From IMG/VR virus record IMGVR_UViG_3300037400_001528: a stretch of 36,565 nt of DNA. One strand, written 5' to 3'. Both the position numbers and the translations under genes were made by a program. Under the pieces are notes generated by a model. It did not search any database and was not told the DNA's origin. It was given only the letters and a program-made list of their open reading frames with translations. The stretch is from a virus. The stretch's first letter is position 1; the number at the start of each line of letters is the position of its first letter. Shown one piece after another: positions 1-36,565 of the stretch.

Positions 1-13
1 GGGGGGGGGGGGG
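1..13 (+). repeat. G13 homopolymer (same tract as 36439-36451), 5 nt upstream of the ATG at 19 and inside the 3' end of the DnaC-like CDS
   Basis: 13 consecutive G, then cttaa, then ATG. Confidence 0.9.
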
Positions 14-127
14 CTTAAATGAAGCCCGTCCAGCTGGAGTTTGATTTTGGCGAGTTACCGAACGAAGAAGCAGAGAAACCAAAGCCCGCCCTGCCCCATT
101 TTGACAATCCGAAATGCGACAACGAGC
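1..127. repeat. Terminal overlap copy A, identical to 36439-36565. Indicates a circular or circularly permuted complete genome of 36438 bp.
   Basis: Base-by-base reading shows that G13 followed by cttaaatgaagcccgtccagctgg...gcgacaacgagc is the same at both ends. An overlap of exactly 127 nt is what a k=127 assembler leaves on a circular contig. Confidence 0.95.
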
Positions 128-468
128 GGCTTTTAAACTACCAGTGGGCGTATAAGGAAAACGGCGACCAAAACGCGCTTAATTTCATGTACACGCTGGG
201 GTATAAAATCGCACTAAAGTACATCAGCACTAAGGCGCAGAAAAACAGGCACATAGCGGAACTATGCAGGAGCGACAAAGAGGAAAAGGCGCACAATGCC
301 ATTACCTACATAATCGCCCGCTATCTGAAAGTATCGGATTTTGCGATAAGCGAAAGTTTTACCGCATATTTATATTTGCGAATCCAGCACGAATTATTCT
401 ACACCCGCAAGGTTGATAAAATCGTGCAGTTCGTAGACATGGAAACATTTTACAGGGGGAAGCAATGA
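19..468 (+). CDS. Putative late-gene transcription activator, sigma-70 region-2-like, in the position of ArpU/RinA-type activators
   Basis: 149 aa. GDQNALNFMYTLGYKIALKY...EEKAHNAITYIIARYLKV..FAISESFTAYLYLRIQHELFY follows the sigma-70 region 2 pattern (F.tY....I). It lies between the replication module and the structural genes. Confidence 0.45.
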   Translation: MKPVQLEFDFGELPNEEAEKPKPALPHFDNPKCDNERLLNYQWAYKENGDQNALNFMYTLGYKIALKYISTKAQKNRHIAELCRSDKEEKAHNAITYIIARYLKVSDFAISESFTAYLYLRIQHELFYTRKVDKIVQFVDMETFYRGKQ

Positions 469-755
469 GAAGATACGAACAGGCGAAAGAATACGCCGCC
501 CAAAAATGGAATGATGAAGCATACAGCACGGCGGAAGAAAAAGGCTTTGTTTTCACAATCGGGGAACAAAAGAAAATGACCGAATCCGACTTTTTAGCGG
601 GGTACAATGCCGCAATGGAAGAATGGCGAAAATGCTATTTGCAATGTTCCAGCCCTTACTGTGCGGGATATTTCCGCGACATAAAGAACGCGGGAACGCT
701 GGGAAATATGACAAAAAGAGAGGTAAAAGAAAATGTCATACATGAAAACTTGTAA
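465..755 (+). CDS. Hypothetical protein
   Basis: 96-aa ORF whose ATGA start overlaps the upstream stop. No motif recognised. Confidence 0.6.
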   Translation: MRRYEQAKEYAAQKWNDEAYSTAEEKGFVFTIGEQKKMTESDFLAGYNAAMEEWRKCYLQCSSPYCAGYFRDIKNAGTLGNMTKREVKENVIHENL

Positions 756-918
756 TTGCGGAAAAGAAAACTGGCTTGTAATCCACTACAAACACAATCA
801 CAGCGCGTTTGAATCCCCGAAATACGGCTGGCATAAATCCGCATATTCAGTAATTCAATGTCAAAAATGTAAAACTATATTCAGTTCAAAATCAAAGTAT
901 GTAGATAATCTGCCGTAA
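733..918 (+). CDS. Small Cys-rich (zinc-ribbon-like) protein
   Basis: 61 aa with CNCG near the N-terminus and CQKC near the C-terminus. GAGG lies 8 nt upstream of the ATG. Confidence 0.55.
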   Translation: MSYMKTCNCGKENWLVIHYKHNHSAFESPKYGWHKSAYSVIQCQKCKTIFSSKSKYVDNLP

Positions 919-950
919 GTAAAAGGCGGCTGTTGCAGGGAGATTTTATA

Positions 951-1250
951 ATGCTGATATTTCCACTAAAAAAACAATGGTATGAGAAAATCAAGAGCGG
1001 CGAAAAAACGATAGAGTATCGGGAAGTAAAACCCTATTGGACTGACCGACTTTATAGGGAACTTGGATTTTTAGCAGGGCGGCATAAAATGACAAAGCCA
1101 ATTTTCTGCAAGTTGCGGCTCGGCTACACAAATACATACATGACCGCCACTATAACAGATATTGAGATTGTGAACGGAAAAGACACCGATTTACAAATTG
1201 ACCGCAGGGTTTACGCAATACATCTATCAGATGTAAGCGAGGTGCAATAA
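951..1250 (+). CDS. ASCH-domain-like protein
   Basis: MLIFPLKKQWYEKIKSGEKTIEYRE is the typical ASCH N-terminus. An AGGGAG RBS precedes the ATG at 951, so the ORF-track start at 933 is probably too early. Confidence 0.55.
   Translation: MLIFPLKKQWYEKIKSGEKTIEYREVKPYWTDRLYRELGFLAGRHKMTKPIFCKLRLGYTNTYMTATITDIEIVNGKDTDLQIDRRVYAIHLSDVSEVQ
1225..1244 (+). repeat. 20-nt direct repeat copy 1 (tatcagatgtaagcgaggtg)
   Basis: Exact match to 1513-1532. Covers the 3' end of the ASCH gene and the RBS of the next gene. Confidence 0.9.
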
Positions 1251-1561
1251 TGCCAGTTCCCGACATTCAAGAAATGTATCACGACTTCGGACATTGTGAG
1301 TTTTGCGACAAATGTTTTCAAGATGATTATTTTGTCCTCGTTCTATTCGACAACGAAAAGGCGGGCGCGGAAAACGAACTGCGCATTTTTGAGATGTGCA
1401 AGGACTGCCGCGAAAAATGCCGCACCGACAGGGCGTTTGAAAGATACGCAACAGAAAAAGCATTTAAATTAAAGCTGGGGCGCAGGATAAAGAGAAAAAA
1501 AATAAAATCAAATATCAGATGTAAGCGAGGTGTAAGAAAAGTGGAATCCCGAACTTTATAA
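1250..1561 (+). CDS. Small zinc-finger-like protein with a basic C-terminus
   Basis: 103 aa with CEFCDKC and CKDCREKC motifs. Its start overlaps the upstream stop (TAATG). The gene is bracketed by the 20-nt direct repeats. Confidence 0.6.
   Translation: MPVPDIQEMYHDFGHCEFCDKCFQDDYFVLVLFDNEKAGAENELRIFEMCKDCREKCRTDRAFERYATEKAFKLKLGRRIKRKKIKSNIRCKRGVRKVESRTL
1513..1532 (+). repeat. 20-nt direct repeat copy 2
   Basis: Exact match to 1225-1244, 288 nt downstream. Confidence 0.9.
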
Positions 1562-1643
1562 ACAAATTAGAGTAGCCCGCACTTTTGGAAAAAGTATAAA
1601 AGGTTTTTTTATCAATTAGGGGAAATTTTCCCCTATTTATAAA

Positions 1644-1653
1644 AATGACTATA
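1644..1653 (+). promoter_or_regulatory. Late motif AATGACTATA, copy 1
   Basis: Perfect 10-mer followed by TAGGC. Lies in the 245-nt non-coding gap ahead of the head genes. Confidence 0.6.
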
Positions 1654-1668
1654 TAGGCAACAGACACC

Positions 1669-1714
1669 GACGGCGGGAACGCACCGCACCTCGCGCCCTG
1701 CCGTCTTTTTTTTT
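1669..1714 (+). terminator. Intrinsic terminator-like hairpin plus T9, between two late-motif copies
   Basis: gacggcggg (1669-1677) pairs with ccctgccgtc (1696-1705) with one bulge, followed by nine T (1706-1714). Confidence 0.6.
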
Positions 1715-1735
1715 GCATACAACGCCATTTTTATA

Positions 1736-1745
1736 AATGACTATG
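1736..1745 (+). promoter_or_regulatory. Late motif variant AATGACTATG, copy 2 (9 of 10)
   Basis: One mismatch at the last base, followed by TATATAGCGG. About 80 nt upstream of the scaffold gene. Confidence 0.5.
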
Positions 1746-1827
1746 TATATAGCGGCGAAACGGCGCGTAATCCGTTTCTATCCTATTGGCTGGCAAGCCG
1801 TAAAAAATGCGTAGGGAGATAAACAAA

Positions 1828-2370
1828 ATGAAGCGTGATTTTTTGGAAAGTTTGGGGCTGGAATCAGAAGTAATCGACAAGATTATGAAAGAGAACGGCA
1901 AGGACATTGAGGGCGTAAAGGCGAAGTTCGCCGACTATGACGACATCAAGAAACAGCTTGAAACCGCCAACACAACGCTGGAGAAGTTCAAAGACTACGA
2001 CCAAACGAAAGCCGATGTCGAGAAGTACAAGACAGAGCTTAAAAAATCGCAGGAAGAAAGCGCGGCAAAAATTGCCAACTTGGAGCGTTCGGGAAAAGTA
2101 AAAGATTACCTTTCGGGCAAAAAGTTTGTAAACAAAATCACACAGGACGCAATCACCGCGAAAATGTGCGAAGCATTGGGAGCAGACGAAAGCAAGGGAA
2201 AGAATCTTGATGATATTTTCGCCGAAATCACAAAAGACCAGTCAGACATCTTGAAAGACGATACAAAGCCGACCCCGCCAGTTGTTCCAGCAATGGGTGG
2301 AAAAGGCGGAAAGTCTGATGACGACGCACAGGCGCGGGCAGTAATGGGCTTGCCGCCTAAAAAAGATTAA
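1828..2370 (+). CDS. Scaffolding protein (GP20-like)
   Basis: MKRDFLESLGLESEVIDKIMKENGKDIE... is charged, helical and coiled-coil-like, and sits directly upstream of the capsid gene. AGGGAGA RBS before the ATG at 1828. Confidence 0.65.
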   Translation: MKRDFLESLGLESEVIDKIMKENGKDIEGVKAKFADYDDIKKQLETANTTLEKFKDYDQTKADVEKYKTELKKSQEESAAKIANLERSGKVKDYLSGKKFVNKITQDAITAKMCEALGADESKGKNLDDIFAEITKDQSDILKDDTKPTPPVVPAMGGKGGKSDDDAQARAVMGLPPKKD

Positions 2371-2387
2371 ACAGGAGATTTTAAACT

Positions 2388-3254
2388 ATGGCTAATCAGA
2401 TTGCAAAGTTTAAGAAGTATGTAGCACTTCTTGACGAAGTCTATCAGAACGAATCAAAGACCGCCGTACTTGAAAGCGACGCAACACTCGCACAGGCAGG
2501 CGCAAACGCAAACGAAATTGTTATCCCTAAGCTCGACATGGACGGCTTGGGAGATTATGACCGCAACAGTGGATATGTAAACGGAAATGTCACATTGACT
2601 AACGAAACCGTACAGTTTAACTATGACCGCGGTCGTAAGTTCAGTGTTGATAATATGGATAATGAGGAAACCGCAGGGCTTGCATTTGGAAAGCTCGCGT
2701 CCGAGTTTATTCGTACCAAGGTAACACCCGAGCAGGACGCTTTTAGATTTGCAAAATACGCAGAGCTTGCAGGCACTAAAGTCAGCGGTACACTTTCCGC
2801 TGGTACAGATGTACTCGCCGCATTGCAGGCAGCAACCGCCGCAATGGATAACGACGAAGTACCAAGCGAAAACCGTCACTTGTTTATTACACCTGCCCTG
2901 CTCATTGCGGCGCAGAATGTAGACACAAACAAGAGCCGCGATATTTTGGGCGCATTTGCAAGTATTACAAAAGTTCCGCAGGCTCGCTTTTATACCGCCA
3001 TTGCACTTAAAAACGGTAAGTCAAGCGGCGAAGAGGACGGCGGATTTGAAAAAGCAGAGGGCGGCAAAGATATTAACTTCTTGATTGCCGAAAAATCCGC
3101 AGTAATGCAGTACACAAAGCACAAGGTTAATAAGGCAATCCCGCCCGAAGATAACCCCGACGCTGACGCATGGATTTTTAACTTCCGAGCTTATGGTCTT
3201 TCGGACGTTTACGAAAACAAAACAGCAGGAATCTACCTGCACCACAAGGCATAA
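2388..3254 (+). CDS. Major capsid protein
   Basis: 288 aa immediately after the scaffold gene. GGAG RBS and no strong competing ORFs. Position and size are typical of a siphophage MCP. Confidence 0.7.
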   Translation: MANQIAKFKKYVALLDEVYQNESKTAVLESDATLAQAGANANEIVIPKLDMDGLGDYDRNSGYVNGNVTLTNETVQFNYDRGRKFSVDNMDNEETAGLAFGKLASEFIRTKVTPEQDAFRFAKYAELAGTKVSGTLSAGTDVLAALQAATAAMDNDEVPSENRHLFITPALLIAAQNVDTNKSRDILGAFASITKVPQARFYTAIALKNGKSSGEEDGGFEKAEGGKDINFLIAEKSAVMQYTKHKVNKAIPPEDNPDADAWIFNFRAYGLSDVYENKTAGIYLHHKA

Positions 3255-3265
3255 CGGGGGCACAC

Positions 3266-3490
3266 ATGAAAACAGTAGGATATTTGCCTAAAGCAACAAA
3301 GCCGAAAGACGACGCTGACAAGGGCACAAAAACAGCCAACGGAAACGGCGGCAAAGGTGGGAACAAACCAGCCAACACCGACGGAAAGAAAGCCGATGGT
3401 GTGGACGGCGGTGGAAACAAGCCGAAAGACGACGCTGACCCAGCAACAGGCGACACAGCCGACAGCGGGAAAGACAGCGGCGCAAAATAA
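3266..3490 (+). CDS. Low-complexity Gly/Lys/Asp-rich protein (possible head decoration or disordered protein)
   Basis: 74 aa. KPKDDAD occurs twice, encoded by a 21-nt exact DNA repeat (3299-3319 and 3419-3439). Confidence 0.5.
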   Translation: MKTVGYLPKATKPKDDADKGTKTANGNGGKGGNKPANTDGKKADGVDGGGNKPKDDADPATGDTADSGKDSGAK

Positions 3491-3502
3491 GGAGCGGGCG
3501 GA

Positions 3503-3892
3503 ATGTTCGAGAATGTAAACTACACATATTATAGCGATACTCTAGGGCGTTCCGCCGTTCCCAGCGAAGCGGATTTTAACAACTACGCCGACGACAACAA
3601 AATGTTTGTGAAACAGCTTGTAAACGACGGCATAGTAACGGAGCGGGAAGAAAACGGGCTTGATATTGCCGTTTGCAGAATGATTGAAATTGATTATCTG
3701 ACCGCGCAGGAAGCGAGCGGAGCGGCGGCAGAAAACGGCGGAAGCGTAGCAAGCGAAAGCATTAACGGCTATTCGTACAGTTACGACAAAACCGCCCAGC
3801 AGGAAGCCGTGAAGCTGAACGCAAAGAGTGCGGCGGCTAAGAAAATCGACATCATAAAACTGTATAACGACTATGACGCGGGGGTGCGCTAA
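3503..3892 (+). CDS. Head-tail connector or head completion protein (assigned by position)
   Basis: 129 aa, first of four small genes between the capsid and major tail genes. Confidence 0.4.
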   Translation: MFENVNYTYYSDTLGRSAVPSEADFNNYADDNKMFVKQLVNDGIVTEREENGLDIAVCRMIEIDYLTAQEASGAAAENGGSVASESINGYSYSYDKTAQQEAVKLNAKSAAAKKIDIIKLYNDYDAGVR

Positions 3893-4248
3893 TGCGAGCA
3901 ATCCCGCTGAAACTGCTTGTTCATTCATGCACATTGAAGAAACAGGCAGGACTAGACCGCAACAGAAACCCGACCTACACCGAAACCGTATTGAAGCGCG
4001 TCCGAATCGGCGCAACCTTTCAGACATTGCGGGGCAGTATCGGGGAAACGAAAGCCGACACCATGACGCTGATAATTGACGCTAAAAACACGCGCTATGA
4101 AACGGCGGCAGGGGAACAGACAGCGGCAGTTATTCCCGCACAAAATGACGCTATAGAATGGCAGGGGCATAGCTTCACCGTTAGGAGCGTTACACCATGC
4201 TACGCGCAGGGAAACGCCCCGCACCATTGGGAGGCAACGCTTGAATAA
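3892..4248 (+). CDS. Minor capsid / head-tail joining protein (assigned by position)
   Basis: 118 aa with an ATG overlapping the upstream stop. Lies in the head-to-tail connector gene block. Confidence 0.45.
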   Translation: MRAIPLKLLVHSCTLKKQAGLDRNRNPTYTETVLKRVRIGATFQTLRGSIGETKADTMTLIIDAKNTRYETAAGEQTAAVIPAQNDAIEWQGHSFTVRSVTPCYAQGNAPHHWEATLE

Positions 4249-4609
4249 GGACGGCGGAATAACATTCACGGTCAAAGGAAAGTTTGACGCACAGGCGGCA
4301 AAGGCACGAATCGGCACAGCGATACGCAAGGCGCAGATGAAACTTGACCAACAGGTAATAACGGACAGCAACTTTTTCTGCCCCTTGAAAACAGGAGCTT
4401 TGCAGAAATCGGCGCAAATAAATACCGTAATCGGAAGCGGGGTTGTGGTTTGGCGCACACCATACGCAAGGGCGCAGTATTACGGCGTGAACTTTGACCG
4501 AAGCAAAGACCCGAACCCGAACGCCTGTGCGAAATGGTTTGAGGCGGCGAAAGCTCGGAAAATGGAGCAATGGAGAAAACTTGTAGATGATACAGTCAAA
4601 AATAGCTGA
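4241..4609 (+). CDS. HK97 gp10-like / minor capsid 2-like tail-head joining protein
   Basis: PLKTGALQKS...WRTPYARAQYYG...AKWFE matches the gp10-family pattern (P..TG.L..S, w..pYA...yy, Wfe). TTG start with a GGGAGG RBS 7 nt upstream. Confidence 0.5.
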   Translation: MNKDGGITFTVKGKFDAQAAKARIGTAIRKAQMKLDQQVITDSNFFCPLKTGALQKSAQINTVIGSGVVVWRTPYARAQYYGVNFDRSKDPNPNACAKWFEAAKARKMEQWRKLVDDTVKNS

Positions 4610-4979
4610 GACAATCAGCGCATGGGTGGAAACCGCCCTGGATTTGCCGTTTACAATCTATTGCGACCTTATACCCGACGAAGATGCCGACGGCGCGTGT
4701 GTAAGGCACGACCCGACACCAGCCGCAGAGAAACGCTTTATCGACGGTACGCGAAAAGTTTCGTGGAATTTCACATTTTATACAAGATGCAGGGATGCGG
4801 GAAACGCGCTTGAGTACGGAAAGCAGATTGTAGACAAGCTGGACGGCGCAACAATCGAAAGCACCGAAAACATAAAAATAGATTGCGAAGCGGTAACGCT
4901 CCCGCAGTTTATTGACACCGACGCAAAAGGGTTTACGACCTATGCGGAATCGGTAAAATGCACATTTTTAGAGGAGTAA
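4587..4979 (+). CDS. Tail completion / minor capsid 3-like protein (assigned by position)
   Basis: 130 aa directly upstream of the major tail gene. Confidence 0.4.
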   Translation: MIQSKIAETISAWVETALDLPFTIYCDLIPDEDADGACVRHDPTPAAEKRFIDGTRKVSWNFTFYTRCRDAGNALEYGKQIVDKLDGATIESTENIKIDCEAVTLPQFIDTDAKGFTTYAESVKCTFLEE

Positions 4980-4986
4980 AAAGACT

Positions 4987-5523
4987 ATGGGAGAACTCAT
5001 CAAAAAAACAAAAGTCGTGCCGTTCATCAACACAGGCACTAGCTCAACCCCGGTATGGACGCAGATAAAAAAGTCTACGAGCTTCACGCTTTCTATGAAT
5101 CCGCAGACAAAGACATTTGATTTTATTTCCTGCGAACACCCGCAAAATGAAATCGACAGTTACCAGCCGAGCCTTGCGCAGGAAATCACCATGTTCAAGG
5201 GAGAACCCGACTACGAAACAATCTTTGATATGCTTTACAACAGGGCAACAGGAGCGGACGCACACCGCGACGCAATGATTGTTTTTTACAAGGAATCTGG
5301 AAGCTACACACCCGATGGGGAAAGTGAAAGCATTACCGTATACAAGGCTTGGAAGATTGACGCACTCGTCACAATCAACCAGATGGACACGGTAAATGAA
5401 AACATCGGCTTTGATTTGGGCTTGAACGAAATCGAAAACGGTGCGGTCGAAATCGGCGAGGGCGGCGCACCTTCATTCATTGCCGGAGAATGGAACGGCA
5501 ACACATTTGCACCTGCCGCATGA
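4987..5523 (+). CDS. Major tail (tube) protein
   Basis: 178 aa with a GAGGAG RBS, followed by a Gp15-like chaperone gene. No sheath gene is present, so the tail is non-contractile. Confidence 0.6.
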   Translation: MGELIKKTKVVPFINTGTSSTPVWTQIKKSTSFTLSMNPQTKTFDFISCEHPQNEIDSYQPSLAQEITMFKGEPDYETIFDMLYNRATGADAHRDAMIVFYKESGSYTPDGESESITVYKAWKIDALVTINQMDTVNENIGFDLGLNEIENGAVEIGEGGAPSFIAGEWNGNTFAPAA

Positions 5524-6083
5524 TAAACTTAAAAAAAACAGGGTTGCCCGAAGCCGTAGAGGTTGACGGCGACCTTTACCCCGTATACACATCGTTCAAG
5601 TTTTGGATTAGGTTTTTTGAACTGCTGGCCAATAAAAACACGCCGCCCGATGATTTTGATTTTATGTATTCCACGGTCGCAAAACCGCAAAGCCGATTAA
5701 ACGGGGTTATTGCGCTCGTGCAATTCGGCAACCCGCCGCAGGAACTGCCGAGAACCCAAGGCGACGACCCGGAAAAAGCCGTTGATTATGCCGTAGACGC
5801 AGATTATATCTATGCGGCATTTATGGAGCAGTATGGAATAGACCTCATTAAAAGTGATATGCACTGGTACGAGTTCCAGGCACTTTTTAGGGGGCTGCAC
5901 GATACAAAGCTGAATGAAATCATCGGCTACAGGCTCTACGAGAACACCAGCGGGAAGCCAGATGCTTACACCCGTCAGATGGAAAAGCTGCGGAGCGCGT
6001 GGGAACTCCCGCAGGACAATGAAGAAGAGGACGAAGCCTTAAAGGAGTTTGAAGCAAAGCTGTACCCCGGCGGGGAAAACTGA
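5520..6083 (+). CDS. Tail assembly chaperone-like protein (Gp15-like)
   Basis: ATGA start overlaps the upstream stop. MINLKKTGLPEAVEVDGDLYPVYTSFKFWIRF... resembles the Gp15 family found after siphophage major tail genes. Confidence 0.45.
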   Translation: MINLKKTGLPEAVEVDGDLYPVYTSFKFWIRFFELLANKNTPPDDFDFMYSTVAKPQSRLNGVIALVQFGNPPQELPRTQGDDPEKAVDYAVDADYIYAAFMEQYGIDLIKSDMHWYEFQALFRGLHDTKLNEIIGYRLYENTSGKPDAYTRQMEKLRSAWELPQDNEEEDEALKEFEAKLYPGGEN

Positions 6084-6088
6084 CTATA
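6079..6088 (+). promoter_or_regulatory. Late motif variant ACTGACTATA (9 of 10), 5 nt upstream of the methyltransferase ATG
   Basis: TGACTATAA is shared with the copies at 9155 and 12894. Confidence 0.35.
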
Positions 6089-6093
6089 AAAGT

Positions 6094-7507
6094 ATGAGGA
6101 TAACCTGCGAAACAAAAGACACCCTGCCGCTATCCGCTTTGACCGAGTTTCAAGGCGGATTAAAGAAGCGCACGGCAGAAGATACAAAGAAAATCGAAAA
6201 GAGCATAAACGATTACGGCTTCGCGACGCCGTTTTTTGTTTGGAAGCATGACGGCATAAACAGCGTGCTAGACGGACACGGACGGTTACAGACATTAAAG
6301 GAAATGCAGCAGCGCGGCGAAGAAATCCCCGCCCTGCCCGTCGTATACATCGACTGCGCCAACGAAGCAGCCGCCAAAAATCTATTATTACGCATTTGCA
6401 GCACATACGGCGAAATGACAGCGCAGACCGTCCACGACTTCATTAAAGAGCTTGAAATCGCGTTCGACGATATACGCCTGCCATGCGGCACAATCGACCT
6501 CACCCCGCTAGATAAAAAGAAAATGGACGACACCAAAAAGACATTGCGCCAGCAATTTCTAGTGCCGCCCTTTTCCGTATTAGATACCCGTCAAGGCTAT
6601 TGGCAAGACCGCAAAAAGCAGTGGAAAAGCATAGGCATAAAATCCGAAGAGGGGCGCGACAATAAGATGTTGAAGCACCTCAAAGAAAATGCCAGCAAAG
6701 TGAACGGCGGCGCAGAAAACACATTGAGCGAAGTATCAATCTTCGACCCCGTATTATGCGAAACAATGTACACATGGTTTTGTATGCCACACGGCAGCGT
6801 ATTAGACCCATTCGCAGGGGGAAGCGTTCGGGGCATTGTAGCCAGCTATAAACACATGAAATACACGGGCTTTGACATTCGCCCCGAACAGGTAGAAGCC
6901 AACGAAAAACAAAAGGTGATCTGCGACGGCAACGAATACGCCCCGCAATGGATTTGTAAAGACAGCGCGAAAATGGGCGAAGTGCTGGGGGGGGGGCGAA
7001 ATGTACGATTTTGTATTTAGCTGCCCACCCTATGCAGATTTAGAAAAATACAGCGACATTGACGGCGACATCTCAAATATGGATTATCCTCAGTTTTTGG
7101 AAACATACCGCGCAATCATCAAGGCGGCCGTTTCACATCTGAAAGATAACCGCTTCGCCGTTTTTGTAGTCGGCGAGGTACGAAATAAAAAGACGGGCGA
7201 ATATTATAATTTTGTACCCGACACAATAAAGGCATTTGAGGACGCGGGCTTAAAATATTACAACGAAATCATATTGCTAAATGTAGCAGGCGGGAAAGCG
7301 TACACAGCAGGGCACGACGCAAAGAAAAGCCGCAAGATTGCAAAAGTACATCAGAATATACTCGCATTTGTAAAAGGCGACGCAGACGAAGCGGCGAAAA
7401 TCCACGAGCAAGTTTTAGTTTTCCTCAAAGGAAACAGCAAAGAAGCTAACGCCGATTTAGGCGACTTCCGCGCCGATAACTGCATATTGCCCGAAATGTT
7501 CGAGTAA
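6094..7507 (+). pseudogene. ParB-like N-terminal domain fused to an N6A/N4C DNA methyltransferase, split by a +1 frameshift in a G10 tract
   Basis: The upstream frame (6094-7020) has the ParB/Srx-like DGHGR motif and the AdoMet motif I DPFAGGS. The downstream frame (7001-7507) starts MYDFVFSCPPY (motif IV, PPY). Deleting one G gives the in-frame junction ...LGGGEMYDFVFSCPPY... Confidence 0.75.
6987..6996 (+). repeat. G10 homopolymer at the methyltransferase frameshift, 4 nt upstream of the ATG at 7001
   Basis: ctgGGGGGGGGGGcgaaATG read directly from the sequence. Confidence 0.9.
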
Positions 7508-7534
7508 ATCCGATTTTTCCGAAACGGTGGCACA

Positions 7535-7894
7535 ATGGGCAGAAAGAAAAAGATTTATAAAAAAGCAGATATTCTCGAAGCCATAAAAGGTAGCGGCGGC
7601 ATAGTAACAACCGTCGCCCTCGCCTTAAATTGCGATTGGCACACCGCAAAGGCAAACATAGAGAAATACGAAGAAACCCGCGAAGCGTTCGACGGCGAAT
7701 TAGAAACGGGGCTGGATTTGGTAGAGGGCAAAGCATATCAGCAGGCAAAGAACGGCGACGGCGCGATGATACGCTTTATTTTAGCAACTAAAGGACGCAA
7801 ACGCGGCTACGGCGAAACAGCCCCGCAGGAATTGGACGACGCAGAGGATAACGAGCTGACAATCGAAATAGTGGACGGCGACGATGAGGATTAA
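7535..7894 (+). CDS. terS: Terminase small subunit
   Basis: 119 aa with an N-terminal HTH-like segment (ILEAIKGSGGIVTTVALALNCDWHTAKANIEKY) and an acidic tail. Overlaps the terL start. Confidence 0.65.
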   Translation: MGRKKKIYKKADILEAIKGSGGIVTTVALALNCDWHTAKANIEKYEETREAFDGELETGLDLVEGKAYQQAKNGDGAMIRFILATKGRKRGYGETAPQELDDAEDNELTIEIVDGDDED

Positions 7895-9155
7895 ATCAAA
7901 CACGATATTTGCAAAGAAATATAATAAACTCTTCCGCTGGATAATGAAGCACGAATACACCGAGTACACGCTGACAGGCGGCCGCGGTTCGTGCAAATCC
8001 TCGTTTATATCGCTATGTATAATTATCTTGATTGTGATGTTTCCGCAATTCAACGCGCTAATTATCCGCAAGAACGCAAACACCCTGCGCACCAGCGTAT
8101 ACGAGCAAATCATTTGGGCGATTGAACGGCTCGGACTACGCAGCCGCTTTAAAATCCCGAAATCAGAAACAAGCGCGCTGCCGATTGTATACCGCCGCAA
8201 GAACGGTACAAAGCAATACATAATCTTTCGGGGCTGCGACAATCCCGAGAAAATCAAATCTATCAAGATTGCACAGGGCTATTTTGGTTTGATTTGGTTT
8301 GAAGAAAAAACCGAGTTCACACCCGCAGAGATACAGAATGTTAAAGTATCAGCCATGCGCGGCGGCAGTAAGTTCTATGTATTTGAATCATACAACCCGC
8401 CAAGCGCAAAACGCCATTGGTGCAACACCGACGCACGCACACCGAAAAAAGACCGCGTCGTTTTTCACACCACATATTTAGACATACCGCGCGAATGGTT
8501 GGGCGAAGCGATACTTAACGAAATCGAACACACGAAGAACACGAACGAGCGGGCATACAGAAATATATTTTTAGGGGAAGCGACAGGAACAGGGCTTAAC
8601 ATATTTGAGAATGTGGAACTGCGGGAAATCACGGACGAAGAAATAGCGGCGTTTGATTTTTTCTACAGCGGCATAGACTGGGGATATTACCCCGACCCCT
8701 TCGCCTTTTCCACATCATCATACAACGCGGCGACACAGACGCTTTTTATTTTTGATGAAATGTATCTGAACAAGCGCGGCAATTTTGAAGCGTTCCAAGA
8801 CTTAACAAAGCACATGGAAGCGCACGGCATGAGCATTGCAACGGACAGAATCACAGCCGACAGCGCAGAGCCTAAGAGCGTGGCTGACTTTAGGAGCTGG
8901 GGCGGAAATGTGCGCGGCGCAATTAAGGGAATAGGAAGCCGTGACGCGTCGTTTAAATGGCTACAGGGATTAAAACGGATTGTAATAGACCCCGCGCGAT
9001 GTCCGAGAATCGCCGACGAGTTCACGCTATACGAGCACGAAATAGACAAGCGTACAGGCGAGACTCTTAGCGGCTACCCCGACGGACAGCCCGACCACGG
9101 AATAGACACGGTGCGATACGCGCTGGAAACGGTTTGGAGACATGCGGGCGAGTAA
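7884..9155 (+). CDS. terL: Terminase large subunit (PBSX/Terminase_3-like)
   Basis: Walker A motif TGGRGSCKSS, an FEE Walker B-like segment, and a C-terminal nuclease region ending DHGIDTVRYAL. Confidence 0.85.
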   Translation: MRIKSNTIFAKKYNKLFRWIMKHEYTEYTLTGGRGSCKSSFISLCIIILIVMFPQFNALIIRKNANTLRTSVYEQIIWAIERLGLRSRFKIPKSETSALPIVYRRKNGTKQYIIFRGCDNPEKIKSIKIAQGYFGLIWFEEKTEFTPAEIQNVKVSAMRGGSKFYVFESYNPPSAKRHWCNTDARTPKKDRVVFHTTYLDIPREWLGEAILNEIEHTKNTNERAYRNIFLGEATGTGLNIFENVELREITDEEIAAFDFFYSGIDWGYYPDPFAFSTSSYNAATQTLFIFDEMYLNKRGNFEAFQDLTKHMEAHGMSIATDRITADSAEPKSVADFRSWGGNVRGAIKGIGSRDASFKWLQGLKRIVIDPARCPRIADEFTLYEHEIDKRTGETLSGYPDGQPDHGIDTVRYALETVWRHAGE

Positions 9156-9164
9156 ATGACTATA
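9155..9164 (+). promoter_or_regulatory. Late motif AATGACTATA, copy upstream of portal
   Basis: Perfect 10-mer. The 16 nt between it and the ATG at 9181 contain a GAGGG RBS. Confidence 0.6.
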
Positions 9165-9180
9165 AGAGCGAGGGCATAAA

Positions 9181-10569
9181 ATGTTTGAGAAAATAAGGGG
9201 CTTTTTTATGAACATTCTAGGATTGTTTCACAATTATTCACTAAAGGAAATTACGGGCGTTGACACAAACCTTTCAAGCGAAATGTATAACGCTATTGAA
9301 TTGTGGTCGAACATGGCAAGCGGCAACGCGCCGTGGAACGGCAAAGCCCCACCATGCGGAGTATTGGAGCAGATAGCAGGGCGGCTTGATATGCTCGTTT
9401 CCCGCGAAATCGGGCTTGAAGTAAAAAACGAAGCGATTAAAAGCGCAATGGAACACATTAACAAGAATGTAGATAAGATTGTGGACTATATCGCGCTTAT
9501 TGGCGGGTGCATTGTACGCCCGATTTTCAGCAACAGCAAATTACAGTATGAAACATTACCGCTGGGAAACTATCTGCCTATTTCATACGATTTTGACGGA
9601 ACGCTTACAGGCGCATTGATTTTGAAGCAGATACAGAACGGCGCGAAAAAATGGCTATTGACCGAAAAGCACACCTACGAAAACAAAACGCACACGGTAG
9701 AATGTACGCTATACAGGAATGAGGGCGGCTCATTGCGTAAGACGGATTTAGGCGACTGCCAGCAGACCGCAGACATAACGCCGCTTTATGAGTGGGAAAA
9801 TGTAGCGTTTCCGATGATTATAGAATTCAGAAATCACGCAGTAAACAAGATTGACGGCTCAAACGTTCCCGTCCCGGTAATTGCGGGCGCGGAAGATTTG
9901 ATTAAGGATGCGGACGAACAGTTTGAGCGCATGAACTGGGAGCAGAAAGGCGGCGAAATGCGTGTATTTGCTGACCGTGATATGTTCGCAAAACGGCAGA
10001 AAAGGAACGGCGAAGCGACAGGCGTAAAAATGACACCCGAACTAAACCGTCTTTTAGTACAGGTCGAGGGCGACGGAAGCACCGAGGGAAAGAAGATCAC
10101 CGAACACGCACCGACACTACGGACAGCCGCACAAAATGAAATGTTCCAGCAGATACTGCGCCGCATTGAATTGACTTGCAACTTAGGCAAGGGAACAATC
10201 AGCGACATGGAGAGCGTACAGCAGACCGCGACACAGTACAGCGGCGGACGAAGCGAACTTTACGCAATCGTTGACAAAATCGAGGACGAAATAGAAACCA
10301 AATACCACCACACGGCGGCAGTATTGGCGCACATGGCGGCAGCTTACGGAATCGGCGCGAACAACGCAAACATAAAAGTCACATGGAACAACGACGCGAC
10401 CCGCAAAGACGAAACGGCGGCTAAACAAATGGCATTGCAGGAAATCAGCGCAGGCGTAAAAAACAAATGGGAATACCGAAAAGACTTCTACGGCGAGGAC
10501 GAAGCACAGGCAAAGGCAAACGCGCCAGTAGAACCAACATCCGCAGACCCTTATAATTTTGGAGCGTAG
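9181..10569 (+). CDS. Portal protein (SPP1 gp6-like)
   Basis: 462 aa directly after terL and before the MuF-like gene. Confidence 0.75.
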   Translation: MFEKIRGFFMNILGLFHNYSLKEITGVDTNLSSEMYNAIELWSNMASGNAPWNGKAPPCGVLEQIAGRLDMLVSREIGLEVKNEAIKSAMEHINKNVDKIVDYIALIGGCIVRPIFSNSKLQYETLPLGNYLPISYDFDGTLTGALILKQIQNGAKKWLLTEKHTYENKTHTVECTLYRNEGGSLRKTDLGDCQQTADITPLYEWENVAFPMIIEFRNHAVNKIDGSNVPVPVIAGAEDLIKDADEQFERMNWEQKGGEMRVFADRDMFAKRQKRNGEATGVKMTPELNRLLVQVEGDGSTEGKKITEHAPTLRTAAQNEMFQQILRRIELTCNLGKGTISDMESVQQTATQYSGGRSELYAIVDKIEDEIETKYHHTAAVLAHMAAAYGIGANNANIKVTWNNDATRKDETAAKQMALQEISAGVKNKWEYRKDFYGEDEAQAKANAPVEPTSADPYNFGA

Positions 10570-10572
10570 AAA

Positions 10573-10713
10573 ATGGCAAGAATGAACAAACAGAAAAAGG
10601 AAATCACAAAGAATGACCGCGCCGTATTGGACGGCTTGCGCCATGCTATCAATCATTACCCATTGCGCCGCCGCATTGTATTGGCATGGCGAGTTTTGCG
10701 GGGCAAGTTCTAA
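10573..10713 (+). CDS. Small basic hypothetical protein (46 aa)
   Basis: Hand-translated: MARMNKQKKEITKNDRAVLDGLRHAINHYPLRRRIVLAWRVLRGKF. It exactly fills the gap between portal and MuF, and its TAAATG junction abuts the next start. Confidence 0.4.
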   Translation: MARMNKQKKEITKNDRAVLDGLRHAINHYPLRRRIVLAWRVLRGKF

Positions 10714-12552
10714 ATGCTATCCCCGCGATATTTGGATGGCTTATCCTATGCACTAATTGAAATCTACTCACAGCTAGAAGCCGACATATTACAGGATATG
10801 GCGCGACGATTGGCACGAATCGGCAAAGTAACGGACGCTACAAAATGGCAAGCGCAGATGTTAGCCGAAGCGGGCGGGCTTAAAAAGAACATCGGGCGGA
10901 TTTTGGCAAAATATGACAAGGCAATAGTGAAGCAGATTAAAGACACATTCACGGACGCGCTGGAAACAAACACGAGGAACGACAACCGTATATTTAAGGC
11001 GGCGACAGGTCGCACCGTTTCCGCGCCGAACGCCCAGCAAATGCTTTCAACAATTCAAAAATGTCACAGCGATTTATCACGGCTCACGCTTACCACGGCG
11101 GCAACGACAGAAACACAGTTCGTGCAACAGGCTAACCGCGTATATATGCAAACACAGTCGGGCGCGTTCGATTATGATACCGCAATGAAAAACGCGGCGG
11201 ACGAACTAAGCAAGCGCGGAATAACTACGGTTCACTACGAGAACGGGCGACCCGTTACCCGCTCCATAGAATCAGCCGTCCGCATGAACATACTAACCAG
11301 CATAAACCAAACGGCGGCAAATCAGACTTTGAGCAACGCGGAAGAATTGGGCGTTGAGAAATTCGAGGTAACGGCGCACATCGGAGCGCGACCCGAACAT
11401 GAAGCGTGGCAGGGCAAAATCTACACGAAAGAAGAATTGTACAGCAAGTGCGGGCTTGGCGATGTTACGGGATTATGCGGCATAAACTGCCGCCATTCGT
11501 TCTACCCCTATTTTGAGGGAATGGAAGAGCATTACACGCAGGACGATTTAGACGATATGGCAAGCGAGAAAGTGAACTTCAACGGGCTGGAAATGACACG
11601 CTACGAGGGCGAGCAGAAACTGCGCGGAATCGAGCGGAACATAAGGCACTACAAGCGCGAAGCACTGACGCAGGAAGCGGCGGGCGTGGACAATACGAAA
11701 GCACGGCGGAAGCTCGGCGAATGGCAAGCGGCGGCACGTGATTTTACCAAGCAAACAGGCATAGCCCGCGACAGCGCGAGGGAGTATGTAGGAACGAGCG
11801 GAAAGCAGCCGACAGGATTAAAGCCACAAAAGAATATTGTAATTGAACCGAACAAAATAAAAACTGAATACAACAACATTCTTAAAAAGTATAACGGCGA
11901 CACAAACGCGGTTATAAAAAAGGCTACGAAATCGGAATTAAACACCGTAAAGGCATACAACCAAATTATAAATGACCAAAAGAGCGAGGATTATATAAAA
12001 TTATTCAACGCCCAAACGGTAGACACAAACGCATTAACTGAAACGCTACAAAAAACAACAAATGTAGAACAGCGAGACGCTTTCAGAGAATGGACGAGTT
12101 CAGCATATCGCCCTATAAATGCGTATTACAGGAACGGAACTCCGACAGACGCAGGATATAAAAAGACAGGGGAAATAATACATGATTACCTCAATAAGTG
12201 CGAATATCCCGAAATGTATGTAAGGCGCGGGGCTGATTATGAGTATGTGACAAAGATATTTGGCTCGGACGAATGGAAAAAGAATCCGCAATTATTGCTT
12301 CATTCGGAACTGACGGACAAGGGCTTTCTTGCCACAACGCCATCAAAAACGGGTGGCTTCAGCGGCGAAGTAATGTTATATTATAAAGTTCCCGATAAAT
12401 CAAAAGCTGCATATATCGCAAGTTTGTCATACTACGGACATGAGCAAGAAACTTTGTTTATTGACAATACAAAAGCAATAATCAAAGAAATCAGAGTGGA
12501 AACACTGGGCGGACATACCCGCTATACTTTATTTTTGGATATGGAGAAATAA
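10714..12552 (+). CDS. MuF / SPP1 gp7-like head morphogenesis protein fused to a C-terminal ADP-ribosyltransferase toxin domain
   Basis: MuF core: GARPEHEAWQGKIY...CGINCRHSFYPY. C-terminal R-S-E ART signature: SSAYRPINAYYRNG, MYVRRG (Arg), GFLATTPS (STS-like), GHEQETLF (ExE). Confidence 0.7.
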   Translation: MLSPRYLDGLSYALIEIYSQLEADILQDMARRLARIGKVTDATKWQAQMLAEAGGLKKNIGRILAKYDKAIVKQIKDTFTDALETNTRNDNRIFKAATGRTVSAPNAQQMLSTIQKCHSDLSRLTLTTAATTETQFVQQANRVYMQTQSGAFDYDTAMKNAADELSKRGITTVHYENGRPVTRSIESAVRMNILTSINQTAANQTLSNAEELGVEKFEVTAHIGARPEHEAWQGKIYTKEELYSKCGLGDVTGLCGINCRHSFYPYFEGMEEHYTQDDLDDMASEKVNFNGLEMTRYEGEQKLRGIERNIRHYKREALTQEAAGVDNTKARRKLGEWQAAARDFTKQTGIARDSAREYVGTSGKQPTGLKPQKNIVIEPNKIKTEYNNILKKYNGDTNAVIKKATKSELNTVKAYNQIINDQKSEDYIKLFNAQTVDTNALTETLQKTTNVEQRDAFREWTSSAYRPINAYYRNGTPTDAGYKKTGEIIHDYLNKCEYPEMYVRRGADYEYVTKIFGSDEWKKNPQLLLHSELTDKGFLATTPSKTGGFSGEVMLYYKVPDKSKAAYIASLSYYGHEQETLFIDNTKAIIKEIRVETLGGHTRYTLFLDMEK

Positions 12553-12554
12553 GA

Positions 12555-12746
12555 GTGAGCGATAAGTTTGTTTATACATCGGACGACGCGGCGGGGTGTA
12601 TTCTTAAACGCCCTAATTATGAGCAGTGCAAAGATTGCGTTTACAACTACGACGAAGAGCCGTTCCATTGTTTGATTTTCGAGGATTTTAAGCCAGCCGC
12701 CATATTATACGACGGGAAGAAATGCAAAGACAAAAGAACCGACTAA
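12555..12746 (+). CDS. Small protein immediately downstream of MuF-ART (candidate immunity or antidote protein)
   Basis: 63 aa with a GTG start and GGAG 8 nt upstream, only 2 nt after the toxin stop. Acidic and Cys-containing. The function is inferred from position only. Confidence 0.4.
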   Translation: MSDKFVYTSDDAAGCILKRPNYEQCKDCVYNYDEEPFHCLIFEDFKPAAILYDGKKCKDKRTD

Positions 12747-12893
12747 AAACACCCTACAGCCGAACGACAGCCAAACTTAAAACTACTTTCTAGCATAATT
12801 CGGAAAATTACCCACTGACACGAAAAAAACAGGCTTAAAACTTCATTTTTCAGAAACCAGCCCTGCACCATTGCGGGGCTTTCATTTTGCCCA

Positions 12894-12903
12894 AATGACT
12901 ATA
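12894..12903 (+). promoter_or_regulatory. Late motif AATGACTATA, copy upstream of the endolysin
   Basis: Perfect 10-mer, with 17 nt containing an AGAGGG RBS before the ATG at 12921. A hairpin plus T-rich tract (about 12860-12890) precedes it. Confidence 0.6.
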
Positions 12904-12920
12904 AGGGCAGAGGGCAAGAA

Positions 12921-13514
12921 ATGATAATTACTCAAAAACTATTAACACCAAACAGCTACAGCCGACCGCAAAGGCGCATGAAGGAACTCCTCGGCATTGT
13001 AATTCATTGGACGGCGAACCCATACGCAAACGCGGAACAGGTCAGGCTTTATTTTGAAGCAAAGCAAACAGGAATGGGCGGCTACGGCTCGGCTCATTAC
13101 ATCATCGGGCAGGACGGCACAACAATTCAGTGCATACCCACAAATGAAGTTGCATGGCATTGCGGGAGCAGCCAGAAAGACCCGGCAAGCGGACAGGTCT
13201 ACACCGACTACGCAAGGAAAAAGTTCGGACACTATGCCGTGAACTGGCAGACCACCAGCCCGAACTATTGTACAATCGGGATTGAGCTTTGTCCGACAGA
13301 CAACAGCGGCAATTTTTCAGAAAAAACGATAAACGCCGCCATTGATTTATGCACCTACCTATGCAAGCGGCACAACCTCACGGCGGACGACATCACGACA
13401 CATCACGACATCGTAGGATGGAAAGACTGCCCGCGCCTATGGACGAAACGCCCGGAACTTTTAGGAGCTTTCCGCGCAAGCGTAAAAGACGCAATCGCGA
13501 GGTGGAAAGAATAA
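12921..13514 (+). CDS. N-acetylmuramoyl-L-alanine amidase (Amidase_2/PGRP-type endolysin)
   Basis: IVIHWTANPYANAEQVRLYF...SAHYIIGQDGT...VAWHCGS...TIGIELC...ITTHHDIVGWKDCP are typical amidase_2 zinc-ligand and catalytic segments. Confidence 0.85.
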   Translation: MIITQKLLTPNSYSRPQRRMKELLGIVIHWTANPYANAEQVRLYFEAKQTGMGGYGSAHYIIGQDGTTIQCIPTNEVAWHCGSSQKDPASGQVYTDYARKKFGHYAVNWQTTSPNYCTIGIELCPTDNSGNFSEKTINAAIDLCTYLCKRHNLTADDITTHHDIVGWKDCPRLWTKRPELLGAFRASVKDAIARWKE

Positions 13515-14005
13515 TGTGGGAAACAATCGGGCAAGTATTGACCAGCGGGAACGCTTGGCAGGTGATTATTTTTCTGGCCGTAATCGTGGTTTTTGCAATC
13601 ATTCTTGCAAGAAGCGGCACGGTCGCAATCAAGACAAAGCACCTGCGAATTGGACAGGCTGAAAAAGAGCGGGAAATCATACGCCGACAGGTAGAAGCCG
13701 CACACGATTTTATTATGAGCATTGAGGGCAAAATTCCCGAAAAGCCCGAATACGGCGGATATTTCACAAAGTACATACTGGAACGCGTTTACGACAAGGT
13801 GATTGAATGGGTAATGTTCAACCACATCACGGATGCGCCCATGTATGTACAGGATAAACAGGCTACAATATGCAATTTGGTCTACACATTCAGCATAAGC
13901 GAGGAATACAAGACCCCAGAGTTTAAAACCCGGATGTGCAACTGGACGGCGGAACTAATAGCGCGGCTCGTAAAGACCCGCCAATTATACACAAAGGAGA
14001 ATTAA
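13514..14005 (+). CDS. Membrane-anchored protein in the lysis cassette (one N-terminal TM helix)
   Basis: The ATG overlaps the amidase stop (TAATG). MWETIGQVLTSGNAWQVIIFLAVIVVFAIILARSG. The upstream 55 codons of the track ORF (13349-) overlap the amidase gene and are discarded. Confidence 0.6.
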   Translation: MWETIGQVLTSGNAWQVIIFLAVIVVFAIILARSGTVAIKTKHLRIGQAEKEREIIRRQVEAAHDFIMSIEGKIPEKPEYGGYFTKYILERVYDKVIEWVMFNHITDAPMYVQDKQATICNLVYTFSISEEYKTPEFKTRMCNWTAELIARLVKTRQLYTKEN

Positions 14006-14009
14006 GCGT

Positions 14010-14255
14010 ATGAGCGAGGAAAAGACGTCGGAAACGCAGGAAGAAAAAAAAGGAATCACGGCTAAAACAATCAGCAAGATTTTCAAGTTCACGGCGGCGG
14101 GGGGCGTTATCGTCTGCGCCGTCTTGAAATGGGCGGGAATCCTCCCGAACGCAAGCGCGGGCGAAATCTGCATGATTTGGGCGGCGGTCTATGGAATCGG
14201 CGCGGGAACAATCGACTTGAATATCATGTTTGACAAGTTCACGGGGGCAAAATGA
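14010..14255 (+). CDS. Holin-like protein (two TM helices)
   Basis: 81 aa with a charged N-terminus followed by two hydrophobic helices (FKFTAAGGVIVCAVLKWAGIL and ICMIWAAVYGIGAGTI). Confidence 0.55.
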   Translation: MSEEKTSETQEEKKGITAKTISKIFKFTAAGGVIVCAVLKWAGILPNASAGEICMIWAAVYGIGAGTIDLNIMFDKFTGAK

Positions 14256-14521
14256 CGGTAACGGGCTGGATAATTGCGGGGCTTGCGCTTGCTCTGGTCG
14301 CTACATTGGGAATCGGAGCGGCCGCATTTTACATAATGCGCAAACGACATGAGCGGGAAGAAAACAAAATAAGACAAGAGGGGGCGGCAAATGCACAGCA
14401 TACGGCGGACATCATCACCAAAGCGGAGCAAATCAAGATTGACGCAGACACTGGCAATCATTCTGATGATTTGCACACTATGGCTGACCAGCTGCACAAC
14501 TACGCGCACGGCGGAAAGTAA
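14252..14521 (+). CDS. i-spanin-like protein (N-terminal TM helix plus a charged helical domain)
   Basis: MTVTGWIIAGLALALVATLGIGAAAFYIM is followed by a charged helical region. A lipoprotein ORF overlaps its 3' end in another frame. Confidence 0.4.
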   Translation: MTVTGWIIAGLALALVATLGIGAAAFYIMRKRHEREENKIRQEGAANAQHTADIITKAEQIKIDADTGNHSDDLHTMADQLHNYAHGGK

Positions 14522-14705
14522 GCCCGCCCCGCAATACTACCCGCCCGACCCTTACGACAAGAACGGCGTTTTAGTATGGGCGGAAATAAAGGACGGGGAA
14601 ACGTTCACGGCGACCGAGGACGGTTTGTTTCTGCCGTTTTGGTGGTGGAAAAAAGTTTATGATTACATCGTGAACACACAGGCGGCGCAGAAAATCCGCG
14701 AATGA
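14391..14705 (+). CDS. o-spanin-like lipoprotein overlapping the i-spanin-like gene
   Basis: Signal peptide with lipobox (LAIILMICTLWLTS-C) and a Pro-rich mature part (KPAPQYYPPDPYD). GAGGGGG RBS upstream. Overlaps 14252-14521 by 131 nt out of frame, as in the Rz/Rz1 arrangement. Confidence 0.4.
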   Translation: MHSIRRTSSPKRSKSRLTQTLAIILMICTLWLTSCTTTRTAESKPAPQYYPPDPYDKNGVLVWAEIKDGETFTATEDGLFLPFWWWKKVYDYIVNTQAAQKIRE

Positions 14706-14710
14706 CTATA
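14701..14710 (+). promoter_or_regulatory. Late motif AATGACTATA, copy upstream of the small membrane protein gene
   Basis: Perfect 10-mer followed by TAGGCGGAGG (RBS), then the ATG at 14728. Confidence 0.6.
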
Positions 14711-14727
14711 TAGGCGGAGGTTAAGAA

Positions 14728-14901
14728 ATGAGCAAAAAAACATTCGCACTTATTACGGGAATCACGGGCGGAACGGGAACAATCGCCGCCGCCGTTGTTT
14801 CGTTCTTTCAGCCAGCCCACACCGCCGCAATCGTGGCGGCCATCGGGATTGCTGTTACAGCGGCAAACGAAATATGCGGGCTGTTCGTAAAAGAGAAATA
14901 A
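14728..14901 (+). CDS. Small hydrophobic membrane protein (57 aa, below the ORF-track cutoff)
   Basis: Hand-translated: MSKKTFALITGITGGTGTIAAAVVSFFQPAHTAAIVAAIGIAVTAANEICGLFVKEK. GGAGG RBS upstream and a terminator downstream. Confidence 0.55.
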   Translation: MSKKTFALITGITGGTGTIAAAVVSFFQPAHTAAIVAAIGIAVTAANEICGLFVKEK

Positions 14902-14925
14902 TCGCAGGGCTGGCAATGCGATTTT

Positions 14926-14960
14926 AAGGCGGCTATGATTAGGTGTTAGCCGCCTTTTTT
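14926..14960 (+). terminator. Rho-independent terminator ending the lysis cassette
   Basis: aaggcggcta (14926-14935) pairs perfectly with tagccgcctt (14947-14956), followed by a T run. Confidence 0.75.
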
Positions 14961-14976
14961 AAGGATTATAATAAGC

Positions 14977-15141
14977 ATGAGAATAATATCTGACGAATTA
15001 CACGCAAGGATTATTAAAGAACTTGCAAAAAATGAGTCCGTGGCAGTTTTTCAGCAACTTCTTTTAGCACCAAAGACAGACGAAAAGGACGAAGAAGCCT
15101 CACGGGAAAGCGAAGAGCCGCGGCAAGGAGTTGAAAAGTGA
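14977..15141 (+). CDS. Small acidic hypothetical protein (54 aa)
   Basis: Hand-translated: MRIISDELHARIIKELAKNESVAVFQQLLLAPKTDEKDEEASRESEEPRQGVEK. A TATAAT box lies just upstream, and the stop overlaps the next GTG start (GTGA). Confidence 0.4.
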   Translation: MRIISDELHARIIKELAKNESVAVFQQLLLAPKTDEKDEEASRESEEPRQGVEK

Positions 15142-15491
15142 ACTATGGACGGGTAACACCCCGCGCAAGGCAGGGAACAACAGGAATCAGCGTTGAAGAA
15201 GATTTACACGCAAACGAGGGTGCGTGGATAAGCCCGCCCGACAGAGTGGCAGCCGTTACCGTTGCCGTGCATATTCCCGCTAATGAATCCGCAACTTTCG
15301 TAATTGAAACATCATGCAACAGAGCGGACACAATCGGCGAAAACGGCACGGGCGGCTATTGGGACAACCCGTTTGGCGACGGCGTTATTTTGTCGGAAAA
15401 CACGGTCGTTATGATTGCAAACGCCGTGACTGGAATCCGCGTCCGTTGTATCACCGCAAGCGATACCATTAACGTATGCTTTGTGGGGTGA
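15138..15491 (+). CDS. Hypothetical beta-rich structural protein (fibre region)
   Basis: 117 aa with a GTG start, in an operon with the fibre-like genes. Confidence 0.5.
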   Translation: MNYGRVTPRARQGTTGISVEEDLHANEGAWISPPDRVAAVTVAVHIPANESATFVIETSCNRADTIGENGTGGYWDNPFGDGVILSENTVVMIANAVTGIRVRCITASDTINVCFVG

Positions 15492-15494
15492 CGT

Positions 15495-15938
15495 ATGTAT
15501 TACGGATTGCTAATGCCCATCCCGTACCCGGGCGGCGTGTATTTGCGGAGCATACAGCAAACGCAAACATCAGCGGAATCGGGCGGAACAAACGAAATCA
15601 CGGCCACGCTCACCAACGCCCAAAAGAGCAAATTCTACATCAAGAACGGAGCGAAGGGAGACACAGGAGCGGCGGCGGGCTTCGGCACTGTCACGGCGGA
15701 GGCTGAAATTCTTAACATGGGGGAAGACCCCACCGTCAACGTTTCCGTTTCCGGCGACGACACACAAAAAAACATGGCCTTTACCTTCGGCTTGCCCGCC
15801 GGAGCGGTTGCCGAAGCGTCCGGCGTATTTGGTTTTTACATCGACAACACTACGGGCGACCTTATGCTTTCCTACAGTGGAAACGAAGCACCGAATTTCA
15901 CGGTAAACAGCGACGGCGAATTGATATACACATACTAG
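15495..15938 (+). CDS. Tail-fibre-like protein with a short collagen-like segment
   Basis: 147 aa containing GAKGDTGAAAGFG. Directly upstream of the DGR target gene. Confidence 0.5.
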   Translation: MYYGLLMPIPYPGGVYLRSIQQTQTSAESGGTNEITATLTNAQKSKFYIKNGAKGDTGAAAGFGTVTAEAEILNMGEDPTVNVSVSGDDTQKNMAFTFGLPAGAVAEASGVFGFYIDNTTGDLMLSYSGNEAPNFTVNSDGELIYTY

Positions 15939-15948
15939 GAGAAAAAAA

Positions 15949-16929
15949 ATGGGAACGGTAAACTTTGGACAAGTCGCGGCTCTAATTCAGAGCGTGAGCG
16001 CAGAAGCATTGGCAGAAGGAGCAACCCCAACCGTAAGAAATGCAGGAACAAAAGCAAACGCGCAGTTAGTTTTTGGTATTCCCGTAGCTACGGCATTGAG
16101 CCACAATATTCCGCGTTTAGTGCCTAAAGATATTACATCATACATCACCGACGGCACATTTTGGAAGCGTTTAGCTGGCACAAACGGCTTCGCGCTTTTT
16201 GAAGATATTTATGTCGGCGATTATTTCCAAATGTCCCGCGCAATTTCCGCATACGAGCGCACAGGGGAGTATCAAACTACAGGCTCGCAGTATGTAACCA
16301 TTGCGGGGCTTGATACCATGATGAACAACGGCGACCAAGACAGCGGAATTACATATCATCATGCCGTAATGGTTGCAGGGCAAGGGTTCGGCGGCACACA
16401 ACACTTCGGACGGAGCCGCATGAACGCGACAAACGACACAACGGGCGGCTATAAAGCAAGCGAAATGAATACGCTTGTTTTGGGCGATGTAGTAAGCGCG
16501 GGAAGCACAGCAGCCGACGCGACAATTAACCAGCAGCTCTACGCAGAGTTTGGAGTTCATTTGAAAACCACCCGCGAGCTGGTAACAAACGCAATCAACG
16601 CCACAGGCTACAACAGATTTGGAAGCGCGACAGGTTGTGCAAGTAACTGGGAATGGATAAGCGCACAGGCTATTTTAATGAGCGAGGTCGAAGCCTACGG
16701 CTCTATAGCTTGGAGCAGTTCGGGCTATGACACAGGAAACGCAAACCGACAGTTGCCGCTTTTTGCATTTAGCAAACAGGCACAAAATAACCGTTCGGCT
16801 TATTGGTGGCTAAAAGATGTTGCGTCCGCCGCTGATTTCTGCGGTGCCGACGCCGATGGCGGTAGCAGCTGCCACTACGCGGGCCATGCGAGATATTACG
16901 TTCGTCCCCGCTTCATCTTAGGGGCATAG
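15949..16929 (+). CDS. DGR target protein 1 (fibre/receptor-binding candidate with a C-terminal CLec-type variable region)
   Basis: 326 aa. The C-terminus YWWLKDVASAADFCGADADGGSSCHYAGHARYYVRPRF is encoded by VR1, which matches the TR except at adenines. Confidence 0.85.
   Translation: MGTVNFGQVAALIQSVSAEALAEGATPTVRNAGTKANAQLVFGIPVATALSHNIPRLVPKDITSYITDGTFWKRLAGTNGFALFEDIYVGDYFQMSRAISAYERTGEYQTTGSQYVTIAGLDTMMNNGDQDSGITYHHAVMVAGQGFGGTQHFGRSRMNATNDTTGGYKASEMNTLVLGDVVSAGSTAADATINQQLYAEFGVHLKTTRELVTNAINATGYNRFGSATGCASNWEWISAQAILMSEVEAYGSIAWSSSGYDTGNANRQLPLFAFSKQAQNNRSAYWWLKDVASAADFCGADADGGSSCHYAGHARYYVRPRFILGA
16818..16913 (+). repeat. DGR variable repeat VR1
   Basis: Ungapped 96-nt alignment to TR 17561-17656. 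There are 20 mismatches, 19 of them at TR adenines (13 A->G, 4 A->C, 2 A->T) and one C->A. Confidence 0.9.
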
Positions 16930-16933
16930 CCCC
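16921..16933 (+). promoter_or_regulatory. GC hairpin 8 nt downstream of VR1 (candidate DGR target-recognition hairpin)
   Basis: ggggc-ata-gcccc. A second hairpin, ccgccc-cgtgt-gggcgg, lies at 16949-16965. Confidence 0.45.
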
Positions 16934-16976
16934 GCAATCCGCTAATCTCCGCCCCGTGTGGGCGGGATAGCGGAAA

Positions 16977-16986
16977 AATGACTATA
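16977..16986 (+). promoter_or_regulatory. Late motif AATGACTATA, copy upstream of the Avd-TR-RT unit
   Basis: Perfect 10-mer, 18 nt before the ATG at 17005. Confidence 0.6.
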
Positions 16987-17004
16987 TGATAAAAGGTTTA
17001 TAAA

Positions 17005-17553
17005 ATGAGTGTTCTGAAAAACTTACAGAATCTAAGCGATTTAGAGTTTTACAAATGCGCGGAAAAATTGCAGGACGACATCACGGATTTTGCGCTGCGT
17101 AACTTCGGATTAAAACGAAGCCCGCGAAGCGTAAATCAGATAATCAAAGATATTGAGGAAACAGACCAAGAAACCATAAACGGGATTTTTGCGAAATACG
17201 GCAAGAAACCGAATCAAGGTTTTAACAGCGAATTTCCCGAATGGTTTATCGAAAACCGTAAGCTGCATTTAATTGCATTTACAGACACACTAATTGAAAA
17301 CATCATAGCCGCCAACATCATACACCCCGTAACAATCGCGGAATGTGACCAGCGGCGATGTTTACAAGACGCGGCAATAGGTGTTTGCGGTAATCTCTAC
17401 AGAGAATTTCAATATCTAAAACGCCATTTGCCTATAAACCTAAATTGGATTGCGGGTACTATTGCCCTAATCCAATACGAGGAAAAATTATTGAAAGGTT
17501 GGCGACAATCAGACAATAAAATCCGTAGTAAAATACAGAATAAACAAGGGTAA
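17005..17553 (+). CDS. avd: DGR accessory variability determinant (Avd-like helical bundle protein)
   Basis: 182 aa, helical, between VR1 and the TR. LEFYKCAEKLQDDITDF at the N-terminus and a basic tail LLKGWRQSDNKIRSKIQNKQG, as in Avd/four-helix-bundle proteins. Longer than typical Avd. Confidence 0.6.
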   Translation: MSVLKNLQNLSDLEFYKCAEKLQDDITDFALRNFGLKRSPRSVNQIIKDIEETDQETINGIFAKYGKKPNQGFNSEFPEWFIENRKLHLIAFTDTLIENIIAANIIHPVTIAECDQRRCLQDAAIGVCGNLYREFQYLKRHLPINLNWIAGTIALIQYEEKLLKGWRQSDNKIRSKIQNKQG

Positions 17554-17560
17554 GATTTGT

Positions 17561-17656
17561 TATTGCGTCCGCCGCTAATTTCTGCAATGCCAACAACAAT
17601 GGCAATAGCAACTACAACAACGCGAGCAATGCGAACAATTACGTTCGTCCCCGATT
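17561..17656 (+). repeat. DGR template repeat (TR)
   Basis: Contains 30 adenines. In the target frame it carries 12 AAY codons (AAT TTC TGC AAT GCC AAC AAC AAT GGC AAT AGC AAC TAC AAC AAC GCG AGC AAT GCG AAC AAT TAC). Non-coding position between avd and RT. Confidence 0.9.
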
Positions 17657-17809
17657 TGAATGGCGCACAGCGTATTTTTAGACAAGTGCGTTTAACGAAG
17701 GAAATCTTATCCTGCGCCGTAACAAGCCGAACAAAACGGGCGACGCGGTTTGATAAGTCAATACCGCTACACGCGCCCGTTATTTTTTTTATATTTAGGA
17801 TTTTTGAAA
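17657..17809 (+). ncRNA. TR-RT spacer (candidate structured Sp part of the DGR RNA)
   Basis: ggcgca (17662-17667) can pair with tgcgcc (17713-17718). An imperfect hairpin at 17736-17780 (acgggcg/cgcccgt and gcggt/accgc) is followed by a T8 run (17783-17790). Confidence 0.45.
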
Positions 17810-18889
17810 ATGGGTACATTGTACGAAAAGCTGCTAGATCTGAACAACCTACACGAAGCCTACATAAAAAGCAAAAGCGGCGTGGAGTGGAAAGAATCAG
17901 TACAAAAATACGGAATCTACGAGCTGGCACACATTCAAGAATTGAGCGAAGCCCTTAAAAATCATACCTACAGGCAAAAGCCTTTTTATGAGTTCGACAT
18001 CAACGAACGCGGAAAGCAGCGGCATATTAAAAGCCTGCACATCAGCGACCGCGTTTTACAGCGCGCATTATGCGACCAAATATTAACGCCCGAATTGCAG
18101 AAATATTTAATTTATGACAACGGCGCGAGCGTAAAAGATAAAGGGATAGAGTTTTCCCGCCGACGGCTAAAAACACATTTAACACGCTATTATAAAAAGT
18201 ACGGGCGCGACGGCTATATATTGCTGATTGATTTTTCAAAATATTTTGACAATATCCGCCACGACAAACTATTAGAAATGATTGCCGAAAAAATCGACGA
18301 CGCGGAAGTTATAGAACTATTGCGGCATTTAATCACAACGTTCGACACGGCAGAAAACGCGGGGCGTTCGGTTGGAATCGGCAGCCAAATATCACAGATT
18401 GCAGGGATTTTCTACCCGACCCGCATTGATAATTATTGCAAGATAGTCCGCAGCGTAAAATATTACGGCCGCTATATGGACGATACATATATCATTCATA
18501 ACGACAAACAATATTTGCGCGAGCTATTGCACGACATACAGCAGATTTGCGACGAATTAGGAATCATCATAACCAAAAAGAAAACGCAGATTGTAAAACT
18601 TTCAAACGGTTTCACATTTCTAAAAATGCGCTATTTAATCACGGACACAGGAAAGATTATTGTAATTCCATGCAAAGCCAGCATAACACGCGAACGGCGC
18701 AAGCTGCTGAAATTAAAAAGATTTGTATTAGCGGGGCGTATAACACCCGCAGAAATCCGCGAGCAATACAAAAGCTGGCGCGGAAATCTAATCAAATACA
18801 ACGCATATAAAAGCGTTCGCTCCACGGACGCATTATATAAATCACTATTCGGGAGTAATTATGGTCAAAAAGAAAAAGGAATTAACTGA
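17810..18889 (+). CDS. DGR reverse transcriptase
   Basis: Motifs ISDRVLQRAL, LLIDFSKYFDNIRH, VGIGSQISQIAGIFY (DGR-type I/LGxxxSQ), YGRYMDDTYII (YxDD) and FTFLKMRY. I prefer the ATG at 17810 (MGTLYEKL) over the track start at 17750. Confidence 0.9.
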   Translation: MGTLYEKLLDLNNLHEAYIKSKSGVEWKESVQKYGIYELAHIQELSEALKNHTYRQKPFYEFDINERGKQRHIKSLHISDRVLQRALCDQILTPELQKYLIYDNGASVKDKGIEFSRRRLKTHLTRYYKKYGRDGYILLIDFSKYFDNIRHDKLLEMIAEKIDDAEVIELLRHLITTFDTAENAGRSVGIGSQISQIAGIFYPTRIDNYCKIVRSVKYYGRYMDDTYIIHNDKQYLRELLHDIQQICDELGIIITKKKTQIVKLSNGFTFLKMRYLITDTGKIIVIPCKASITRERRKLLKLKRFVLAGRITPAEIREQYKSWRGNLIKYNAYKSVRSTDALYKSLFGSNYGQKEKGIN

Positions 18890-19115
18890 AACCGAGCGCG
18901 ACGCGATAGAATCACAAATCCGCACGCTCACATCAAAGCTCGATGCGCCTACGAGTGATATAGGCGATTGGAAAATCATCAAGATTTATGAAGCGCGACT
19001 TAGCGGCGAAAGCGACCCGTACAATTACGAGGAATTAAAGGCAGCCCGCCAAGCAGTCCGAGCTGAAATCAACGCGCTACAGGCACAGCTGGAACAATCC
19101 AGCGAGGGGGAATAA
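18861..19115 (+). CDS. Hypothetical coiled-coil protein downstream of RT
   Basis: 84 aa. Overlaps the RT 3' end by 29 nt. Confidence 0.5.
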   Translation: MVKKKKELTETERDAIESQIRTLTSKLDAPTSDIGDWKIIKIYEARLSGESDPYNYEELKAARQAVRAEINALQAQLEQSSEGE

Positions 19116-19261
19116 TGCAAAAGGGGATTGTATTGTCACAGGCGGACATAAAAAAGATTATCGCCGAACATTTCAAAGTAACCGAAGATAAAGTCGTACC
19201 GACGCGCTATAGTTTCATAGTGCTGGAAGAAGAGGACGACGGAAAGCTGCATATTAAATAA
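19115..19261 (+). CDS. Small hypothetical protein (48 aa)
   Basis: Hand-translated: MQKGIVLSQADIKKIIAEHFKVTEDKVVPTRYSFIVLEEEDDGKLHIK. GAGGGGG RBS upstream and a terminator 8 nt after the stop. Confidence 0.4.
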   Translation: MQKGIVLSQADIKKIIAEHFKVTEDKVVPTRYSFIVLEEEDDGKLHIK

Positions 19262-19268
19262 ACCACAT

Positions 19269-19296
19269 GCCCCGTAATTATGCGGGGCTTTTTTTT
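19269..19296 (+). terminator. Rho-independent terminator ending the fibre/DGR operon
   Basis: gccccgta-atta-tgcggggc (8-bp stem with one G-U pair) followed by T8. Confidence 0.8.
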
Positions 19297-19306
19297 ATTT
19301 TCCTTA

Positions 19307-19316
19307 AATGACTATA
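19307..19316 (+). promoter_or_regulatory. Late motif AATGACTATA, copy 5 nt upstream of the tape measure ATG
   Basis: Perfect 10-mer immediately after the terminator. Confidence 0.6.
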
Positions 19317-19321
19317 TAAGC

Positions 19322-22057
19322 ATGGCAAACGACGGTGAAGTAAGCATAGGCACAAAGGTAGACACTACCGGATTGGACAAAGGTCTGCGCACGGTGCAGA
19401 ATAAAGTTAACAACACATCAAAAGACCTCGGCAAAGGCTCCAAAGCCGTAAACGGATTAAAGACAGCGTTCAATGAAACTGGCGGCGCGGCGGCTGGATT
19501 CGCAAACAAAATGCAGGGCGTGGCAACCAGCGGCGGCGCGGTAGGTGCGGGAATCACGGCGGCGGTATTGGCGGCAAAAAAGTATATTGAAATACTCAAA
19601 GAAGCAACCGAAGCCTACAAGGTGCAGGAAAAAGCAGAAATGGCATTGGAGAAAGCTGCGGAAAACAATCCGTATCTAAGCCAGATAAGCGTCCAGCGTT
19701 TGAAGGATTACGCCAGCGAATTGCAGAAAGTCAGCAACTACGGCGACGAGGTAACGATAGACATAATGGCACAACTGGCCAGCACGGGGCGCACGGAATC
19801 CGAGATTATGAAGATTATGGGCGCGGCGGCGGACTATGCGGCGGCGAAACATATTGATTTGAAAACGGCGGCAGAATCGCTTAACGCCACATACAGCGGC
19901 ATGGCTGGCACTATGGGGCGGCAGATTGCCGACATCAAAGAGTTGACCGACGAACAGCTTAAAAACGGCGATGCCATCGACCTGATTGCAGAAAAATACA
20001 AAGGCTTCGCGGAGCGGTCGCAGGACAGCAGCGAACAGGCTAAAAACGCTTTCGGGGACTTCATGGAATCCGTCGGAGAGTTCGCAAACCCCGTCTTTGA
20101 TTCACTGAACAAAATGGCAAGGGGGTTCTGGGAAAGCATGACCTCCGTAATAAACAAGGTCAAAGAAGGGCTAAAGACCGCCCGCGAAACATGGGTAATC
20201 GGCGGCGATTACAGGTGGTCGCAAGAATATATGGAAGGGTTCGAAAAATCCTTGAAAAAAGTTGACTCGTCAAAACTAACTTTGTACATGGAAGATAAAG
20301 CCATGATACTGGACGACGACAGCATACACCACCTGTCCGTTTATCTGGAGACAAAGAAAGACATAAATGAGGTCGAATTAAAATACTTGGACATTTTGGA
20401 GCGGGAAACCCAGCACCGTAAAAACAAAGCCGCAGCCAATGCCGAATATGCCGAATATGCAGATAAATGGAGAAAGGCCTCAAAAGAAGAACTGGAAGCA
20501 CGGCTCAACGAATACGATACGCTCAAATACTCGGTGCAAGAACGAATGGCCATAAATGATTTGTTGCAAACCGCAACGTCAAAAATAACAACACCAAAGA
20601 TAAATTCATCATCAAAAACCTATAAGAAAACGGCCAATGATTATGCAGTCGAAAGCAACAAGGCCCTGCAAAACAATCTGTATGCGCTGGAAGTCGAAGC
20701 AAAGGTAAAAGGTGAAACTGTAAGCGCACAGGACAGGTATAACGTCTACCTCCAGTCATATATTGACCTGCTCACCAAAACCGAGGGACTCATCAAAGAG
20801 GGCTACCCCGTGGAACAGAAGCGGCTTGAACAGCTAGAGGAAGCAAAGAAAGCCCTAGAGGAAGCCGCCGCCGCAGAAAAGAAAGCCGCAGACGAAAAAG
20901 CCGCCGCAGAAAAGAAACTCGCCGCTATTATCGAATTGACACGCGCGGCGACCGACGCAATCAACGGCATAAAGCAGGAGCTGACACCAGCAGAAGAAAT
21001 GCAGAAGCAGATAGACGCTCTGGAAGAACTTAAAAACAAAATCAAAGAAACCAGCGACGAGGAAATAGCGGCGGCACAAGAGGGGCAGGAAAAGCAAATG
21101 TCAAAAGCCGAACTTGTAGCCGGACTGCAGGAAGCCGAAAAAGCCCTTGTAAAGGAGAAAGTGGACGCAATCGCCGCAAAAGAACAAAGCTGGTGGGACA
21201 AATACGCAAGCTCCCAAAAAGAACTGCTCGAAATGAAACAGGCCGTAAATGACAGCGAAGTTCTAAGCGAAGCAGAAAAATACGAAAAACTCAAAGAACT
21301 GGATGAAGCTTACAAACAAAGCAAGGCGGCGCAATATGCGGAACTTTTGGCACAGATACAGGACTACACAGGCCAAGCCGTGGACATTATGAGCCAGGCC
21401 TGTGACCTCATGCTGGAAACACAGAAGAACGAAGCGACTGCGGAACAGGCGGAGCTTGAACTGAAATACCGCAAGGGGGAAATTTCAGAAGAAGAGTACC
21501 AAGAGAAGCTGACGGAAAGCAAAAAGCAAGCTGCAAGGGAGCAGTATAAAATACAGATGGTACAATGGGCGGCAAGTTTGTTGCAGGCAACGGCGAACAT
21601 TGCGCAGGGCGTAACACAGGCGATTGCACAAGGCGGCGTTGCGGGACTTATTACGGGAGCCTTGGTTTCAGCGGCGGGCGGGGTTCAGATTGCGTCCATC
21701 ATTGCCAGCAAGCCCACCCCGCCGAATTTCAGCACGGGCGGAATAATCGGCGGCTCATCGTACCACGGGGACAACATAGCGGCGAACCTCAACAGCCGCG
21801 AAATGGTGATGAACCAATCCCAGCAAAAGAGACTGTGGGAGTTCATCAACGGCGGAAGCAATGGACAGGGCGGCGGAGCGAACATCGTAATAAACAACAG
21901 CGCGGCTAATCTTGTACGGGCGCAGCCGCAAATCACAAAAGACAAAATCGAATTATTGATTGACGCGCGAGTAAATGACAGCCTTAAAAACGGACGGTAT
22001 AACACAAGCCTGACTATGGCACAGCAGGGCATGAGCGGGGATTTTTACGGAATCTAA
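19322..22057 (+). CDS. Tail tape measure protein
   Basis: 911 aa, largely coiled-coil and Ala/Glu/Lys-rich, with a Gly-rich hydrophobic segment near the C-terminus. The track start at 19280 lies inside the terminator hairpin, so I use the ATG at 19322 (MANDGEV). Confidence 0.85.
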   Translation: MANDGEVSIGTKVDTTGLDKGLRTVQNKVNNTSKDLGKGSKAVNGLKTAFNETGGAAAGFANKMQGVATSGGAVGAGITAAVLAAKKYIEILKEATEAYKVQEKAEMALEKAAENNPYLSQISVQRLKDYASELQKVSNYGDEVTIDIMAQLASTGRTESEIMKIMGAAADYAAAKHIDLKTAAESLNATYSGMAGTMGRQIADIKELTDEQLKNGDAIDLIAEKYKGFAERSQDSSEQAKNAFGDFMESVGEFANPVFDSLNKMARGFWESMTSVINKVKEGLKTARETWVIGGDYRWSQEYMEGFEKSLKKVDSSKLTLYMEDKAMILDDDSIHHLSVYLETKKDINEVELKYLDILERETQHRKNKAAANAEYAEYADKWRKASKEELEARLNEYDTLKYSVQERMAINDLLQTATSKITTPKINSSSKTYKKTANDYAVESNKALQNNLYALEVEAKVKGETVSAQDRYNVYLQSYIDLLTKTEGLIKEGYPVEQKRLEQLEEAKKALEEAAAAEKKAADEKAAAEKKLAAIIELTRAATDAINGIKQELTPAEEMQKQIDALEELKNKIKETSDEEIAAAQEGQEKQMSKAELVAGLQEAEKALVKEKVDAIAAKEQSWWDKYASSQKELLEMKQAVNDSEVLSEAEKYEKLKELDEAYKQSKAAQYAELLAQIQDYTGQAVDIMSQACDLMLETQKNEATAEQAELELKYRKGEISEEEYQEKLTESKKQAAREQYKIQMVQWAASLLQATANIAQGVTQAIAQGGVAGLITGALVSAAGGVQIASIIASKPTPPNFSTGGIIGGSSYHGDNIAANLNSREMVMNQSQQKRLWEFINGGSNGQGGGANIVINNSAANLVRAQPQITKDKIELLIDARVNDSLKNGRYNTSLTMAQQGMSGDFYGI

Positions 22058-22084
22058 AATAAAGCGAAGCGTAAAGGGGGAAAC

Positions 22085-22450
22085 ATGGCTATAAATTGGA
22101 GCGCGTACTGCAACGCGGATTTTTACGGACAGGACGGCGGATATAAAGAGAACACCGAAGAAGTGGAGTTCAAGAGCGGGCGCACAATCAAATACTTAAA
22201 AAACAGCGCGGCAAAGAAAACACACGCCCTCAACCTTTCATTAAAAGACAAGGGGACGCTCAAAACCGACGGCAAAACGGAGTTTGAGCATTTCCTCTGG
22301 TGGTACGAAAACACAGCCAAAAGCGGCACAATCCCGTGCAACTTGACCGACATAATAACGGGCAGCGGTACAAAACAGTATTTAATTAAAGTTGAGGGCT
22401 GGACAGGCCAGCGGAACAAAGAAGTGAGCCTAGAACTCGAAGAGGTTTAA
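22085..22450 (+). CDS. Minor tail protein (position of lambda gpM)
   Basis: 121 aa, first gene after the tape measure gene. Confidence 0.45.
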   Translation: MAINWSAYCNADFYGQDGGYKENTEEVEFKSGRTIKYLKNSAAKKTHALNLSLKDKGTLKTDGKTEFEHFLWWYENTAKSGTIPCNLTDIITGSGTKQYLIKVEGWTGQRNKEVSLELEEV

Positions 22451-22451
22451 A

Positions 22452-22886
22452 ATGAACATCTACAGACAACTGGCAGAGGGCGGCGGCTATAATCTCCCCT
22501 TTTTGGTGCATTTATCCAGCCCCGACAACGCCACGCATATTTATTTAATCAACGACAATCAAGATATGCCATTCGGCGGCCATACATACGCGGCAAGTAA
22601 TTTTACATACACGCCGAACGAAAACGGCGACAGCACTCTAGACATTGAGCTTGTCGGACATGACGACATCATCGACATTTTGGAAGAAAACGAACATTTC
22701 AACATTGAGGTAATCGGGATTTTTAATGGCGAAGAGGTTGAGGCAATCGAACAGCATAAACATAAATACGGTGAAGTTACATGGAGTGCCGTAAAATCGG
22801 AAATGAAGCTAAATAAAGATGACCGTGGGGAAATGACTTTTCCCGCATTGATTTTCAATTCATACAACAACAAAGGGAATAACTAA
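22452..22886 (+). CDS. Minor tail protein (position of lambda gpL)
   Basis: 144 aa, second gene after the tape measure gene. Confidence 0.4.
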   Translation: MNIYRQLAEGGGYNLPFLVHLSSPDNATHIYLINDNQDMPFGGHTYAASNFTYTPNENGDSTLDIELVGHDDIIDILEENEHFNIEVIGIFNGEEVEAIEQHKHKYGEVTWSAVKSEMKLNKDDRGEMTFPALIFNSYNNKGNN

Positions 22887-22888
22887 AA

Positions 22889-23299
22889 ATGAAATATGAC
22901 GACTTGCTAAATATCCCGTTTAAGAAGTTCGGGCGCGACAAAAGTGGCTATGACTGCTACGGCGCAGTAATGGAGTGCTGCAAGCGGGCGGGAACACCGC
23001 TAAAAGATTTATACGGCGACATTGTAGACCTCCCCGCCGATAGCGTAAATGACTATATAGGCGGGGGATTGAATGTAAAAGAAATAGACGCTCCGAAAGT
23101 GGGTGCGCTTGTATATTCAATCTACAAAGGCAATGTTCACGTAGGCTATATCGTAGAACGCGGGAAAGTTTTACACGCCACAATAGACAAGGGAATAAAA
23201 ATATCTCCATTGGCGGCATTGCACCCCATAGCATATTATGAGGTTGTAAATGAAAGCGACGCTATACAAGGAACTGTCAAACAAAAAGACCCCGATTGA
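22889..23299 (+). CDS. NlpC/P60-family tail tip protein (gpK-like)
   Basis: Catalytic Cys context GYDCYGAVMEC and His context GNVHVGYIVERGKVLHAT. Its position matches lambda gpK. Confidence 0.6.
   Translation: MKYDDLLNIPFKKFGRDKSGYDCYGAVMECCKRAGTPLKDLYGDIVDLPADSVNDYIGGGLNVKEIDAPKVGALVYSIYKGNVHVGYIVERGKVLHATIDKGIKISPLAALHPIAYYEVVNESDAIQGTVKQKDPD
23048..23057 (+). promoter_or_regulatory. Late motif AATGACTATA, intragenic copy about 190 nt upstream of the J-like gene
   Basis: Perfect 10-mer followed by TAGGCGG, the same 17-nt string as the copy at 14701. Lies inside CDS 22889-23299. Confidence 0.45.
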
Positions 23300-26200
23300 A
23301 GTAAAGGCCGGGCAGACAATCAGAGAAGCCCTGCCCGATTTTGACCTTGAAAACGCAATCATTTTAATAAACGGAAAAATCAAGAATCCAGGCTACCGAC
23401 TGAAAGAAAACGATACCGTTATGATAAGGCTTACCCCCGGCAGTACAACCGCAGTTATGATTACTTTAATTATTGTTGCGGTTGTAGCCGTCGGTGCGGG
23501 CGTTGCGGGCGGAATTGCTGCATACAAAGCAAAGCTGGCGGCGGAAAAAGCACAGGAAGAGCTTGAAAAAGTAAAAAGGCTCACAAACAAAAGCGACATC
23601 GACAACCGCCCGTTTTTACGGGGTGCGTCTAACACATTGGCAACAGGTAACAGCCAGCCGTATATCATCGGGCGGCATTTTTTCACTCCGTATTTATTGA
23701 GCAGCCCATTTTATAAGATTACAGGAACGGACGGCGCGGACGAATACACATATACCGTGCTGGAATGTGGATTCAATCAACAGATAATCCAAAAGCTCGC
23801 CATTGACGACATCGTAATAAAATCATTCTCGCAGACATCGCCGCAAGAGGGTGCATTTAATCTCGACACGGGTATTTTCGCAGAGGACGGACTCGTCGAA
23901 ATTGCACAGGACGGCGCATTATTAACAGAACTGCCCGCCTTGAACTACAAAACCGAATCAAAGGCTTGCAATGATGAAATTCCACACGATAGCGATGTAG
24001 TAGCAGGCACACAGAAATATTTGACCTACACGCTCAACCCATACGCCAAAGATGTTGATATTGCTATCACTTTCCCGTATGGCCTTTATGCCATGAATGA
24101 CGACGGCGACAAAATTGAAACGCAAACGACAATCACACCGCAGTATTCATTGGACGGCGGCAGCACATGGACAGATTTTACATTCGACAACAACGGCACG
24201 GCCACAAATACATTTAAGCGCAATGTGTCTACAAAAGAATTGCGCTATGTAGCCCACAAAGATTTTACACTCGCAAACTATAACACATTGTACGCCAACG
24301 GGCAGAAATCTATTTATATCAGAATCCGCAACAACGGCAACGCGGGCGACAGCATGATACATAATGATTGCTATGTATTGTATTATCAGAGCGTTTGCTT
24401 TGACCCCGACAAAAGCGCGGATGAATTGATACCATGCAAGATTGTAGAGGACAGGGAACGCGCTTTCTGCACCATTTTAGGCTTGAAGCTGAAAGCAACA
24501 AAAATAAACGAGGATAAATTAAAGAAAATCAATATCATATCGCACGGCGTAGCCCGCACATGGAACGGCACGGAATGGAGCAGCACGAAAAGCGCAACCC
24601 GTAACCCCGCCGCTTGGGTATTGGAAATTGAAACCAGCGACAGCCACCCAGCAAGCAAGTATTTAGATAGCGAAATAGACCTCGACAGCTTCGGCGATTA
24701 TTACGAATGGTGCGAGCTGAACGGCTACAAGTTCGATTATGTAATCACGCAGAACATGAAAAAAGACGATGTATTAAATTACATCATGGAAGCTACAGGC
24801 GCGTGCATCTATACCGATATTTACGGACGGCGCGCCGTTGCATTTGACCACCCGCAGGAAAACGCGCTCGCGGTTTATAACCCGCAGAACATTATAGACA
24901 TTCAGAATAAAAAGACATTTGGCCGCAGAACCGACGCGCTCCGCATAAAATGGGTAAACAGCAGTGATGATTTATTCCAAGAAGATACATACCTACTTAT
25001 GCGCGAAGTTGACGGCGTACCTTTGACGCTGAACGAAAACAGTATAATAAAAGATGTAACAATAACAGGAATCACGACCTTTGACCACATCGTCAAATAT
25101 GCCCGCCGTTTAATGTCCGTTGAGATTTTGCGCCCGAAAACCACCATTATTGAAGTCGGAAACGAGGGTATTTTTTACACCCCGCTGTCAAAGATTTTAA
25201 TACAGGACGACAGTTTAAAAATTGGAATCGGCAAAGGCTACACAATCCGCGAATGTGTATGGCAAAGCGGATTGTTGAAAAAGATTTACACAAACGAGCT
25301 TCTCACATTCGACCCGCAGAAATCCTACGGAATAATCGTTAACTGCTATTCCATCGACGACGGAAAGCCCGTAGCGATTAAGGTAACAGGCACGGGCACA
25401 ACCGACGAATTAACCGTAATAACACCTATTCGCAGTAGCGCGGCATTTAAGCCCGAAAGCGGTAATATTTTCAGCTTCGGCGAATTAGACACCGACGGCG
25501 AGTTTAGCAAAGTAACGAACGAATATTTAATCGGCGACATCAAGCGCAGCGACAAAGGCTTTAATCTTGAATTGGTAAACTACAATGAAGCCATATATGA
25601 CAGCGGCACAATCCCCGAATATAAAAGCAATATCACCAAAAAGGCGACGGCAGAGAAAAAGGGAATCCCAGCCGACGCGGTAACGCATGAGGAATTATTA
25701 GAAACCGTCGCAACCGTGGACGGCACAAAGGCCGCACAGGAAGCGGCAAATGAAGTTGTCCACGGAATCCATTTTACAAATGTACACCGCATTAAAGATA
25801 TGGAGTTATCGCTCGAAGAAATCCTCGACAGAATCGACAGCGATGCAGCAGAAGCCGCAGCGGGTATATCCGTGTCCGAAGAAGAAATTTTAATGAAGGT
25901 CGCGGACACCGAAGCAGAACTTCTCGCCGTTTTGGATATACAGGCCAGCGCAATAACGGCAATGGTACAGGGCGGCGGCGCAACAGGTCAAATGTCGCTA
26001 TCCCTCGAATTGCCCGTAATGATTGACGCAACCACCCGTGCGCAATTCGTACAGGCCAGCACCGAAGCGAAAGTCGCCGCCGTATATGCGCAGCTAGAGG
26101 GTACAAGCGGCGCGGGCATAAGATACGCAATCAAGGGCAGCGCAAGCAACGCAGCCGTAAAAGCATTATGGGATGACGCTGTGGCGGGCGCATTGATTGC

Positions 26201-26948
26201 AAGCCAAATTGATTTAACCGCCACGCAAATCCACATCAACGCGCAGAATGTACAGATTGACGGCAAAACAATCATCAGTAACGCAAAAAAAATAAAAGCG
26301 GCTTTAATTGAAGTAGATGAACTTTTATCGCAAAATATAACACTGAAACAGAGTGGATATATTAAGAGTTCAAACTATGCGGAATCGGACGGCTACCCGA
26401 CAGCGGGTTTTATGCTGGACTGCGCAAACAATATTATCAAGGCGTATCAACTTCAAGCCGTGGGAGGGGTTTTTAAGGAAGGCATTTTTGAAGGGCTAGT
26501 TCAATGTGGAGTTTTCAACGTAACAAAAAGAACGATACAAACTAATATTTTATATTACAACACCGACCAAAAGTCAGACTTTGAAAGCTATTATAACGGA
26601 ACATGGGGACGTAAGTATAGCTATACGGGTTCTGTTGCCGCATTATATGGAGATAACTCTTATATTAGAATTGGGGAAAACAGATACAGAAATATAGATA
26701 TTCATATATATAACAAAAGAACCATAGACATTAGTTTTTACGCTTATAATGATGTGAATAATAAAATACTAATATATGAAGCGTACGGTTCTGCCGCGTT
26801 AGAATCGGATATGTATTATCCATACTGGATAGAACACTATCAAGAAAACGCCTTAATAGCAGAATTTGCCAATCTGCCAACTTTTGACCCCCACATATTA
26901 GGAATAGTATGGAATCAGGACGGGAGCCTCAAAGTATCGGCAGGGTAA
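23250..26948 (+). CDS. Host-specificity / central tail fibre protein (gpJ-like) with a fused gpI-like N-terminal beta-grasp and TM segment
   Basis: 1232 aa. The N-terminus KTPIEVKAGQTIREALPD...INGKIKNPGYRLKENDTVMIRLTPGS is ThiS/ubiquitin-like and is followed by a hydrophobic helix. Size and position match lambda I+J. The last ~220 codons are visibly AT-rich. Confidence 0.65.
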   Translation: MKATLYKELSNKKTPIEVKAGQTIREALPDFDLENAIILINGKIKNPGYRLKENDTVMIRLTPGSTTAVMITLIIVAVVAVGAGVAGGIAAYKAKLAAEKAQEELEKVKRLTNKSDIDNRPFLRGASNTLATGNSQPYIIGRHFFTPYLLSSPFYKITGTDGADEYTYTVLECGFNQQIIQKLAIDDIVIKSFSQTSPQEGAFNLDTGIFAEDGLVEIAQDGALLTELPALNYKTESKACNDEIPHDSDVVAGTQKYLTYTLNPYAKDVDIAITFPYGLYAMNDDGDKIETQTTITPQYSLDGGSTWTDFTFDNNGTATNTFKRNVSTKELRYVAHKDFTLANYNTLYANGQKSIYIRIRNNGNAGDSMIHNDCYVLYYQSVCFDPDKSADELIPCKIVEDRERAFCTILGLKLKATKINEDKLKKINIISHGVARTWNGTEWSSTKSATRNPAAWVLEIETSDSHPASKYLDSEIDLDSFGDYYEWCELNGYKFDYVITQNMKKDDVLNYIMEATGACIYTDIYGRRAVAFDHPQENALAVYNPQNIIDIQNKKTFGRRTDALRIKWVNSSDDLFQEDTYLLMREVDGVPLTLNENSIIKDVTITGITTFDHIVKYARRLMSVEILRPKTTIIEVGNEGIFYTPLSKILIQDDSLKIGIGKGYTIRECVWQSGLLKKIYTNELLTFDPQKSYGIIVNCYSIDDGKPVAIKVTGTGTTDELTVITPIRSSAAFKPESGNIFSFGELDTDGEFSKVTNEYLIGDIKRSDKGFNLELVNYNEAIYDSGTIPEYKSNITKKATAEKKGIPADAVTHEELLETVATVDGTKAAQEAANEVVHGIHFTNVHRIKDMELSLEEILDRIDSDAAEAAAGISVSEEEILMKVADTEAELLAVLDIQASAITAMVQGGGATGQMSLSLELPVMIDATTRAQFVQASTEAKVAAVYAQLEGTSGAGIRYAIKGSASNAAVKALWDDAVAGALIASQIDLTATQIHINAQNVQIDGKTIISNAKKIKAALIEVDELLSQNITLKQSGYIKSSNYAESDGYPTAGFMLDCANNIIKAYQLQAVGGVFKEGIFEGLVQCGVFNVTKRTIQTNILYYNTDQKSDFESYYNGTWGRKYSYTGSVAALYGDNSYIRIGENRYRNIDIHIYNKRTIDISFYAYNDVNNKILIYEAYGSAALESDMYYPYWIEHYQENALIAEFANLPTFDPHILGIVWNQDGSLKVSAG

Positions 26949-26958
26949 TATATTTTAA

Positions 26959-27645
26959 TTATTGAATATCTTTAAAACGAACCTCCCGGATGCGACCCGT
27001 ACGAAGAATCATATCATTTAGGTAATCTTTTATTTCGGTTTTTACAGCTTCATTTACCGGGGAAAAATCGGCGGCGTTTTTTTGGGCGATGAAAACCTTT
27101 AGATAATCCTTGATTATAAAATCATAGCTGGCTATTTCCGACGGCGTAGTTGTATCATCGGGTTTATATCCGAAAGAAACGGAGAGCGAAACCGCTACGC
27201 CGTCCGCAGTTTTATTTTCAACGGTAAACTCTTCCGTCCACGAATAAACATCACCAGATGTTTTGTAGTAATCAGCTACCTCAAATTCATACGGTATATC
27301 ATCGAACTTGACCGAATAACGCCCCTTTGAGCATTTTGCCTTTAATTCAATCGGCTTTACAGAATAATAATCATAGCGCGAGCCGTCTTTTTTTGCGAAA
27401 TCGAATAATTCCAAACGGTCGCCGTCTATTGGTAAATCGGCGGTATAAAAATAAACGCCGTTCAAAGTCCATTCGATATTTTTTATTCCCGCACCAGTAT
27501 TATTATTTACCCAGTAAAACACCTGCGGGACATTAAAATCTTTTGAGTTATTTTCTACGCTGATATTGAGATTTTGAGCCGAGCAGGAAACAAACTGAAC
27601 GGTAAAGCAGACCAAAAAAGCCGCAAACAAGGATTTGCTTTTCAC
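26959..27645 (-). CDS. Lipoprotein (candidate superinfection-exclusion / moron product)
   Basis: From the GTG at 27645: VKSKSLFAAFLVCFTVQFVSCSAQN has a basic n-region, a hydrophobic core and Cys after FVS. The G8 tract sits 5 nt upstream as an SD. The track start at 27660 is a GTG inside or adjacent to the G tract. Confidence 0.6.
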   Translation of the reverse strand: MKSKSLFAAFLVCFTVQFVSCSAQNLNISVENNSKDFNVPQVFYWVNNNTGAGIKNIEWTLNGVYFYTADLPIDGDRLELFDFAKKDGSRYDYYSVKPIELKAKCSKGRYSVKFDDIPYEFEVADYYKTSGDVYSWTEEFTVENKTADGVAVSLSVSFGYKPDDTTTPSEIASYDFIIKDYLKVFIAQKNAADFSPVNEAVKTEIKDYLNDMILRTGRIREVRFKDIQ

Positions 27646-27650
27646 TTCTA

Positions 27651-27658
27651 CCCCCCCC
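27651..27658 (-). repeat. G8 homopolymer (C8 on the + strand), 5 nt upstream of the lipoprotein start
   Basis: The minus strand reads GTGGGGGGGGtagaaGTG. Confidence 0.85.
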
Positions 27659-27702
27659 ACTTATGTATAGTACATTTATGAGGGTTGATATAATTTAAGA
27701 TT

Positions 27703-27730
27703 TGAATGATTCATTATACCACGAAACGCT
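27703..27730 (-). promoter_or_regulatory. Sigma-70-type promoter for the lipoprotein gene (minus strand)
   Basis: The minus strand reads TTGATT (27730-27725), a 16-nt spacer ending in TGG, then TATAAT (27708-27703), i.e. an extended -10 of the TGnTATAAT type. Confidence 0.55.
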
Positions 27731-27747
27731 AGAAAATCAACTTGTTT

Positions 27748-29001
27748 CTAACCCGCGCGGATTGTAGCCCGCCCGCTATGCGTGTCGGTGTAGAAATAGC
27801 GGTAAATCAATTCTTTCTCGACAATCGACATTTGGTCGCCTACGCAATCAGTTATCGGCTCGGCTAATTCTACATCGTAGTATCTGCCGTCCATGTAAGC
27901 TCGTAGCCCGAAATTTTCAGACAGGCATAGAATAAAACGAACGCAGGAAGCATATTTAGCAATCAGTTTGAAAGAATAGCCGTGATAAATAAAATGCCCG
28001 TCCGCATGGGTTTTCTTTTCTGCGCGTACCGAAAACAGGTAATCAAAATCAACATCGGCGGCGGGCGGTGCTTTCCAGTGTAGGGCTTCATCTTGCGCGG
28101 GAACGGAAAAACGGGCGTTAAACCCGTCAATAAATCCATTTAAAAAAGCGTTCGCCTTTTCGATTGTATCAATATGCAGGAATCGGAAAATATAAGGAAG
28201 CCGTCCCTGCAAAGTTTGCCACAATCGTTCTATGCGCCCTTTGGCTTGCGGGGAGTATGCGGCAATCAATTCTATTTGCAATTCGCGACAAGTTTTTTGC
28301 CATTGCGTTTCAGATTTTTCCGCGCCCGCTAATTGCTCTTCCAGCGTAGCCCCGCGCGTAGTAAAAAAGCATTGCGCACGGTCGGAATAAATGGCGCACG
28401 GCAACAGGCCGCCCGTCCGTATAAATATCTGCCAAAGAAGCTGGTAATATCCTAAAAGACATTCATTCACGCAGAAATACAGGGCAACTACTTTATGGGT
28501 AGCATCATCTATCGCACCATGCAGGGTGACTTTTTGCCCGTTCATAAACCAATCATGCAGGGAAGCGTCAATCTGAATCAAATCGCCCTCATTCGGGCGT
28601 TCATCGCGCGGCAGATGTTTCTTTTTTTCACGCACAGGAATACGGGCGCGTGGCGACACAATGCCAGCCGAAGAAAGAGCTGTGTAAAAAGTCGTATACG
28701 ACGGCAGGACGGGATAATGCAGATAATCCGCGCAATCATCCCGGAACGAAGCGAACGGCGTGCCATCAAACTTTTTATAATCGGCGGCGATTTTTTCCCA
28801 ATCATATTTTTTATTTTTCGGCTTGCGCCCAGTATTGCCGTGAATCCATATAGCGTCGCCATATTGCACCCACCGAGATTTTAGTCGCCAAACCGAAACG
28901 GGGCGAATCCCGATTAAACGCGCACACTCCCGCTCGCTAATTTCCCCACGCGCAAACATCGGAATATAACGCATTTTTAATTTTTGTAACTCGTAATTCA
29001 T
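27748..29001 (-). CDS. DDE transposase/integrase with an rve core (ISNCY/IS1202-like)
   Basis: N-terminal HTH (ISERECARLIGIRPVSVWRLK) followed by LIQIDAS (D), AIYSDRAQCF (D) and YSPQAKGRIERLWQTLQGRL (E). I prefer the ATG at 29001, because the track start at 29067 is a TTG. Confidence 0.75.
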   Translation of the reverse strand: MNYELQKLKMRYIPMFARGEISERECARLIGIRPVSVWRLKSRWVQYGDAIWIHGNTGRKPKNKKYDWEKIAADYKKFDGTPFASFRDDCADYLHYPVLPSYTTFYTALSSAGIVSPRARIPVREKKKHLPRDERPNEGDLIQIDASLHDWFMNGQKVTLHGAIDDATHKVVALYFCVNECLLGYYQLLWQIFIRTGGLLPCAIYSDRAQCFFTTRGATLEEQLAGAEKSETQWQKTCRELQIELIAAYSPQAKGRIERLWQTLQGRLPYIFRFLHIDTIEKANAFLNGFIDGFNARFSVPAQDEALHWKAPPAADVDFDYLFSVRAEKKTHADGHFIYHGYSFKLIAKYASCVRFILCLSENFGLRAYMDGRYYDVELAEPITDCVGDQMSIVEKELIYRYFYTDTHSGRATIRAG

Positions 29002-29209
29002 GGTCTGACAATCGGACACGACACGGGGAACCTTTAGCACATCGGGAAAATATGCGATTTTCCGCAATCGTAATTATTTATTATATATAGATTTACTGCA
29101 ATCAATTATTTTGTTATACAAAATCTGCATTTGCATAATTTGCATAACGCTTGTATACAAATGCTATTTTTGCAGACAAGGCAAATACAAAGTAGATTTT
29201 TGCACTATG

Positions 29210-29280
29210 TATATGATTATGTATTTGTATATGATTATGTATTTGTATTTGATTATGTATTTGTATTTGAATATGATTAC
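29210..29280. repeat. AT-rich 18-nt tandem repeat (3 good copies plus 1 degenerate)
   Basis: tatatgattatgtatttg at 29210-29227 and 29228-29245 (identical), tatttgattatgtatttg at 29246-29263 (1 mismatch), and a degenerate fourth unit to 29280. Confidence 0.85.
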
Positions 29281-29336
29281 AGTAGTAATATATAAAGAGT
29301 ATGCGCCCAGCGCATAAGCGCGTAAACGCTCCGCCC

Positions 29337-29375
29337 TTTTTTGGAAAAATCAGCAATCGGCATTTTTCCAAAAAA
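29337..29375. repeat. 14-bp perfect inverted repeat with an 11-nt spacer
   Basis: ttttttggaaaaat (29337-29350) and atttttccaaaaaa (29362-29375). T precedes and A follows on both strands, so it is not terminator-like. Confidence 0.8.
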
Positions 29376-29391
29376 ACTTTAATTTTTGCGC

Positions 29392-29420
29392 TTGACTTTT
29401 CGGCGGGCTGGGATTATATT
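29392..29420 (+). promoter_or_regulatory. Sigma-70-type early promoter
   Basis: TTGACT (29392-29397), a 17-nt spacer, then TATATT (29415-29420). Faces the early operon. Confidence 0.6.
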
Positions 29421-29578
29421 TGAACCATACCCACCGACTACTTAATCACTCCATTGTTGACAATATCAACAACAGGCGAAAAAGTAGCCACGGGTTCAAA
29501 AACGAACGGCTACTTTTTGGTCTGTTGAGTAGCCGCTTGTTTCGGTACGAGCGACTATTACGGTAACTCGTAAATCAA

Positions 29579-29626
29579 AACCCGCAACGGATAACAGACC
29601 AATCCGAAGCGGGTTTTATTTTTTTT
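29579..29626 (+). terminator. Intrinsic terminator in the early leader, 15 nt before the first early gene
   Basis: aacccgc (29579-29585) pairs with gcgggtt (29609-29615), with inner cgga/tccg pairs, followed by ttattttttttt. A second terminator-like hairpin gtagcc/ggctac plus T5 lies at 29484-29518. Confidence 0.6.
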
Positions 29627-29640
29627 CAAGAGGTCTGAAA

Positions 29641-29853
29641 ATGGCAAAAAGAAACGCCAGCAACAACCCGCTTTTTAGGAAAATCCGCGAACTGGAAGAA
29701 AAAGCACTGAAAGCGGGAATCATCGGAAAAGACGACATCAAAACATCGGAAGCCATGCGAGAAGAAGCGTGGGAATGTTATCTAATCGGTCGCATGGAAT
29801 GGCTTGAAAAATCAATCAAAGAACACGAACTAGACACGGGGGCGGAATCATGA
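29641..29853 (+). CDS. Hypothetical early protein
   Basis: 70 aa with an AGAGG RBS. First gene of the early operon. Confidence 0.6.
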   Translation: MAKRNASNNPLFRKIRELEEKALKAGIIGKDDIKTSEAMREEAWECYLIGRMEWLEKSIKEHELDTGAES

Positions 29854-30182
29854 GCGGCTACCCTATCGAACTAATCACTGACTACAGGGCGGGAAAAATC
29901 AGTCGCCAGCAATTCACAAAACAATTCAGCGACTGGCAGAAATCACACGGCATTAACTACGACTGCAAGGGAATCGGCGGAAAAGTCTGGCTTGGATTAA
30001 CCTACCGCGGAAAAAATGCGGTTATCAAGAATGGCGTTATTGAATGGGTAAGCGGCGAATACCGCGACACCAAAAAGGGAAACCGCCGATTTATCCGCGA
30101 CACTGCGGGAAGCATTACGGAATTCATGCGTAAAGTTGATATAGCAATTTGCGACAGGCTAAGGGGCACGGCATGGAACTGA
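29850..30182 (+). CDS. Hypothetical early protein
   Basis: 110 aa with an ATGA start overlapping the upstream stop. Confidence 0.6.
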   Translation: MSGYPIELITDYRAGKISRQQFTKQFSDWQKSHGINYDCKGIGGKVWLGLTYRGKNAVIKNGVIEWVSGEYRDTKKGNRRFIRDTAGSITEFMRKVDIAICDRLRGTAWN

Positions 30183-30517
30183 AAGACATACCCGAAAGCG
30201 CGGTAATCCAGCAAGTGAAACAGGTAATCAAAGTGACGGGCTTGAAAATCCAGCGCATAAACACGGGCTGTTTCACAATCGGCGAGGGAGCAAACCGCCG
30301 CTTCATCAAGACGGCGGACGCGGGAACTTGCGACTTCGAGGGCTACGACAACATAGGGCGTTTCGTGGCGATTGAGTGCAAGCGACCGAGCGGCGGGCGG
30401 CTATCACCCGCGCAGAAAGAACGGATAGCGGACATCAACCGAAAAGGCGGCGTTGCCTTTGTAGCCCACAGCGGCGAAGAAGCACTGGCAAAGCTGAAAG
30501 AAAAACATTGCATTTGA
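30173..30517 (+). CDS. VRR-NUC domain nuclease (PD-(D/E)xK)
   Basis: GTCDFEGY...FVAIECKRPSGGRLSPAQKERIADINRKGGVAFVAHSGEEA matches the D...ExK VRR-NUC pattern. The ATG at 30173 overlaps the upstream stop. Confidence 0.7.
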   Translation: MELKDIPESAVIQQVKQVIKVTGLKIQRINTGCFTIGEGANRRFIKTADAGTCDFEGYDNIGRFVAIECKRPSGGRLSPAQKERIADINRKGGVAFVAHSGEEALAKLKEKHCI

Positions 30518-30533
30518 CAAGGGGGTGCGAGAA

Positions 30534-31079
30534 ATGCAGGAACAGGAAGAAGAGAAAAAGAAAATCCCGATACCGCAAATCATGCTGATTTTACTCCAGC
30601 AGTTGAACTACACGGCACACGAGAAAGAAGCGGTTTTGCAGTGCGAGGAAAGCGGAAGCAAGGTCGCAAACTTGCAGGGATTTTTAGCGGGCGTTCGCTC
30701 GTACAAGAAAGCCCTGCGCGATAACGGCTACACATTCGACATCAAGTTTGACAGCACGGAAGAGCGCAAACTGCCGTATTTCAGCGATGACGGGTGCGAG
30801 ATTGGGCTTGCAGAATTGCGCGAGGTATGCTCGGACATCGACGAAATGACCGACAGCGCGGACTATAAGAACTTCCAAGAATTGTTGCAGAAAGCCGTGG
30901 ACATTCAAAAAGACAGGCTTTTTTACACCAGCGAAAAGGGGCGTGATTTGCATTTTGCAAAAGGCTGGTATGAAGCCATGAGCGCGACAGGCGCAACCAT
31001 GCTCCGACTGCACACAGCATTAGACGCGGCAGAAAAGGAAGCCGCCGAAAGCCTGTCGTTTGACGACGACAGCGAATAA
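30534..31079 (+). CDS. Hypothetical early protein with an acidic C-terminus
   Basis: The ATG at 30534 has an AGGGGG RBS 8 nt upstream, whereas the track start at 30525 is a GTG. No motif recognised. Confidence 0.55.
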   Translation: MQEQEEEKKKIPIPQIMLILLQQLNYTAHEKEAVLQCEESGSKVANLQGFLAGVRSYKKALRDNGYTFDIKFDSTEERKLPYFSDDGCEIGLAELREVCSDIDEMTDSADYKNFQELLQKAVDIQKDRLFYTSEKGRDLHFAKGWYEAMSATGATMLRLHTALDAAEKEAAESLSFDDDSE

Positions 31080-31198
31080 GGGAGCGGGCGCAGAGGGCGC
31101 AAGCGGAAACGCTAGGCGGGTTCAAATCCCGCCCGTTCCAAAAGGCGGAAGCGGTGCGCAACGCGGAAGCCTAAAAAATTGATTTACGAGGTGCGAAC

Positions 31199-31372
31199 AT
31201 GAAAAACGCAATTTTGCAAATCTGCGAGAAATTACGCGGATATTCAAGCGATAAAGATTACTTCGAGGTAATCAAGGCGAATCAGAACGAGAACGGCGAC
31301 TTTGTTGTAGTTTGCCGCGCCGTAGAAGCACAGGCAGAACCACAGGGGGCAAAAGATGAAAGTGACAAATAG
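31199..31372 (+). CDS. Small hypothetical protein (57 aa)
   Basis: Hand-translated: MKNAILQICEKLRGYSSDKDYFEVIKANQNENGDFVVVCRAVEAQAEPQGAKDESDK. GAGGTG RBS. Overlaps the next start by 17 nt. Confidence 0.45.
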   Translation: MKNAILQICEKLRGYSSDKDYFEVIKANQNENGDFVVVCRAVEAQAEPQGAKDESDK

Positions 31373-32219
31373 ATTACATCTGCCCGAAGCATTTGTGAAA
31401 GCCGTAAGCGTTGAACGCCACAACAAGGCGGGGCAGTATTCAGCAACCACGCTCAACAAAGGCGTGAAAGAAATCATCTTACAGGAACGCCACTGGGAAG
31501 AATTCACCGTAGACGCGGCGGACAGCGTGTGGGCGACATTCGGCACGGCTTTTCATGCAATCATGGAAAAATACGAGGACGGCAACTTTCACGAAGAAAA
31601 GTTCGACATTGCCGTTTCAAAATCCCGCGTAACGGGCGTTGTAGACAGCTACGACATGGAGCGCGGAATCATCAACGACTGGAAAACCGCCAGCGTATAC
31701 AAGGTGATGAAAGGCGACTTTTCGGACTGGTACAAGCAGGGCATGACCTACGCATGGCTCTTGAAGCAGAACGGCTTAGATGTTCATAAATGCCGCTTCA
31801 TCGTCGGTTTGAAAGACCACAGCATGACAAAAGCGGAAACCGACAGGACTTACCCGCAAGCCCCCGTATTCATTTACGAGTTTGAGGTTACACCCGAAGA
31901 ACTCGCACAGACGGGCAAAAGAATCACCGCAAAAGTAAAGGCAATCGAAGCCGCCGAAAAACAGGGCGACGACGATATAGAGCCATGCACACCCGAAGAA
32001 CGCTGGGCGGACGGCGACAAATGGGCGGTAATGAAGAACGGACGCAAAACAGCAATCCGCGTTTTTGATACGGAAATCGACGCGGAAAACTGCGCGGGCG
32101 AACTTGGCAACAGCCACTATGTAGAACACCGCCCAGCCGTTAGCCGTAAATGCGGCAAATACTGCCTTTGCAAAGACTTCTGCAATTTCTACAAATCACA
32201 GAACGGGGGCGCGAAATGA
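31356..32219 (+). CDS. PD-(D/E)xK exonuclease, RecB/Cas4-like with a C-terminal Cys cluster
   Basis: FGTAFHAIME, VVDSYD, IINDWKT (D...D/ExK), QGMTYAWLL, and C-terminal CGKYCLCKDFC. Sits upstream of SSB and ERF as the recombination exonuclease. Confidence 0.65.
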   Translation: MKVTNRLHLPEAFVKAVSVERHNKAGQYSATTLNKGVKEIILQERHWEEFTVDAADSVWATFGTAFHAIMEKYEDGNFHEEKFDIAVSKSRVTGVVDSYDMERGIINDWKTASVYKVMKGDFSDWYKQGMTYAWLLKQNGLDVHKCRFIVGLKDHSMTKAETDRTYPQAPVFIYEFEVTPEELAQTGKRITAKVKAIEAAEKQGDDDIEPCTPEERWADGDKWAVMKNGRKTAIRVFDTEIDAENCAGELGNSHYVEHRPAVSRKCGKYCLCKDFCNFYKSQNGGAK

Positions 32220-32647
32220 CAGACTTAAACAGCGTTGTTGAAATCGGACGGCTTACCCGCGACATAAGCGAGCGCGATTTTGCGTATACGACAGCGGGCA
32301 AAGCACGGCTAAACCTTAGCATTGCCGTAAACCGTAGCGAGAAGCGCGGCGGCGAATGGGCGGACAAGGTAAGTTTTTTTGATGTGACCGTTTGGGGCAA
32401 GACAGCGGAAAACATCAAGCCATATCTGCACAAGGGCAAGCAGATAGCCGTGGACGGCTACCTTGACCAGCAGAGGTGGGAAAAGGACGGCGTGAGATAC
32501 AGCAAGGTTTGTATCATCGCGAACAATGTACAGTTGCTCGGCGGCAACGAAGCGCAGGGAGCGGCACAGCCGACAGCCCCGCAAGAACCAGCGGGCGACT
32601 ATTCGGACGCAGACGGCGGCGACTTTCCCGAAGATATACTGTTCTAA
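32216..32647 (+). CDS. ssb: Single-stranded DNA-binding protein
   Basis: OB-fold pattern (NSVVEIGRLTRD...FFDVTVWGKTAENI..YLHKGKQIAVDGYL), a Gly/Pro/Gln-rich linker and an acidic tip DFPEDILF. ATGA start overlaps the upstream stop. Confidence 0.85.
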   Translation: MTDLNSVVEIGRLTRDISERDFAYTTAGKARLNLSIAVNRSEKRGGEWADKVSFFDVTVWGKTAENIKPYLHKGKQIAVDGYLDQQRWEKDGVRYSKVCIIANNVQLLGGNEAQGAAQPTAPQEPAGDYSDADGGDFPEDILF

Positions 32648-32659
32648 CAGGGGGCAGAC

Positions 32660-33457
32660 ATGATACAGAGCGAAGAAATAAGCGAACTTTTAGCCGCGCT
32701 GGTAGAAGTTCAAAGCGAATTGCAGACAATTCAAAAAGGCGAAACCGCACAAGGAAACAAGTTTTCTTACAAATACGCAAGCCTTGACGCAATCGCACAG
32801 GAAATAAAGCCTATTTTGCATAATCACGGGGTAGCCTATATGCAGAGCGTAGGCGGTTTGAATACAAATGCACTGACCCTTACAACACGCATTTTTAACA
32901 ACAAGGGGCAATACATCGAGGACACCGCCGCTTTACCACCTGTAAACGGCGGAAGCAATGCGGCACAGGCTTTAGGCATGAGCATTACTTATATGCGTCG
33001 ATATGCGTTAAGTGCAATGCTCGGAATTACCAGCGATGAAGATACAGACGGAAACGGTTATAAAACAACTCCAACACAGGAGAGCCAGCAACCACAGAAA
33101 ACGACGGAAAAACAGCCGCAACCGACTACTTCATCAAAAAAGACATCAAAAACGAAACAGCCCGCAAAGTTGCCGTTCACACCAAAGGGCGGCGAATCGA
33201 CACCCGAAGAAAAGGCGCGAATAAAAGAACTTTGCGAAGCGAAATACGCAAACGGCAAGCGGATTTTCAGCAATGAAGAAATCAAGACATACAGCGGTTA
33301 CAGGCAGACGAAAACCGCCCGCGAATTGATAGCGTTCATTGAAAACGCCCTGCGCAACAGACGCGGTGACGCGCCCGAATTGCCGCCAGCCGAACCAGCC
33401 CCGCCCGCACAGCCGAGCGCGGAAAATTTAGCAGACCAAGCGTTTGACATTTACTAA
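32660..33457 (+). CDS. erf: ERF-family single-strand annealing protein
   Basis: KFSYKYASLDAIAQEIKPILHNHGV...LTTRIF...AQALGMSITYMRRYALSAMLGITSDEDTDGNG matches the ERF core. Low-complexity C-terminus. Confidence 0.75.
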   Translation: MIQSEEISELLAALVEVQSELQTIQKGETAQGNKFSYKYASLDAIAQEIKPILHNHGVAYMQSVGGLNTNALTLTTRIFNNKGQYIEDTAALPPVNGGSNAAQALGMSITYMRRYALSAMLGITSDEDTDGNGYKTTPTQESQQPQKTTEKQPQPTTSSKKTSKTKQPAKLPFTPKGGESTPEEKARIKELCEAKYANGKRIFSNEEIKTYSGYRQTKTARELIAFIENALRNRRGDAPELPPAEPAPPAQPSAENLADQAFDIY

Positions 33458-33469
33458 GGGGCGGCGGGA

Positions 33470-33892
33470 ATGGTGCAGTATGTACTAAAGCGCGTGAACA
33501 TCGCGGGGCGCATAGCATTTGAACCGCCCGCCGACGCAGGGGCGAGCGAGAAAATAAAACGCGAACTGCGCAAATGCCGCGACAAGCACAATGATTATGT
33601 ACTGCTTACCATTCAGCCGCCAAAGCACAGGCGCACGACTGGGGAACATTCGCAGAATCACCACCTTAACGGGCATATCATGCAGATTTGCAACGCAACG
33701 CAAAACTCATACAACGCCGTAAAAGATGAAATCAAACGGATAGCAACCGAAGAAATGGGCTACCCATACGAGGAAATCAATGGGCATATACACCCGATAG
33801 GCGAAAGCGAAAGTTCAACGGACGAGTGCGCGAAGCTGATAGAAGCCGCTCATGTATTGGCGGCGGATTTAGGAATTATTTTACAGGAGTAA
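33470..33892 (+). CDS. NinB/Orf-like recombination mediator (tentative)
   Basis: VLLTIQPPKHRRTTGEHSQNHHLNGHIMQIC and ESESSTDECAKLIEAAHVLAADLGIIL parallel lambda NinB segments (VVTIQERNRSLDQNRKLWACLGDV and QSTSRMRVGEFAELLELIQAFG). Confidence 0.4.
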   Translation: MVQYVLKRVNIAGRIAFEPPADAGASEKIKRELRKCRDKHNDYVLLTIQPPKHRRTTGEHSQNHHLNGHIMQICNATQNSYNAVKDEIKRIATEEMGYPYEEINGHIHPIGESESSTDECAKLIEAAHVLAADLGIILQE

Positions 33893-33898
33893 AACACT

Positions 33899-34627
33899 AT
33901 GAATATCAACATCAAAAATTGCGATGTAAACATCATCACAGGAACGGAAACACTGGAAATCAGCGGAAAAACAGAAATCACAGCCGCAGATAAAACGCCA
34001 GCGACAAACACAGAATCAACACCAGCAGAGGAAACGGGGGTTATTTCACAAATGACCTACACGCCTAAATCAATTTTGAAAAACTTTGACAATGTGCGAA
34101 TCGGCGACCGCGTTAGACTGCCCGCCTTTACCGTTCCAGCCGTAAAAATGGACGGCGAAGAGGTGCTGGCTTTTGATGAAAAACACATCAACGCAGACGA
34201 AGCCATAGTTATTGGCAAAGACGAAAACGGCGATTTGATTTTGATTTTCGACCATTGCCTTTTTGAAAGCGCAATAGATTTGAACAACGAAAAGCGTTTT
34301 GAAATGACACAGCTGGGGCAGTATTTGCAAAGCGAGTTTTTACGGGCAATGAATGGCGCGGGAATCCCCGCCGAAAGTTGCGGGCTTATCAGCAAAGAAG
34401 AGATGTTCGGCGACAATGCGCTTGAATATTTCAAGACGGGGCGCAACCGCATAGCCTTTGATTTTGATGAAGATTGTAGCCGCTACTATTGGCTTTCGAC
34501 ATTGTACGACGAAGAAGCGTCCGCCGCTTATTTCTGCGATGCCAGCAGCTATGGCTATAGCGACTGCAACGGCGCGAGCGATGCGGACTTTTACGTTCGT
34601 CCCCGCTTCGTAATATCTGCAATCTAA
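33899..34627 (+). CDS. DGR target protein 2 (remote target), a small CLec-type variable protein in the early operon
   Basis: 242 aa. The C-terminus YYWLSTLYDEEASAAYFCDASSYGYSDCNGASDADFYVRPRF is encoded by VR2. No N-terminal signal peptide or TM segment is evident. Confidence 0.85.
   Translation: MNINIKNCDVNIITGTETLEISGKTEITAADKTPATNTESTPAEETGVISQMTYTPKSILKNFDNVRIGDRVRLPAFTVPAVKMDGEEVLAFDEKHINADEAIVIGKDENGDLILIFDHCLFESAIDLNNEKRFEMTQLGQYLQSEFLRAMNGAGIPAESCGLISKEEMFGDNALEYFKTGRNRIAFDFDEDCSRYYWLSTLYDEEASAAYFCDASSYGYSDCNGASDADFYVRPRFVISAI
34517..34608 (+). repeat. DGR variable repeat VR2 (remote, 16952 nt downstream of the TR)
   Basis: Ungapped 92-nt alignment to TR 17565-17656. All 15 mismatches fall at TR adenines (9 A->G, 5 A->T, 1 A->C). 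Confidence 0.9.
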
Positions 34628-34633
34628 CAATCT

Positions 34634-34651
34634 GCGGGGCTTCGTCCCCGC
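34634..34651 (+). promoter_or_regulatory. GC hairpin downstream of VR2 (candidate DGR target-recognition hairpin)
   Basis: gcgggg-cttcgt-ccccgc. Its 3' arm, ttcgtccccgc (34641-34651), repeats the VR2 3' end (34596-34606). Confidence 0.45.
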
Positions 34652-34668
34652 ATGATAAGGGGGAACAA

Positions 34669-34845
34669 ATGGGAACAAAGGATTTTATAGCATTAGTTGC
34701 ACAAATGAGGACGAATCAAAAAGCGTACTTCAAAACGCGCAGCTATGAAGCATTGAACGAATCGAAGCGGCTTGAAAAGCTCGTCGATAACGCAATCGAA
34801 GAAATGACCGCCCCGAAAAATCCACAGCAAGAGTTAGGATTATGA
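34669..34845 (+). CDS. Small hypothetical protein (58 aa)
   Basis: Hand-translated: MGTKDFIALVAQMRTNQKAYFKTRSYEALNESKRLEKLVDNAIEEMTAPKNPQQELGL. AAGGGGG RBS. The stop overlaps the next ATG (ATGA). Confidence 0.5.
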   Translation: MGTKDFIALVAQMRTNQKAYFKTRSYEALNESKRLEKLVDNAIEEMTAPKNPQQELGL

Positions 34846-35144
34846 CGGAAACGGAGAAAGAGCAGCGACGCTACGCGCTGGCAATCAGCGGCGGCGTTTG
34901 CGAGGTTTGCGGGCGGCCATTGCGCGACGGACAGCCGCAGGGGGCGCACCGCATAGGAAATACAAAAGCGAACCGCGCGAAATACGGGGATTTTGTTATA
35001 GACCACCGCCTTAATATCGGTATGACCTGTTGCTTGAAATGCAATGGTGCGCTGGATATAAGCGGCAACACGGGCGAAGCAATAAAACTTTGCCGCAGAA
35101 TCTACGACATGGAAGCGCAGAAATACGAGAGAAAAAAGCAATGA
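34842..35144 (+). CDS. HNH-like zinc-finger nuclease (tentative)
   Basis: CEVCG...GAHRIGN...N...CCLKCN resembles the CxxC...H...N...CxxC HNH layout. Confidence 0.4.
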   Translation: MTETEKEQRRYALAISGGVCEVCGRPLRDGQPQGAHRIGNTKANRAKYGDFVIDHRLNIGMTCCLKCNGALDISGNTGEAIKLCRRIYDMEAQKYERKKQ

Positions 35145-35752
35145 GAGAATCATTTGTTTTTCACAAAGACTACATCGAGGATTTGCCCGAGCAATACAAA
35201 ACCGAGTTTATACAAGCAACGATAAACTACGGACTGTATGGCGAAAACCCGCCGTTTAAAGACGGAACGCTTGAAATGGCATTGTGGGCGAAAATTGCCC
35301 GCCGTATAGACGCAGAAGCTGAAAAATACAAGGCAATCAGCGAGAAGCGGAAAGAAGCGGCTCAAAAACGCTATCAGCAGAGAACGAAACCAGCGAGGGA
35401 AGAGCCAGCGAAAACCGAACAGGCGGAACAAAAGGCGGCAACGCCCGAAGAAAGCCCCGCAGAATCGCAGACGGCAAAGCCAAAAAAAGCGGCGGCGTTC
35501 GTAAAGCCTACCGTTGAAGAAATCCGCGCATATTGCGAGGAAAGAAAGAACGGGCTGGACGCACAGGCTTTCTTTGATTTTTACGAAAGTAAAGGCTGGA
35601 AAGTCGGCGCGGCAAAAATGAAAGACTGGCGGGCAAGCGTCCGCACATGGGAACAGCGGCGCAAGAACGAGAACACAGGCGGAAGCAAGAAAGCGGGCGC
35701 GATGTGGGGCAAAGAAAACGAGATACCCGAAGATTATTTTAATCTGATGTAA
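35141..35752 (+). CDS. Replisome organizer / DnaD-like replication protein
   Basis: ATGA start overlaps the upstream stop. The C-terminal VEEIRAYCEERKNGLDAQAFFDFYESKGWKVGAAKMKDWRASVRTWEQR is a conserved phage replication-protein C-terminus. Directly precedes the DnaC-like loader. Confidence 0.55.
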   Translation: MRESFVFHKDYIEDLPEQYKTEFIQATINYGLYGENPPFKDGTLEMALWAKIARRIDAEAEKYKAISEKRKEAAQKRYQQRTKPAREEPAKTEQAEQKAATPEESPAESQTAKPKKAAAFVKPTVEEIRAYCEERKNGLDAQAFFDFYESKGWKVGAAKMKDWRASVRTWEQRRKNENTGGSKKAGAMWGKENEIPEDYFNLM

Positions 35753-35777
35753 AAACAAAAAAAGAGGTGCGGAGAAA

Positions 35778-36482
35778 ATGGGGGAATTTAAAACAATATC
35801 GGACTTACTTAAAATCGACACGGAACACTGGCAAGCCCGCGACGAAGAAATAAAAGCGTGGGAAAAAGCGCAGAATTTGCGGGCGAAAAAAGAACGCTAC
35901 CAGCGGCAAGTTCCCGAACGCTACTGGAGCGAAAGCATAGACACATACAAGACCGATACGGAAGAGCGGCGCAAGGCGAAAGCAAAAGCCGAGAGTTTCA
36001 TACAGGCTGTAAAATGCGGGAAGTTTCAGACGCTCGTTTTTTTAGGCACGGTCGGCACAGGGAAAACGCACCTAGCAAGCGGCATTGTATACGAGTGCGG
36101 CGGGTTTTACAGGCTTGCGCCCGCAATCGTTGAGGAAATCCGCCGCGCAAAATCATTCAATGCAAAGGAAACAGAAGCGGACATCTTAGACACCTACGGA
36201 CGCGCCAGCCTTTTAGTAATTGACGAAATCGGGCGCGGGGTTGTGGCGGCAGAAGAGCAGTATATGCTTTATCAGATTATCAACGAACGCTACAACCGCC
36301 GAAAGCCTACGGTTTTAATCAGCAATCAGAATAAAAAGGATTTTTTGAATTATGTGGGAATCGCCGCCGCCGACCGCCTAACCGAAAGCGCACAGGTGGT
36401 GGAGTTTACGGGGCAAAGTTACCGCGCCGTCATAAGGCGGGGGGGGGGGGGCTTAAATGAAGCCCGTCCAGCTGGAGTTTGA
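35778..36482 (+). CDS. DnaC/IstB-like AAA+ helicase loader
   Basis: Walker A GTVGTGKTH, Walker B LLVIDEIG, and the sensor region VLISNQ. The 3' end reads through the G13 tract. Confidence 0.8.
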   Translation: MGEFKTISDLLKIDTEHWQARDEEIKAWEKAQNLRAKKERYQRQVPERYWSESIDTYKTDTEERRKAKAKAESFIQAVKCGKFQTLVFLGTVGTGKTHLASGIVYECGGFYRLAPAIVEEIRRAKSFNAKETEADILDTYGRASLLVIDEIGRGVVAAEEQYMLYQIINERYNRRKPTVLISNQNKKDFLNYVGIAAADRLTESAQVVEFTGQSYRAVIRRGGGGLNEARPAGV

Positions 36483-36565
36483 TTTTGGCGAGTTACCGAA
36501 CGAAGAAGCAGAGAAACCAAAGCCCGCCCTGCCCCATTTTGACAATCCGAAATGCGACAACGAGC
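36439..36565. repeat. Terminal overlap copy B (duplicate of 1-127)
   Basis: Identical to 1-127. It duplicates the 3' end of the DnaC-like gene and the 5' end of the gene starting at 19. Confidence 0.95.

Follow-up and report, generated by a model that had tools for sequence, protein, structure and literature searches.

Along the late region of a temperate Treponema phage, a short sequence recurs in one orientation ahead of gene after gene, which raises the question of what this sequence does and which factor would read it. The stretch of viral DNA analysed here (hereafter the window; 36,565 nucleotides) contains the complete, circularly closed 36.4-kb genome of this temperate siphovirus of a spirochete. 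A megablast search with 25 kb of the window gave no match among INPHARED phages, and an Rfam search of the whole window returned 0 families. A sequence-only reading of the same DNA had noticed the repeated 10-mer, AATGACTATA (hereafter the box), had interpreted it as a phage-specific late promoter, and had pointed to a 149-aa protein as its regulator. We therefore examined the box, its contexts in the window and in related phages, and the 149-aa protein family.

Nine boxes occupy one strand of the late region

Our recount found seven exact copies of AATGACTATA (starting at 1644, 9155, 12894, 14701, 16977, 19307 and 23048) and two one-mismatch copies (1736, AATGACTATG, and 6079, ACTGACTATA), all on the + strand, in agreement with the sequence-only reading (Table 1). 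The sole further match with at most one mismatch, AATGTCTATA, lies on the - strand at 24893. Dinucleotide shuffles yielded a mean of 1.6 matches at this threshold, and none of 100 shuffles reached 10. The 8-mer that forms the core of the box, TGACTATA, occurs eight times in the window, in each case within a box site, and not at all on the - strand. A weight matrix trained on relatives alone, with the window excluded, recovered the same nine sites and no others: these score 16–28 bits and all fall within 1644–23057, and every other position on both strands scores 6 bits or less. Both one-mismatch copies, 1736 and 6079, are real sites, with perfect copies at the corresponding places in relatives.

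The box is confined to the late genes, as had been claimed. No copy is present in 23.1–36.5 kb or 1–1.6 kb, which make up the early/lysogeny region, and the early operon has instead a sigma70-like promoter (TTGACT-17-TATATT, region 29392–29420) where the box is absent. The extended consensus derived from more than 100 distinct contexts, AAATGACTATA-W-A-R-G-Y-R, is close to the one originally proposed. A literature search with the 10-mer returned unrelated primer or sequence matches only.

Table 1. Boxes, terminators and associated features in the window (start sites, +1, are predicted).
Feature	Position	Strand	Details
149-aa protein gene	19..468	+	All-helical uncharacterised family; candidate specificity factor for the box
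Box P1, AATGACTATA	1644..1653	+	27.6 bits; after hairpin 1619-1632; +1 A1659
P1-P2 terminator-like element	1669..1714	+	Hairpin 1669-1705 and T9 1706-1714; GCACC in loop region
Box P2, AATGACTATG	1736..1745	+	18.0 bits; mismatch at predicted -6; +1 A1751
Box, ACTGACTATA	6079..6088	+	21.6 bits; then 5 nt and DNA methyltransferase ATG 6094
Box	9155..9164	+	Overlaps TerL stop codon; +1 G9170; portal ATG 9181
Intrinsic terminator	12859..12880	+	9-bp stem, 6 GC pairs, T-rich tail; 14 nt before box 12894
Box	12894..12903	+	23.3 bits; after terminator 12859-12880; +1 A12909 (AGAGGG); amidase/endolysin ATG 12921
Box	14701..14710	+	22.3 bits; +1 G14716 (GGAGG); small membrane protein ATG 14728
DGR parts	VR 16820-16913; TR 17563-17656; RT gene 17750-18889		VR lies in the target gene
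Box	16977..16986	+	16.3 bits; between DGR target gene and avd; +1 A16992; avd ATG 17005
Intrinsic terminator	19269..19288	+	8-bp stem, 6 GC pairs, then T8; 19 nt before box 19307
Box	19307..19316	+	26.8 bits; then 5 nt and ATG 19322 of 911-aa putative tape measure protein
Box	23048..23057	+	26.0 bits; inside tail ORF 22889-23299, codons N-D-Y-I; +1 G23063

The box has the layout expected of a promoter without a -35 element

Information content around the box is confined to positions -17 to +5 relative to the predicted start. The fifth and sixth bases after the box (predicted -1 and +1) are a pyrimidine in 87% and a purine in 90% of contexts, respectively, and transcription would most likely start at this conserved purine, six bases past the final A of the box. 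With this start, TGACTATA spans -13 to -6, and its A and T fall at -11 and -7, respectively. In the sequence ahead of 125 box contexts, TTGACA-likeness was the same as at random positions, providing no sign of a -35 element. The box also departs from the canonical sigma70 -35/-10 arrangement, for which a consensus scan listed 16977 alone, as a weak 9/12 match, and from the extended -10 motif (TGnTATAAT), as its TG lies 2 nt from TATA, at -13/-12 and not at -15/-14.

The distance from box to ATG is distributed in sharp peaks at 5 and at 16–17 nt. Thirty distinct contexts place an ATG exactly 5 nt beyond the box and lack a Shine-Dalgarno sequence. Among the other contexts, 39 of 86 carry a Shine-Dalgarno-like 4-mer starting at predicted +1 or +2, and this class keeps a spacing of 5–6 nt from the box to the Shine-Dalgarno sequence; at the portal gene, for example, the Shine-Dalgarno sequence GAGGG begins with G9170. 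All gaps given in the sequence-only reading proved correct (portal, 16 nt; amidase/endolysin and small membrane protein, 17 nt each; avd, 18 nt; tape measure and methyltransferase, 5 nt each). We propose that the boxes produce two classes of mRNA. In one, the ATG exactly 5 nt past the box would make the message leaderless, as predicted for the methyltransferase and tape measure genes from their boxes at 6079 and 19307; in the other, the 5' end would fall at, or 1–2 nt from, the Shine-Dalgarno sequence. The very short or leaderless 5' UTRs proposed earlier are thus what these spacings predict.

Many boxes follow terminators. A stringent hairpin and T-run lies no more than 68 nt upstream in 18% of contexts, compared to 1.3% of random same-strand positions (14-fold). 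Within the window, T-run hairpins stand directly before 1644, 1736, 12894 and 19307, in line with the earlier remark that several copies directly follow terminators; the terminator at 12859–12880 closes the portal/minor-capsid unit and that at 19269–19288 closes the DGR unit. The hairpin preceding box 16977 lacks a T-run.

The conserved box, the missing -35 element, the fixed spacing, the pyrimidine/purine pair, the upstream terminators and the absence from the early operon all uphold the late-promoter reading, with the start site standing as a prediction. We consider it probable that AAATGACTATA is a -10-only core promoter of the late genes; its start, its late timing and the factor that reads it are each predicted.

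The box is conserved ahead of the same late genes in related phages

Across 77 related loci, TGACTATA occurs in 229 copies in the sense of the genes and 4 antisense; given the relatedness of these sequences, the counts are not independent observations. A search of related phages, suggested along with the original reading, found the motif conserved at TerL identities down to 61%. Upstream of the portal gene, ATGACTATA is invariant in 22 of 22 TerL loci (TerL identity 61–95%), and this box is kept despite differing upstream neighbours and spacers, its distance from the end of the TerL match ranging from 3 to 197 nt. Ahead of the methyltransferase gene, where the TGA of box 6079 doubles as the stop codon of ORF 5490–6083, relatives have a perfect box, then 5 nt, then the same ATGAGGATAACC start (L002 8883, L094 15677), in some cases directly 3' of a terminator. 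Similarly, the TGA of box 14701 is the stop codon of ORF 14391–14705, an arrangement that recurs in L001 (16995) and L020 (15230). The tape measure arrangement also recurs, with box, 5 nt and ATGGCAAACGA following a terminator (L021 10735, L039 9149, L040 9468). The avd box lies 18 nt upstream of its gene both in the window and in relatives, including L021 (8408), and late expression of the DGR would be a reasonable expectation from this placement.

Box 23048 lies within a coding region. Among 10 distinct sequences, the four codons that it covers are free of synonymous changes; by contrast, 58 of 74 other codons (78%) with an invariant amino acid vary. This pattern points to selection on the coding-region box at the DNA level. 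The predicted start, G23063, is ~190 nt upstream of a 1232-aa gpJ-like gene beginning at 23250.

The first two boxes form a tandem, P1 and P2, whose layout recurs in at least 13 distinct relatives. P1 would drive an RNA of ~56 nt that stops at the hairpin and T-run between the two boxes. This hairpin has a predicted energy of -20.4 kcal/mol (z = -2.7) and is kept in 10 relatives, with compensatory changes in 6 of 10 pairs. From A1751, P2 is predicted to give the scaffold gene (ATG 1807, 61 nt from box 1736) a leader of ~56 nt, and the P2 position in relatives holds a perfect TATA copy. As a separate observation, box 1644 precedes no gene, and a simple promoter model does not explain a terminated RNA of ~56 nt.

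Together, nine promoters would divide the late region into short units: the short RNA; the head genes; methyltransferase and terminase; portal; lysis; the small membrane protein with the DGR target gene; avd-TR-RT; tape measure; and tail fibre. Several of these proposed units end in an intrinsic terminator with the next box immediately after it.

A gene at the end of the early operon encodes the best candidate factor

Initiation at the box would need a phage product from the early operon, because the box does not have the sigma70 -35/-10 form and the lysis genes must stay silent in the lysogen. On the circular genome, the 149-aa gene directly follows the replication genes. In all box-bearing relatives it is the sole gene kept between the replication genes and the first box; in L059, L062 and L076 the gene on the replication side is DnaC-like. 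Its position and its co-occurrence with the box make the 149-aa protein the best candidate for this product, which might work as a minimal sigma-like specificity subunit or might instead appropriate the host holoenzyme. Pfam, PHROG and NCBIfam searches with the four small ORFs that follow the 149-aa gene were uninformative. Weak zinc-ribbon hints for one of them, ORF 733–918, were set aside because this ORF is missing where box-bearing relatives have the 149-aa gene abutting the first box.

The family of the 149-aa protein comprises 311 clusters at 50% identity, found in temperate siphoviruses of Treponema and of other gut/rumen bacteria. Several divergent homologues are accompanied by variant boxes of like geometry: CAACTATA followed by 5 nt and an ATG in L083; GGACTATA followed by 5 nt and an ATG, and AACTATA followed by 5 nt and GAGG, in L095; and TTGACTATTAC, present three times, in L089. 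Changes in the box do not simply track the identity of the 149-aa homologue: that in L099 is only 36% identical, yet TGACTATA is present there. For the distant homologues L084–L088, L096 and L097, no recognisable box was found in the limited DNA examined, and repeated k-mers in these loci proved to be tandem iterons or coding repeats.

The protein had been described as sigma-region-2-like. As a candidate regulator it is favoured by position and co-occurrence, but the sigma label failed in Pfam, NCBIfam, PHROG and hhalign comparisons. No Pfam sigma family, Sigma70_r2 (PF04542) included, matched the 149-aa protein (E ≤ 5) or 82 family members (E ≤ 1), and none of Pfam, NCBIfam and PHROGs contained a family matching the protein or its 82 homologues. 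Aligned with hhalign, the family profile gave a probability of 1.7% against the RpoE sigma2 alignment and 0.9% against a single sigmaE sequence. PDB sequence searches with two family profiles returned chance-level RFC matches only, and no C-terminal sigma4 or HTH domain was found in longer homologues. The AF2 model of the protein (pLDDT 92) had as its top PDB Foldseek matches the sigma factor ShbA (probability 0.96, TM by target 0.53) and sigmaE region 2 (TM 0.58), followed by SigB, sigma32 and gp55; in a viral library, several annotated sigma factors were matched. All of these matches have E ≥ 0.09. This modelled structure lends weak fold support to a sigma2 fold.

Among the closest parallels to such a factor would be T4 gp55. 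The T4 late box, TATAAATA, occupies -13 to -6 (PMC1524935). Late promoters of T4, which use gp55, gp33 and gp45, likewise consist of a single 8-bp box at the position predicted here, with no -35 element; in both phages, many box copies lie ahead of late genes and a small helical protein is the factor or, in the Treponema phage, the candidate for it. The two systems differ in the box itself (TGACTATA versus TATAAATA), and the structural match to gp55 is not significant (7d7c_F, E = 5.5, TM 0.36–0.39), with a T4-like sigma-like factor also matched. The Treponema phage is moreover a 36-kb temperate siphovirus, and its systematic use of leaderless or Shine-Dalgarno-first messages is not known from T4. 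That the 149-aa protein founds a new, widespread family of minimal, gp55-like sigma2-only factors that alone direct core RNA polymerase is a tentative idea, which we hold to be somewhat doubtful. If true, an 11-bp box without a -35 element would set the start precisely at the AUG or the Shine-Dalgarno sequence, each late module would carry a portable 16-bp promoter, and the T4 gp55 paradigm would extend to temperate siphoviruses.

Alternative explanations

The box could be a promoter whose specificity does not come from a 149-aa sigma factor, a reading that we regard as unlikely and that takes two forms. In one, unmodified host sigma70 holoenzyme would use the box, and a phage appropriator or anti-sigma4 protein would favour promoters without a -35 element: GACTAT could serve as a weak -10, with the invariant A at -11 and T at -7 given the predicted start, and the middle and late promoters of phage P23-45 lack a -35 element and are used by host holoenzyme bound to gp39 (PMC3950348). 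That Thermus phage (host sigmaA with gp39 and gp76) resembles ours in its -35-less, -10-region-dependent promoters, and its small phage proteins retune the host RNA polymerase. Many of its middle and late transcripts are also reportedly leaderless (Berdygulova et al. 2011). However, the ten or eleven invariant positions of the box far exceed what sigma70 needs, its hexamer is non-consensus, and its TG, at -13/-12, lies two positions nearer the hexamer than in the extended -10 of the P23-45 type. In the other form, the 149-aa protein would be a Q-like antiterminator acting at the box. Q-lambda chains recur among its Foldseek matches, and a promoter-proximal terminator follows P1, as in lambda PR'-tR'; these matches cover only 47–69 residues at E > 1, however, and the repeated junctions of terminator and box oppose processive antitermination. 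With lambda Q and with RinA, ArpU and LtrC of Gram-positive temperate phages, a small regulator gene ends the early operon, upstream of the packaging and late genes, and the 149-aa gene likewise closes the early operon and stands just before the late genes. Unlike the Treponema phage with its nine boxes, those systems rely on a single late promoter with long operons; NCBIfam, which includes RinA and ArpU family models, gave no match to the 149-aa protein.

In two further readings the box is not a promoter. As an RNA-level signal, it would mark a cut by an endoribonuclease ~5 nt downstream, or enhance translation, within long polycistronic transcripts. The single orientation and the fixed distance from box to ATG or Shine-Dalgarno sequence would suit such a signal, and boxes 6079, 9155 and 14701 overlap the preceding stop codon with no terminator upstream, so that read-through would transcribe them. 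The position of many copies, 10–25 nt past a strong intrinsic terminator, makes this alternative less likely, since little RNA would arrive there. In addition, the box is not complementary to the anti-Shine-Dalgarno sequence, the Shine-Dalgarno class keeps its spacing to the Shine-Dalgarno sequence and not to the ATG, the pyrimidine/purine pair with a box at -13 to -6 looks like a start site, and no gene follows the copy at 1644. We consider an RNA-level role quite improbable. Still less probable, and in our judgement very unlikely, is a repressor or roadblock site on double-stranded DNA like the stoperators with which mycobacteriophage L5 silences prophage lytic genes. L5 stoperators and the start-associated sequences of Cluster K phages are likewise short, asymmetric, one-orientation repeats near gene starts, and the box, too, is present in many asymmetric copies that share one orientation relative to transcription and mostly lie at gene boundaries. 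L5 stoperators, though, are also present in the early region, and one overlaps the early lytic promoter; in the Treponema phage, no copy lies in the early/immunity region or at the sigma70-like early promoter, where a repressor would have to act, and a roadblock would leave the 5-nt spacing to ATG, the pyrimidine/purine signature and the post-terminator placement unexplained. Cluster K start-associated sequences contain the ribosome-binding site, whereas the Treponema box lies upstream of it, often right after a terminator. A methyltransferase target, a pac/cos site and a nut-like antitermination site were ruled out by the copy number, strict orientation, gene-start association and post-terminator position of the box.

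Implications for spirochete phages

A -10-only late promoter would provide a transcription map for uncultivated spirochete phages, with nine late units and starts predicted at single-base resolution. In this map the DGR (avd-TR-RT) is predicted to be a separate late transcription unit, and an uncharacterised 149-aa family is indicated as the candidate late switch. The box could also mark late genes and gene starts when related metagenomic phages are annotated and, being short, portable and predicted to give leaderless messages, it could be put to use in Treponema genetics as a compact expression signal.

Repeated box and gene content

The window begins and ends with the same 127 bp (1-127 = 36439-36565), an exact terminal direct repeat, and thus represents a circularly closed genome of 36,438 bp, so that ORF 19-468, which encodes a 149-aa protein, continues the early operon and comes next after the replication genes. 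Homologues of this protein sit on MAG contigs of Treponema and Spirochaetia, among them two of 119 kb and 791 kb, identifying the phage as a temperate Treponema siphovirus. It occurs in rumen and human samples, and INPHARED holds no close relative of it.

Features of the window
Feature	Position	Strand	Remarks
Exact AATGACTATA copies	1644, 9155, 12894, 14701, 16977, 19307, 23048	+	
One-mismatch copies of AATGACTATA	1736, 6079	+	
Scaffold protein gene	start 1807		
Putative major capsid gene	start 2388		
DNA methyltransferase	6094-7507		
TerL	start 7884		
Portal	start 9181		
Minor capsid protein fused to ADP-ribosyltransferase domain	10714-12552		612 aa
Amidase	start 12921		
DGR	VR 16820-16913, avd 17005, TR 17563-17656, RT 17750		
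Putative tape measure protein	start 19322		
gpJ-like tail protein	start 23250		
rve-type integrase	27748-29067	-	
Early operon	from 29641		ERF, DUF6291, DnaC-like gene; extends across the junction to include ORF 19-468 plus four small ORFs

The DGR repeat pair was confirmed: VR, at the 3' end of ORF 15949-16929, is 80% identical to TR across 94 nt, with mismatches at TR adenines, and TR is situated between avd and RT. The methyltransferase is divided between ORFs 6094-7020 and 7001-7507, which overlap; the latter matches positions 474-603 of PHROG 498. Such a split could reflect a frameshift, a programmed shift or the presence of two subunits. The 612-aa protein combines Phage_min_cap2 (residues 2-345) with a C-terminal ADP-ribosyltransferase exoenzyme domain (441-605), and may be an ejected effector. 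The integrase is rve/DDE-type and transposase-like, neither a tyrosine nor a serine recombinase, with weak Pfam matches (E = 3e-4).

Seven exact and two one-mismatch copies of the 10-mer, all on one strand, had been described in a sequence-only reading, and both our recount and a shuffle test bear this out. We observed 10 matches with at most one mismatch, whereas dinucleotide shuffles gave a mean of 1.6 and 0 of 100 reached the observed count; the tenth match (AATGTCTATA, - strand, 24893) is no more than chance would give. Eight copies of the core TGACTATA are present in the window, confined to box sites. When the window was scanned with a weight matrix derived from related phages alone, the nine box sites scored 16-28 bits and no other position on either strand exceeded 6 bits, a score that shuffles yield at about two positions per strand. 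Remeasured, the reported gaps between box and start codon were all correct.

Conservation in related phages

The same reading had proposed looking for the motif near late genes of related phages, where we found it kept. All 22 IMG/VR loci with a TerL 61-95% identical carry (A/G/T)ATGACTATA just 5' of the portal ATG, even when the box, instead of abutting the TerL match, lies 19, 112 or 197 nt beyond its end. Across 77 related loci, TGACTATA is present in 229 gene-sense copies versus 4 antisense. A given gene retains its box though its upstream neighbour changes; the methyltransferase start, for example, is preceded by coding sequence in the window and by a terminator in one relative (L002). 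The box at 23048 lies inside a tail gene, where it is read as the codons Asn-Asp-Tyr-Ile. These four codons showed zero variation in 10 distinct sequences, while synonymous changes were present in 58 of the 74 remaining codons whose amino acid is invariant, indicating selection on the DNA sequence itself.

The gene starting at 14977 (MRIISDEL...) follows a terminator (14941-14955) and a perfect TATAAT + aagc + ATG, without a box. Its counterparts in relatives are preceded by AATGACTATA + 5 nt + ATG (L017 8475, L019 11828, L020 10946, L021 6529), and the late box may have been replaced in the window by a sigma70-like -10 element.

Anatomy of the box and proposed promoter

Among about 120 distinct contexts, information content is limited to the region from 4 nt upstream through about 10 nt downstream of the 10-mer, with no -35-like hexamer upstream. 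The downstream sequence falls into two classes. In the first (30 contexts, including the methyltransferase and tape measure gene of the window), ATG follows exactly 5 nt after the box, without a Shine-Dalgarno sequence. In the second, a Shine-Dalgarno-like GAGG/GGAGG begins 5-6 nt after the box (39 of the 86 remaining contexts by 4-mer count), at a variable distance from the ATG. Non-leaderless contexts have a pyrimidine five bases after the box in 87% of cases and a purine six bases after it in 90%. A stringent hairpin plus T-run lies at most 68 nt upstream in 18% of box contexts versus 1.3% of random positions; in the window, strong terminators end 14 nt before box 12894 and 19 nt before box 19307, consistent with the earlier claim that several copies directly follow terminators.

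A compact box, fixed spacing, a pyrimidine/purine pair and upstream terminators are features expected of a promoter starting at the conserved purine, and judged from sequence the box is most likely a late promoter of this kind. Transcription would begin at the sixth base after the box, placing TGACTATA at -13 to -6 with A at -11 and T at -7, and mRNAs would be leaderless or start at the Shine-Dalgarno sequence. Anatomy, spacing and conservation thus agree with the late promoter with short or leaderless 5' UTRs proposed earlier, of which we infer the start site, timing and factor dependence. The early operon, as claimed, has no box, and instead has a sigma70-type promoter (TTGACT-17-TATATT, 29392-29420), which fits a temporal switch. 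Because the box lacks a -35 element, its hexamer is non-consensus and lysis genes are necessarily silent in lysogens, a phage-encoded positive factor would be expected to activate the box promoters.

Downstream of the early promoter comes an untranslated leader (about 215 nt) that ends in a terminator-like hairpin and T-run (29601-29625), right in front of the first early ATG (29641). The arrangement may serve as an attenuator, or entry to the operon may be controlled by antitermination. The 18-nt unit TGTATATGATTATGTATT forms a tandem array of 3.8 copies (29206-29279), located between the early promoter and the integrase side, and similar TGTAT-rich repeats were seen in relatives L065, L075 and L078.

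Fixed spacing would also agree with a box that acts in RNA, as a processing or translation signal. We regard this as unlikely, since copies sit just after terminators, the copy at 1644 precedes no gene and the pyrimidine/purine signature is left unaccounted for. Nor does a stoperator-like repressor site, very improbable in our judgement despite agreeing in orientation and copy number, account for the single-base spacing or for the absence of the box from the early/immunity region. The box could instead be a promoter read by host sigma70 holoenzyme that a phage protein retunes, for which P23-45 provides a precedent (PMC3950348), or a promoter combined with a Q-like factor; this is a variant of the promoter reading itself.

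Predicted RNA between the tandem boxes

The box at 1644 (P1) is followed by a hairpin and nine T (1669-1714), and then by the box at 1736 (P2). With this terminator-like hairpin in between, P1 alone would yield an RNA of about 56 nt. At least 13 distinct relatives share the tandem layout. In an alignment of P1-P2 regions (A4; window 1659-1735 with L014, L059, L061, L062, L065, L073, L076, L079 and L091), the hairpin is kept, 6 of 10 pairs showing compensatory changes, while the remaining RNA sequence differs; every loop has GCACC, apart from a single relative with ACACC. The predicted P1 RNA could be a late small RNA, attenuator or decoy.

Candidate factor

Relatives L059, L062 and L076 share the order DnaC-like gene, 149-aa-protein gene, tandem boxes and scaffold gene, with no intervening ORF, making the 149-aa-protein gene the sole early gene consistently kept beside the first box. 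In L089, where a homologue 29-30% identical is among just four window proteins with a match, a related box, TTGACTATTAC, occurs three times, with a Shine-Dalgarno sequence after every copy. L083, whose homologue is 37% identical, carries CAACTATA + 5 nt + ATG immediately behind the homologue gene, and L095 (46%) has GGACTATA + 5 nt + ATG as well as AACTATA + 5 nt + GAGG. The ACTAT core and geometry therefore persist while the flanks drift. Drift bears no simple relation to protein identity; L099 (36%) retains TGACTATA.

The family comprises 311 clusters at 50% identity (E <= 0.001). Pfam, PHROG and NCBIfam gave zero matches for the window protein or 82 family members, and hhalign against a verified RpoE sigma2 alignment was negative (probability 1.7%). 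The top structural matches of its AF2 model (pLDDT 92) are sigma2 domains (ShbA, sigmaE region 2, SigB, sigma32, phage sigma factors and T4 gp55), and Q-lambda is also matched, all weakly (E >= 0.09, TM about 0.4-0.58). The proposed regulator had been called sigma-region-2-like. Its position beside the first box favours it as the candidate factor; as to the sigma likeness, the ranking of sigma2 folds speaks for it, the empty family searches, hhalign result and E values speak against it, and we treat the likeness as a lead rather than a finding.

In L028 (4923) and L098 (1460), TATGACTATA codes for the family's conserved Q-Y-D-Y peptide, probably a coincidental coding look-alike of the box within the gene of the candidate regulator itself. 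Phages with distant homologues carry tandem iteron arrays (L088 8409-8650, L096 1557-1620, L097 684-860); that of L088 lies within or adjoining the DUF6291 gene, a position that fits DUF6291 being a replication initiator.

Relation to known late promoters

Known phage-specific late promoters include T4 gp55 boxes, P23-45 extended -10 promoters and SPO1 late promoters, and functionally the box is of this known kind. It differs from all three in sequence, by which it belongs to none of these families, and we could demonstrate no homology for the 149-aa candidate. On the predicted numbering, TGACTATA shares the -13 to -6 geometry of the T4 late box TATAAATA (PMC1524935). Both the motif and the protein family are absent from the literature and libraries searched; should the 149-aa protein turn out to be a minimal sigma factor, the system would gain in interest.

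Follow-up and report, generated by a model that had tools for sequence, protein, structure and literature searches.

A run of ten G residues interrupts the gene for a predicted DNA methyltransferase in the phage genome analyzed here, and the length of this run varies among related genomes, leaving the gene whole in some and split in others. We consider it likely, at a probability of about 0.68, that the run is a slipped-strand hypermutable tract, or contingency locus, within the open reading frame (ORF) of an orphan ParB-methyltransferase carried by a temperate phage, probably of Treponema. A phase-variable switch had been proposed in an initial annotation of this DNA, and it gains support here at the level of natural polymorphism, with lengths of G5 to G10 in relatives and the tract as the sole lesion in 38 copies of the gene. 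The locus is a known slipped-strand mechanism placed in a phage DNA-modification gene, not a new mechanism.

The window, by which we mean the whole stretch of 36,565 nucleotides that was analyzed (IMG/VR record IMGVR_UViG_3300037400_001528), is a complete phage genome from a circular assembly, with its terminal 127 bases duplicating the first 127. A temperate, siphovirus-like phage carrying a diversity-generating retroelement (DGR) is the best explanation of its content. The phage is from the gut, and its host is probably a spirochaete, Treponema berlinense. RefSeq annotates a G9 methylase copy (WP_277075122.1) as belonging to Treponema berlinense, on a 102-kb MAG contig, and among MAGs of Treponema and Spirochaetaceae there are more distant methylase homologues. 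The evidence on the host is mixed, as one 38-kb contig was binned to a Eubacteriales MAG; it counted for less here than the 102-kb contig. A blastn search of positions 5500-8000 against 50,697 GenBank phage records returned no match, and the phage therefore has no cultured close relative in that collection. At the protein level, tblastn recovers homologues in cultured phages at 31-47% identity, Listeria phage B054 gp77 and Enterococcus phiFL3A gp36 among them.

The methylase gene has tail (Gp15-like) and lysis (amidase) genes upstream and the gene for a 119-aa protein, then the large terminase gene, downstream; none of the flanking genes checked is a restriction gene. The features to which we refer are as follows.

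6094..7020, plus strand: upstream ORF in the G10 state, starting at ATG 6094 in frame 1, 308 aa, with the ParB-like domain and the AdoMet-binding half
6118..6558, plus strand: putative ParB-like (ParB-CTPase fold) N-terminal domain, approximately aa 9-155, with DGHGR at aa 60-64
6805..6825, plus strand: AdoMet-binding motif I, DPFAGGS, aa 238-244, placed from the sequence and from PF01555 positions 180-220
6987..6996, plus strand: uninterrupted G10 tract, the hypervariable site, in frame at G6, G9, and G12, predicted to encode a Gly loop before strand beta-4
7001..7507, plus strand: downstream ORF in frame 2, 168 aa, the catalytic half, starting MYDFVFSCPPY
7019..7033, plus strand: catalytic motif IV, S-C-P-P-Y, aa 309-313, aligned to TSPPY of 2zie
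16820-16913: DGR VR
17563-17656: DGR TR
17810-18889: DGR RT

A further homopolymer frameshift, T8 in the reverse transcriptase gene, was suspected as a sign of sloppy assembly. It was rejected because the apparent ORF upstream of RT comes from reading through the DGR template repeat, beginning at a TTG, and because the RT start at ATG 17810 matches that of the relative L060.

The initial annotation had described the ORF as broken by G10 at 6987-6996, and its coordinates, motifs, and frame arithmetic were all correct on recomputation. The tract lies between motifs I and IV, inside the ORF, so that gain or loss of a single G shifts the frame, and ATG 7001 sits 4 nt past the run (G10-CGAA-ATG). 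The upstream ORF stops at the TAG at 7018-7020, its C-terminal end reading ...EVLGGGRNVRFCI, ...KMGEVLGGGRNVRFCI, and its last 10 aa are the out-of-frame tail GGGRNVRFCI. Shortening G10 to G9 joins the halves into a single protein of 470 aa, matching the size of roughly 470 aa given in the annotation and reading ...EVLGGGEMYDFVFSCPPY..., while G12 likewise gives a single protein, of 471 aa. Tracts of this length exceed chance expectation: the genome holds two G/C runs of at least 10 against 0.025 expected, and three of at least 8 against 0.46 expected, in 1000 first-order Markov simulations.

From sequence comparison, the best explanation of the gene is a predicted orphan ParB-domain amino-methyltransferase. 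Against PF01555 (N6_N4_Mtase), the fused protein reaches 38.7 bits, above the cut-off of 26.7, with the N half aligned to model positions 180-220, the motif I end, and the C half to positions 2-110, the motif IV end. As both halves match this one model, at its opposite ends, the break lies inside a single catalytic domain, as the initial annotation had held; the halves also align to opposite ends of beta-class enzymes in the PDB. The match is circularly permuted, with motif I (aa 238) before motif IV (aa 310), whereas the beta-class order seen in the Pfam model, M.PvuII, and M.MboIIA runs from IV to I. Foldseek returned generic class I SAM methyltransferases, and the nearest folds, aTrm11, Trm14, and TrmN, also have motif I before motif IV. 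Searches of the PDB by phmmer and by profile gave weak matches only, to beta-class N4C/N6A enzymes and to ParB. Among PHROG families, the C-terminal 300 aa match phrog_498, DNA methyltransferase, with an E value of 8e-97. No Type III mod family matched in Pfam or NCBIfam, and the NCBIfam search of the protein produced noise only.

The assignment of the N-terminal domain as ParB-like rests on PHROG 723 and 620 (ParB-like partition protein), which match aa 10-155 with E values of 1.5e-8 and 3e-7. PDB ParB 4umk matches this domain weakly (E 0.21), a relative of 470 aa carries the RefSeq name "ParB N-terminal domain-containing protein," and a Pfam search with the N-terminal 192 aa at E<=10 gave no match, to ParB or otherwise. 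In an alignment of 89 homologues, D60, G63, and R64 of DGHGR are invariant or nearly so, and D238, P239, G242, and G243 of motif I and C310, P311, P312, and Y313 of motif IV are invariant, the CPPY corresponding in alignment to SPPY/DPPY of amino-methyltransferases. Members of the family are, overwhelmingly, single chains of 450-490 aa. An AlphaFold2 model was made for P0002, an in-frame relative 98% identical to the protein studied here (mean pLDDT 78, above 90 near the tract site), and it places the GGG loop at aa 299-301, between a helix (291-296) and the strand (304-309) that leads into CPPY. The tract encodes a variable loop, at the surface as modeled, that tolerates either GG or GGG.

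Relatives were sought by a protein search of a collection of 5.8 billion sequences, and the corresponding DNA was then taken from IMG/VR, JGI, GTDB genomes, ENA, and Logan. Scans of JGI metagenomes and IMG/VR gave just three to four close relatives, the bulk of the evidence coming from ENA and Logan. The protein collection contains both full-length forms of 469-470 aa, at 93-99% identity, and truncated forms of 307-315 aa, at 98% identity. In all of the following contigs the tract was located at the same codon, after CTG, except where CTC is given.

G5, out of frame: L041-46, L094
G6, in frame (LGGEM): L056, L060, L061, L089, L095
G7, out of frame: L080, L082, L083, L090
G8, out of frame: L047-49, L077, L091
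CTC + G8, in frame: L057-59
G9, in frame (LGGGEM): L001, L002, L006, L050, L087, L088, L092, L093, L101, L102
G10, out of frame: the window, L076, L078, L079, L081, L084-86, L100

Tract length in related genomes had been named beforehand as a test of the switch, and the spread from G5 to G10 among relatives 93-99% identical favors it. Alleles that differ in length can be nearly identical elsewhere in the approximately 1400 nt of the gene. The G5 lineage and the G7 copy L090 are each 2 nt from the G6 copy L061, L080 (G7) is 4 nt from L089 (G6), L077 (G8) is 6 nt from L080 (G7), and L085 (G10) is 11 nt from L088 (G9). Most of the off contigs were retrieved with off-specific protein queries, and counts are biased in this respect apart from those of a sample drawn through the neighboring 119-aa gene, which is blind to the state of the tract and in which 7 of 10 contigs are in frame and 3 are out. 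The 90%-identity clusters contain truncated alleles of at least 17 kinds, and over 60 contigs carry them. In the collection, 28 blocks index the 168-aa half, in its exact sequence, as a gene of its own, compared with 177 blocks for the neighboring 119-aa gene.

The initial annotation had also stated that homologues lacking any repeat at this site would speak against a switch. Such homologues occur at greater distance, with GSD, NPND, NDGEQ, and others in place of the tract in a loop that is variable across the family, but not among the close relatives, nor in L100, which at 69% protein identity and in another gene context has G10 at the same site and is out of frame. The distant homologues therefore show only that the tract is confined to a sub-lineage and do not refute the switch; by this comparison, the tract appears to be a feature of the sub-lineage to which the window belongs.

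Evidence that the gene is maintained comes from a set of 38 non-redundant copies, a partly biased set in which 21 of the 38 are out of frame. Once the tract is normalized, every one of the 38 is an uninterrupted frame of 467 codons, free of further stops and indels, and secondary lesions are found in none of the 21 out-of-frame copies. The dN/dS ratio is 0.042 overall, 0.039 for off-off pairs, and 0.014 for the C-terminal half of off copies; at values near 0.04, it follows that the gene is not decaying. On a neighbor-joining (NJ) gene tree built with the tract masked, there are at least 14 changes of tract length and at least 10 changes between on and off, compared on the same tree with 7 changes at the most homoplastic nucleotide site and a mean of 1.9 over variable sites; recombination could have inflated the counts of changes on this NJ tree. 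The data show a recurrent natural mutational toggle in a gene kept intact by selection, apparently running in both directions. Taken together, the length polymorphism, the tree, the lack of other lesions, and the low dN/dS are the signature of a contingency locus.

In the mechanism that we propose, slippage of DNA polymerase on the G-run would add or remove single G residues. The G6 and G9 states would yield the full enzyme of 469 or 470 aa and be "on," and G5, G7, G8, and G10 would break the frame between the AdoMet-binding and catalytic halves and leave activity "off" or strongly reduced, in which case the window carries an "off" allele. Switching would be fast and reversible within a population. 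DNA of "on" phages and lysogens would be methylated and protected from restriction, and "off" progeny could evade methylation-dependent defense or alter epigenetic regulation in the host. We infer reversibility from the lack of secondary lesions and the dN/dS of about 0.04 in off lineages, and purifying selection on off copies fits reversibility but equally fits off genotypes that make active enzyme. Not every length need behave alike, as G5 and G6 are too short for fast slippage, and the G5 lineage, identical in at least six samples, is probably a fairly stable loss and not a switch. Phase variation at poly-G tracts is well documented in Treponema pallidum, of the probable host genus (PMC7864442).

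Three other explanations have to be weighed against a contingency locus. The true tract could be G9 (or G12) and the gene intact, with the extra G a homopolymer error of sequencing or assembly. Long G runs are error-prone, the contig starts exactly at another long G run (G13), which suggests homopolymer ambiguity in the assembly graph, the closest in-frame relatives have G9, and G10 does not occur among the 10 contigs of the tract-blind sample. Yet an independent Logan contig, L076 (SRR12668996), spans the circular junction and agrees with the window along 8,845 bp with 0 mismatches, G10 and G13 included, whether this reflects the agreement of two assemblers or one strain assembled twice. Seven more contigs, assembled with MEGAHIT and in Logan from other samples, have G10 as well, and the out-of-frame G5, G7, and G8 alleles recur with identical flanks in several independent samples, at lengths for which an Illumina consensus error is not credible. 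A one-off assembly error is very unlikely, and the sequencing-error alternative offered in the initial annotation is disfavored by the base-for-base reproduction of G10 in L076 and by the recurring shorter alleles; we regard an artefact of either kind as highly improbable. Nearly as improbable is a mutational hot spot with no adaptive role, arisen by chance from Gly codons in a dispensable methylase; off alleles would then be losses, neutral or slightly deleterious, that lead toward pseudogenization, and the tract would be no regulated bet-hedging device. The shortness of G5, with its low reversion potential and widespread, clonal occurrence, could be read in this way, as could the absence of the tract from more distant homologues and a further frameshift variant, P0143, at the G5 run within motif I. 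Against such decay stand the intact remainder of all 21 out-of-frame copies and the low dN/dS in off lineages described above. The uninterrupted run is kept down to 69% amino acid identity with GGG making up just 17% of the Gly codons of the genome, and long G runs are strongly over-represented genome-wide.

It is conceivable, though unlikely, that the split gene is still functional, either with the G-run acting as a Shine-Dalgarno (SD) sequence for ATG 7001 and the two halves reassembling, or with slippage of RNA polymerase or of the ribosome restoring enough of the full-length protein. G-rich SD-like motifs (GGGGG, 4-7 nt, ATG) precede many genes of the phage, and both other long G tracts end 5 nt before start codons, one as G13-CTTAA-ATG ahead of the ORF at 19..468 and the other, on the minus strand, as G8-TAGAA-GTG ahead of a lipoprotein-like ORF (a pattern search of IMG/VR for this G8 tract of the lipoprotein gene found nothing). 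The layout at ATG 7001 is the same, and the G-run with this ATG looks like a putative internal ribosome-binding site; the upstream stop falls 20 nt inside the downstream ORF, an overlap typical of translational coupling. Given the layout and the overlap, out-of-frame genotypes may translate both halves and hence make a two-piece enzyme. Also in keeping with a functional split gene, purifying selection is equally strong in off and on copies, and at least 23 contigs have a separate gene call that corresponds exactly to the 168-aa ORF. However, most relatives in the tract-blind sample (7 of 10) are fused, both +1 and -1 states occur and there is no single conserved programmed shift, a Met following the tract is not a conserved feature of the wider family, and, as modeled, the break falls within the Rossmann sheet, reassembly itself being hypothetical. 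Transcriptional slippage on G-runs is, moreover, less established than on A/T-runs. Translation of both halves is not exclusive of a contingency locus, and it could be speculated, as a distinctly doubtful extension, that slippage toggles between a single-chain ParB-tethered enzyme and a two-piece form composed of a ParB and AdoMet-binding subunit and a separate catalytic subunit. If true, the two-piece form might differ in activity, targeting, or regulation, and in lysogens such a toggle would amount to a prophage-borne "phasevarion" for Treponema.

Several known arrangements were considered as candidates and rejected. A programmed frameshift of the dnaX or IS type does not fit relatives that are mostly in frame (7 of 10) and a correction that would be +1 or -1 depending on tract length. 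A naturally split two-subunit methyltransferase of the M.AquI type was set aside for a family that is overwhelmingly single-chain and split only at the G tract. A phasevarion of the Type III mod kind was rejected with no mod family match, no res gene, and flanks of Gp15-like tail, amidase, and terminase genes.

Returning to the contingency locus, one close precedent is Bordetella phage BPP-1, for which a dam poly-G tract is reported in 2004 work summarized in PMC4791379. By that summary, both are temperate DGR phages in which a DNA methylase ORF contains a run of G residues that varies in length, and the Bordetella case comprises three phages, whereas the variation here extends over dozens of metagenomic contigs. 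The enzymes are not detectably related (BPP-1 was absent from the tblastn matches among the 50,697 phage records), and the host belongs to another phylum. The agt gene (alpha-glucosyltransferase) of phage T2 is a true contingency locus in which an A-run toggles DNA glucosylation, loss of the modification escaping TgvAB and its regain escaping McrA/BC, with reversion about 1000-fold more frequent than in a point mutant (Gomez, Barrick and Waters, bioRxiv 10.1101/2025.10.21.683753). Both loci have a homopolymer in a phage DNA-modification gene that is subject to +/-1 frameshifts, and by analogy with the reversible T2 switch a similar selective logic may be proposed here. They differ in that T2 is a virulent coliphage whose glucosyltransferase gene has A-runs of about 9, whereas the phage here is temperate and its G-run lies in the gene of an orphan ParB-methyltransferase.

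Similarly, the phasevarions of Haemophilus, Neisseria, and Helicobacter depend on phase-variable Type III mod genes (PMC3230613, PMC5149525), and share with the present locus a simple-sequence repeat inside a methyltransferase ORF, which in their case gives slipped-strand on/off switching with genome-wide epigenetic effects. Those genes lie on the chromosome and belong to Type III (or Type I) restriction-modification systems, whereas the gene described here is phage-borne, has no adjacent restriction gene, carries a putative ParB-like domain, and has a different motif order. Campylobacter Fletchervirus phages are reported (Sorensen et al. 2021) to have hypermutable polyG tracts in receptor-binding genes; these too are phage G tracts within ORFs, of G7-11, giving phenotypically distinct subpopulations, but by that account they act on receptor-binding proteins and host range and not on a DNA-modification enzyme. 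Fusions of a ParB-CTPase fold with an N6_N4 methyltransferase are a known architecture enriched in prophage regions (PMC12704722), and the predicted domain architecture here is the same; that survey mentions neither interruption by a homopolymer nor polymorphism between on and off states. For prokaryotic methyltransferases in general, a 2026 review covers the prophage-encoded PamA and many phase-variable bacterial enzymes, and includes no phase-variable phage enzyme.

Phage methyltransferases shield phage DNA from restriction and can reprogram gene expression in a lysogen. A heritable but unstable on/off switch in such an enzyme, if true, would place methylated and unmethylated progeny together in each burst, a form of bet-hedging between restriction-modification and methylation-dependent defenses. 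Experimental demonstration of contingency loci in phages is only recent, in T2 and T4, and the present locus adds a natural, population-scale example from an uncultured gut phage, for which dozens of public metagenomes already contain on and off alleles; what gives the locus its value is how broad this metagenomic evidence is. For annotation, ParB-methylase ORFs split at G-runs in Treponema phage contigs should be neither dismissed as errors nor merged automatically.

The G13 tract upstream of the ORF at 19..468 also varies in length, which speaks in favor of the contingency locus. The window and L076 have G13 there, three relatives from IMG/VR have G9, and L060 has no such tract. At G9, the ORF upstream of this second tract ends in an ATGA stop/start overlap.

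Slippage at G runs in the ParB-domain DNA methyltransferase gene is not confined to its long tract. A short G5 run at 6814-6821 (GCAGGGGGAAGC) lies inside motif I, within the codons of the AdoMet-binding DPFAGGS, and in P0143, a 248-aa protein of a relative found on three contigs, the frame shifts at this short run to read ...DPFAGEAFGAL. Slippage in this gene therefore extends beyond the long tract.

A second long tract, G13, occupies positions 1-13 and 36439-36451 of the window, which are one site in the circular genome. It falls at the 3' end of the ORF for an IstB/DnaC-like ATPase (35778..36482), 5 nt ahead of the ATG of ORF 19..468. Three IMG/VR relatives carry G9 here instead of G13, with which the upstream ORF terminates in an ATGA stop/start overlap, and the tract is absent from L060, the locus of another relative carrying the methylase. 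The contig break coincides exactly with the G13 run, which suggests that the assembly graph was ambiguous at this point.

Shorter G runs recur as Shine-Dalgarno-like motifs: throughout the window, many genes are preceded by GGGG or GGGGG, in place of GGAGG, followed by 4-7 nt and the ATG, as upstream of the starts at 3892, 15495, 22085, 31356, 32660, and 33470. A longer run precedes a lipoprotein-like gene:

26959..27645, minus strand, lipoprotein-like ORF that starts at a GTG, has a signal peptide terminating in FVSC, and matches FliL weakly
27651-27658, C8, which is G8 on the minus strand

Situated 5 nt upstream of the GTG, with a promoter-like TTGATT...TATAAT site upstream of it, this G8 run probably acts as a Shine-Dalgarno element. 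A pattern scan of IMG/VR for the tract in relatives gave no match.

Two features could together form a transposase-type integration module, rather than one based on a tyrosine or serine integrase:

27748-29067, minus strand, 439-aa ORF with a weak match to rve (DDE integrase core)
35778-36482, the IstB-like AAA+ ATPase

The probable host is Treponema berlinense, because a 102-kb MAG contig of this species (L092; NCBI GCA_029100905.1, JAQXPZ010000002.1) bears a near-identical prophage region, in which the methylase is in the G9 in-frame state. A conflicting assignment comes from L061, a 38-kb contig binned to an Eubacteriales MAG.

The window also carries a diversity-generating retroelement (15949-18889):

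16820-16913, variable repeat, at the 3' end of ORF 15949..16929
17563-17656, template repeat, 80% identical to the variable repeat
17810-18889, reverse transcriptase (PF00078)

Mismatches between the two repeats fall at template adenines.

Follow-up and report, generated by a model that had tools for sequence, protein, structure and literature searches.

The ADP-ribosyltransferase tip of a MuF fusion gene and its candidate immunity gene form a swappable cassette in a Treponema phage

The window, by which we mean the whole 36,565-nucleotide stretch of viral DNA analyzed here (IMG/VR record IMGVR_UViG_3300037400_001528), contains an ORF at positions 10714 to 12552 of the plus strand, whose 612-amino-acid (aa) product joins a phage head domain to a C-terminal ADP-ribosyltransferase (ART). 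A 63-aa ORF at positions 12555 to 12746 begins 2 nt past its stop codon, and both ORFs are found where the original prediction had placed them. The explanation that we favor, and that we consider probable, is that the phage is a temperate one of Treponema, that this locus encodes a polymorphic toxin of the MuF type and the cognate immunity protein, and that the toxin tip and the immunity gene are exchanged as one cassette (positions 11830 to 12746).

The conserved head part of the fusion gene (10714 to 11829, plus strand; 51.9% GC) encodes residues 1 to 372, which comprise a Phage_min_cap2 domain (PF06152, "MuF2") and the start of a linker that is predicted to be disordered. Pfam places the Phage_min_cap2 domain at residues 2 to 345 (E = 2.9e-80), the predicted linker spans residues 353 to 377 (pLDDT of <50 in the AF2 model), and PHROGs classifies the 612-aa protein as a minor head protein (phrog_581; E = 3e-93). 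In contrast, PF04233 (Phage_Mu_F) has no match to the protein at an E value of ≤0.1, and the SPP1 gp7 model TIGR01641 scores below its cut-off. The N-terminal part had been described as a MuF/SPP1 gp7-type head protein of ~400 aa. Membership of the MuF superfamily holds, but through PF06152 rather than through PF04233 or TIGR01641, and the conserved part ends at residue 372 rather than at ~400. Of the two HMM searches that had been suggested, the one with ADPrib_exo_Tox (PF03496) is positive, as detailed below, while PF06152 takes the place of Phage_Mu_F. Upstream of the fusion gene are terL (Terminase_3 in Pfam; 7884 to 9155), a putative portal gene (9181 to 10569, plus strand), so identified from its position and conservation and with no match in Pfam, and a 46-aa backbone ORF (10573 to 10713) that lies between the portal gene and the fusion gene. 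The order terL, portal, small ORF, MuF is kept in all of the related loci compared, and it is by such a portal gene just upstream that MuF genes are defined.

The swappable toxin tip (residues 373 to 612; positions 11830 to 12552, plus strand) consists of a helical lead-in followed by an R-S-E ART domain (approximately residues 441 to 612). ADPrib_exo_Tox (PF03496) matches residues 441 to 605 with an E value of 1.3e-12 and a score of 47.9 bits against a cut-off of 23.4. In a phmmer search of PDB sequences, the tip matches Lmo0066 (4.6e-9) and Vip2 (3.3e-5). The ART domain is modeled by AF2 with pLDDT values of 60 to 86, and Foldseek matches the C-terminal domain best to a Listeria ART toxin, 8za7_B (E = 5e-10; TM score of 0.73 on the target); Vip2, C3 (C3bot), C2-I, and iota Ia come next, and the E values range from 5e-10 to 1e-7 overall. 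An R-S-E signature had been proposed from four motifs, and all four are present: AYRPINAYYRNG at residues 464 to 475, VRRG at 503 to 506, FLATTPS at 538 to 544, and EQETLF at 577 to 582. They line up with the regions of Vip2 and Lmo0066 that hold the Arg, STS, and ExE motifs. Based on the agreement of Pfam, the PDB sequence search, and the fold search, we conclude that the C-terminal domain is a C2/C3/Vip2-type ART.

The original prediction had staked itself on an ART fold for residues ~440 to 612 and on the alignment of the catalytic Arg and Glu residues. The fold search recovers this fold, and the catalytic residues align as well. Arg505 (nt 12226 to 12228, plus strand) aligns with the Vip2 Arg, and E577-Q-E579 (nt 12442 to 12450, plus strand) aligns with the Vip2 E-K-E, both in the phmmer alignment. 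At the "STS" position, the window protein has A540-T541-T542 (nt 12331 to 12339, plus strand), so that the FLATTPS motif is present as described but its first Ser is replaced by Ala. R505, A540, T541, T542, E577, and E579 are all invariant in 24 aligned homologues at 54 to 98% identity; thus, the Ser-to-Ala replacement is found in 24 of 24 homologues, and Thr541 is conserved. The dN/dS ratio of the ART (0.03 to 0.07) indicates purifying selection. The ExE form of the third motif has been linked to arginine as the acceptor (PMC3000352), and the E-x-E of the window ART points to arginine specificity. The GC content of the toxin tip is 38.2%, compared with 52% upstream.

The 63-aa ORF (12555 to 12746, plus strand), a candidate immunity gene, encodes a cysteine-rich protein and begins with a GTG at position 12555, just after the TAA stop codon of the toxin gene (12550 to 12552). 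A GGAG Shine-Dalgarno sequence (12543 to 12546, plus strand), read from the sequence, lies 8 nt before the GTG and within the final codons of the toxin gene, which implies translational coupling. Every ART of the window type has such an ORF directly 3' of it, at 40 to 94% identity, with a gap of -4 to +6 nt in relatives. The conserved residues are C25-x2-C28, C39, and C57, plus D11, K46, and P47, and the four cysteines are invariant in the family. The dN/dS ratio is 0.04 to 0.17, again a sign of purifying selection. Based on dN/dS, the ribosome-binding site, and the invariant cysteines, we conclude that the 63-aa ORF is a real gene. Its four-cysteine product probably binds zinc. The small ORF has no match in Pfam, PHROGs, NCBIfam, PADLOC, or PDB, and a search across 1.84 billion proteins gave just 21 cluster representatives matching its family. 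Searches with two distant family members (P0167 and P0175) as queries found no viral contigs, and the AF2 model of the 63-aa protein is uninformative (pLDDT of 44). Between the cassette and the endolysin gene, a consensus scan finds a hairpin resembling a terminator (9 pairs, of which 6 are G-C) with a T-rich tail at positions 12859 to 12880 of the plus strand; terminator-like sites in this region do not exceed the number expected by chance, and this one is suggestive by its position only.

Comparison with related phages defines the edges of the cassette to the base. The DNA of one related locus (L010) is 95.5% identical to that of the window up to position 11829, has no similarity to it from 11830 to 12743, and is 98.5% identical from 12744 onward. 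The right edge of the swapped segment is therefore the stop codon of the small ORF at 12744. The MuF domain of this phage is 98.6% identical to that of the window, and the swap comprises the toxin tip and the small ORF. In the other phage comparisons, similarity is lost at positions 11812 to 11829, and the junction between head and tip is constant at residues 371 to 378. The GC content inside the cassette is 39%, compared with 51 to 52% in its flanks. MuF domains that are 82 to 99% identical to that of the window carry at least five other C-termini or no extension; the alternatives on related MuF domains include an unassigned 647-aa form, Gln_amidase, CdiA_C, a second unrelated ART, and none. 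This variability bears out the proposed membership of the polymorphic-toxin class.

The small ORF changes together with the tip. Across 17 loci, six clusters of C-termini correspond one-to-one to six clusters of small ORFs, with 27 concordant related pairs and 0 discordant pairs among 136. After the short MuF forms (three examined: L013, L031, and L034), the next genes are backbone genes, and there is no cassette ORF. The window cassette is found on backbones that are 64 to 67% and 96% identical, and other cassettes are found on backbones that are 85 to 99% identical; thus, the distribution of cassettes is incongruent with backbone similarity.

Relatives of the small ORF are also found in arrays that lack the toxin. 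Three contigs (L017 to L019) contain intact 99-aa versions with their own start codons, including two copies in L018, and the 2 to 4 kb seen of each contig contains neither a MuF gene nor a full ART. One of these orphan copies is preceded by what is left of the 3' end of the ART gene, 25 codons. In the arrays there is also a DUF7675 gene, with 54 to 57% identity to the ORF that comes after a different MuF toxin type, and next to them lies an Omp85-type gene, for which 401 Treponema-family genomes contain no match. Two of the orphan copies are nearly identical, lie 1 to 2 nt from a phage copy, and may be recent arrivals rather than genes kept by selection; because of this near identity, dN/dS is uninformative on whether orphan copies are maintained in place. 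The arrays resemble the orphan CT/immunity modules and polyimmunity loci of CDI, Rhs, and T6SS systems, in which a toxin 3' remnant is followed by an intact immunity gene and in which differing immunity genes lie side by side with no full toxin. Unlike those modules, the array genes described here match the partners of phage MuF toxins. Extra immunity genes in MuF clusters have been raised only as speculation (Alexei et al. 2024, PMC11699363), and our literature search on orphan immunity linked to MuF toxins returned false matches only. The 63-aa ORF had been noted as lying in the position of a cognate immunity gene. Its exchange together with the tip, the one-to-one pairing in 17 loci, its absence after short forms, and the orphan copies all agree with that reading, and by comparison it is a strongly supported candidate for the immunity gene of the ART.

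The host of the window phage is Treponema. Of 401 Treponema-family genomes, 27 contain the MuF domain, with identities reaching 94% and in some cases within contigs of >1.7 Mb, and the related MuF genes lie in Treponema chromosomal prophages. The prophage state of these relatives in Treponema-family chromosomes, together with a transposase-type integration gene in the window (27748 to 29067; phrog_8463; E = 3.5e-25), suggests that the phage is temperate. A megablast search of window positions 10000 to 14000 against 50,697 GenBank phage records gave no match, which indicates that there is no cultured close relative.

We propose that the late operon of terL, portal, 46-aa ORF, MuF-ART, and small ORF would be transcribed and that the small ORF would be translated by coupling from the GGAG in the last codons of the toxin gene. 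In the producing cell, the four-cysteine protein, probably with bound zinc, would bind and block the ART, while the N-terminal MuF domain would carry the fusion protein into the procapsid at the portal. At the next infection, the fusion protein would exit the capsid with the DNA, and the ART would use NAD+ to ADP-ribosylate targets in the recipient cytoplasm, which the E-x-E motif suggests would be arginines of proteins. The cells protected would be those expressing the matching small protein, that is, lysogens or carriers of an orphan copy. Packaging and injection are unproven for any MuF toxin (PMC5576092, PMC11699363). A counterpoint to blocking by binding is that Lmo0066 (8za7), the closest solved relative, has an ADP-ribosylhydrolase as its immunity protein; no ADP-ribosylhydrolase or macro domain that might act as a second immunity gene was found among the window ORFs scanned.

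MuF toxins were defined as a class by Jamet et al. 2017 (PMC5576092; see also Zhang et al. 2012, PMC3482391), and the window locus shares with them a gene just after the portal gene, an N-terminal PF06152 (MuF2) domain, a variable C-terminal toxin, a small ORF of <150 aa that follows long forms and not short ones, and a temperate phage background. That survey located the toxins mainly in Firmicutes prophages, whereas the present set comes from spirochaete phages and adds base-level cassette boundaries and toxin-less partner arrays. The nearest functional counterpart is Bxa, a MuF-ART of a Bacteroides stercoris prophage that is neutralized by a small binder, Bsi, and a hydrolase, BAH (Alexei et al. 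2024, PMC11699363). Like the window protein, Bxa is a head-module MuF protein with a C-terminal arginine-type ART, it has small adjacent ORFs (one of which, Bsi, is a non-enzymatic binding inhibitor), and its polymorphic family is encoded by prophages and includes glutamine deamidase tips as well. However, Bxa is 869 aa long with a middle domain, compared with 612 aa for the window protein; it has an ADP-ribosylhydrolase as a second immunity protein, compared with the single 63-aa four-cysteine partner in the window; and its host is Bacteroides rather than Treponema. We set the window locus apart from Bxa/Bsi by description.

EFV of Enterococcus faecalis V583 (Fieldhouse et al. 2010, PMC3000352) is likewise a C2/C3-like MuF-ART with an ExE motif, and it was proposed to travel by a phage route. 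It is toxic in yeast through this motif, of which both Glu residues are needed. EFV differs from the window protein in its MuF domain (PF04233-type rather than PF06152), its length (487 aa), and its motif (canonical S-T-S rather than A-T-T). Among solved structures, the nearest relative is Lmo0066 of Listeria monocytogenes (PDB 8za7, "ART-ARH type toxin effector-immunity protein pair"), which is also the closest sequence with a structure, at 25% identity. Unlike the window protein, it is a stand-alone 180-aa toxin with no fusion to a phage head protein, its partner confers immunity by reversal rather than by blocking, and its motif is S-T-T rather than A-T-T. Our literature search found no paper on the 8za7 structure. 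Alt of phage T4, like the window ART, is of the R-S-E type, and it is carried in the head and injected with the DNA (described in PMC5576092 and PMC3000352). Unlike the window protein, Alt is a fixed gene product of a virulent phage and has its own head signal, with no MuF fusion, immunity gene, or polymorphic tip.

The resemblance to Alt raises the alternative that the fusion protein is an injected host-takeover or counter-defence enzyme that benefits the phage by modifying host proteins, for example RNA polymerase or defence proteins, and that the small protein silences it during assembly. Alt modifies arginine, and the ExE motif of the window ART fits the same modification. An ART fused to a head protein near the portal gene is also the arrangement of the Alt/VIP2-MuF fusions, which Iyer et al. 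(PMC9503650) read as head-packaged, injected effectors, and EFV too has been compared with Alt (PMC3000352). We nevertheless regard this alternative as unlikely. In near-identical phages the same position is occupied by glutamine deamidase, CdiA_C-like, or other interbacterial toxin tips, or is empty, which indicates that the tip is dispensable and interchangeable rather than part of a fixed infection step, and toxin-less arrays holding the partners of two tips fit protection better than they fit regulation of a helper enzyme. The same polymorphism with typical antibacterial tips makes it very unlikely that the protein is freed by phage-induced lysis and acts on cells of an animal host, with the immunity gene preventing self-damage before release. 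Bxa does set a precedent for such a role, since it modifies epithelial-cell proteins and aids gut colonization and still needs its immunity proteins (PMC11699363), and the relatives of the window phage come from metagenomes. However, the sequence has no sign of uptake by eukaryotic cells, and orphan partners in other bacterial contigs suggest that bacteria encounter the toxin.

The remaining alternatives concern the two proteins themselves. Small zinc-binding proteins often serve as adaptors, and the strict co-variation of the 63-aa protein with the tip would be equally expected of a dedicated helper, such as a zinc-binding chaperone, packaging adaptor, or activating cofactor, and its structure model is uninformative. 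Such a helper would be useless without its toxin, so the intact copies found beside another tip's partner gene, where the toxin is absent or reduced to 25 codons, count against it and leave it a slim chance, as does the precedent of Bsi and Tis1, small ORFs behind MuF toxins that have been tested and are inhibitors (PMC11699363). It is also conceivable that the ART domain is catalytically dead through the Ser-to-Ala replacement and is only a structural or binding module. In related ARTs, the first Ser of the STS motif hydrogen-bonds the catalytic Glu and so supports it (PMC3000352), and the family-wide Ala at this position means that ART activity may be reduced or tuned in another way. Complete loss of activity has only the faintest probability in our estimate, because Arg505, Thr541, Thr542, Glu577, and Glu579 are invariant over the whole range of identity and under the low dN/dS given above, and because a dedicated partner gene in every locus is hard to explain for a harmless domain.

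Small immunity proteins accompanying MuF-ART toxins have been described before (Jamet et al. 2017; Bxa/Bsi, 2024), and the present locus is a well-supported new example that reveals no new mechanism and leaves the current picture of the class unchanged. What is new is the cysteine-rich small-ORF family and the spirochaete setting. Although prophages commonly encode MuF toxins, neither what these toxins do biologically nor how they are delivered has been proven. To our knowledge, Apk2 and Bxa are the only MuF toxins that have been studied at the bench. To this picture the locus adds a toxin-plus-partner cassette with base-level boundaries, a naturally occurring set of near-isogenic phages distinguished by the cassette alone, a new small cysteine-rich candidate ART inhibitor, and the toxin-less partner arrays. 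It offers a compact system for asking whether capsid-borne toxins act on recipients and how 63 residues could block an ART. More tentatively, the four-cysteine family may be an undescribed group of small metal-binding inhibitors of C2/C3-type ARTs and the arrays, with partners of at least two MuF toxin tips (the four-cysteine family and DUF7675), polyimmunity islands maintained in phage-free bacteria, a possibility to which we give a minority share of our confidence. In that case MuF toxins would indeed be delivered to recipients and damage them, which would be relevant to the purpose that this class of toxins serves.

The MuF-ART fusion gene (10714 to 12552, plus strand) encodes 612 aa, and the 63-aa ORF (12555 to 12746, plus strand) begins with a GTG codon 2 nt past the toxin stop, as read by ORF call. 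Residues 2 to 345 of the fusion match Phage_min_cap2 (PF06152; E = 2.9e-80; Pfam), and its PHROGs annotation is minor head protein, so the head domain of the original prediction stands. Its assignment to the MuF/SPP1 gp7 type does not, since PF04233 is absent among the Pfam matches and the SPP1 gp7 model scores under threshold (NCBIfam); together these results indicate the "MuF2" type (PMC5576092) rather than Phage_Mu_F proper. A basic 46-aa ORF (10573 to 10713) separates the portal gene from the MuF gene, and its position is kept (46 to 57 aa) with every cassette type, indicating that it belongs to the phage backbone and not to the toxin cassette.

The C-terminal part of the fusion has the fold of an ADP-ribosyltransferase. 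ADPrib_exo_Tox (PF03496) covers residues 441 to 605 (E = 1.3e-12; 47.9 bits versus a cut-off of 23.4; Pfam), and the four ART motifs read earlier from the sequence are all present, at residues 464 to 475, 503 to 506, 538 to 544, and 577 to 582. The best PDB sequence match of the last 192 residues is Listeria Lmo0066 (8za7_B; E = 4.6e-9; phmmer), with further matches to Vip2 (3.3e-5), Plx2A, and C3 exoenzymes. In these alignments, the catalytic Arg of Vip2 falls on the second Arg of V-R-R-G, Y-M-S-T-S on F-L-A-T-T, and E-K-E on E-Q-E, so that the catalytic Arg and Glu positions do align with those of known ARTs. The AlphaFold2 model, computed from 24 homologues, is of only moderate quality overall (pLDDT 62), with residues 440 to 612 at 60 to 86 and residues 353 to 377 disordered. 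Foldseek returned 135 PDB matches for this model at E ≤ 0.001, and among the matches listed, the best ranked are all ADP-ribosyltransferases: 8za7_B at the top (E = 5e-10; TM 0.73 on the target), with Vip2, C3bot, C3larvin, Plx2A, C2-I, Certhrax, CDTa, and iota Ia. The ART fold predicted for residues ~440 to 612 is thus borne out by both PF03496 and the model. Based on the E-x-E form, which predicts an arginine acceptor (PMC3000352), arginine is the predicted acceptor of this ART.

A search with the MuF domain alone matched 877 proteins. The closest relatives (99% identity over the domain) have 647 aa and no ART. In others the C terminus is Gln_amidase (PF15644), CdiA_C (PF18451), or a second ART type without BLASTP similarity to that of the window, and some end at 365 to 406 aa. 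That one MuF domain is found with differing C termini or with none bears out the proposed polymorphic class. The exchange is seen most clearly against the related phage locus L010, which is 95.5% identical to the window in DNA over 10221 to 11829, unrelated over 11830 to 12743, and 98.5% identical from 12744 to 16570. The left edge of the cassette (toxin tip plus small ORF) is therefore at residue 373, in the predicted disordered linker, and the right edge is the small-ORF stop codon. Similarity is also lost at 11812 to 11829 in four other phages (L011 to L014), and MuF matches in 27 Treponema-family genomes mostly stop at residues 370 to 378. The GC content of the cassette is 39.4%, compared with 51.9% for the MuF flank and 50.7% for the amidase flank. 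Based on these sequence comparisons, we conclude that this is a polymorphic toxin system with its cassette mapped to the base. Several MuF tips of ~170 to 290 aa have no Pfam match (L010:1610-2434, L024:2620-3444, L027:691-1518(-), L023:772-1509(-), L025:451-1182(-), and L033:2665-3168), one of them on a backbone 98.6% MuF-identical to that of the window; these are candidate new toxin domains, most with a conserved small partner ORF.

The GTG start of the small ORF is backed by homology, as relatives have ATG at this position, and a GGAG site (12543 to 12546) precedes it within the final toxin codons. Its dN/dS of 0.04 to 0.17 reflects purifying selection, and from these features we judge the 63-aa ORF to be a real gene. 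It has no family in Pfam, PHROGs, NCBIfam, PADLOC, or PDB, and among 1.84 billion cluster representatives a profile search recovered only 21 family members, most of 62 to 127 aa and a few tandemly duplicated. D11, C25, C28, C39, K46, and C57 are invariant in 20 members, P47 is nearly so, and we infer from the C-x2-C ... C ... C pattern that the protein may have a small metal-binding fold, of which such a pattern is typical. The 99-aa versions have an E/K-rich C-terminal tail of ~35 aa (L001:7650-7949, L005:7848-8147, and L010:2437-2613 compared), and BLASTP against a tiny database gave a weak match (E = 0.006) between this tail and the C-terminal half of the unrelated 58-aa protein that partners the 647-aa toxin type; this may be a shared module or chance.

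In all loci recovered, homologues of the small ORF (40 to 94% identity) come directly after an ART of this type. When C-terminal parts and downstream ORFs from 17 loci were clustered separately (BLASTP), they fell into the identical six groups: the ART type of the window (7 loci), an unassigned 647- to 658-aa type (3 loci), Gln_amidase (2 loci), CdiA_C (1 locus), the second ART type (2 loci), and a 617- to 621-aa type with DUF7675 as partner (2 loci). Of 136 pairs, 27 related pairs are concordant and none is discordant. The ART cassette is found on MuF backbones 64 to 67% and 96% identical to that of the window, while backbones 85 to 99% identical bear other cassettes; since cassette spread is incongruent with backbone identity, the association of toxin and partner is not simple shared descent. 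The small ORF, as judged from these loci, tracks the toxin tip and not the phage backbone. All three short MuF genes examined (L013, L031, and L034) are followed by backbone genes, either the tape-measure gene or a homologue of window 14977 to 15141.

The comparative data favor a toxin plus immunity reading over four rivals. One less favored explanation is that the ART domain is a dead enzyme. All family members have Ala in place of the first Ser of the STS motif, a departure from the canonical triad, and since this Ser hydrogen-bonds the catalytic Glu in related enzymes (PMC3000352), activity may be reduced or tuned differently. R505, A540, T541, T542, E577, and E579 are nevertheless invariant in 24 homologues that are 59 to 94% identical overall, and the domain is under purifying selection (dN/dS of 0.03 to 0.07). 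Also less favored are an Alt-like takeover enzyme, Alt/VIP2 ARTs fused to MuF having been described by Iyer et al. (PMC9503650), and a Bxa-like factor that acts on animal cells.

The fourth rival, that the small ORF encodes a helper protein, would fit its constant company with the toxin and is less favored because of copies that stand apart from it. A 99-aa version is found in three metagenome contigs (L017 to L019), on which neither a MuF domain nor a full ART was found in the 2 to 4 kb examined. The L017/L018 array adjoins an Omp85-type gene on a 76.8-kb contig and contains several unassigned small ORFs, a Nif11-like peptide gene, a DUF7675 gene, and two cysteine-rich ORF copies. Upstream of one copy, 75 nt show homology to the 3' end of the L005 ART gene; in the other, homology starts 16 nt inside the ORF, which has its own ATG start. 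The array DUF7675 gene is 54 to 57% identical to the ORF directly behind the 617/621-aa MuF toxins of two Treponema-family prophages. The presence of DUF7675 (PF24723) genes both behind this tip and in toxin-less arrays (L023:512-772(-), L025:218-451(-), L018:2977-3261, and L019:330-602) suggests that DUF7675 is an immunity family. On a Treponema metagenome-assembled genome (MAG) contig, L009, the 58-aa partner of the 647-aa type has a 77-aa homologue (87% identity), behind which lies a decayed fragment comprising the last 22 ART codons and cysteine-rich ORF residues 13 to 51, and this region (L009:897-1481) looks like a displaced cassette remnant. The pattern is like the orphan CT/immunity modules and polyimmunity loci of CDI, Rhs, and T6SS systems, which argues for protection and against a helper role. 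Two orphan copies differ by only 1 to 2 nt from a phage copy and so may be recent arrivals. The Nif11-type leader peptide gene (PF07862; E = 3.5e-5; L018:2446-2736) lies between immunity-like genes of the toxin-less array.

The sole species-genome match of the small ORF is a Treponema MAG. The MuF domain is present in 27 of 401 genomes of its family, at up to 94% identity, and the small-ORF family is rare (3 of 401). Several MuF matches are within chromosomal contigs of >1.7 Mb and are thus in prophages. The phage is taken to be a temperate phage of Treponema. The window itself has a transposase-type integration gene, Erf/SSB/DnaC-type early genes, and an amidase and membrane proteins directly behind the cassette. 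Its late-gene order is unusual (1807 to 7020 and 19280 to 22057), with scaffold, major head, and adaptor genes upstream of methylase and terminase, and a DNA methyltransferase/ParB-like gene is split into overlapping ORFs (6049 to 7020 and 7001 to 7507) that are consecutive parts of phrog_498. In relatives L007, L012, and L013, the tape-measure gene directly follows the MuF gene or cassette, and L002, L004, and L014 are arranged canonically, lysis genes and scaffold coming after the cassette; in the window, unlike L007 and L013, lysis genes and a diversity-generating retroelement (DGR) (12921 to 19280) separate the cassette from the tape-measure gene. The DGR (15949 to 18889) comprises a 326-aa target gene ending in a variable repeat (16820 to 16913), which is 80% identical to the template repeat (17563 to 17656) with differences, by eye, at template adenines, and a reverse transcriptase gene (17750 to 18889; phrog_1423, RVT_1).

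For the toxin plus immunity reading, the established biology of the family points to the following course. The MuF domain would bring the fusion into the procapsid at the portal, as SPP1 gp7 is portal-bound at 1 to 2 copies per capsid (cited in PMC5576092), and the fusion would exit the capsid together with the DNA. The ART would then modify arginines of cytoplasmic targets, and the small protein would block it by binding, like the binding inhibitors Bsi for Bxa and Tis1 for Apk2 (PMC11699363).

MuF-ART fusions are already described: of 191 MuF toxins in the survey by Jamet et al. (PMC5576092), 14% are ARTs. This locus adds another case. Among related systems, EFV was tested in yeast (PMC3000352) and Bxa/Bsi/BAH in E. 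coli (PMC11699363). What sets the present case apart is a phage host among the spirochaetes, an STS motif that reads A-T-T, a four-cysteine partner family not described before, DUF7675 linked to another MuF tip, and toxin-less arrays that join partners of different tips.

Follow-up and report, generated by a model that had tools for sequence, protein, structure and literature searches.

A diversity-generating retroelement with a second, remote target among the recombination and replication genes of a temperate phage

A single DGR, made up of a reverse transcriptase (RT), one template repeat (TR) and an accessory ORF, almost certainly diversifies two genes in a temperate siphophage: target 1, which adjoins the retroelement, and, in trans, target 2, a remote gene that lies about 17 kb away from the TR. 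The phage was analysed as a window of 36,565 nucleotides (IMG/VR record IMGVR_UViG_3300037400_001528), whose ends are a 127-bp terminal direct repeat, indicating a circular assembly of ~36,438 bp, and relatives of this phage were found in gut Treponema assemblies. By the established DGR model, the RT encoded in the window would misincorporate nucleotides opposite adenines as it copies the TR RNA, and the resulting cDNA would take the place of the VR in either target gene.

Template and variable repeats

The TR (17565 to 17656, + strand) is the sole template repeat, contains 29 adenines and is flanked by the accessory ORF and the RT gene. It aligns without gaps, over 92 nt, with VR2 (34517 to 34608, + strand); the two differ at 15 positions, 15/15 of which are TR adenines, and the non-A bases of the TR are all unchanged in VR2. 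The probability that the VR2 mismatches would all fall on adenines by chance is 1.2e-9 (hypergeometric). VR1 (16818 to 16913, + strand, 96 nt) displays the same bias, with 20 mismatches to the TR, 19 of them at adenines (P = 1.7e-11). When the window was searched with A masked to N, the only matches were the TR and VR2, both on the + strand. The spacing from TR to VR2 is 16,952 bp, and the opposite arc of the circle measures ~19.5 kb. Realignment thus upholds what an earlier note on this DNA had read from it, namely an ungapped match between TR and VR2 with differences at adenines only, the same orientation for both repeats, and a distance of about 17 kb.

Within the ORF at 33899 to 34627, VR2 lies in phase 0, which puts the 12 AAY codons of the TR in frame. 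This also bears out its assignment, in the same note, to the C-terminal coding part of a 242-aa protein. VR2 encodes residues 207 to 237 of this protein, and its A-containing codons (12 AAY, 2 AGC and 2 TAC) are spread over residues 211 to 232.

Diversification of the second target in nature

Judging from the sequences of its homologues, VR2 is under active, continual diversification in nature and is no decaying copy. Among 120 homologues, the columns that correspond to A-containing codons have an entropy of 1.5 to 3.6 bits (0.8 for one AGC column), versus a scaffold mean of 0.42 bits; all 12 AAY columns lie between 2.7 and 3.6 bits, and codons devoid of A between 0 and 1.1 bits. The residues seen at the AAY columns are the NNY set. 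Furthermore, pairs of homologues with no difference at all over residues 1 to 206 differ at 8 to 14 of the 16 variable sites. Heterogeneity is visible within samples as well, with related contigs ending exactly at VR2 (L004) and at VR1 (L006), and VR1 is also variable in relatives. With 16 variable positions in the last 31 residues of its domain, target 2 could exist as ~3e16 different proteins. Both the adenine-only differences between VR2 and TR and the confinement of VR2 variability to TR-A codons in homologues confirm the previous proposal of a genuine second, non-adjacent DGR target.

Because the window is a metagenomic assembly, and its relatives differ in module order, VR2 could be seen as a relic, a chance repeat or an artefact of assembling two phages together, not currently diversified by the TR of the window. 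This explanation is nonetheless extremely improbable, given adenine-only mismatches at P ~1e-9 and homologue variability that coincides exactly with TR-A codons and is seen even where two proteins are the same elsewhere. In addition, target 1 and target 2 are found on one single contig in L006, sequences of relatives continue across both ends of the window, and a closed circle is indicated by the 127-bp terminal repeat. For practical purposes, the variability of the homologues, the loci of the relatives and the terminal repeat refute it.

Retroelement machinery and homing signals

The RT gene (17750 to 18889, + strand; Pfam RVT_1, 5.7e-17) has a likely ATG start near 17810, and its product carries the motifs of DGR-type RTs, namely IGSQISQ, which corresponds to [LIV]GxxxSQ, and YMDD, which corresponds to YxDD. 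The accessory ORF, of 182 aa (17005 to 17553, + strand), is assigned to the place of the Avd accessory gene by position; no likeness to Avd was detected in Pfam, PHROGs, NCBIfam or the PDB, or by BLASTP against the Avd of FP_Toutatis.

A GC-rich 3' end that is specific to the VRs appears to direct homing: VR1 and VR2 both read ...CCCCGCTTC, where the TR reads ...CCCCGATTT. In VR2, this IMH-like GC-rich end, CGTTCGTCCCCGCTTC, occupies positions 34594 to 34609 (+ strand). The distinction between VR ends (...CCCCGCTT) and TR ends (...CCCCGATT) is uniform in the window and its relatives, and in the latter CGATT is kept in every TR and CGCTT in every VR.

At VR2, homing would appear to be additionally directed by a conserved GC hairpin, GCGGGG-CTTCGT-CCCCGC (34634 to 34651, + strand), which starts 25 nt 3' of VR2, past the stop codon, and is not followed by a T-run. 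Its DNA fold has an energy of -9 kcal/mol (z = -3.16). The hairpin is kept in four related loci (L002, L003, L007 and L008), a variant stem, GCGGGGC/GCCCCGC, is present in three others (L001, L005 and L006), and one compensatory pair is seen in L009. It is a candidate DGR target-recognition stem-loop, with statistical support for the VR2 hairpin only, as the hairpin 3' of VR1 is no better than shuffled sequence (z = -0.15).

Gene neighbourhood of target 2

Target 2 is encoded on the + strand, apart from the tail module (19280 to 26948), and is surrounded by recombination and replication genes that are also on the + strand. Upstream are genes for an exonuclease (31356 to 32219; PHROG 2139), an SSB (32150 to 32647; PHROG 44) and an ERF protein (32660 to 33457; Pfam ERF, 5e-29), followed by a 140-aa ORF (33470 to 33892) that has no family matches and ends 6 nt before the start of target 2. 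Downstream are genes for a DUF6291 protein (35030 to 35752; Pfam DUF6291, 3.6e-11) and an IstB/DnaC-like ATPase (35778 to 36482; Pfam IstB_IS21, 1e-15). Target 2 is tightly packed between the ERF and DnaC-like genes, with spacers 6 to 41 nt long. The recombination/replication synteny around target 2 is kept in 10/10 related loci, in agreement with the earlier statement that this gene lies outside the tail module and within recombination/replication genes. The NinB-like and HNH-like neighbours that had been named at the same time did not survive, since these ORFs gave no matches in family searches, Pfam and PHROGs among them; the identifiable neighbours are those listed above.

Other members of the target-2 family adjoin RusA, SSB, ParB, DUF6291, IstB or Lar genes. 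One of them (L017) lies beside a small-terminase gene, a location that speaks against a non-virion role for the family. No TR was found in the 10-kb flanks of relatives, which a distance of ~17 kb between TR and target would lead one to expect.

The best match to a sigma-70-like promoter, based on the consensus, is TTGACT-17-TATATT (29392 to 29420, + strand), upstream of the rightward operon that includes target 2, and no convincing + strand terminator was detected between this match and target 2. Target 2 is presumed to be early from the order of the genes and from this single promoter-like match. Late expression by read-through is possible as well, because the region from ~29.6 kb round to 26.9 kb is all on one strand.

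The target-2 protein

The target-2 gene (33899 to 34627, + strand) encodes an acidic protein of 242 aa. It begins with 23 conserved residues, the N-terminal peptide, which are followed by a variable and disordered T/P/E-rich linker (residues ~24 to 46) and a DUF6273/C-type-lectin-like domain (residues ~50 to 242). In all, 387 homologues were found. An AF2 prediction made with 21 close homologues gave a pLDDT of 42 and was replaced by one made with a diverse 46-sequence alignment, for which pLDDT is 87 overall and >95 for residues 50 to 242. Foldseek comparison of this model with BFVD returned viral DUF6273 proteins (E 4.5e-8 to 1e-5, probability 1.0), and the best PDB match was 9qa6, whose N-terminal domain is DUF6273. 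Pfam DUF6273 (PF19789) is matched by 40/46 of the aligned family members (best 9e-18), the target-2 protein of the window itself scoring 21.6 bits, just under the gathering threshold of 23.5. The C-type-lectin-type fold that had been suggested from the sequence is thus backed by the AF2 model, the Foldseek matches and the DUF6273 membership of the family. No direct structural similarity was found between target 2 and the solved CLec-fold DGR proteins Mtd and TvpA.

Hydropathy reveals no signal peptide or TM segment in target 2, as had been noted before. Target 2 has no N-terminal anchor in common with other ORFs in the window, and family searches including Pfam and PHROGs gave no match to structural proteins. 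A conserved N-terminal peptide followed by a flexible linker also fits a virion-docking anchor, which counts against a non-virion reading. The acidity of the protein (net charge -21) was considered as a clue to DNA mimicry and set aside as not discriminating, several structural proteins being similarly acidic.

The target-1 gene (15949 to 16929, + strand) encodes a protein of 326 aa, adjoins the DGR core and is upstream of the tape-measure gene. Similarity between the two targets covers 61 to 88 C-terminal residues, so that the common tail of only ~35 aa given in the earlier note was too narrow.

Comparison with other phage DGRs

Non-adjacent DGR targets are common within prophages (Wu et al. 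2018, PMC5758913), and a two-target arrangement with one target in a replication module is already described in other gut phages. The novelty that the earlier note implied is therefore not borne out, as both Quimbyvirus (PMC8008677) and orf43 of phage Shimadzu precede the present case. Among INPHARED phages, no match was obtained by megablast of positions 15000 to 36565 or by tblastn of target 2, and the link to Shimadzu was reached only via a distant family member (P0160) and profile comparison.

Shimadzu orf43 (LR596903) belongs to the same family as target 2 (hhalign 98.8%, E 6.9e-17, 176 columns). It encodes a standalone protein of 209 aa with a C-terminal VR, in which 15/15 mismatches are at A and which is 13.9 kb from the sole TR. 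It directly adjoins genes for Erf, SSB, a replication initiator and DnaC, as target 2 does Erf/SSB/DnaC-type genes, and the first Shimadzu target adjoins Avd and RT in the tail module, just as target 1 is located by the RT in the window. Both Shimadzu VRs are mutated in reads from virion DNA, and orf43 is experimentally a second DGR target (Cornuault et al., bioRxiv 10.1101/575076). However, Shimadzu is a myovirus with a Firmicute host and a recognisable Avd; sequence identity is ~24%, and orf43 is devoid of both the conserved N-terminal peptide and the T/P/E linker of target 2.

In Quimbyvirus, one DGR has two C-type-lectin targets, one lying within the structural module and the other distal and non-structural (Benler et al. 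2021, PMC8008677). The distal target is found among nuclease, methyltransferase and tRNA-ligase genes, and a role in phage-host conflict was proposed for it (PMC8008677). As published, it resembles target 2 in arrangement, and Quimbyvirus differs in its Bacteroides host, its phage family and the location of the distal target, on the opposite strand and in a DNA-modification/counter-defence island instead of next to ERF/SSB/DnaC.

Two other cases involve different scaffolds or subfamilies. Gene 00026 of Bacuni_F1 (MT635598; PMC8143477) encodes a standalone CLec protein of 224 aa, between the genes for DNA polymerase A and those for a methyltransferase and primase; its remote VR has 16/17 mismatches at A and is 12.6 kb from the TR, and a second target lies by Avd/RT. 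This protein has a DUF1566 scaffold, only its VR segment aligns with target 2 (hhalign 62%), and its published annotation is putative fimbrial tip protein (PMC8143477). FP_Toutatis gp24 and the small target of Lelie are 215-aa DUF6273 proteins, with 13/13 VR mismatches at A and ~17.5 kb from VR to TR across the genome ends. They are encoded by a core gene of the early region, upstream of the genes for a replication initiator and antiterminator Q, and their authors regard them as likely receptor-binding proteins (bioRxiv 10.1101/2024.10.15.618418; PMC11792537). They differ from target 2 in belonging to another DUF6273 subfamily (42 columns align) and in a C-terminal helical extension past the VR. 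An analogous remote target is also present among small early ORFs in L027.

The prototype DGR target is Mtd of BPP-1, a trimeric protein of the tail-fibre tip that is encoded beside Avd-TR-RT. In both Mtd and target 2, the VR is C-terminal, contains AAY codons, receives changes from the TR at adenines specifically and has an IMH-like end rich in GC with a hairpin downstream; both also have a variable surface of lectin type. In contrast to Mtd, target 2 is remote and in a replication module, and no sequence or Foldseek match between the two proteins was detected.

Possible functions of target 2

Target 2 would most likely be made together with the early/replication genes and would most likely work within the infected cell, taking part in phage-host conflict as a variable binder of ligands and not as an adsorption protein. 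We infer this role from the packing of the gene with exo/SSB/ERF and DnaC-like genes, and from recurrence in other lineages: at least five phage lineages that are unrelated have small CLec targets in modules for early functions, replication or DNA modification, with orf43 of Shimadzu from the same family and the analogous proteins on differing CLec scaffolds, and the phages of each of these lineages also have a separate tail-side target. On balance, an early-expressed, non-virion variable binder is favoured, at about even probability, over an adhesin that is attached to the virion although its gene lies apart from those of the tail.

The latter would be an accessory adhesin or receptor-binding protein associated with the virion, the N-terminal peptide of which docks on the capsid or tail, with the linker presenting the variable DUF6273 head to ligands on the host or on gut surfaces. 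To our knowledge, all phage DGR targets that have been characterised experimentally or functionally so far are virion proteins, which lends weight to this explanation and makes it a serious contender, albeit one that we place below even chances. The architecture of target 2, in which a disordered linker joins 23 conserved N-terminal residues to a globular head, is in keeping with it, Foldseek matches with the same domain include named tail-collar fibre or receptor-binding proteins, the L017 family member is near terminase genes, and published readings of small DUF6273 targets prefer receptor binding (PMC10743442; bioRxiv 10.1101/2024.10.15.618418). It is less easily reconciled with a recurrent early, replication or DNA-modification placement on differing scaffolds, with the tail-side target that each of those phages already has, or, for target 2 itself, with tight packing between ERF and DnaC-like genes and the absence of both structural-protein similarity and an anchor common to other window ORFs. 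Improbable, in our view, is an action outside the producing cell as a non-virion protein, set free by lysis or non-classical export and binding neighbouring cells, mucus or host immune molecules. The sole solved DUF6273-containing structure indeed comes from an IgA peptidase that gut bacteria secrete, of which it is the N-terminal domain (9qa6), and the T/P/E-rich linker is like extracellular linkers, but target 2 has neither signal peptide nor TM segment, and a freed protein would be unlinked from its genome, which should leave only weak selection on individual DGR variants.

Analogy with the other phages raises a further possibility, which we rate as less likely than not: small standalone CLec remote targets (DUF6273 or DUF1566) might form a convergent class of early, intracellular hypervariable binders in temperate gut phages, carried in replication, recombination or DNA-modification modules. 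Its examples would be the Treponema phage described here, Shimadzu of Roseburia, Bacuni_F1 and Quimbyvirus of Bacteroides, and Toutatis/Lelie of Faecalibacterium. Such a class would mirror the DGR-diversified sensor domains that have been proposed for bacterial conflict systems. When the literature was searched for DGR targets with a published role against host defence, the Quimbyvirus hypothesis was all that came up.

Implications

The phage DGR with two targets, one tail-side and one in the replication module, now extends to a third bacterial phylum, the Spirochaetota. Accidental misplacement of a tail protein hardly accounts for the recurrence of such targets among early/replication genes in at least five unrelated lineages, a recurrence that sharpens the question of what a phage gains from hypermutating a non-tail protein. 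Three analogous phages are in culture (Shimadzu, Bacuni_F1 and Toutatis/Lelie), so that this question is testable. If target 2 acts inside the cell, viral DGRs would diversify more than adsorption or adhesion proteins; and should the convergent class prove real, it would amount to a phage-side 'adaptive' repertoire that neutralises or senses variable intracellular host factors, for example defence proteins.

A remote copy of the template repeat

The diversity-generating retroelement (DGR) has a template repeat (TR) that is present as one copy in the window (17565-17656), between a 182-aa ORF (17005-17553) and the RT gene (17750-18889), whose product has a Pfam RVT_1 domain together with the DGR-type IGSQISQ motif and YMDD. 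As the earlier note had claimed, the variable repeat VR2 (34517-34608), which lies in the remote 242-aa target 2 (ORF 33899-34627), aligns to this TR without gaps over 92 nt: all 15 mismatches are at TR adenines, which would occur by chance with P = 1.2e-9 (29 A in 92 positions), and the non-A bases are all identical. A TR query with every A replaced by N gave just two matches across the whole window, the TR itself and VR2. VR1 (16818-16913), at the 3' end of target 1 (ORF 15949-16929), has 19 of its 20 mismatches at A, and its substitutions differ from those of VR2, except at TR position 17654, where both have C. The sole non-A difference between TR and VR1 (C at 17636, A at 16893) has mutated adenines on either side. 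Because VR2 is in phase with its ORF, the TR supplies 12 AAY, two AGC and two TAC codons in frame, through which about 3e16 proteins are encodable. Action of the DGR on VR2 in trans has as much support as sequence data can give, and both a chance repeat and an assembly artefact can, for practical purposes, be dismissed. Of note, the 182-aa ORF occupies the position of Avd and may encode a DGR accessory protein that is either divergent or of another kind; no similarity to Avd or to any other family was detected.

Candidate homing elements are found at and near the repeats. Both VRs end in ...CGTCCCCGCTTC and the TR in ...CGTCCCCGATTT; across related loci, CGATT is kept in every TR and CGCTT in every VR, a difference akin in behaviour to that between IMH and IMH* in the BPP-1 paradigm. 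In addition, a GC hairpin (34634-34651, GCGGGG-CTTCGT-CCCCGC; fold -9 kcal/mol, z = -3.16) lies 25 nt 3' of VR2, past the stop codon and without a T-run. Relatives share it; one sub-lineage has a variant stem of 7 bp, and the related locus L009 shows one compensatory pair. A hairpin 3' of VR1 is no better than shuffled sequence. We infer that these elements would function in homing.

Variation of VR2 in natural populations

A protein search with target 2 returned 387 homologues, the best 120 of which are 74-95% identical to it. Among homologues, entropy reaches 2.7-3.6 bits at every AAY-encoded column, versus 0-1.1 bits at columns of A-free codons and a mean of 0.42 bits over residues 1-205. 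AAY columns show the 15 amino acids that NNY codons can encode, whereas E, Q, K, M and W jointly account for less than 1%. Pairs of homologues identical over residues 1-206 still have 8-14 differences among the 16 variable positions. Contigs ending at the start of a VR are the usual mark of within-sample heterogeneity breaking an assembly; of two independent metagenomic contigs from relatives, one (L004) stops at the first VR2 codon (window 34514) and the other (L006) at VR1 (window 16824). Together with the many homologues on contigs of 1-2 kb, these ends are consistent with hypervariable repeats breaking assemblies. An invariant VR2 beside a variable VR1, which the earlier note had named as a refuting outcome, is not what is seen, because variation is found in both. 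Separately, the TR copy of a related viral contig (L023, 1010-1101) agrees for no more than about 46 nt, past which the match is lost entirely (...GCAATAGCA|TTGTAATGACG...); this suggests a truncated or disrupted TR, and VR1 is still present there.

Genome organization around target 2

An exact 127-bp terminal direct repeat (1-127 = 36439-36565) and relatives whose contigs cross the junction from window end to window start indicate that the assembly is a circle of about 36,438 bp, on which target 2 has the scaffold and major head genes (1807-3254) only about 4.5 kb downstream. These are followed by ParB/methyltransferase (6049-7020), large terminase (7884-9155), portal (9181-10569), a MuF-like minor head protein (10714-12552), endolysin (12921-13514), the DGR block of target 1, accessory ORF, TR and RT (15949-18889), tape measure (19280-22057), a J-like tail protein (23250-26948) and a 233-aa FliL-like ORF (26959-27660, - strand; weak C-terminal match). 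Next to this ORF, an ISNCY-family DDE transposase (27748-29067, - strand; 295.6 bits against an NCBIfam cut-off of 250) occupies the usual integrase position of a temperate phage and may be either the enzyme by which the phage integrates or an IS that has inserted. It is unusual for terminase and portal to have the scaffold and major head genes upstream of them, and gene order varies among close relatives (window 6049-14900 versus L005, L006, L007 and L008): the ParB/terminase/portal/MuF and lysis blocks, here between the tail-tube-side genes and target 1, are missing from that position in L006 and swapped in L007 and L008. Metagenome-assembled genomes of gut Treponema or Spirochaetia include contigs that carry close relatives, one of which lies within a 119-kb Treponema contig.

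In the rightward operon (29641 to 36482), target 2 is preceded by a weak VRR-NUC match (30149-30517), exonuclease (31356-32219), SSB (32150-32647), ERF (32660-33457) and a 140-aa ORF without assigned function. After it come two small ORFs, the gene of a DUF6291 protein (35030-35752) and that of an IstB/DnaC-like ATPase (35778-36482), with spacers of 6 nt upstream and 41 nt downstream of target 2. Its setting amid recombination and replication genes is thus as previously described, but the labels 'NinB-like' and 'HNH-like' given to its neighbours are without support. The 33.1-36.6-kb neighbourhood is colinear in 10 of 10 related loci. The best promoter-like match is at 29392-29420, and no convincing + strand terminator was found between it and target 2; from its position, an early operon is a reasonable inference.

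The target-2 protein

An AlphaFold2 model built from an alignment of 46 diverse family members has a pLDDT of 87 (above 95 for residues 50-242), with residues 1-45 disordered. Foldseek matches are viral DUF6273 proteins (E 4.5e-8 to 1e-5) and, in the PDB, 9qa6, a gut-bacterial IgA peptidase matched through its N-terminal DUF6273 domain. Residues 1-23 are nearly invariant and followed by a variable T/P/E-rich linker; net charge is -21. The reported absence of a signal peptide or TM helix is borne out, as no hydrophobic segment was found (maximum 19-residue Kyte-Doolittle mean 0.88) and the N-terminus has nothing signal-peptide-like. The likeness to target 1, said to be confined to a tail of about 35 aa, spans 61-88 C-terminal residues. 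When 1.84 billion representative proteins were searched exhaustively, no more than 75 clusters emerged, and almost all of these consist of standalone proteins of 170-300 aa.

Remote targets in other phages and possible roles

Non-adjacent DGR targets are common within prophages (Wu et al. 2018, PMC5758913) and were invisible to the largest metagenomic survey (PMC8144416). Four published cases were compared. In Roseburia phage Shimadzu, orf43 (209 aa), a member of the target-2 family (hhalign 98.8%, 176 columns), lies immediately upstream of Erf, SSB, replication initiator and DnaC; its VR, 13.9 kb from the TR, has 15/15 mismatches at A, and virion-DNA reads show mutation in both VRs. Bacteroides phage Bacuni_F1 has a 224-aa DUF1566 protein with a remote VR (16/17 at A), flanked by DNA polymerase A and methyltransferase/primase genes, and Faecalibacterium phage FP_Toutatis has gp24, a 215-aa DUF6273 core protein of the early region (13/13 at A). 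A gp24 homologue with a VR-like C-terminus adjoins PolIII-exonuclease, SSB and DnaC in phage nd4 (L029 9010-9714; OR777945 30965-31669), where no TR was found in the 18.5 kb examined. For Quimbyvirus, a second, 'non-structural' target amid nuclease, methyltransferase and tRNA-ligase genes was proposed to act in phage-host conflict (Benler et al. 2021, PMC8008677). On an unrelated 30-kb metagenomic contig (L027), a family member sits amid small early ORFs, 9.7 kb from TR and RT (16/16 at A). A small ORF of that region (19991-20161) weakly matches Acb2/Tad1-hairpin (anti-CBASS/anti-Thoeris sponge), so counter-defence genes and a variable target would share one module there. Further family members adjoin RusA, SSB, ParB, DUF6291, IstB or Lar genes, and one is near a small-terminase gene.

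Placement in the replication module is thus a repeated finding among phages that are unrelated and use different lectin scaffolds, and every one of them also carries a tail-side target; for these reasons we favour, at about an even chance, target 2 being an early-expressed, non-virion variable binder. Its main rival, which we regard as possible rather than probable, is a virion-docked accessory adhesin, as the prior for phage DGR targets and the anchor-linker-head architecture of the protein would suggest. We rate action outside the cell after lysis as less likely, since the encoding genotype would be separated from the benefit. The earlier observation of a remote target is therefore confirmed and its interpretation as a non-structural binder partly supported, while its implied novelty was overstated: given the published cases and L027, the window represents an already described architecture in a new host phylum. 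Ordinary as a DGR, it is one more case of a pattern that recurs without explanation and has now come within reach of experiment.
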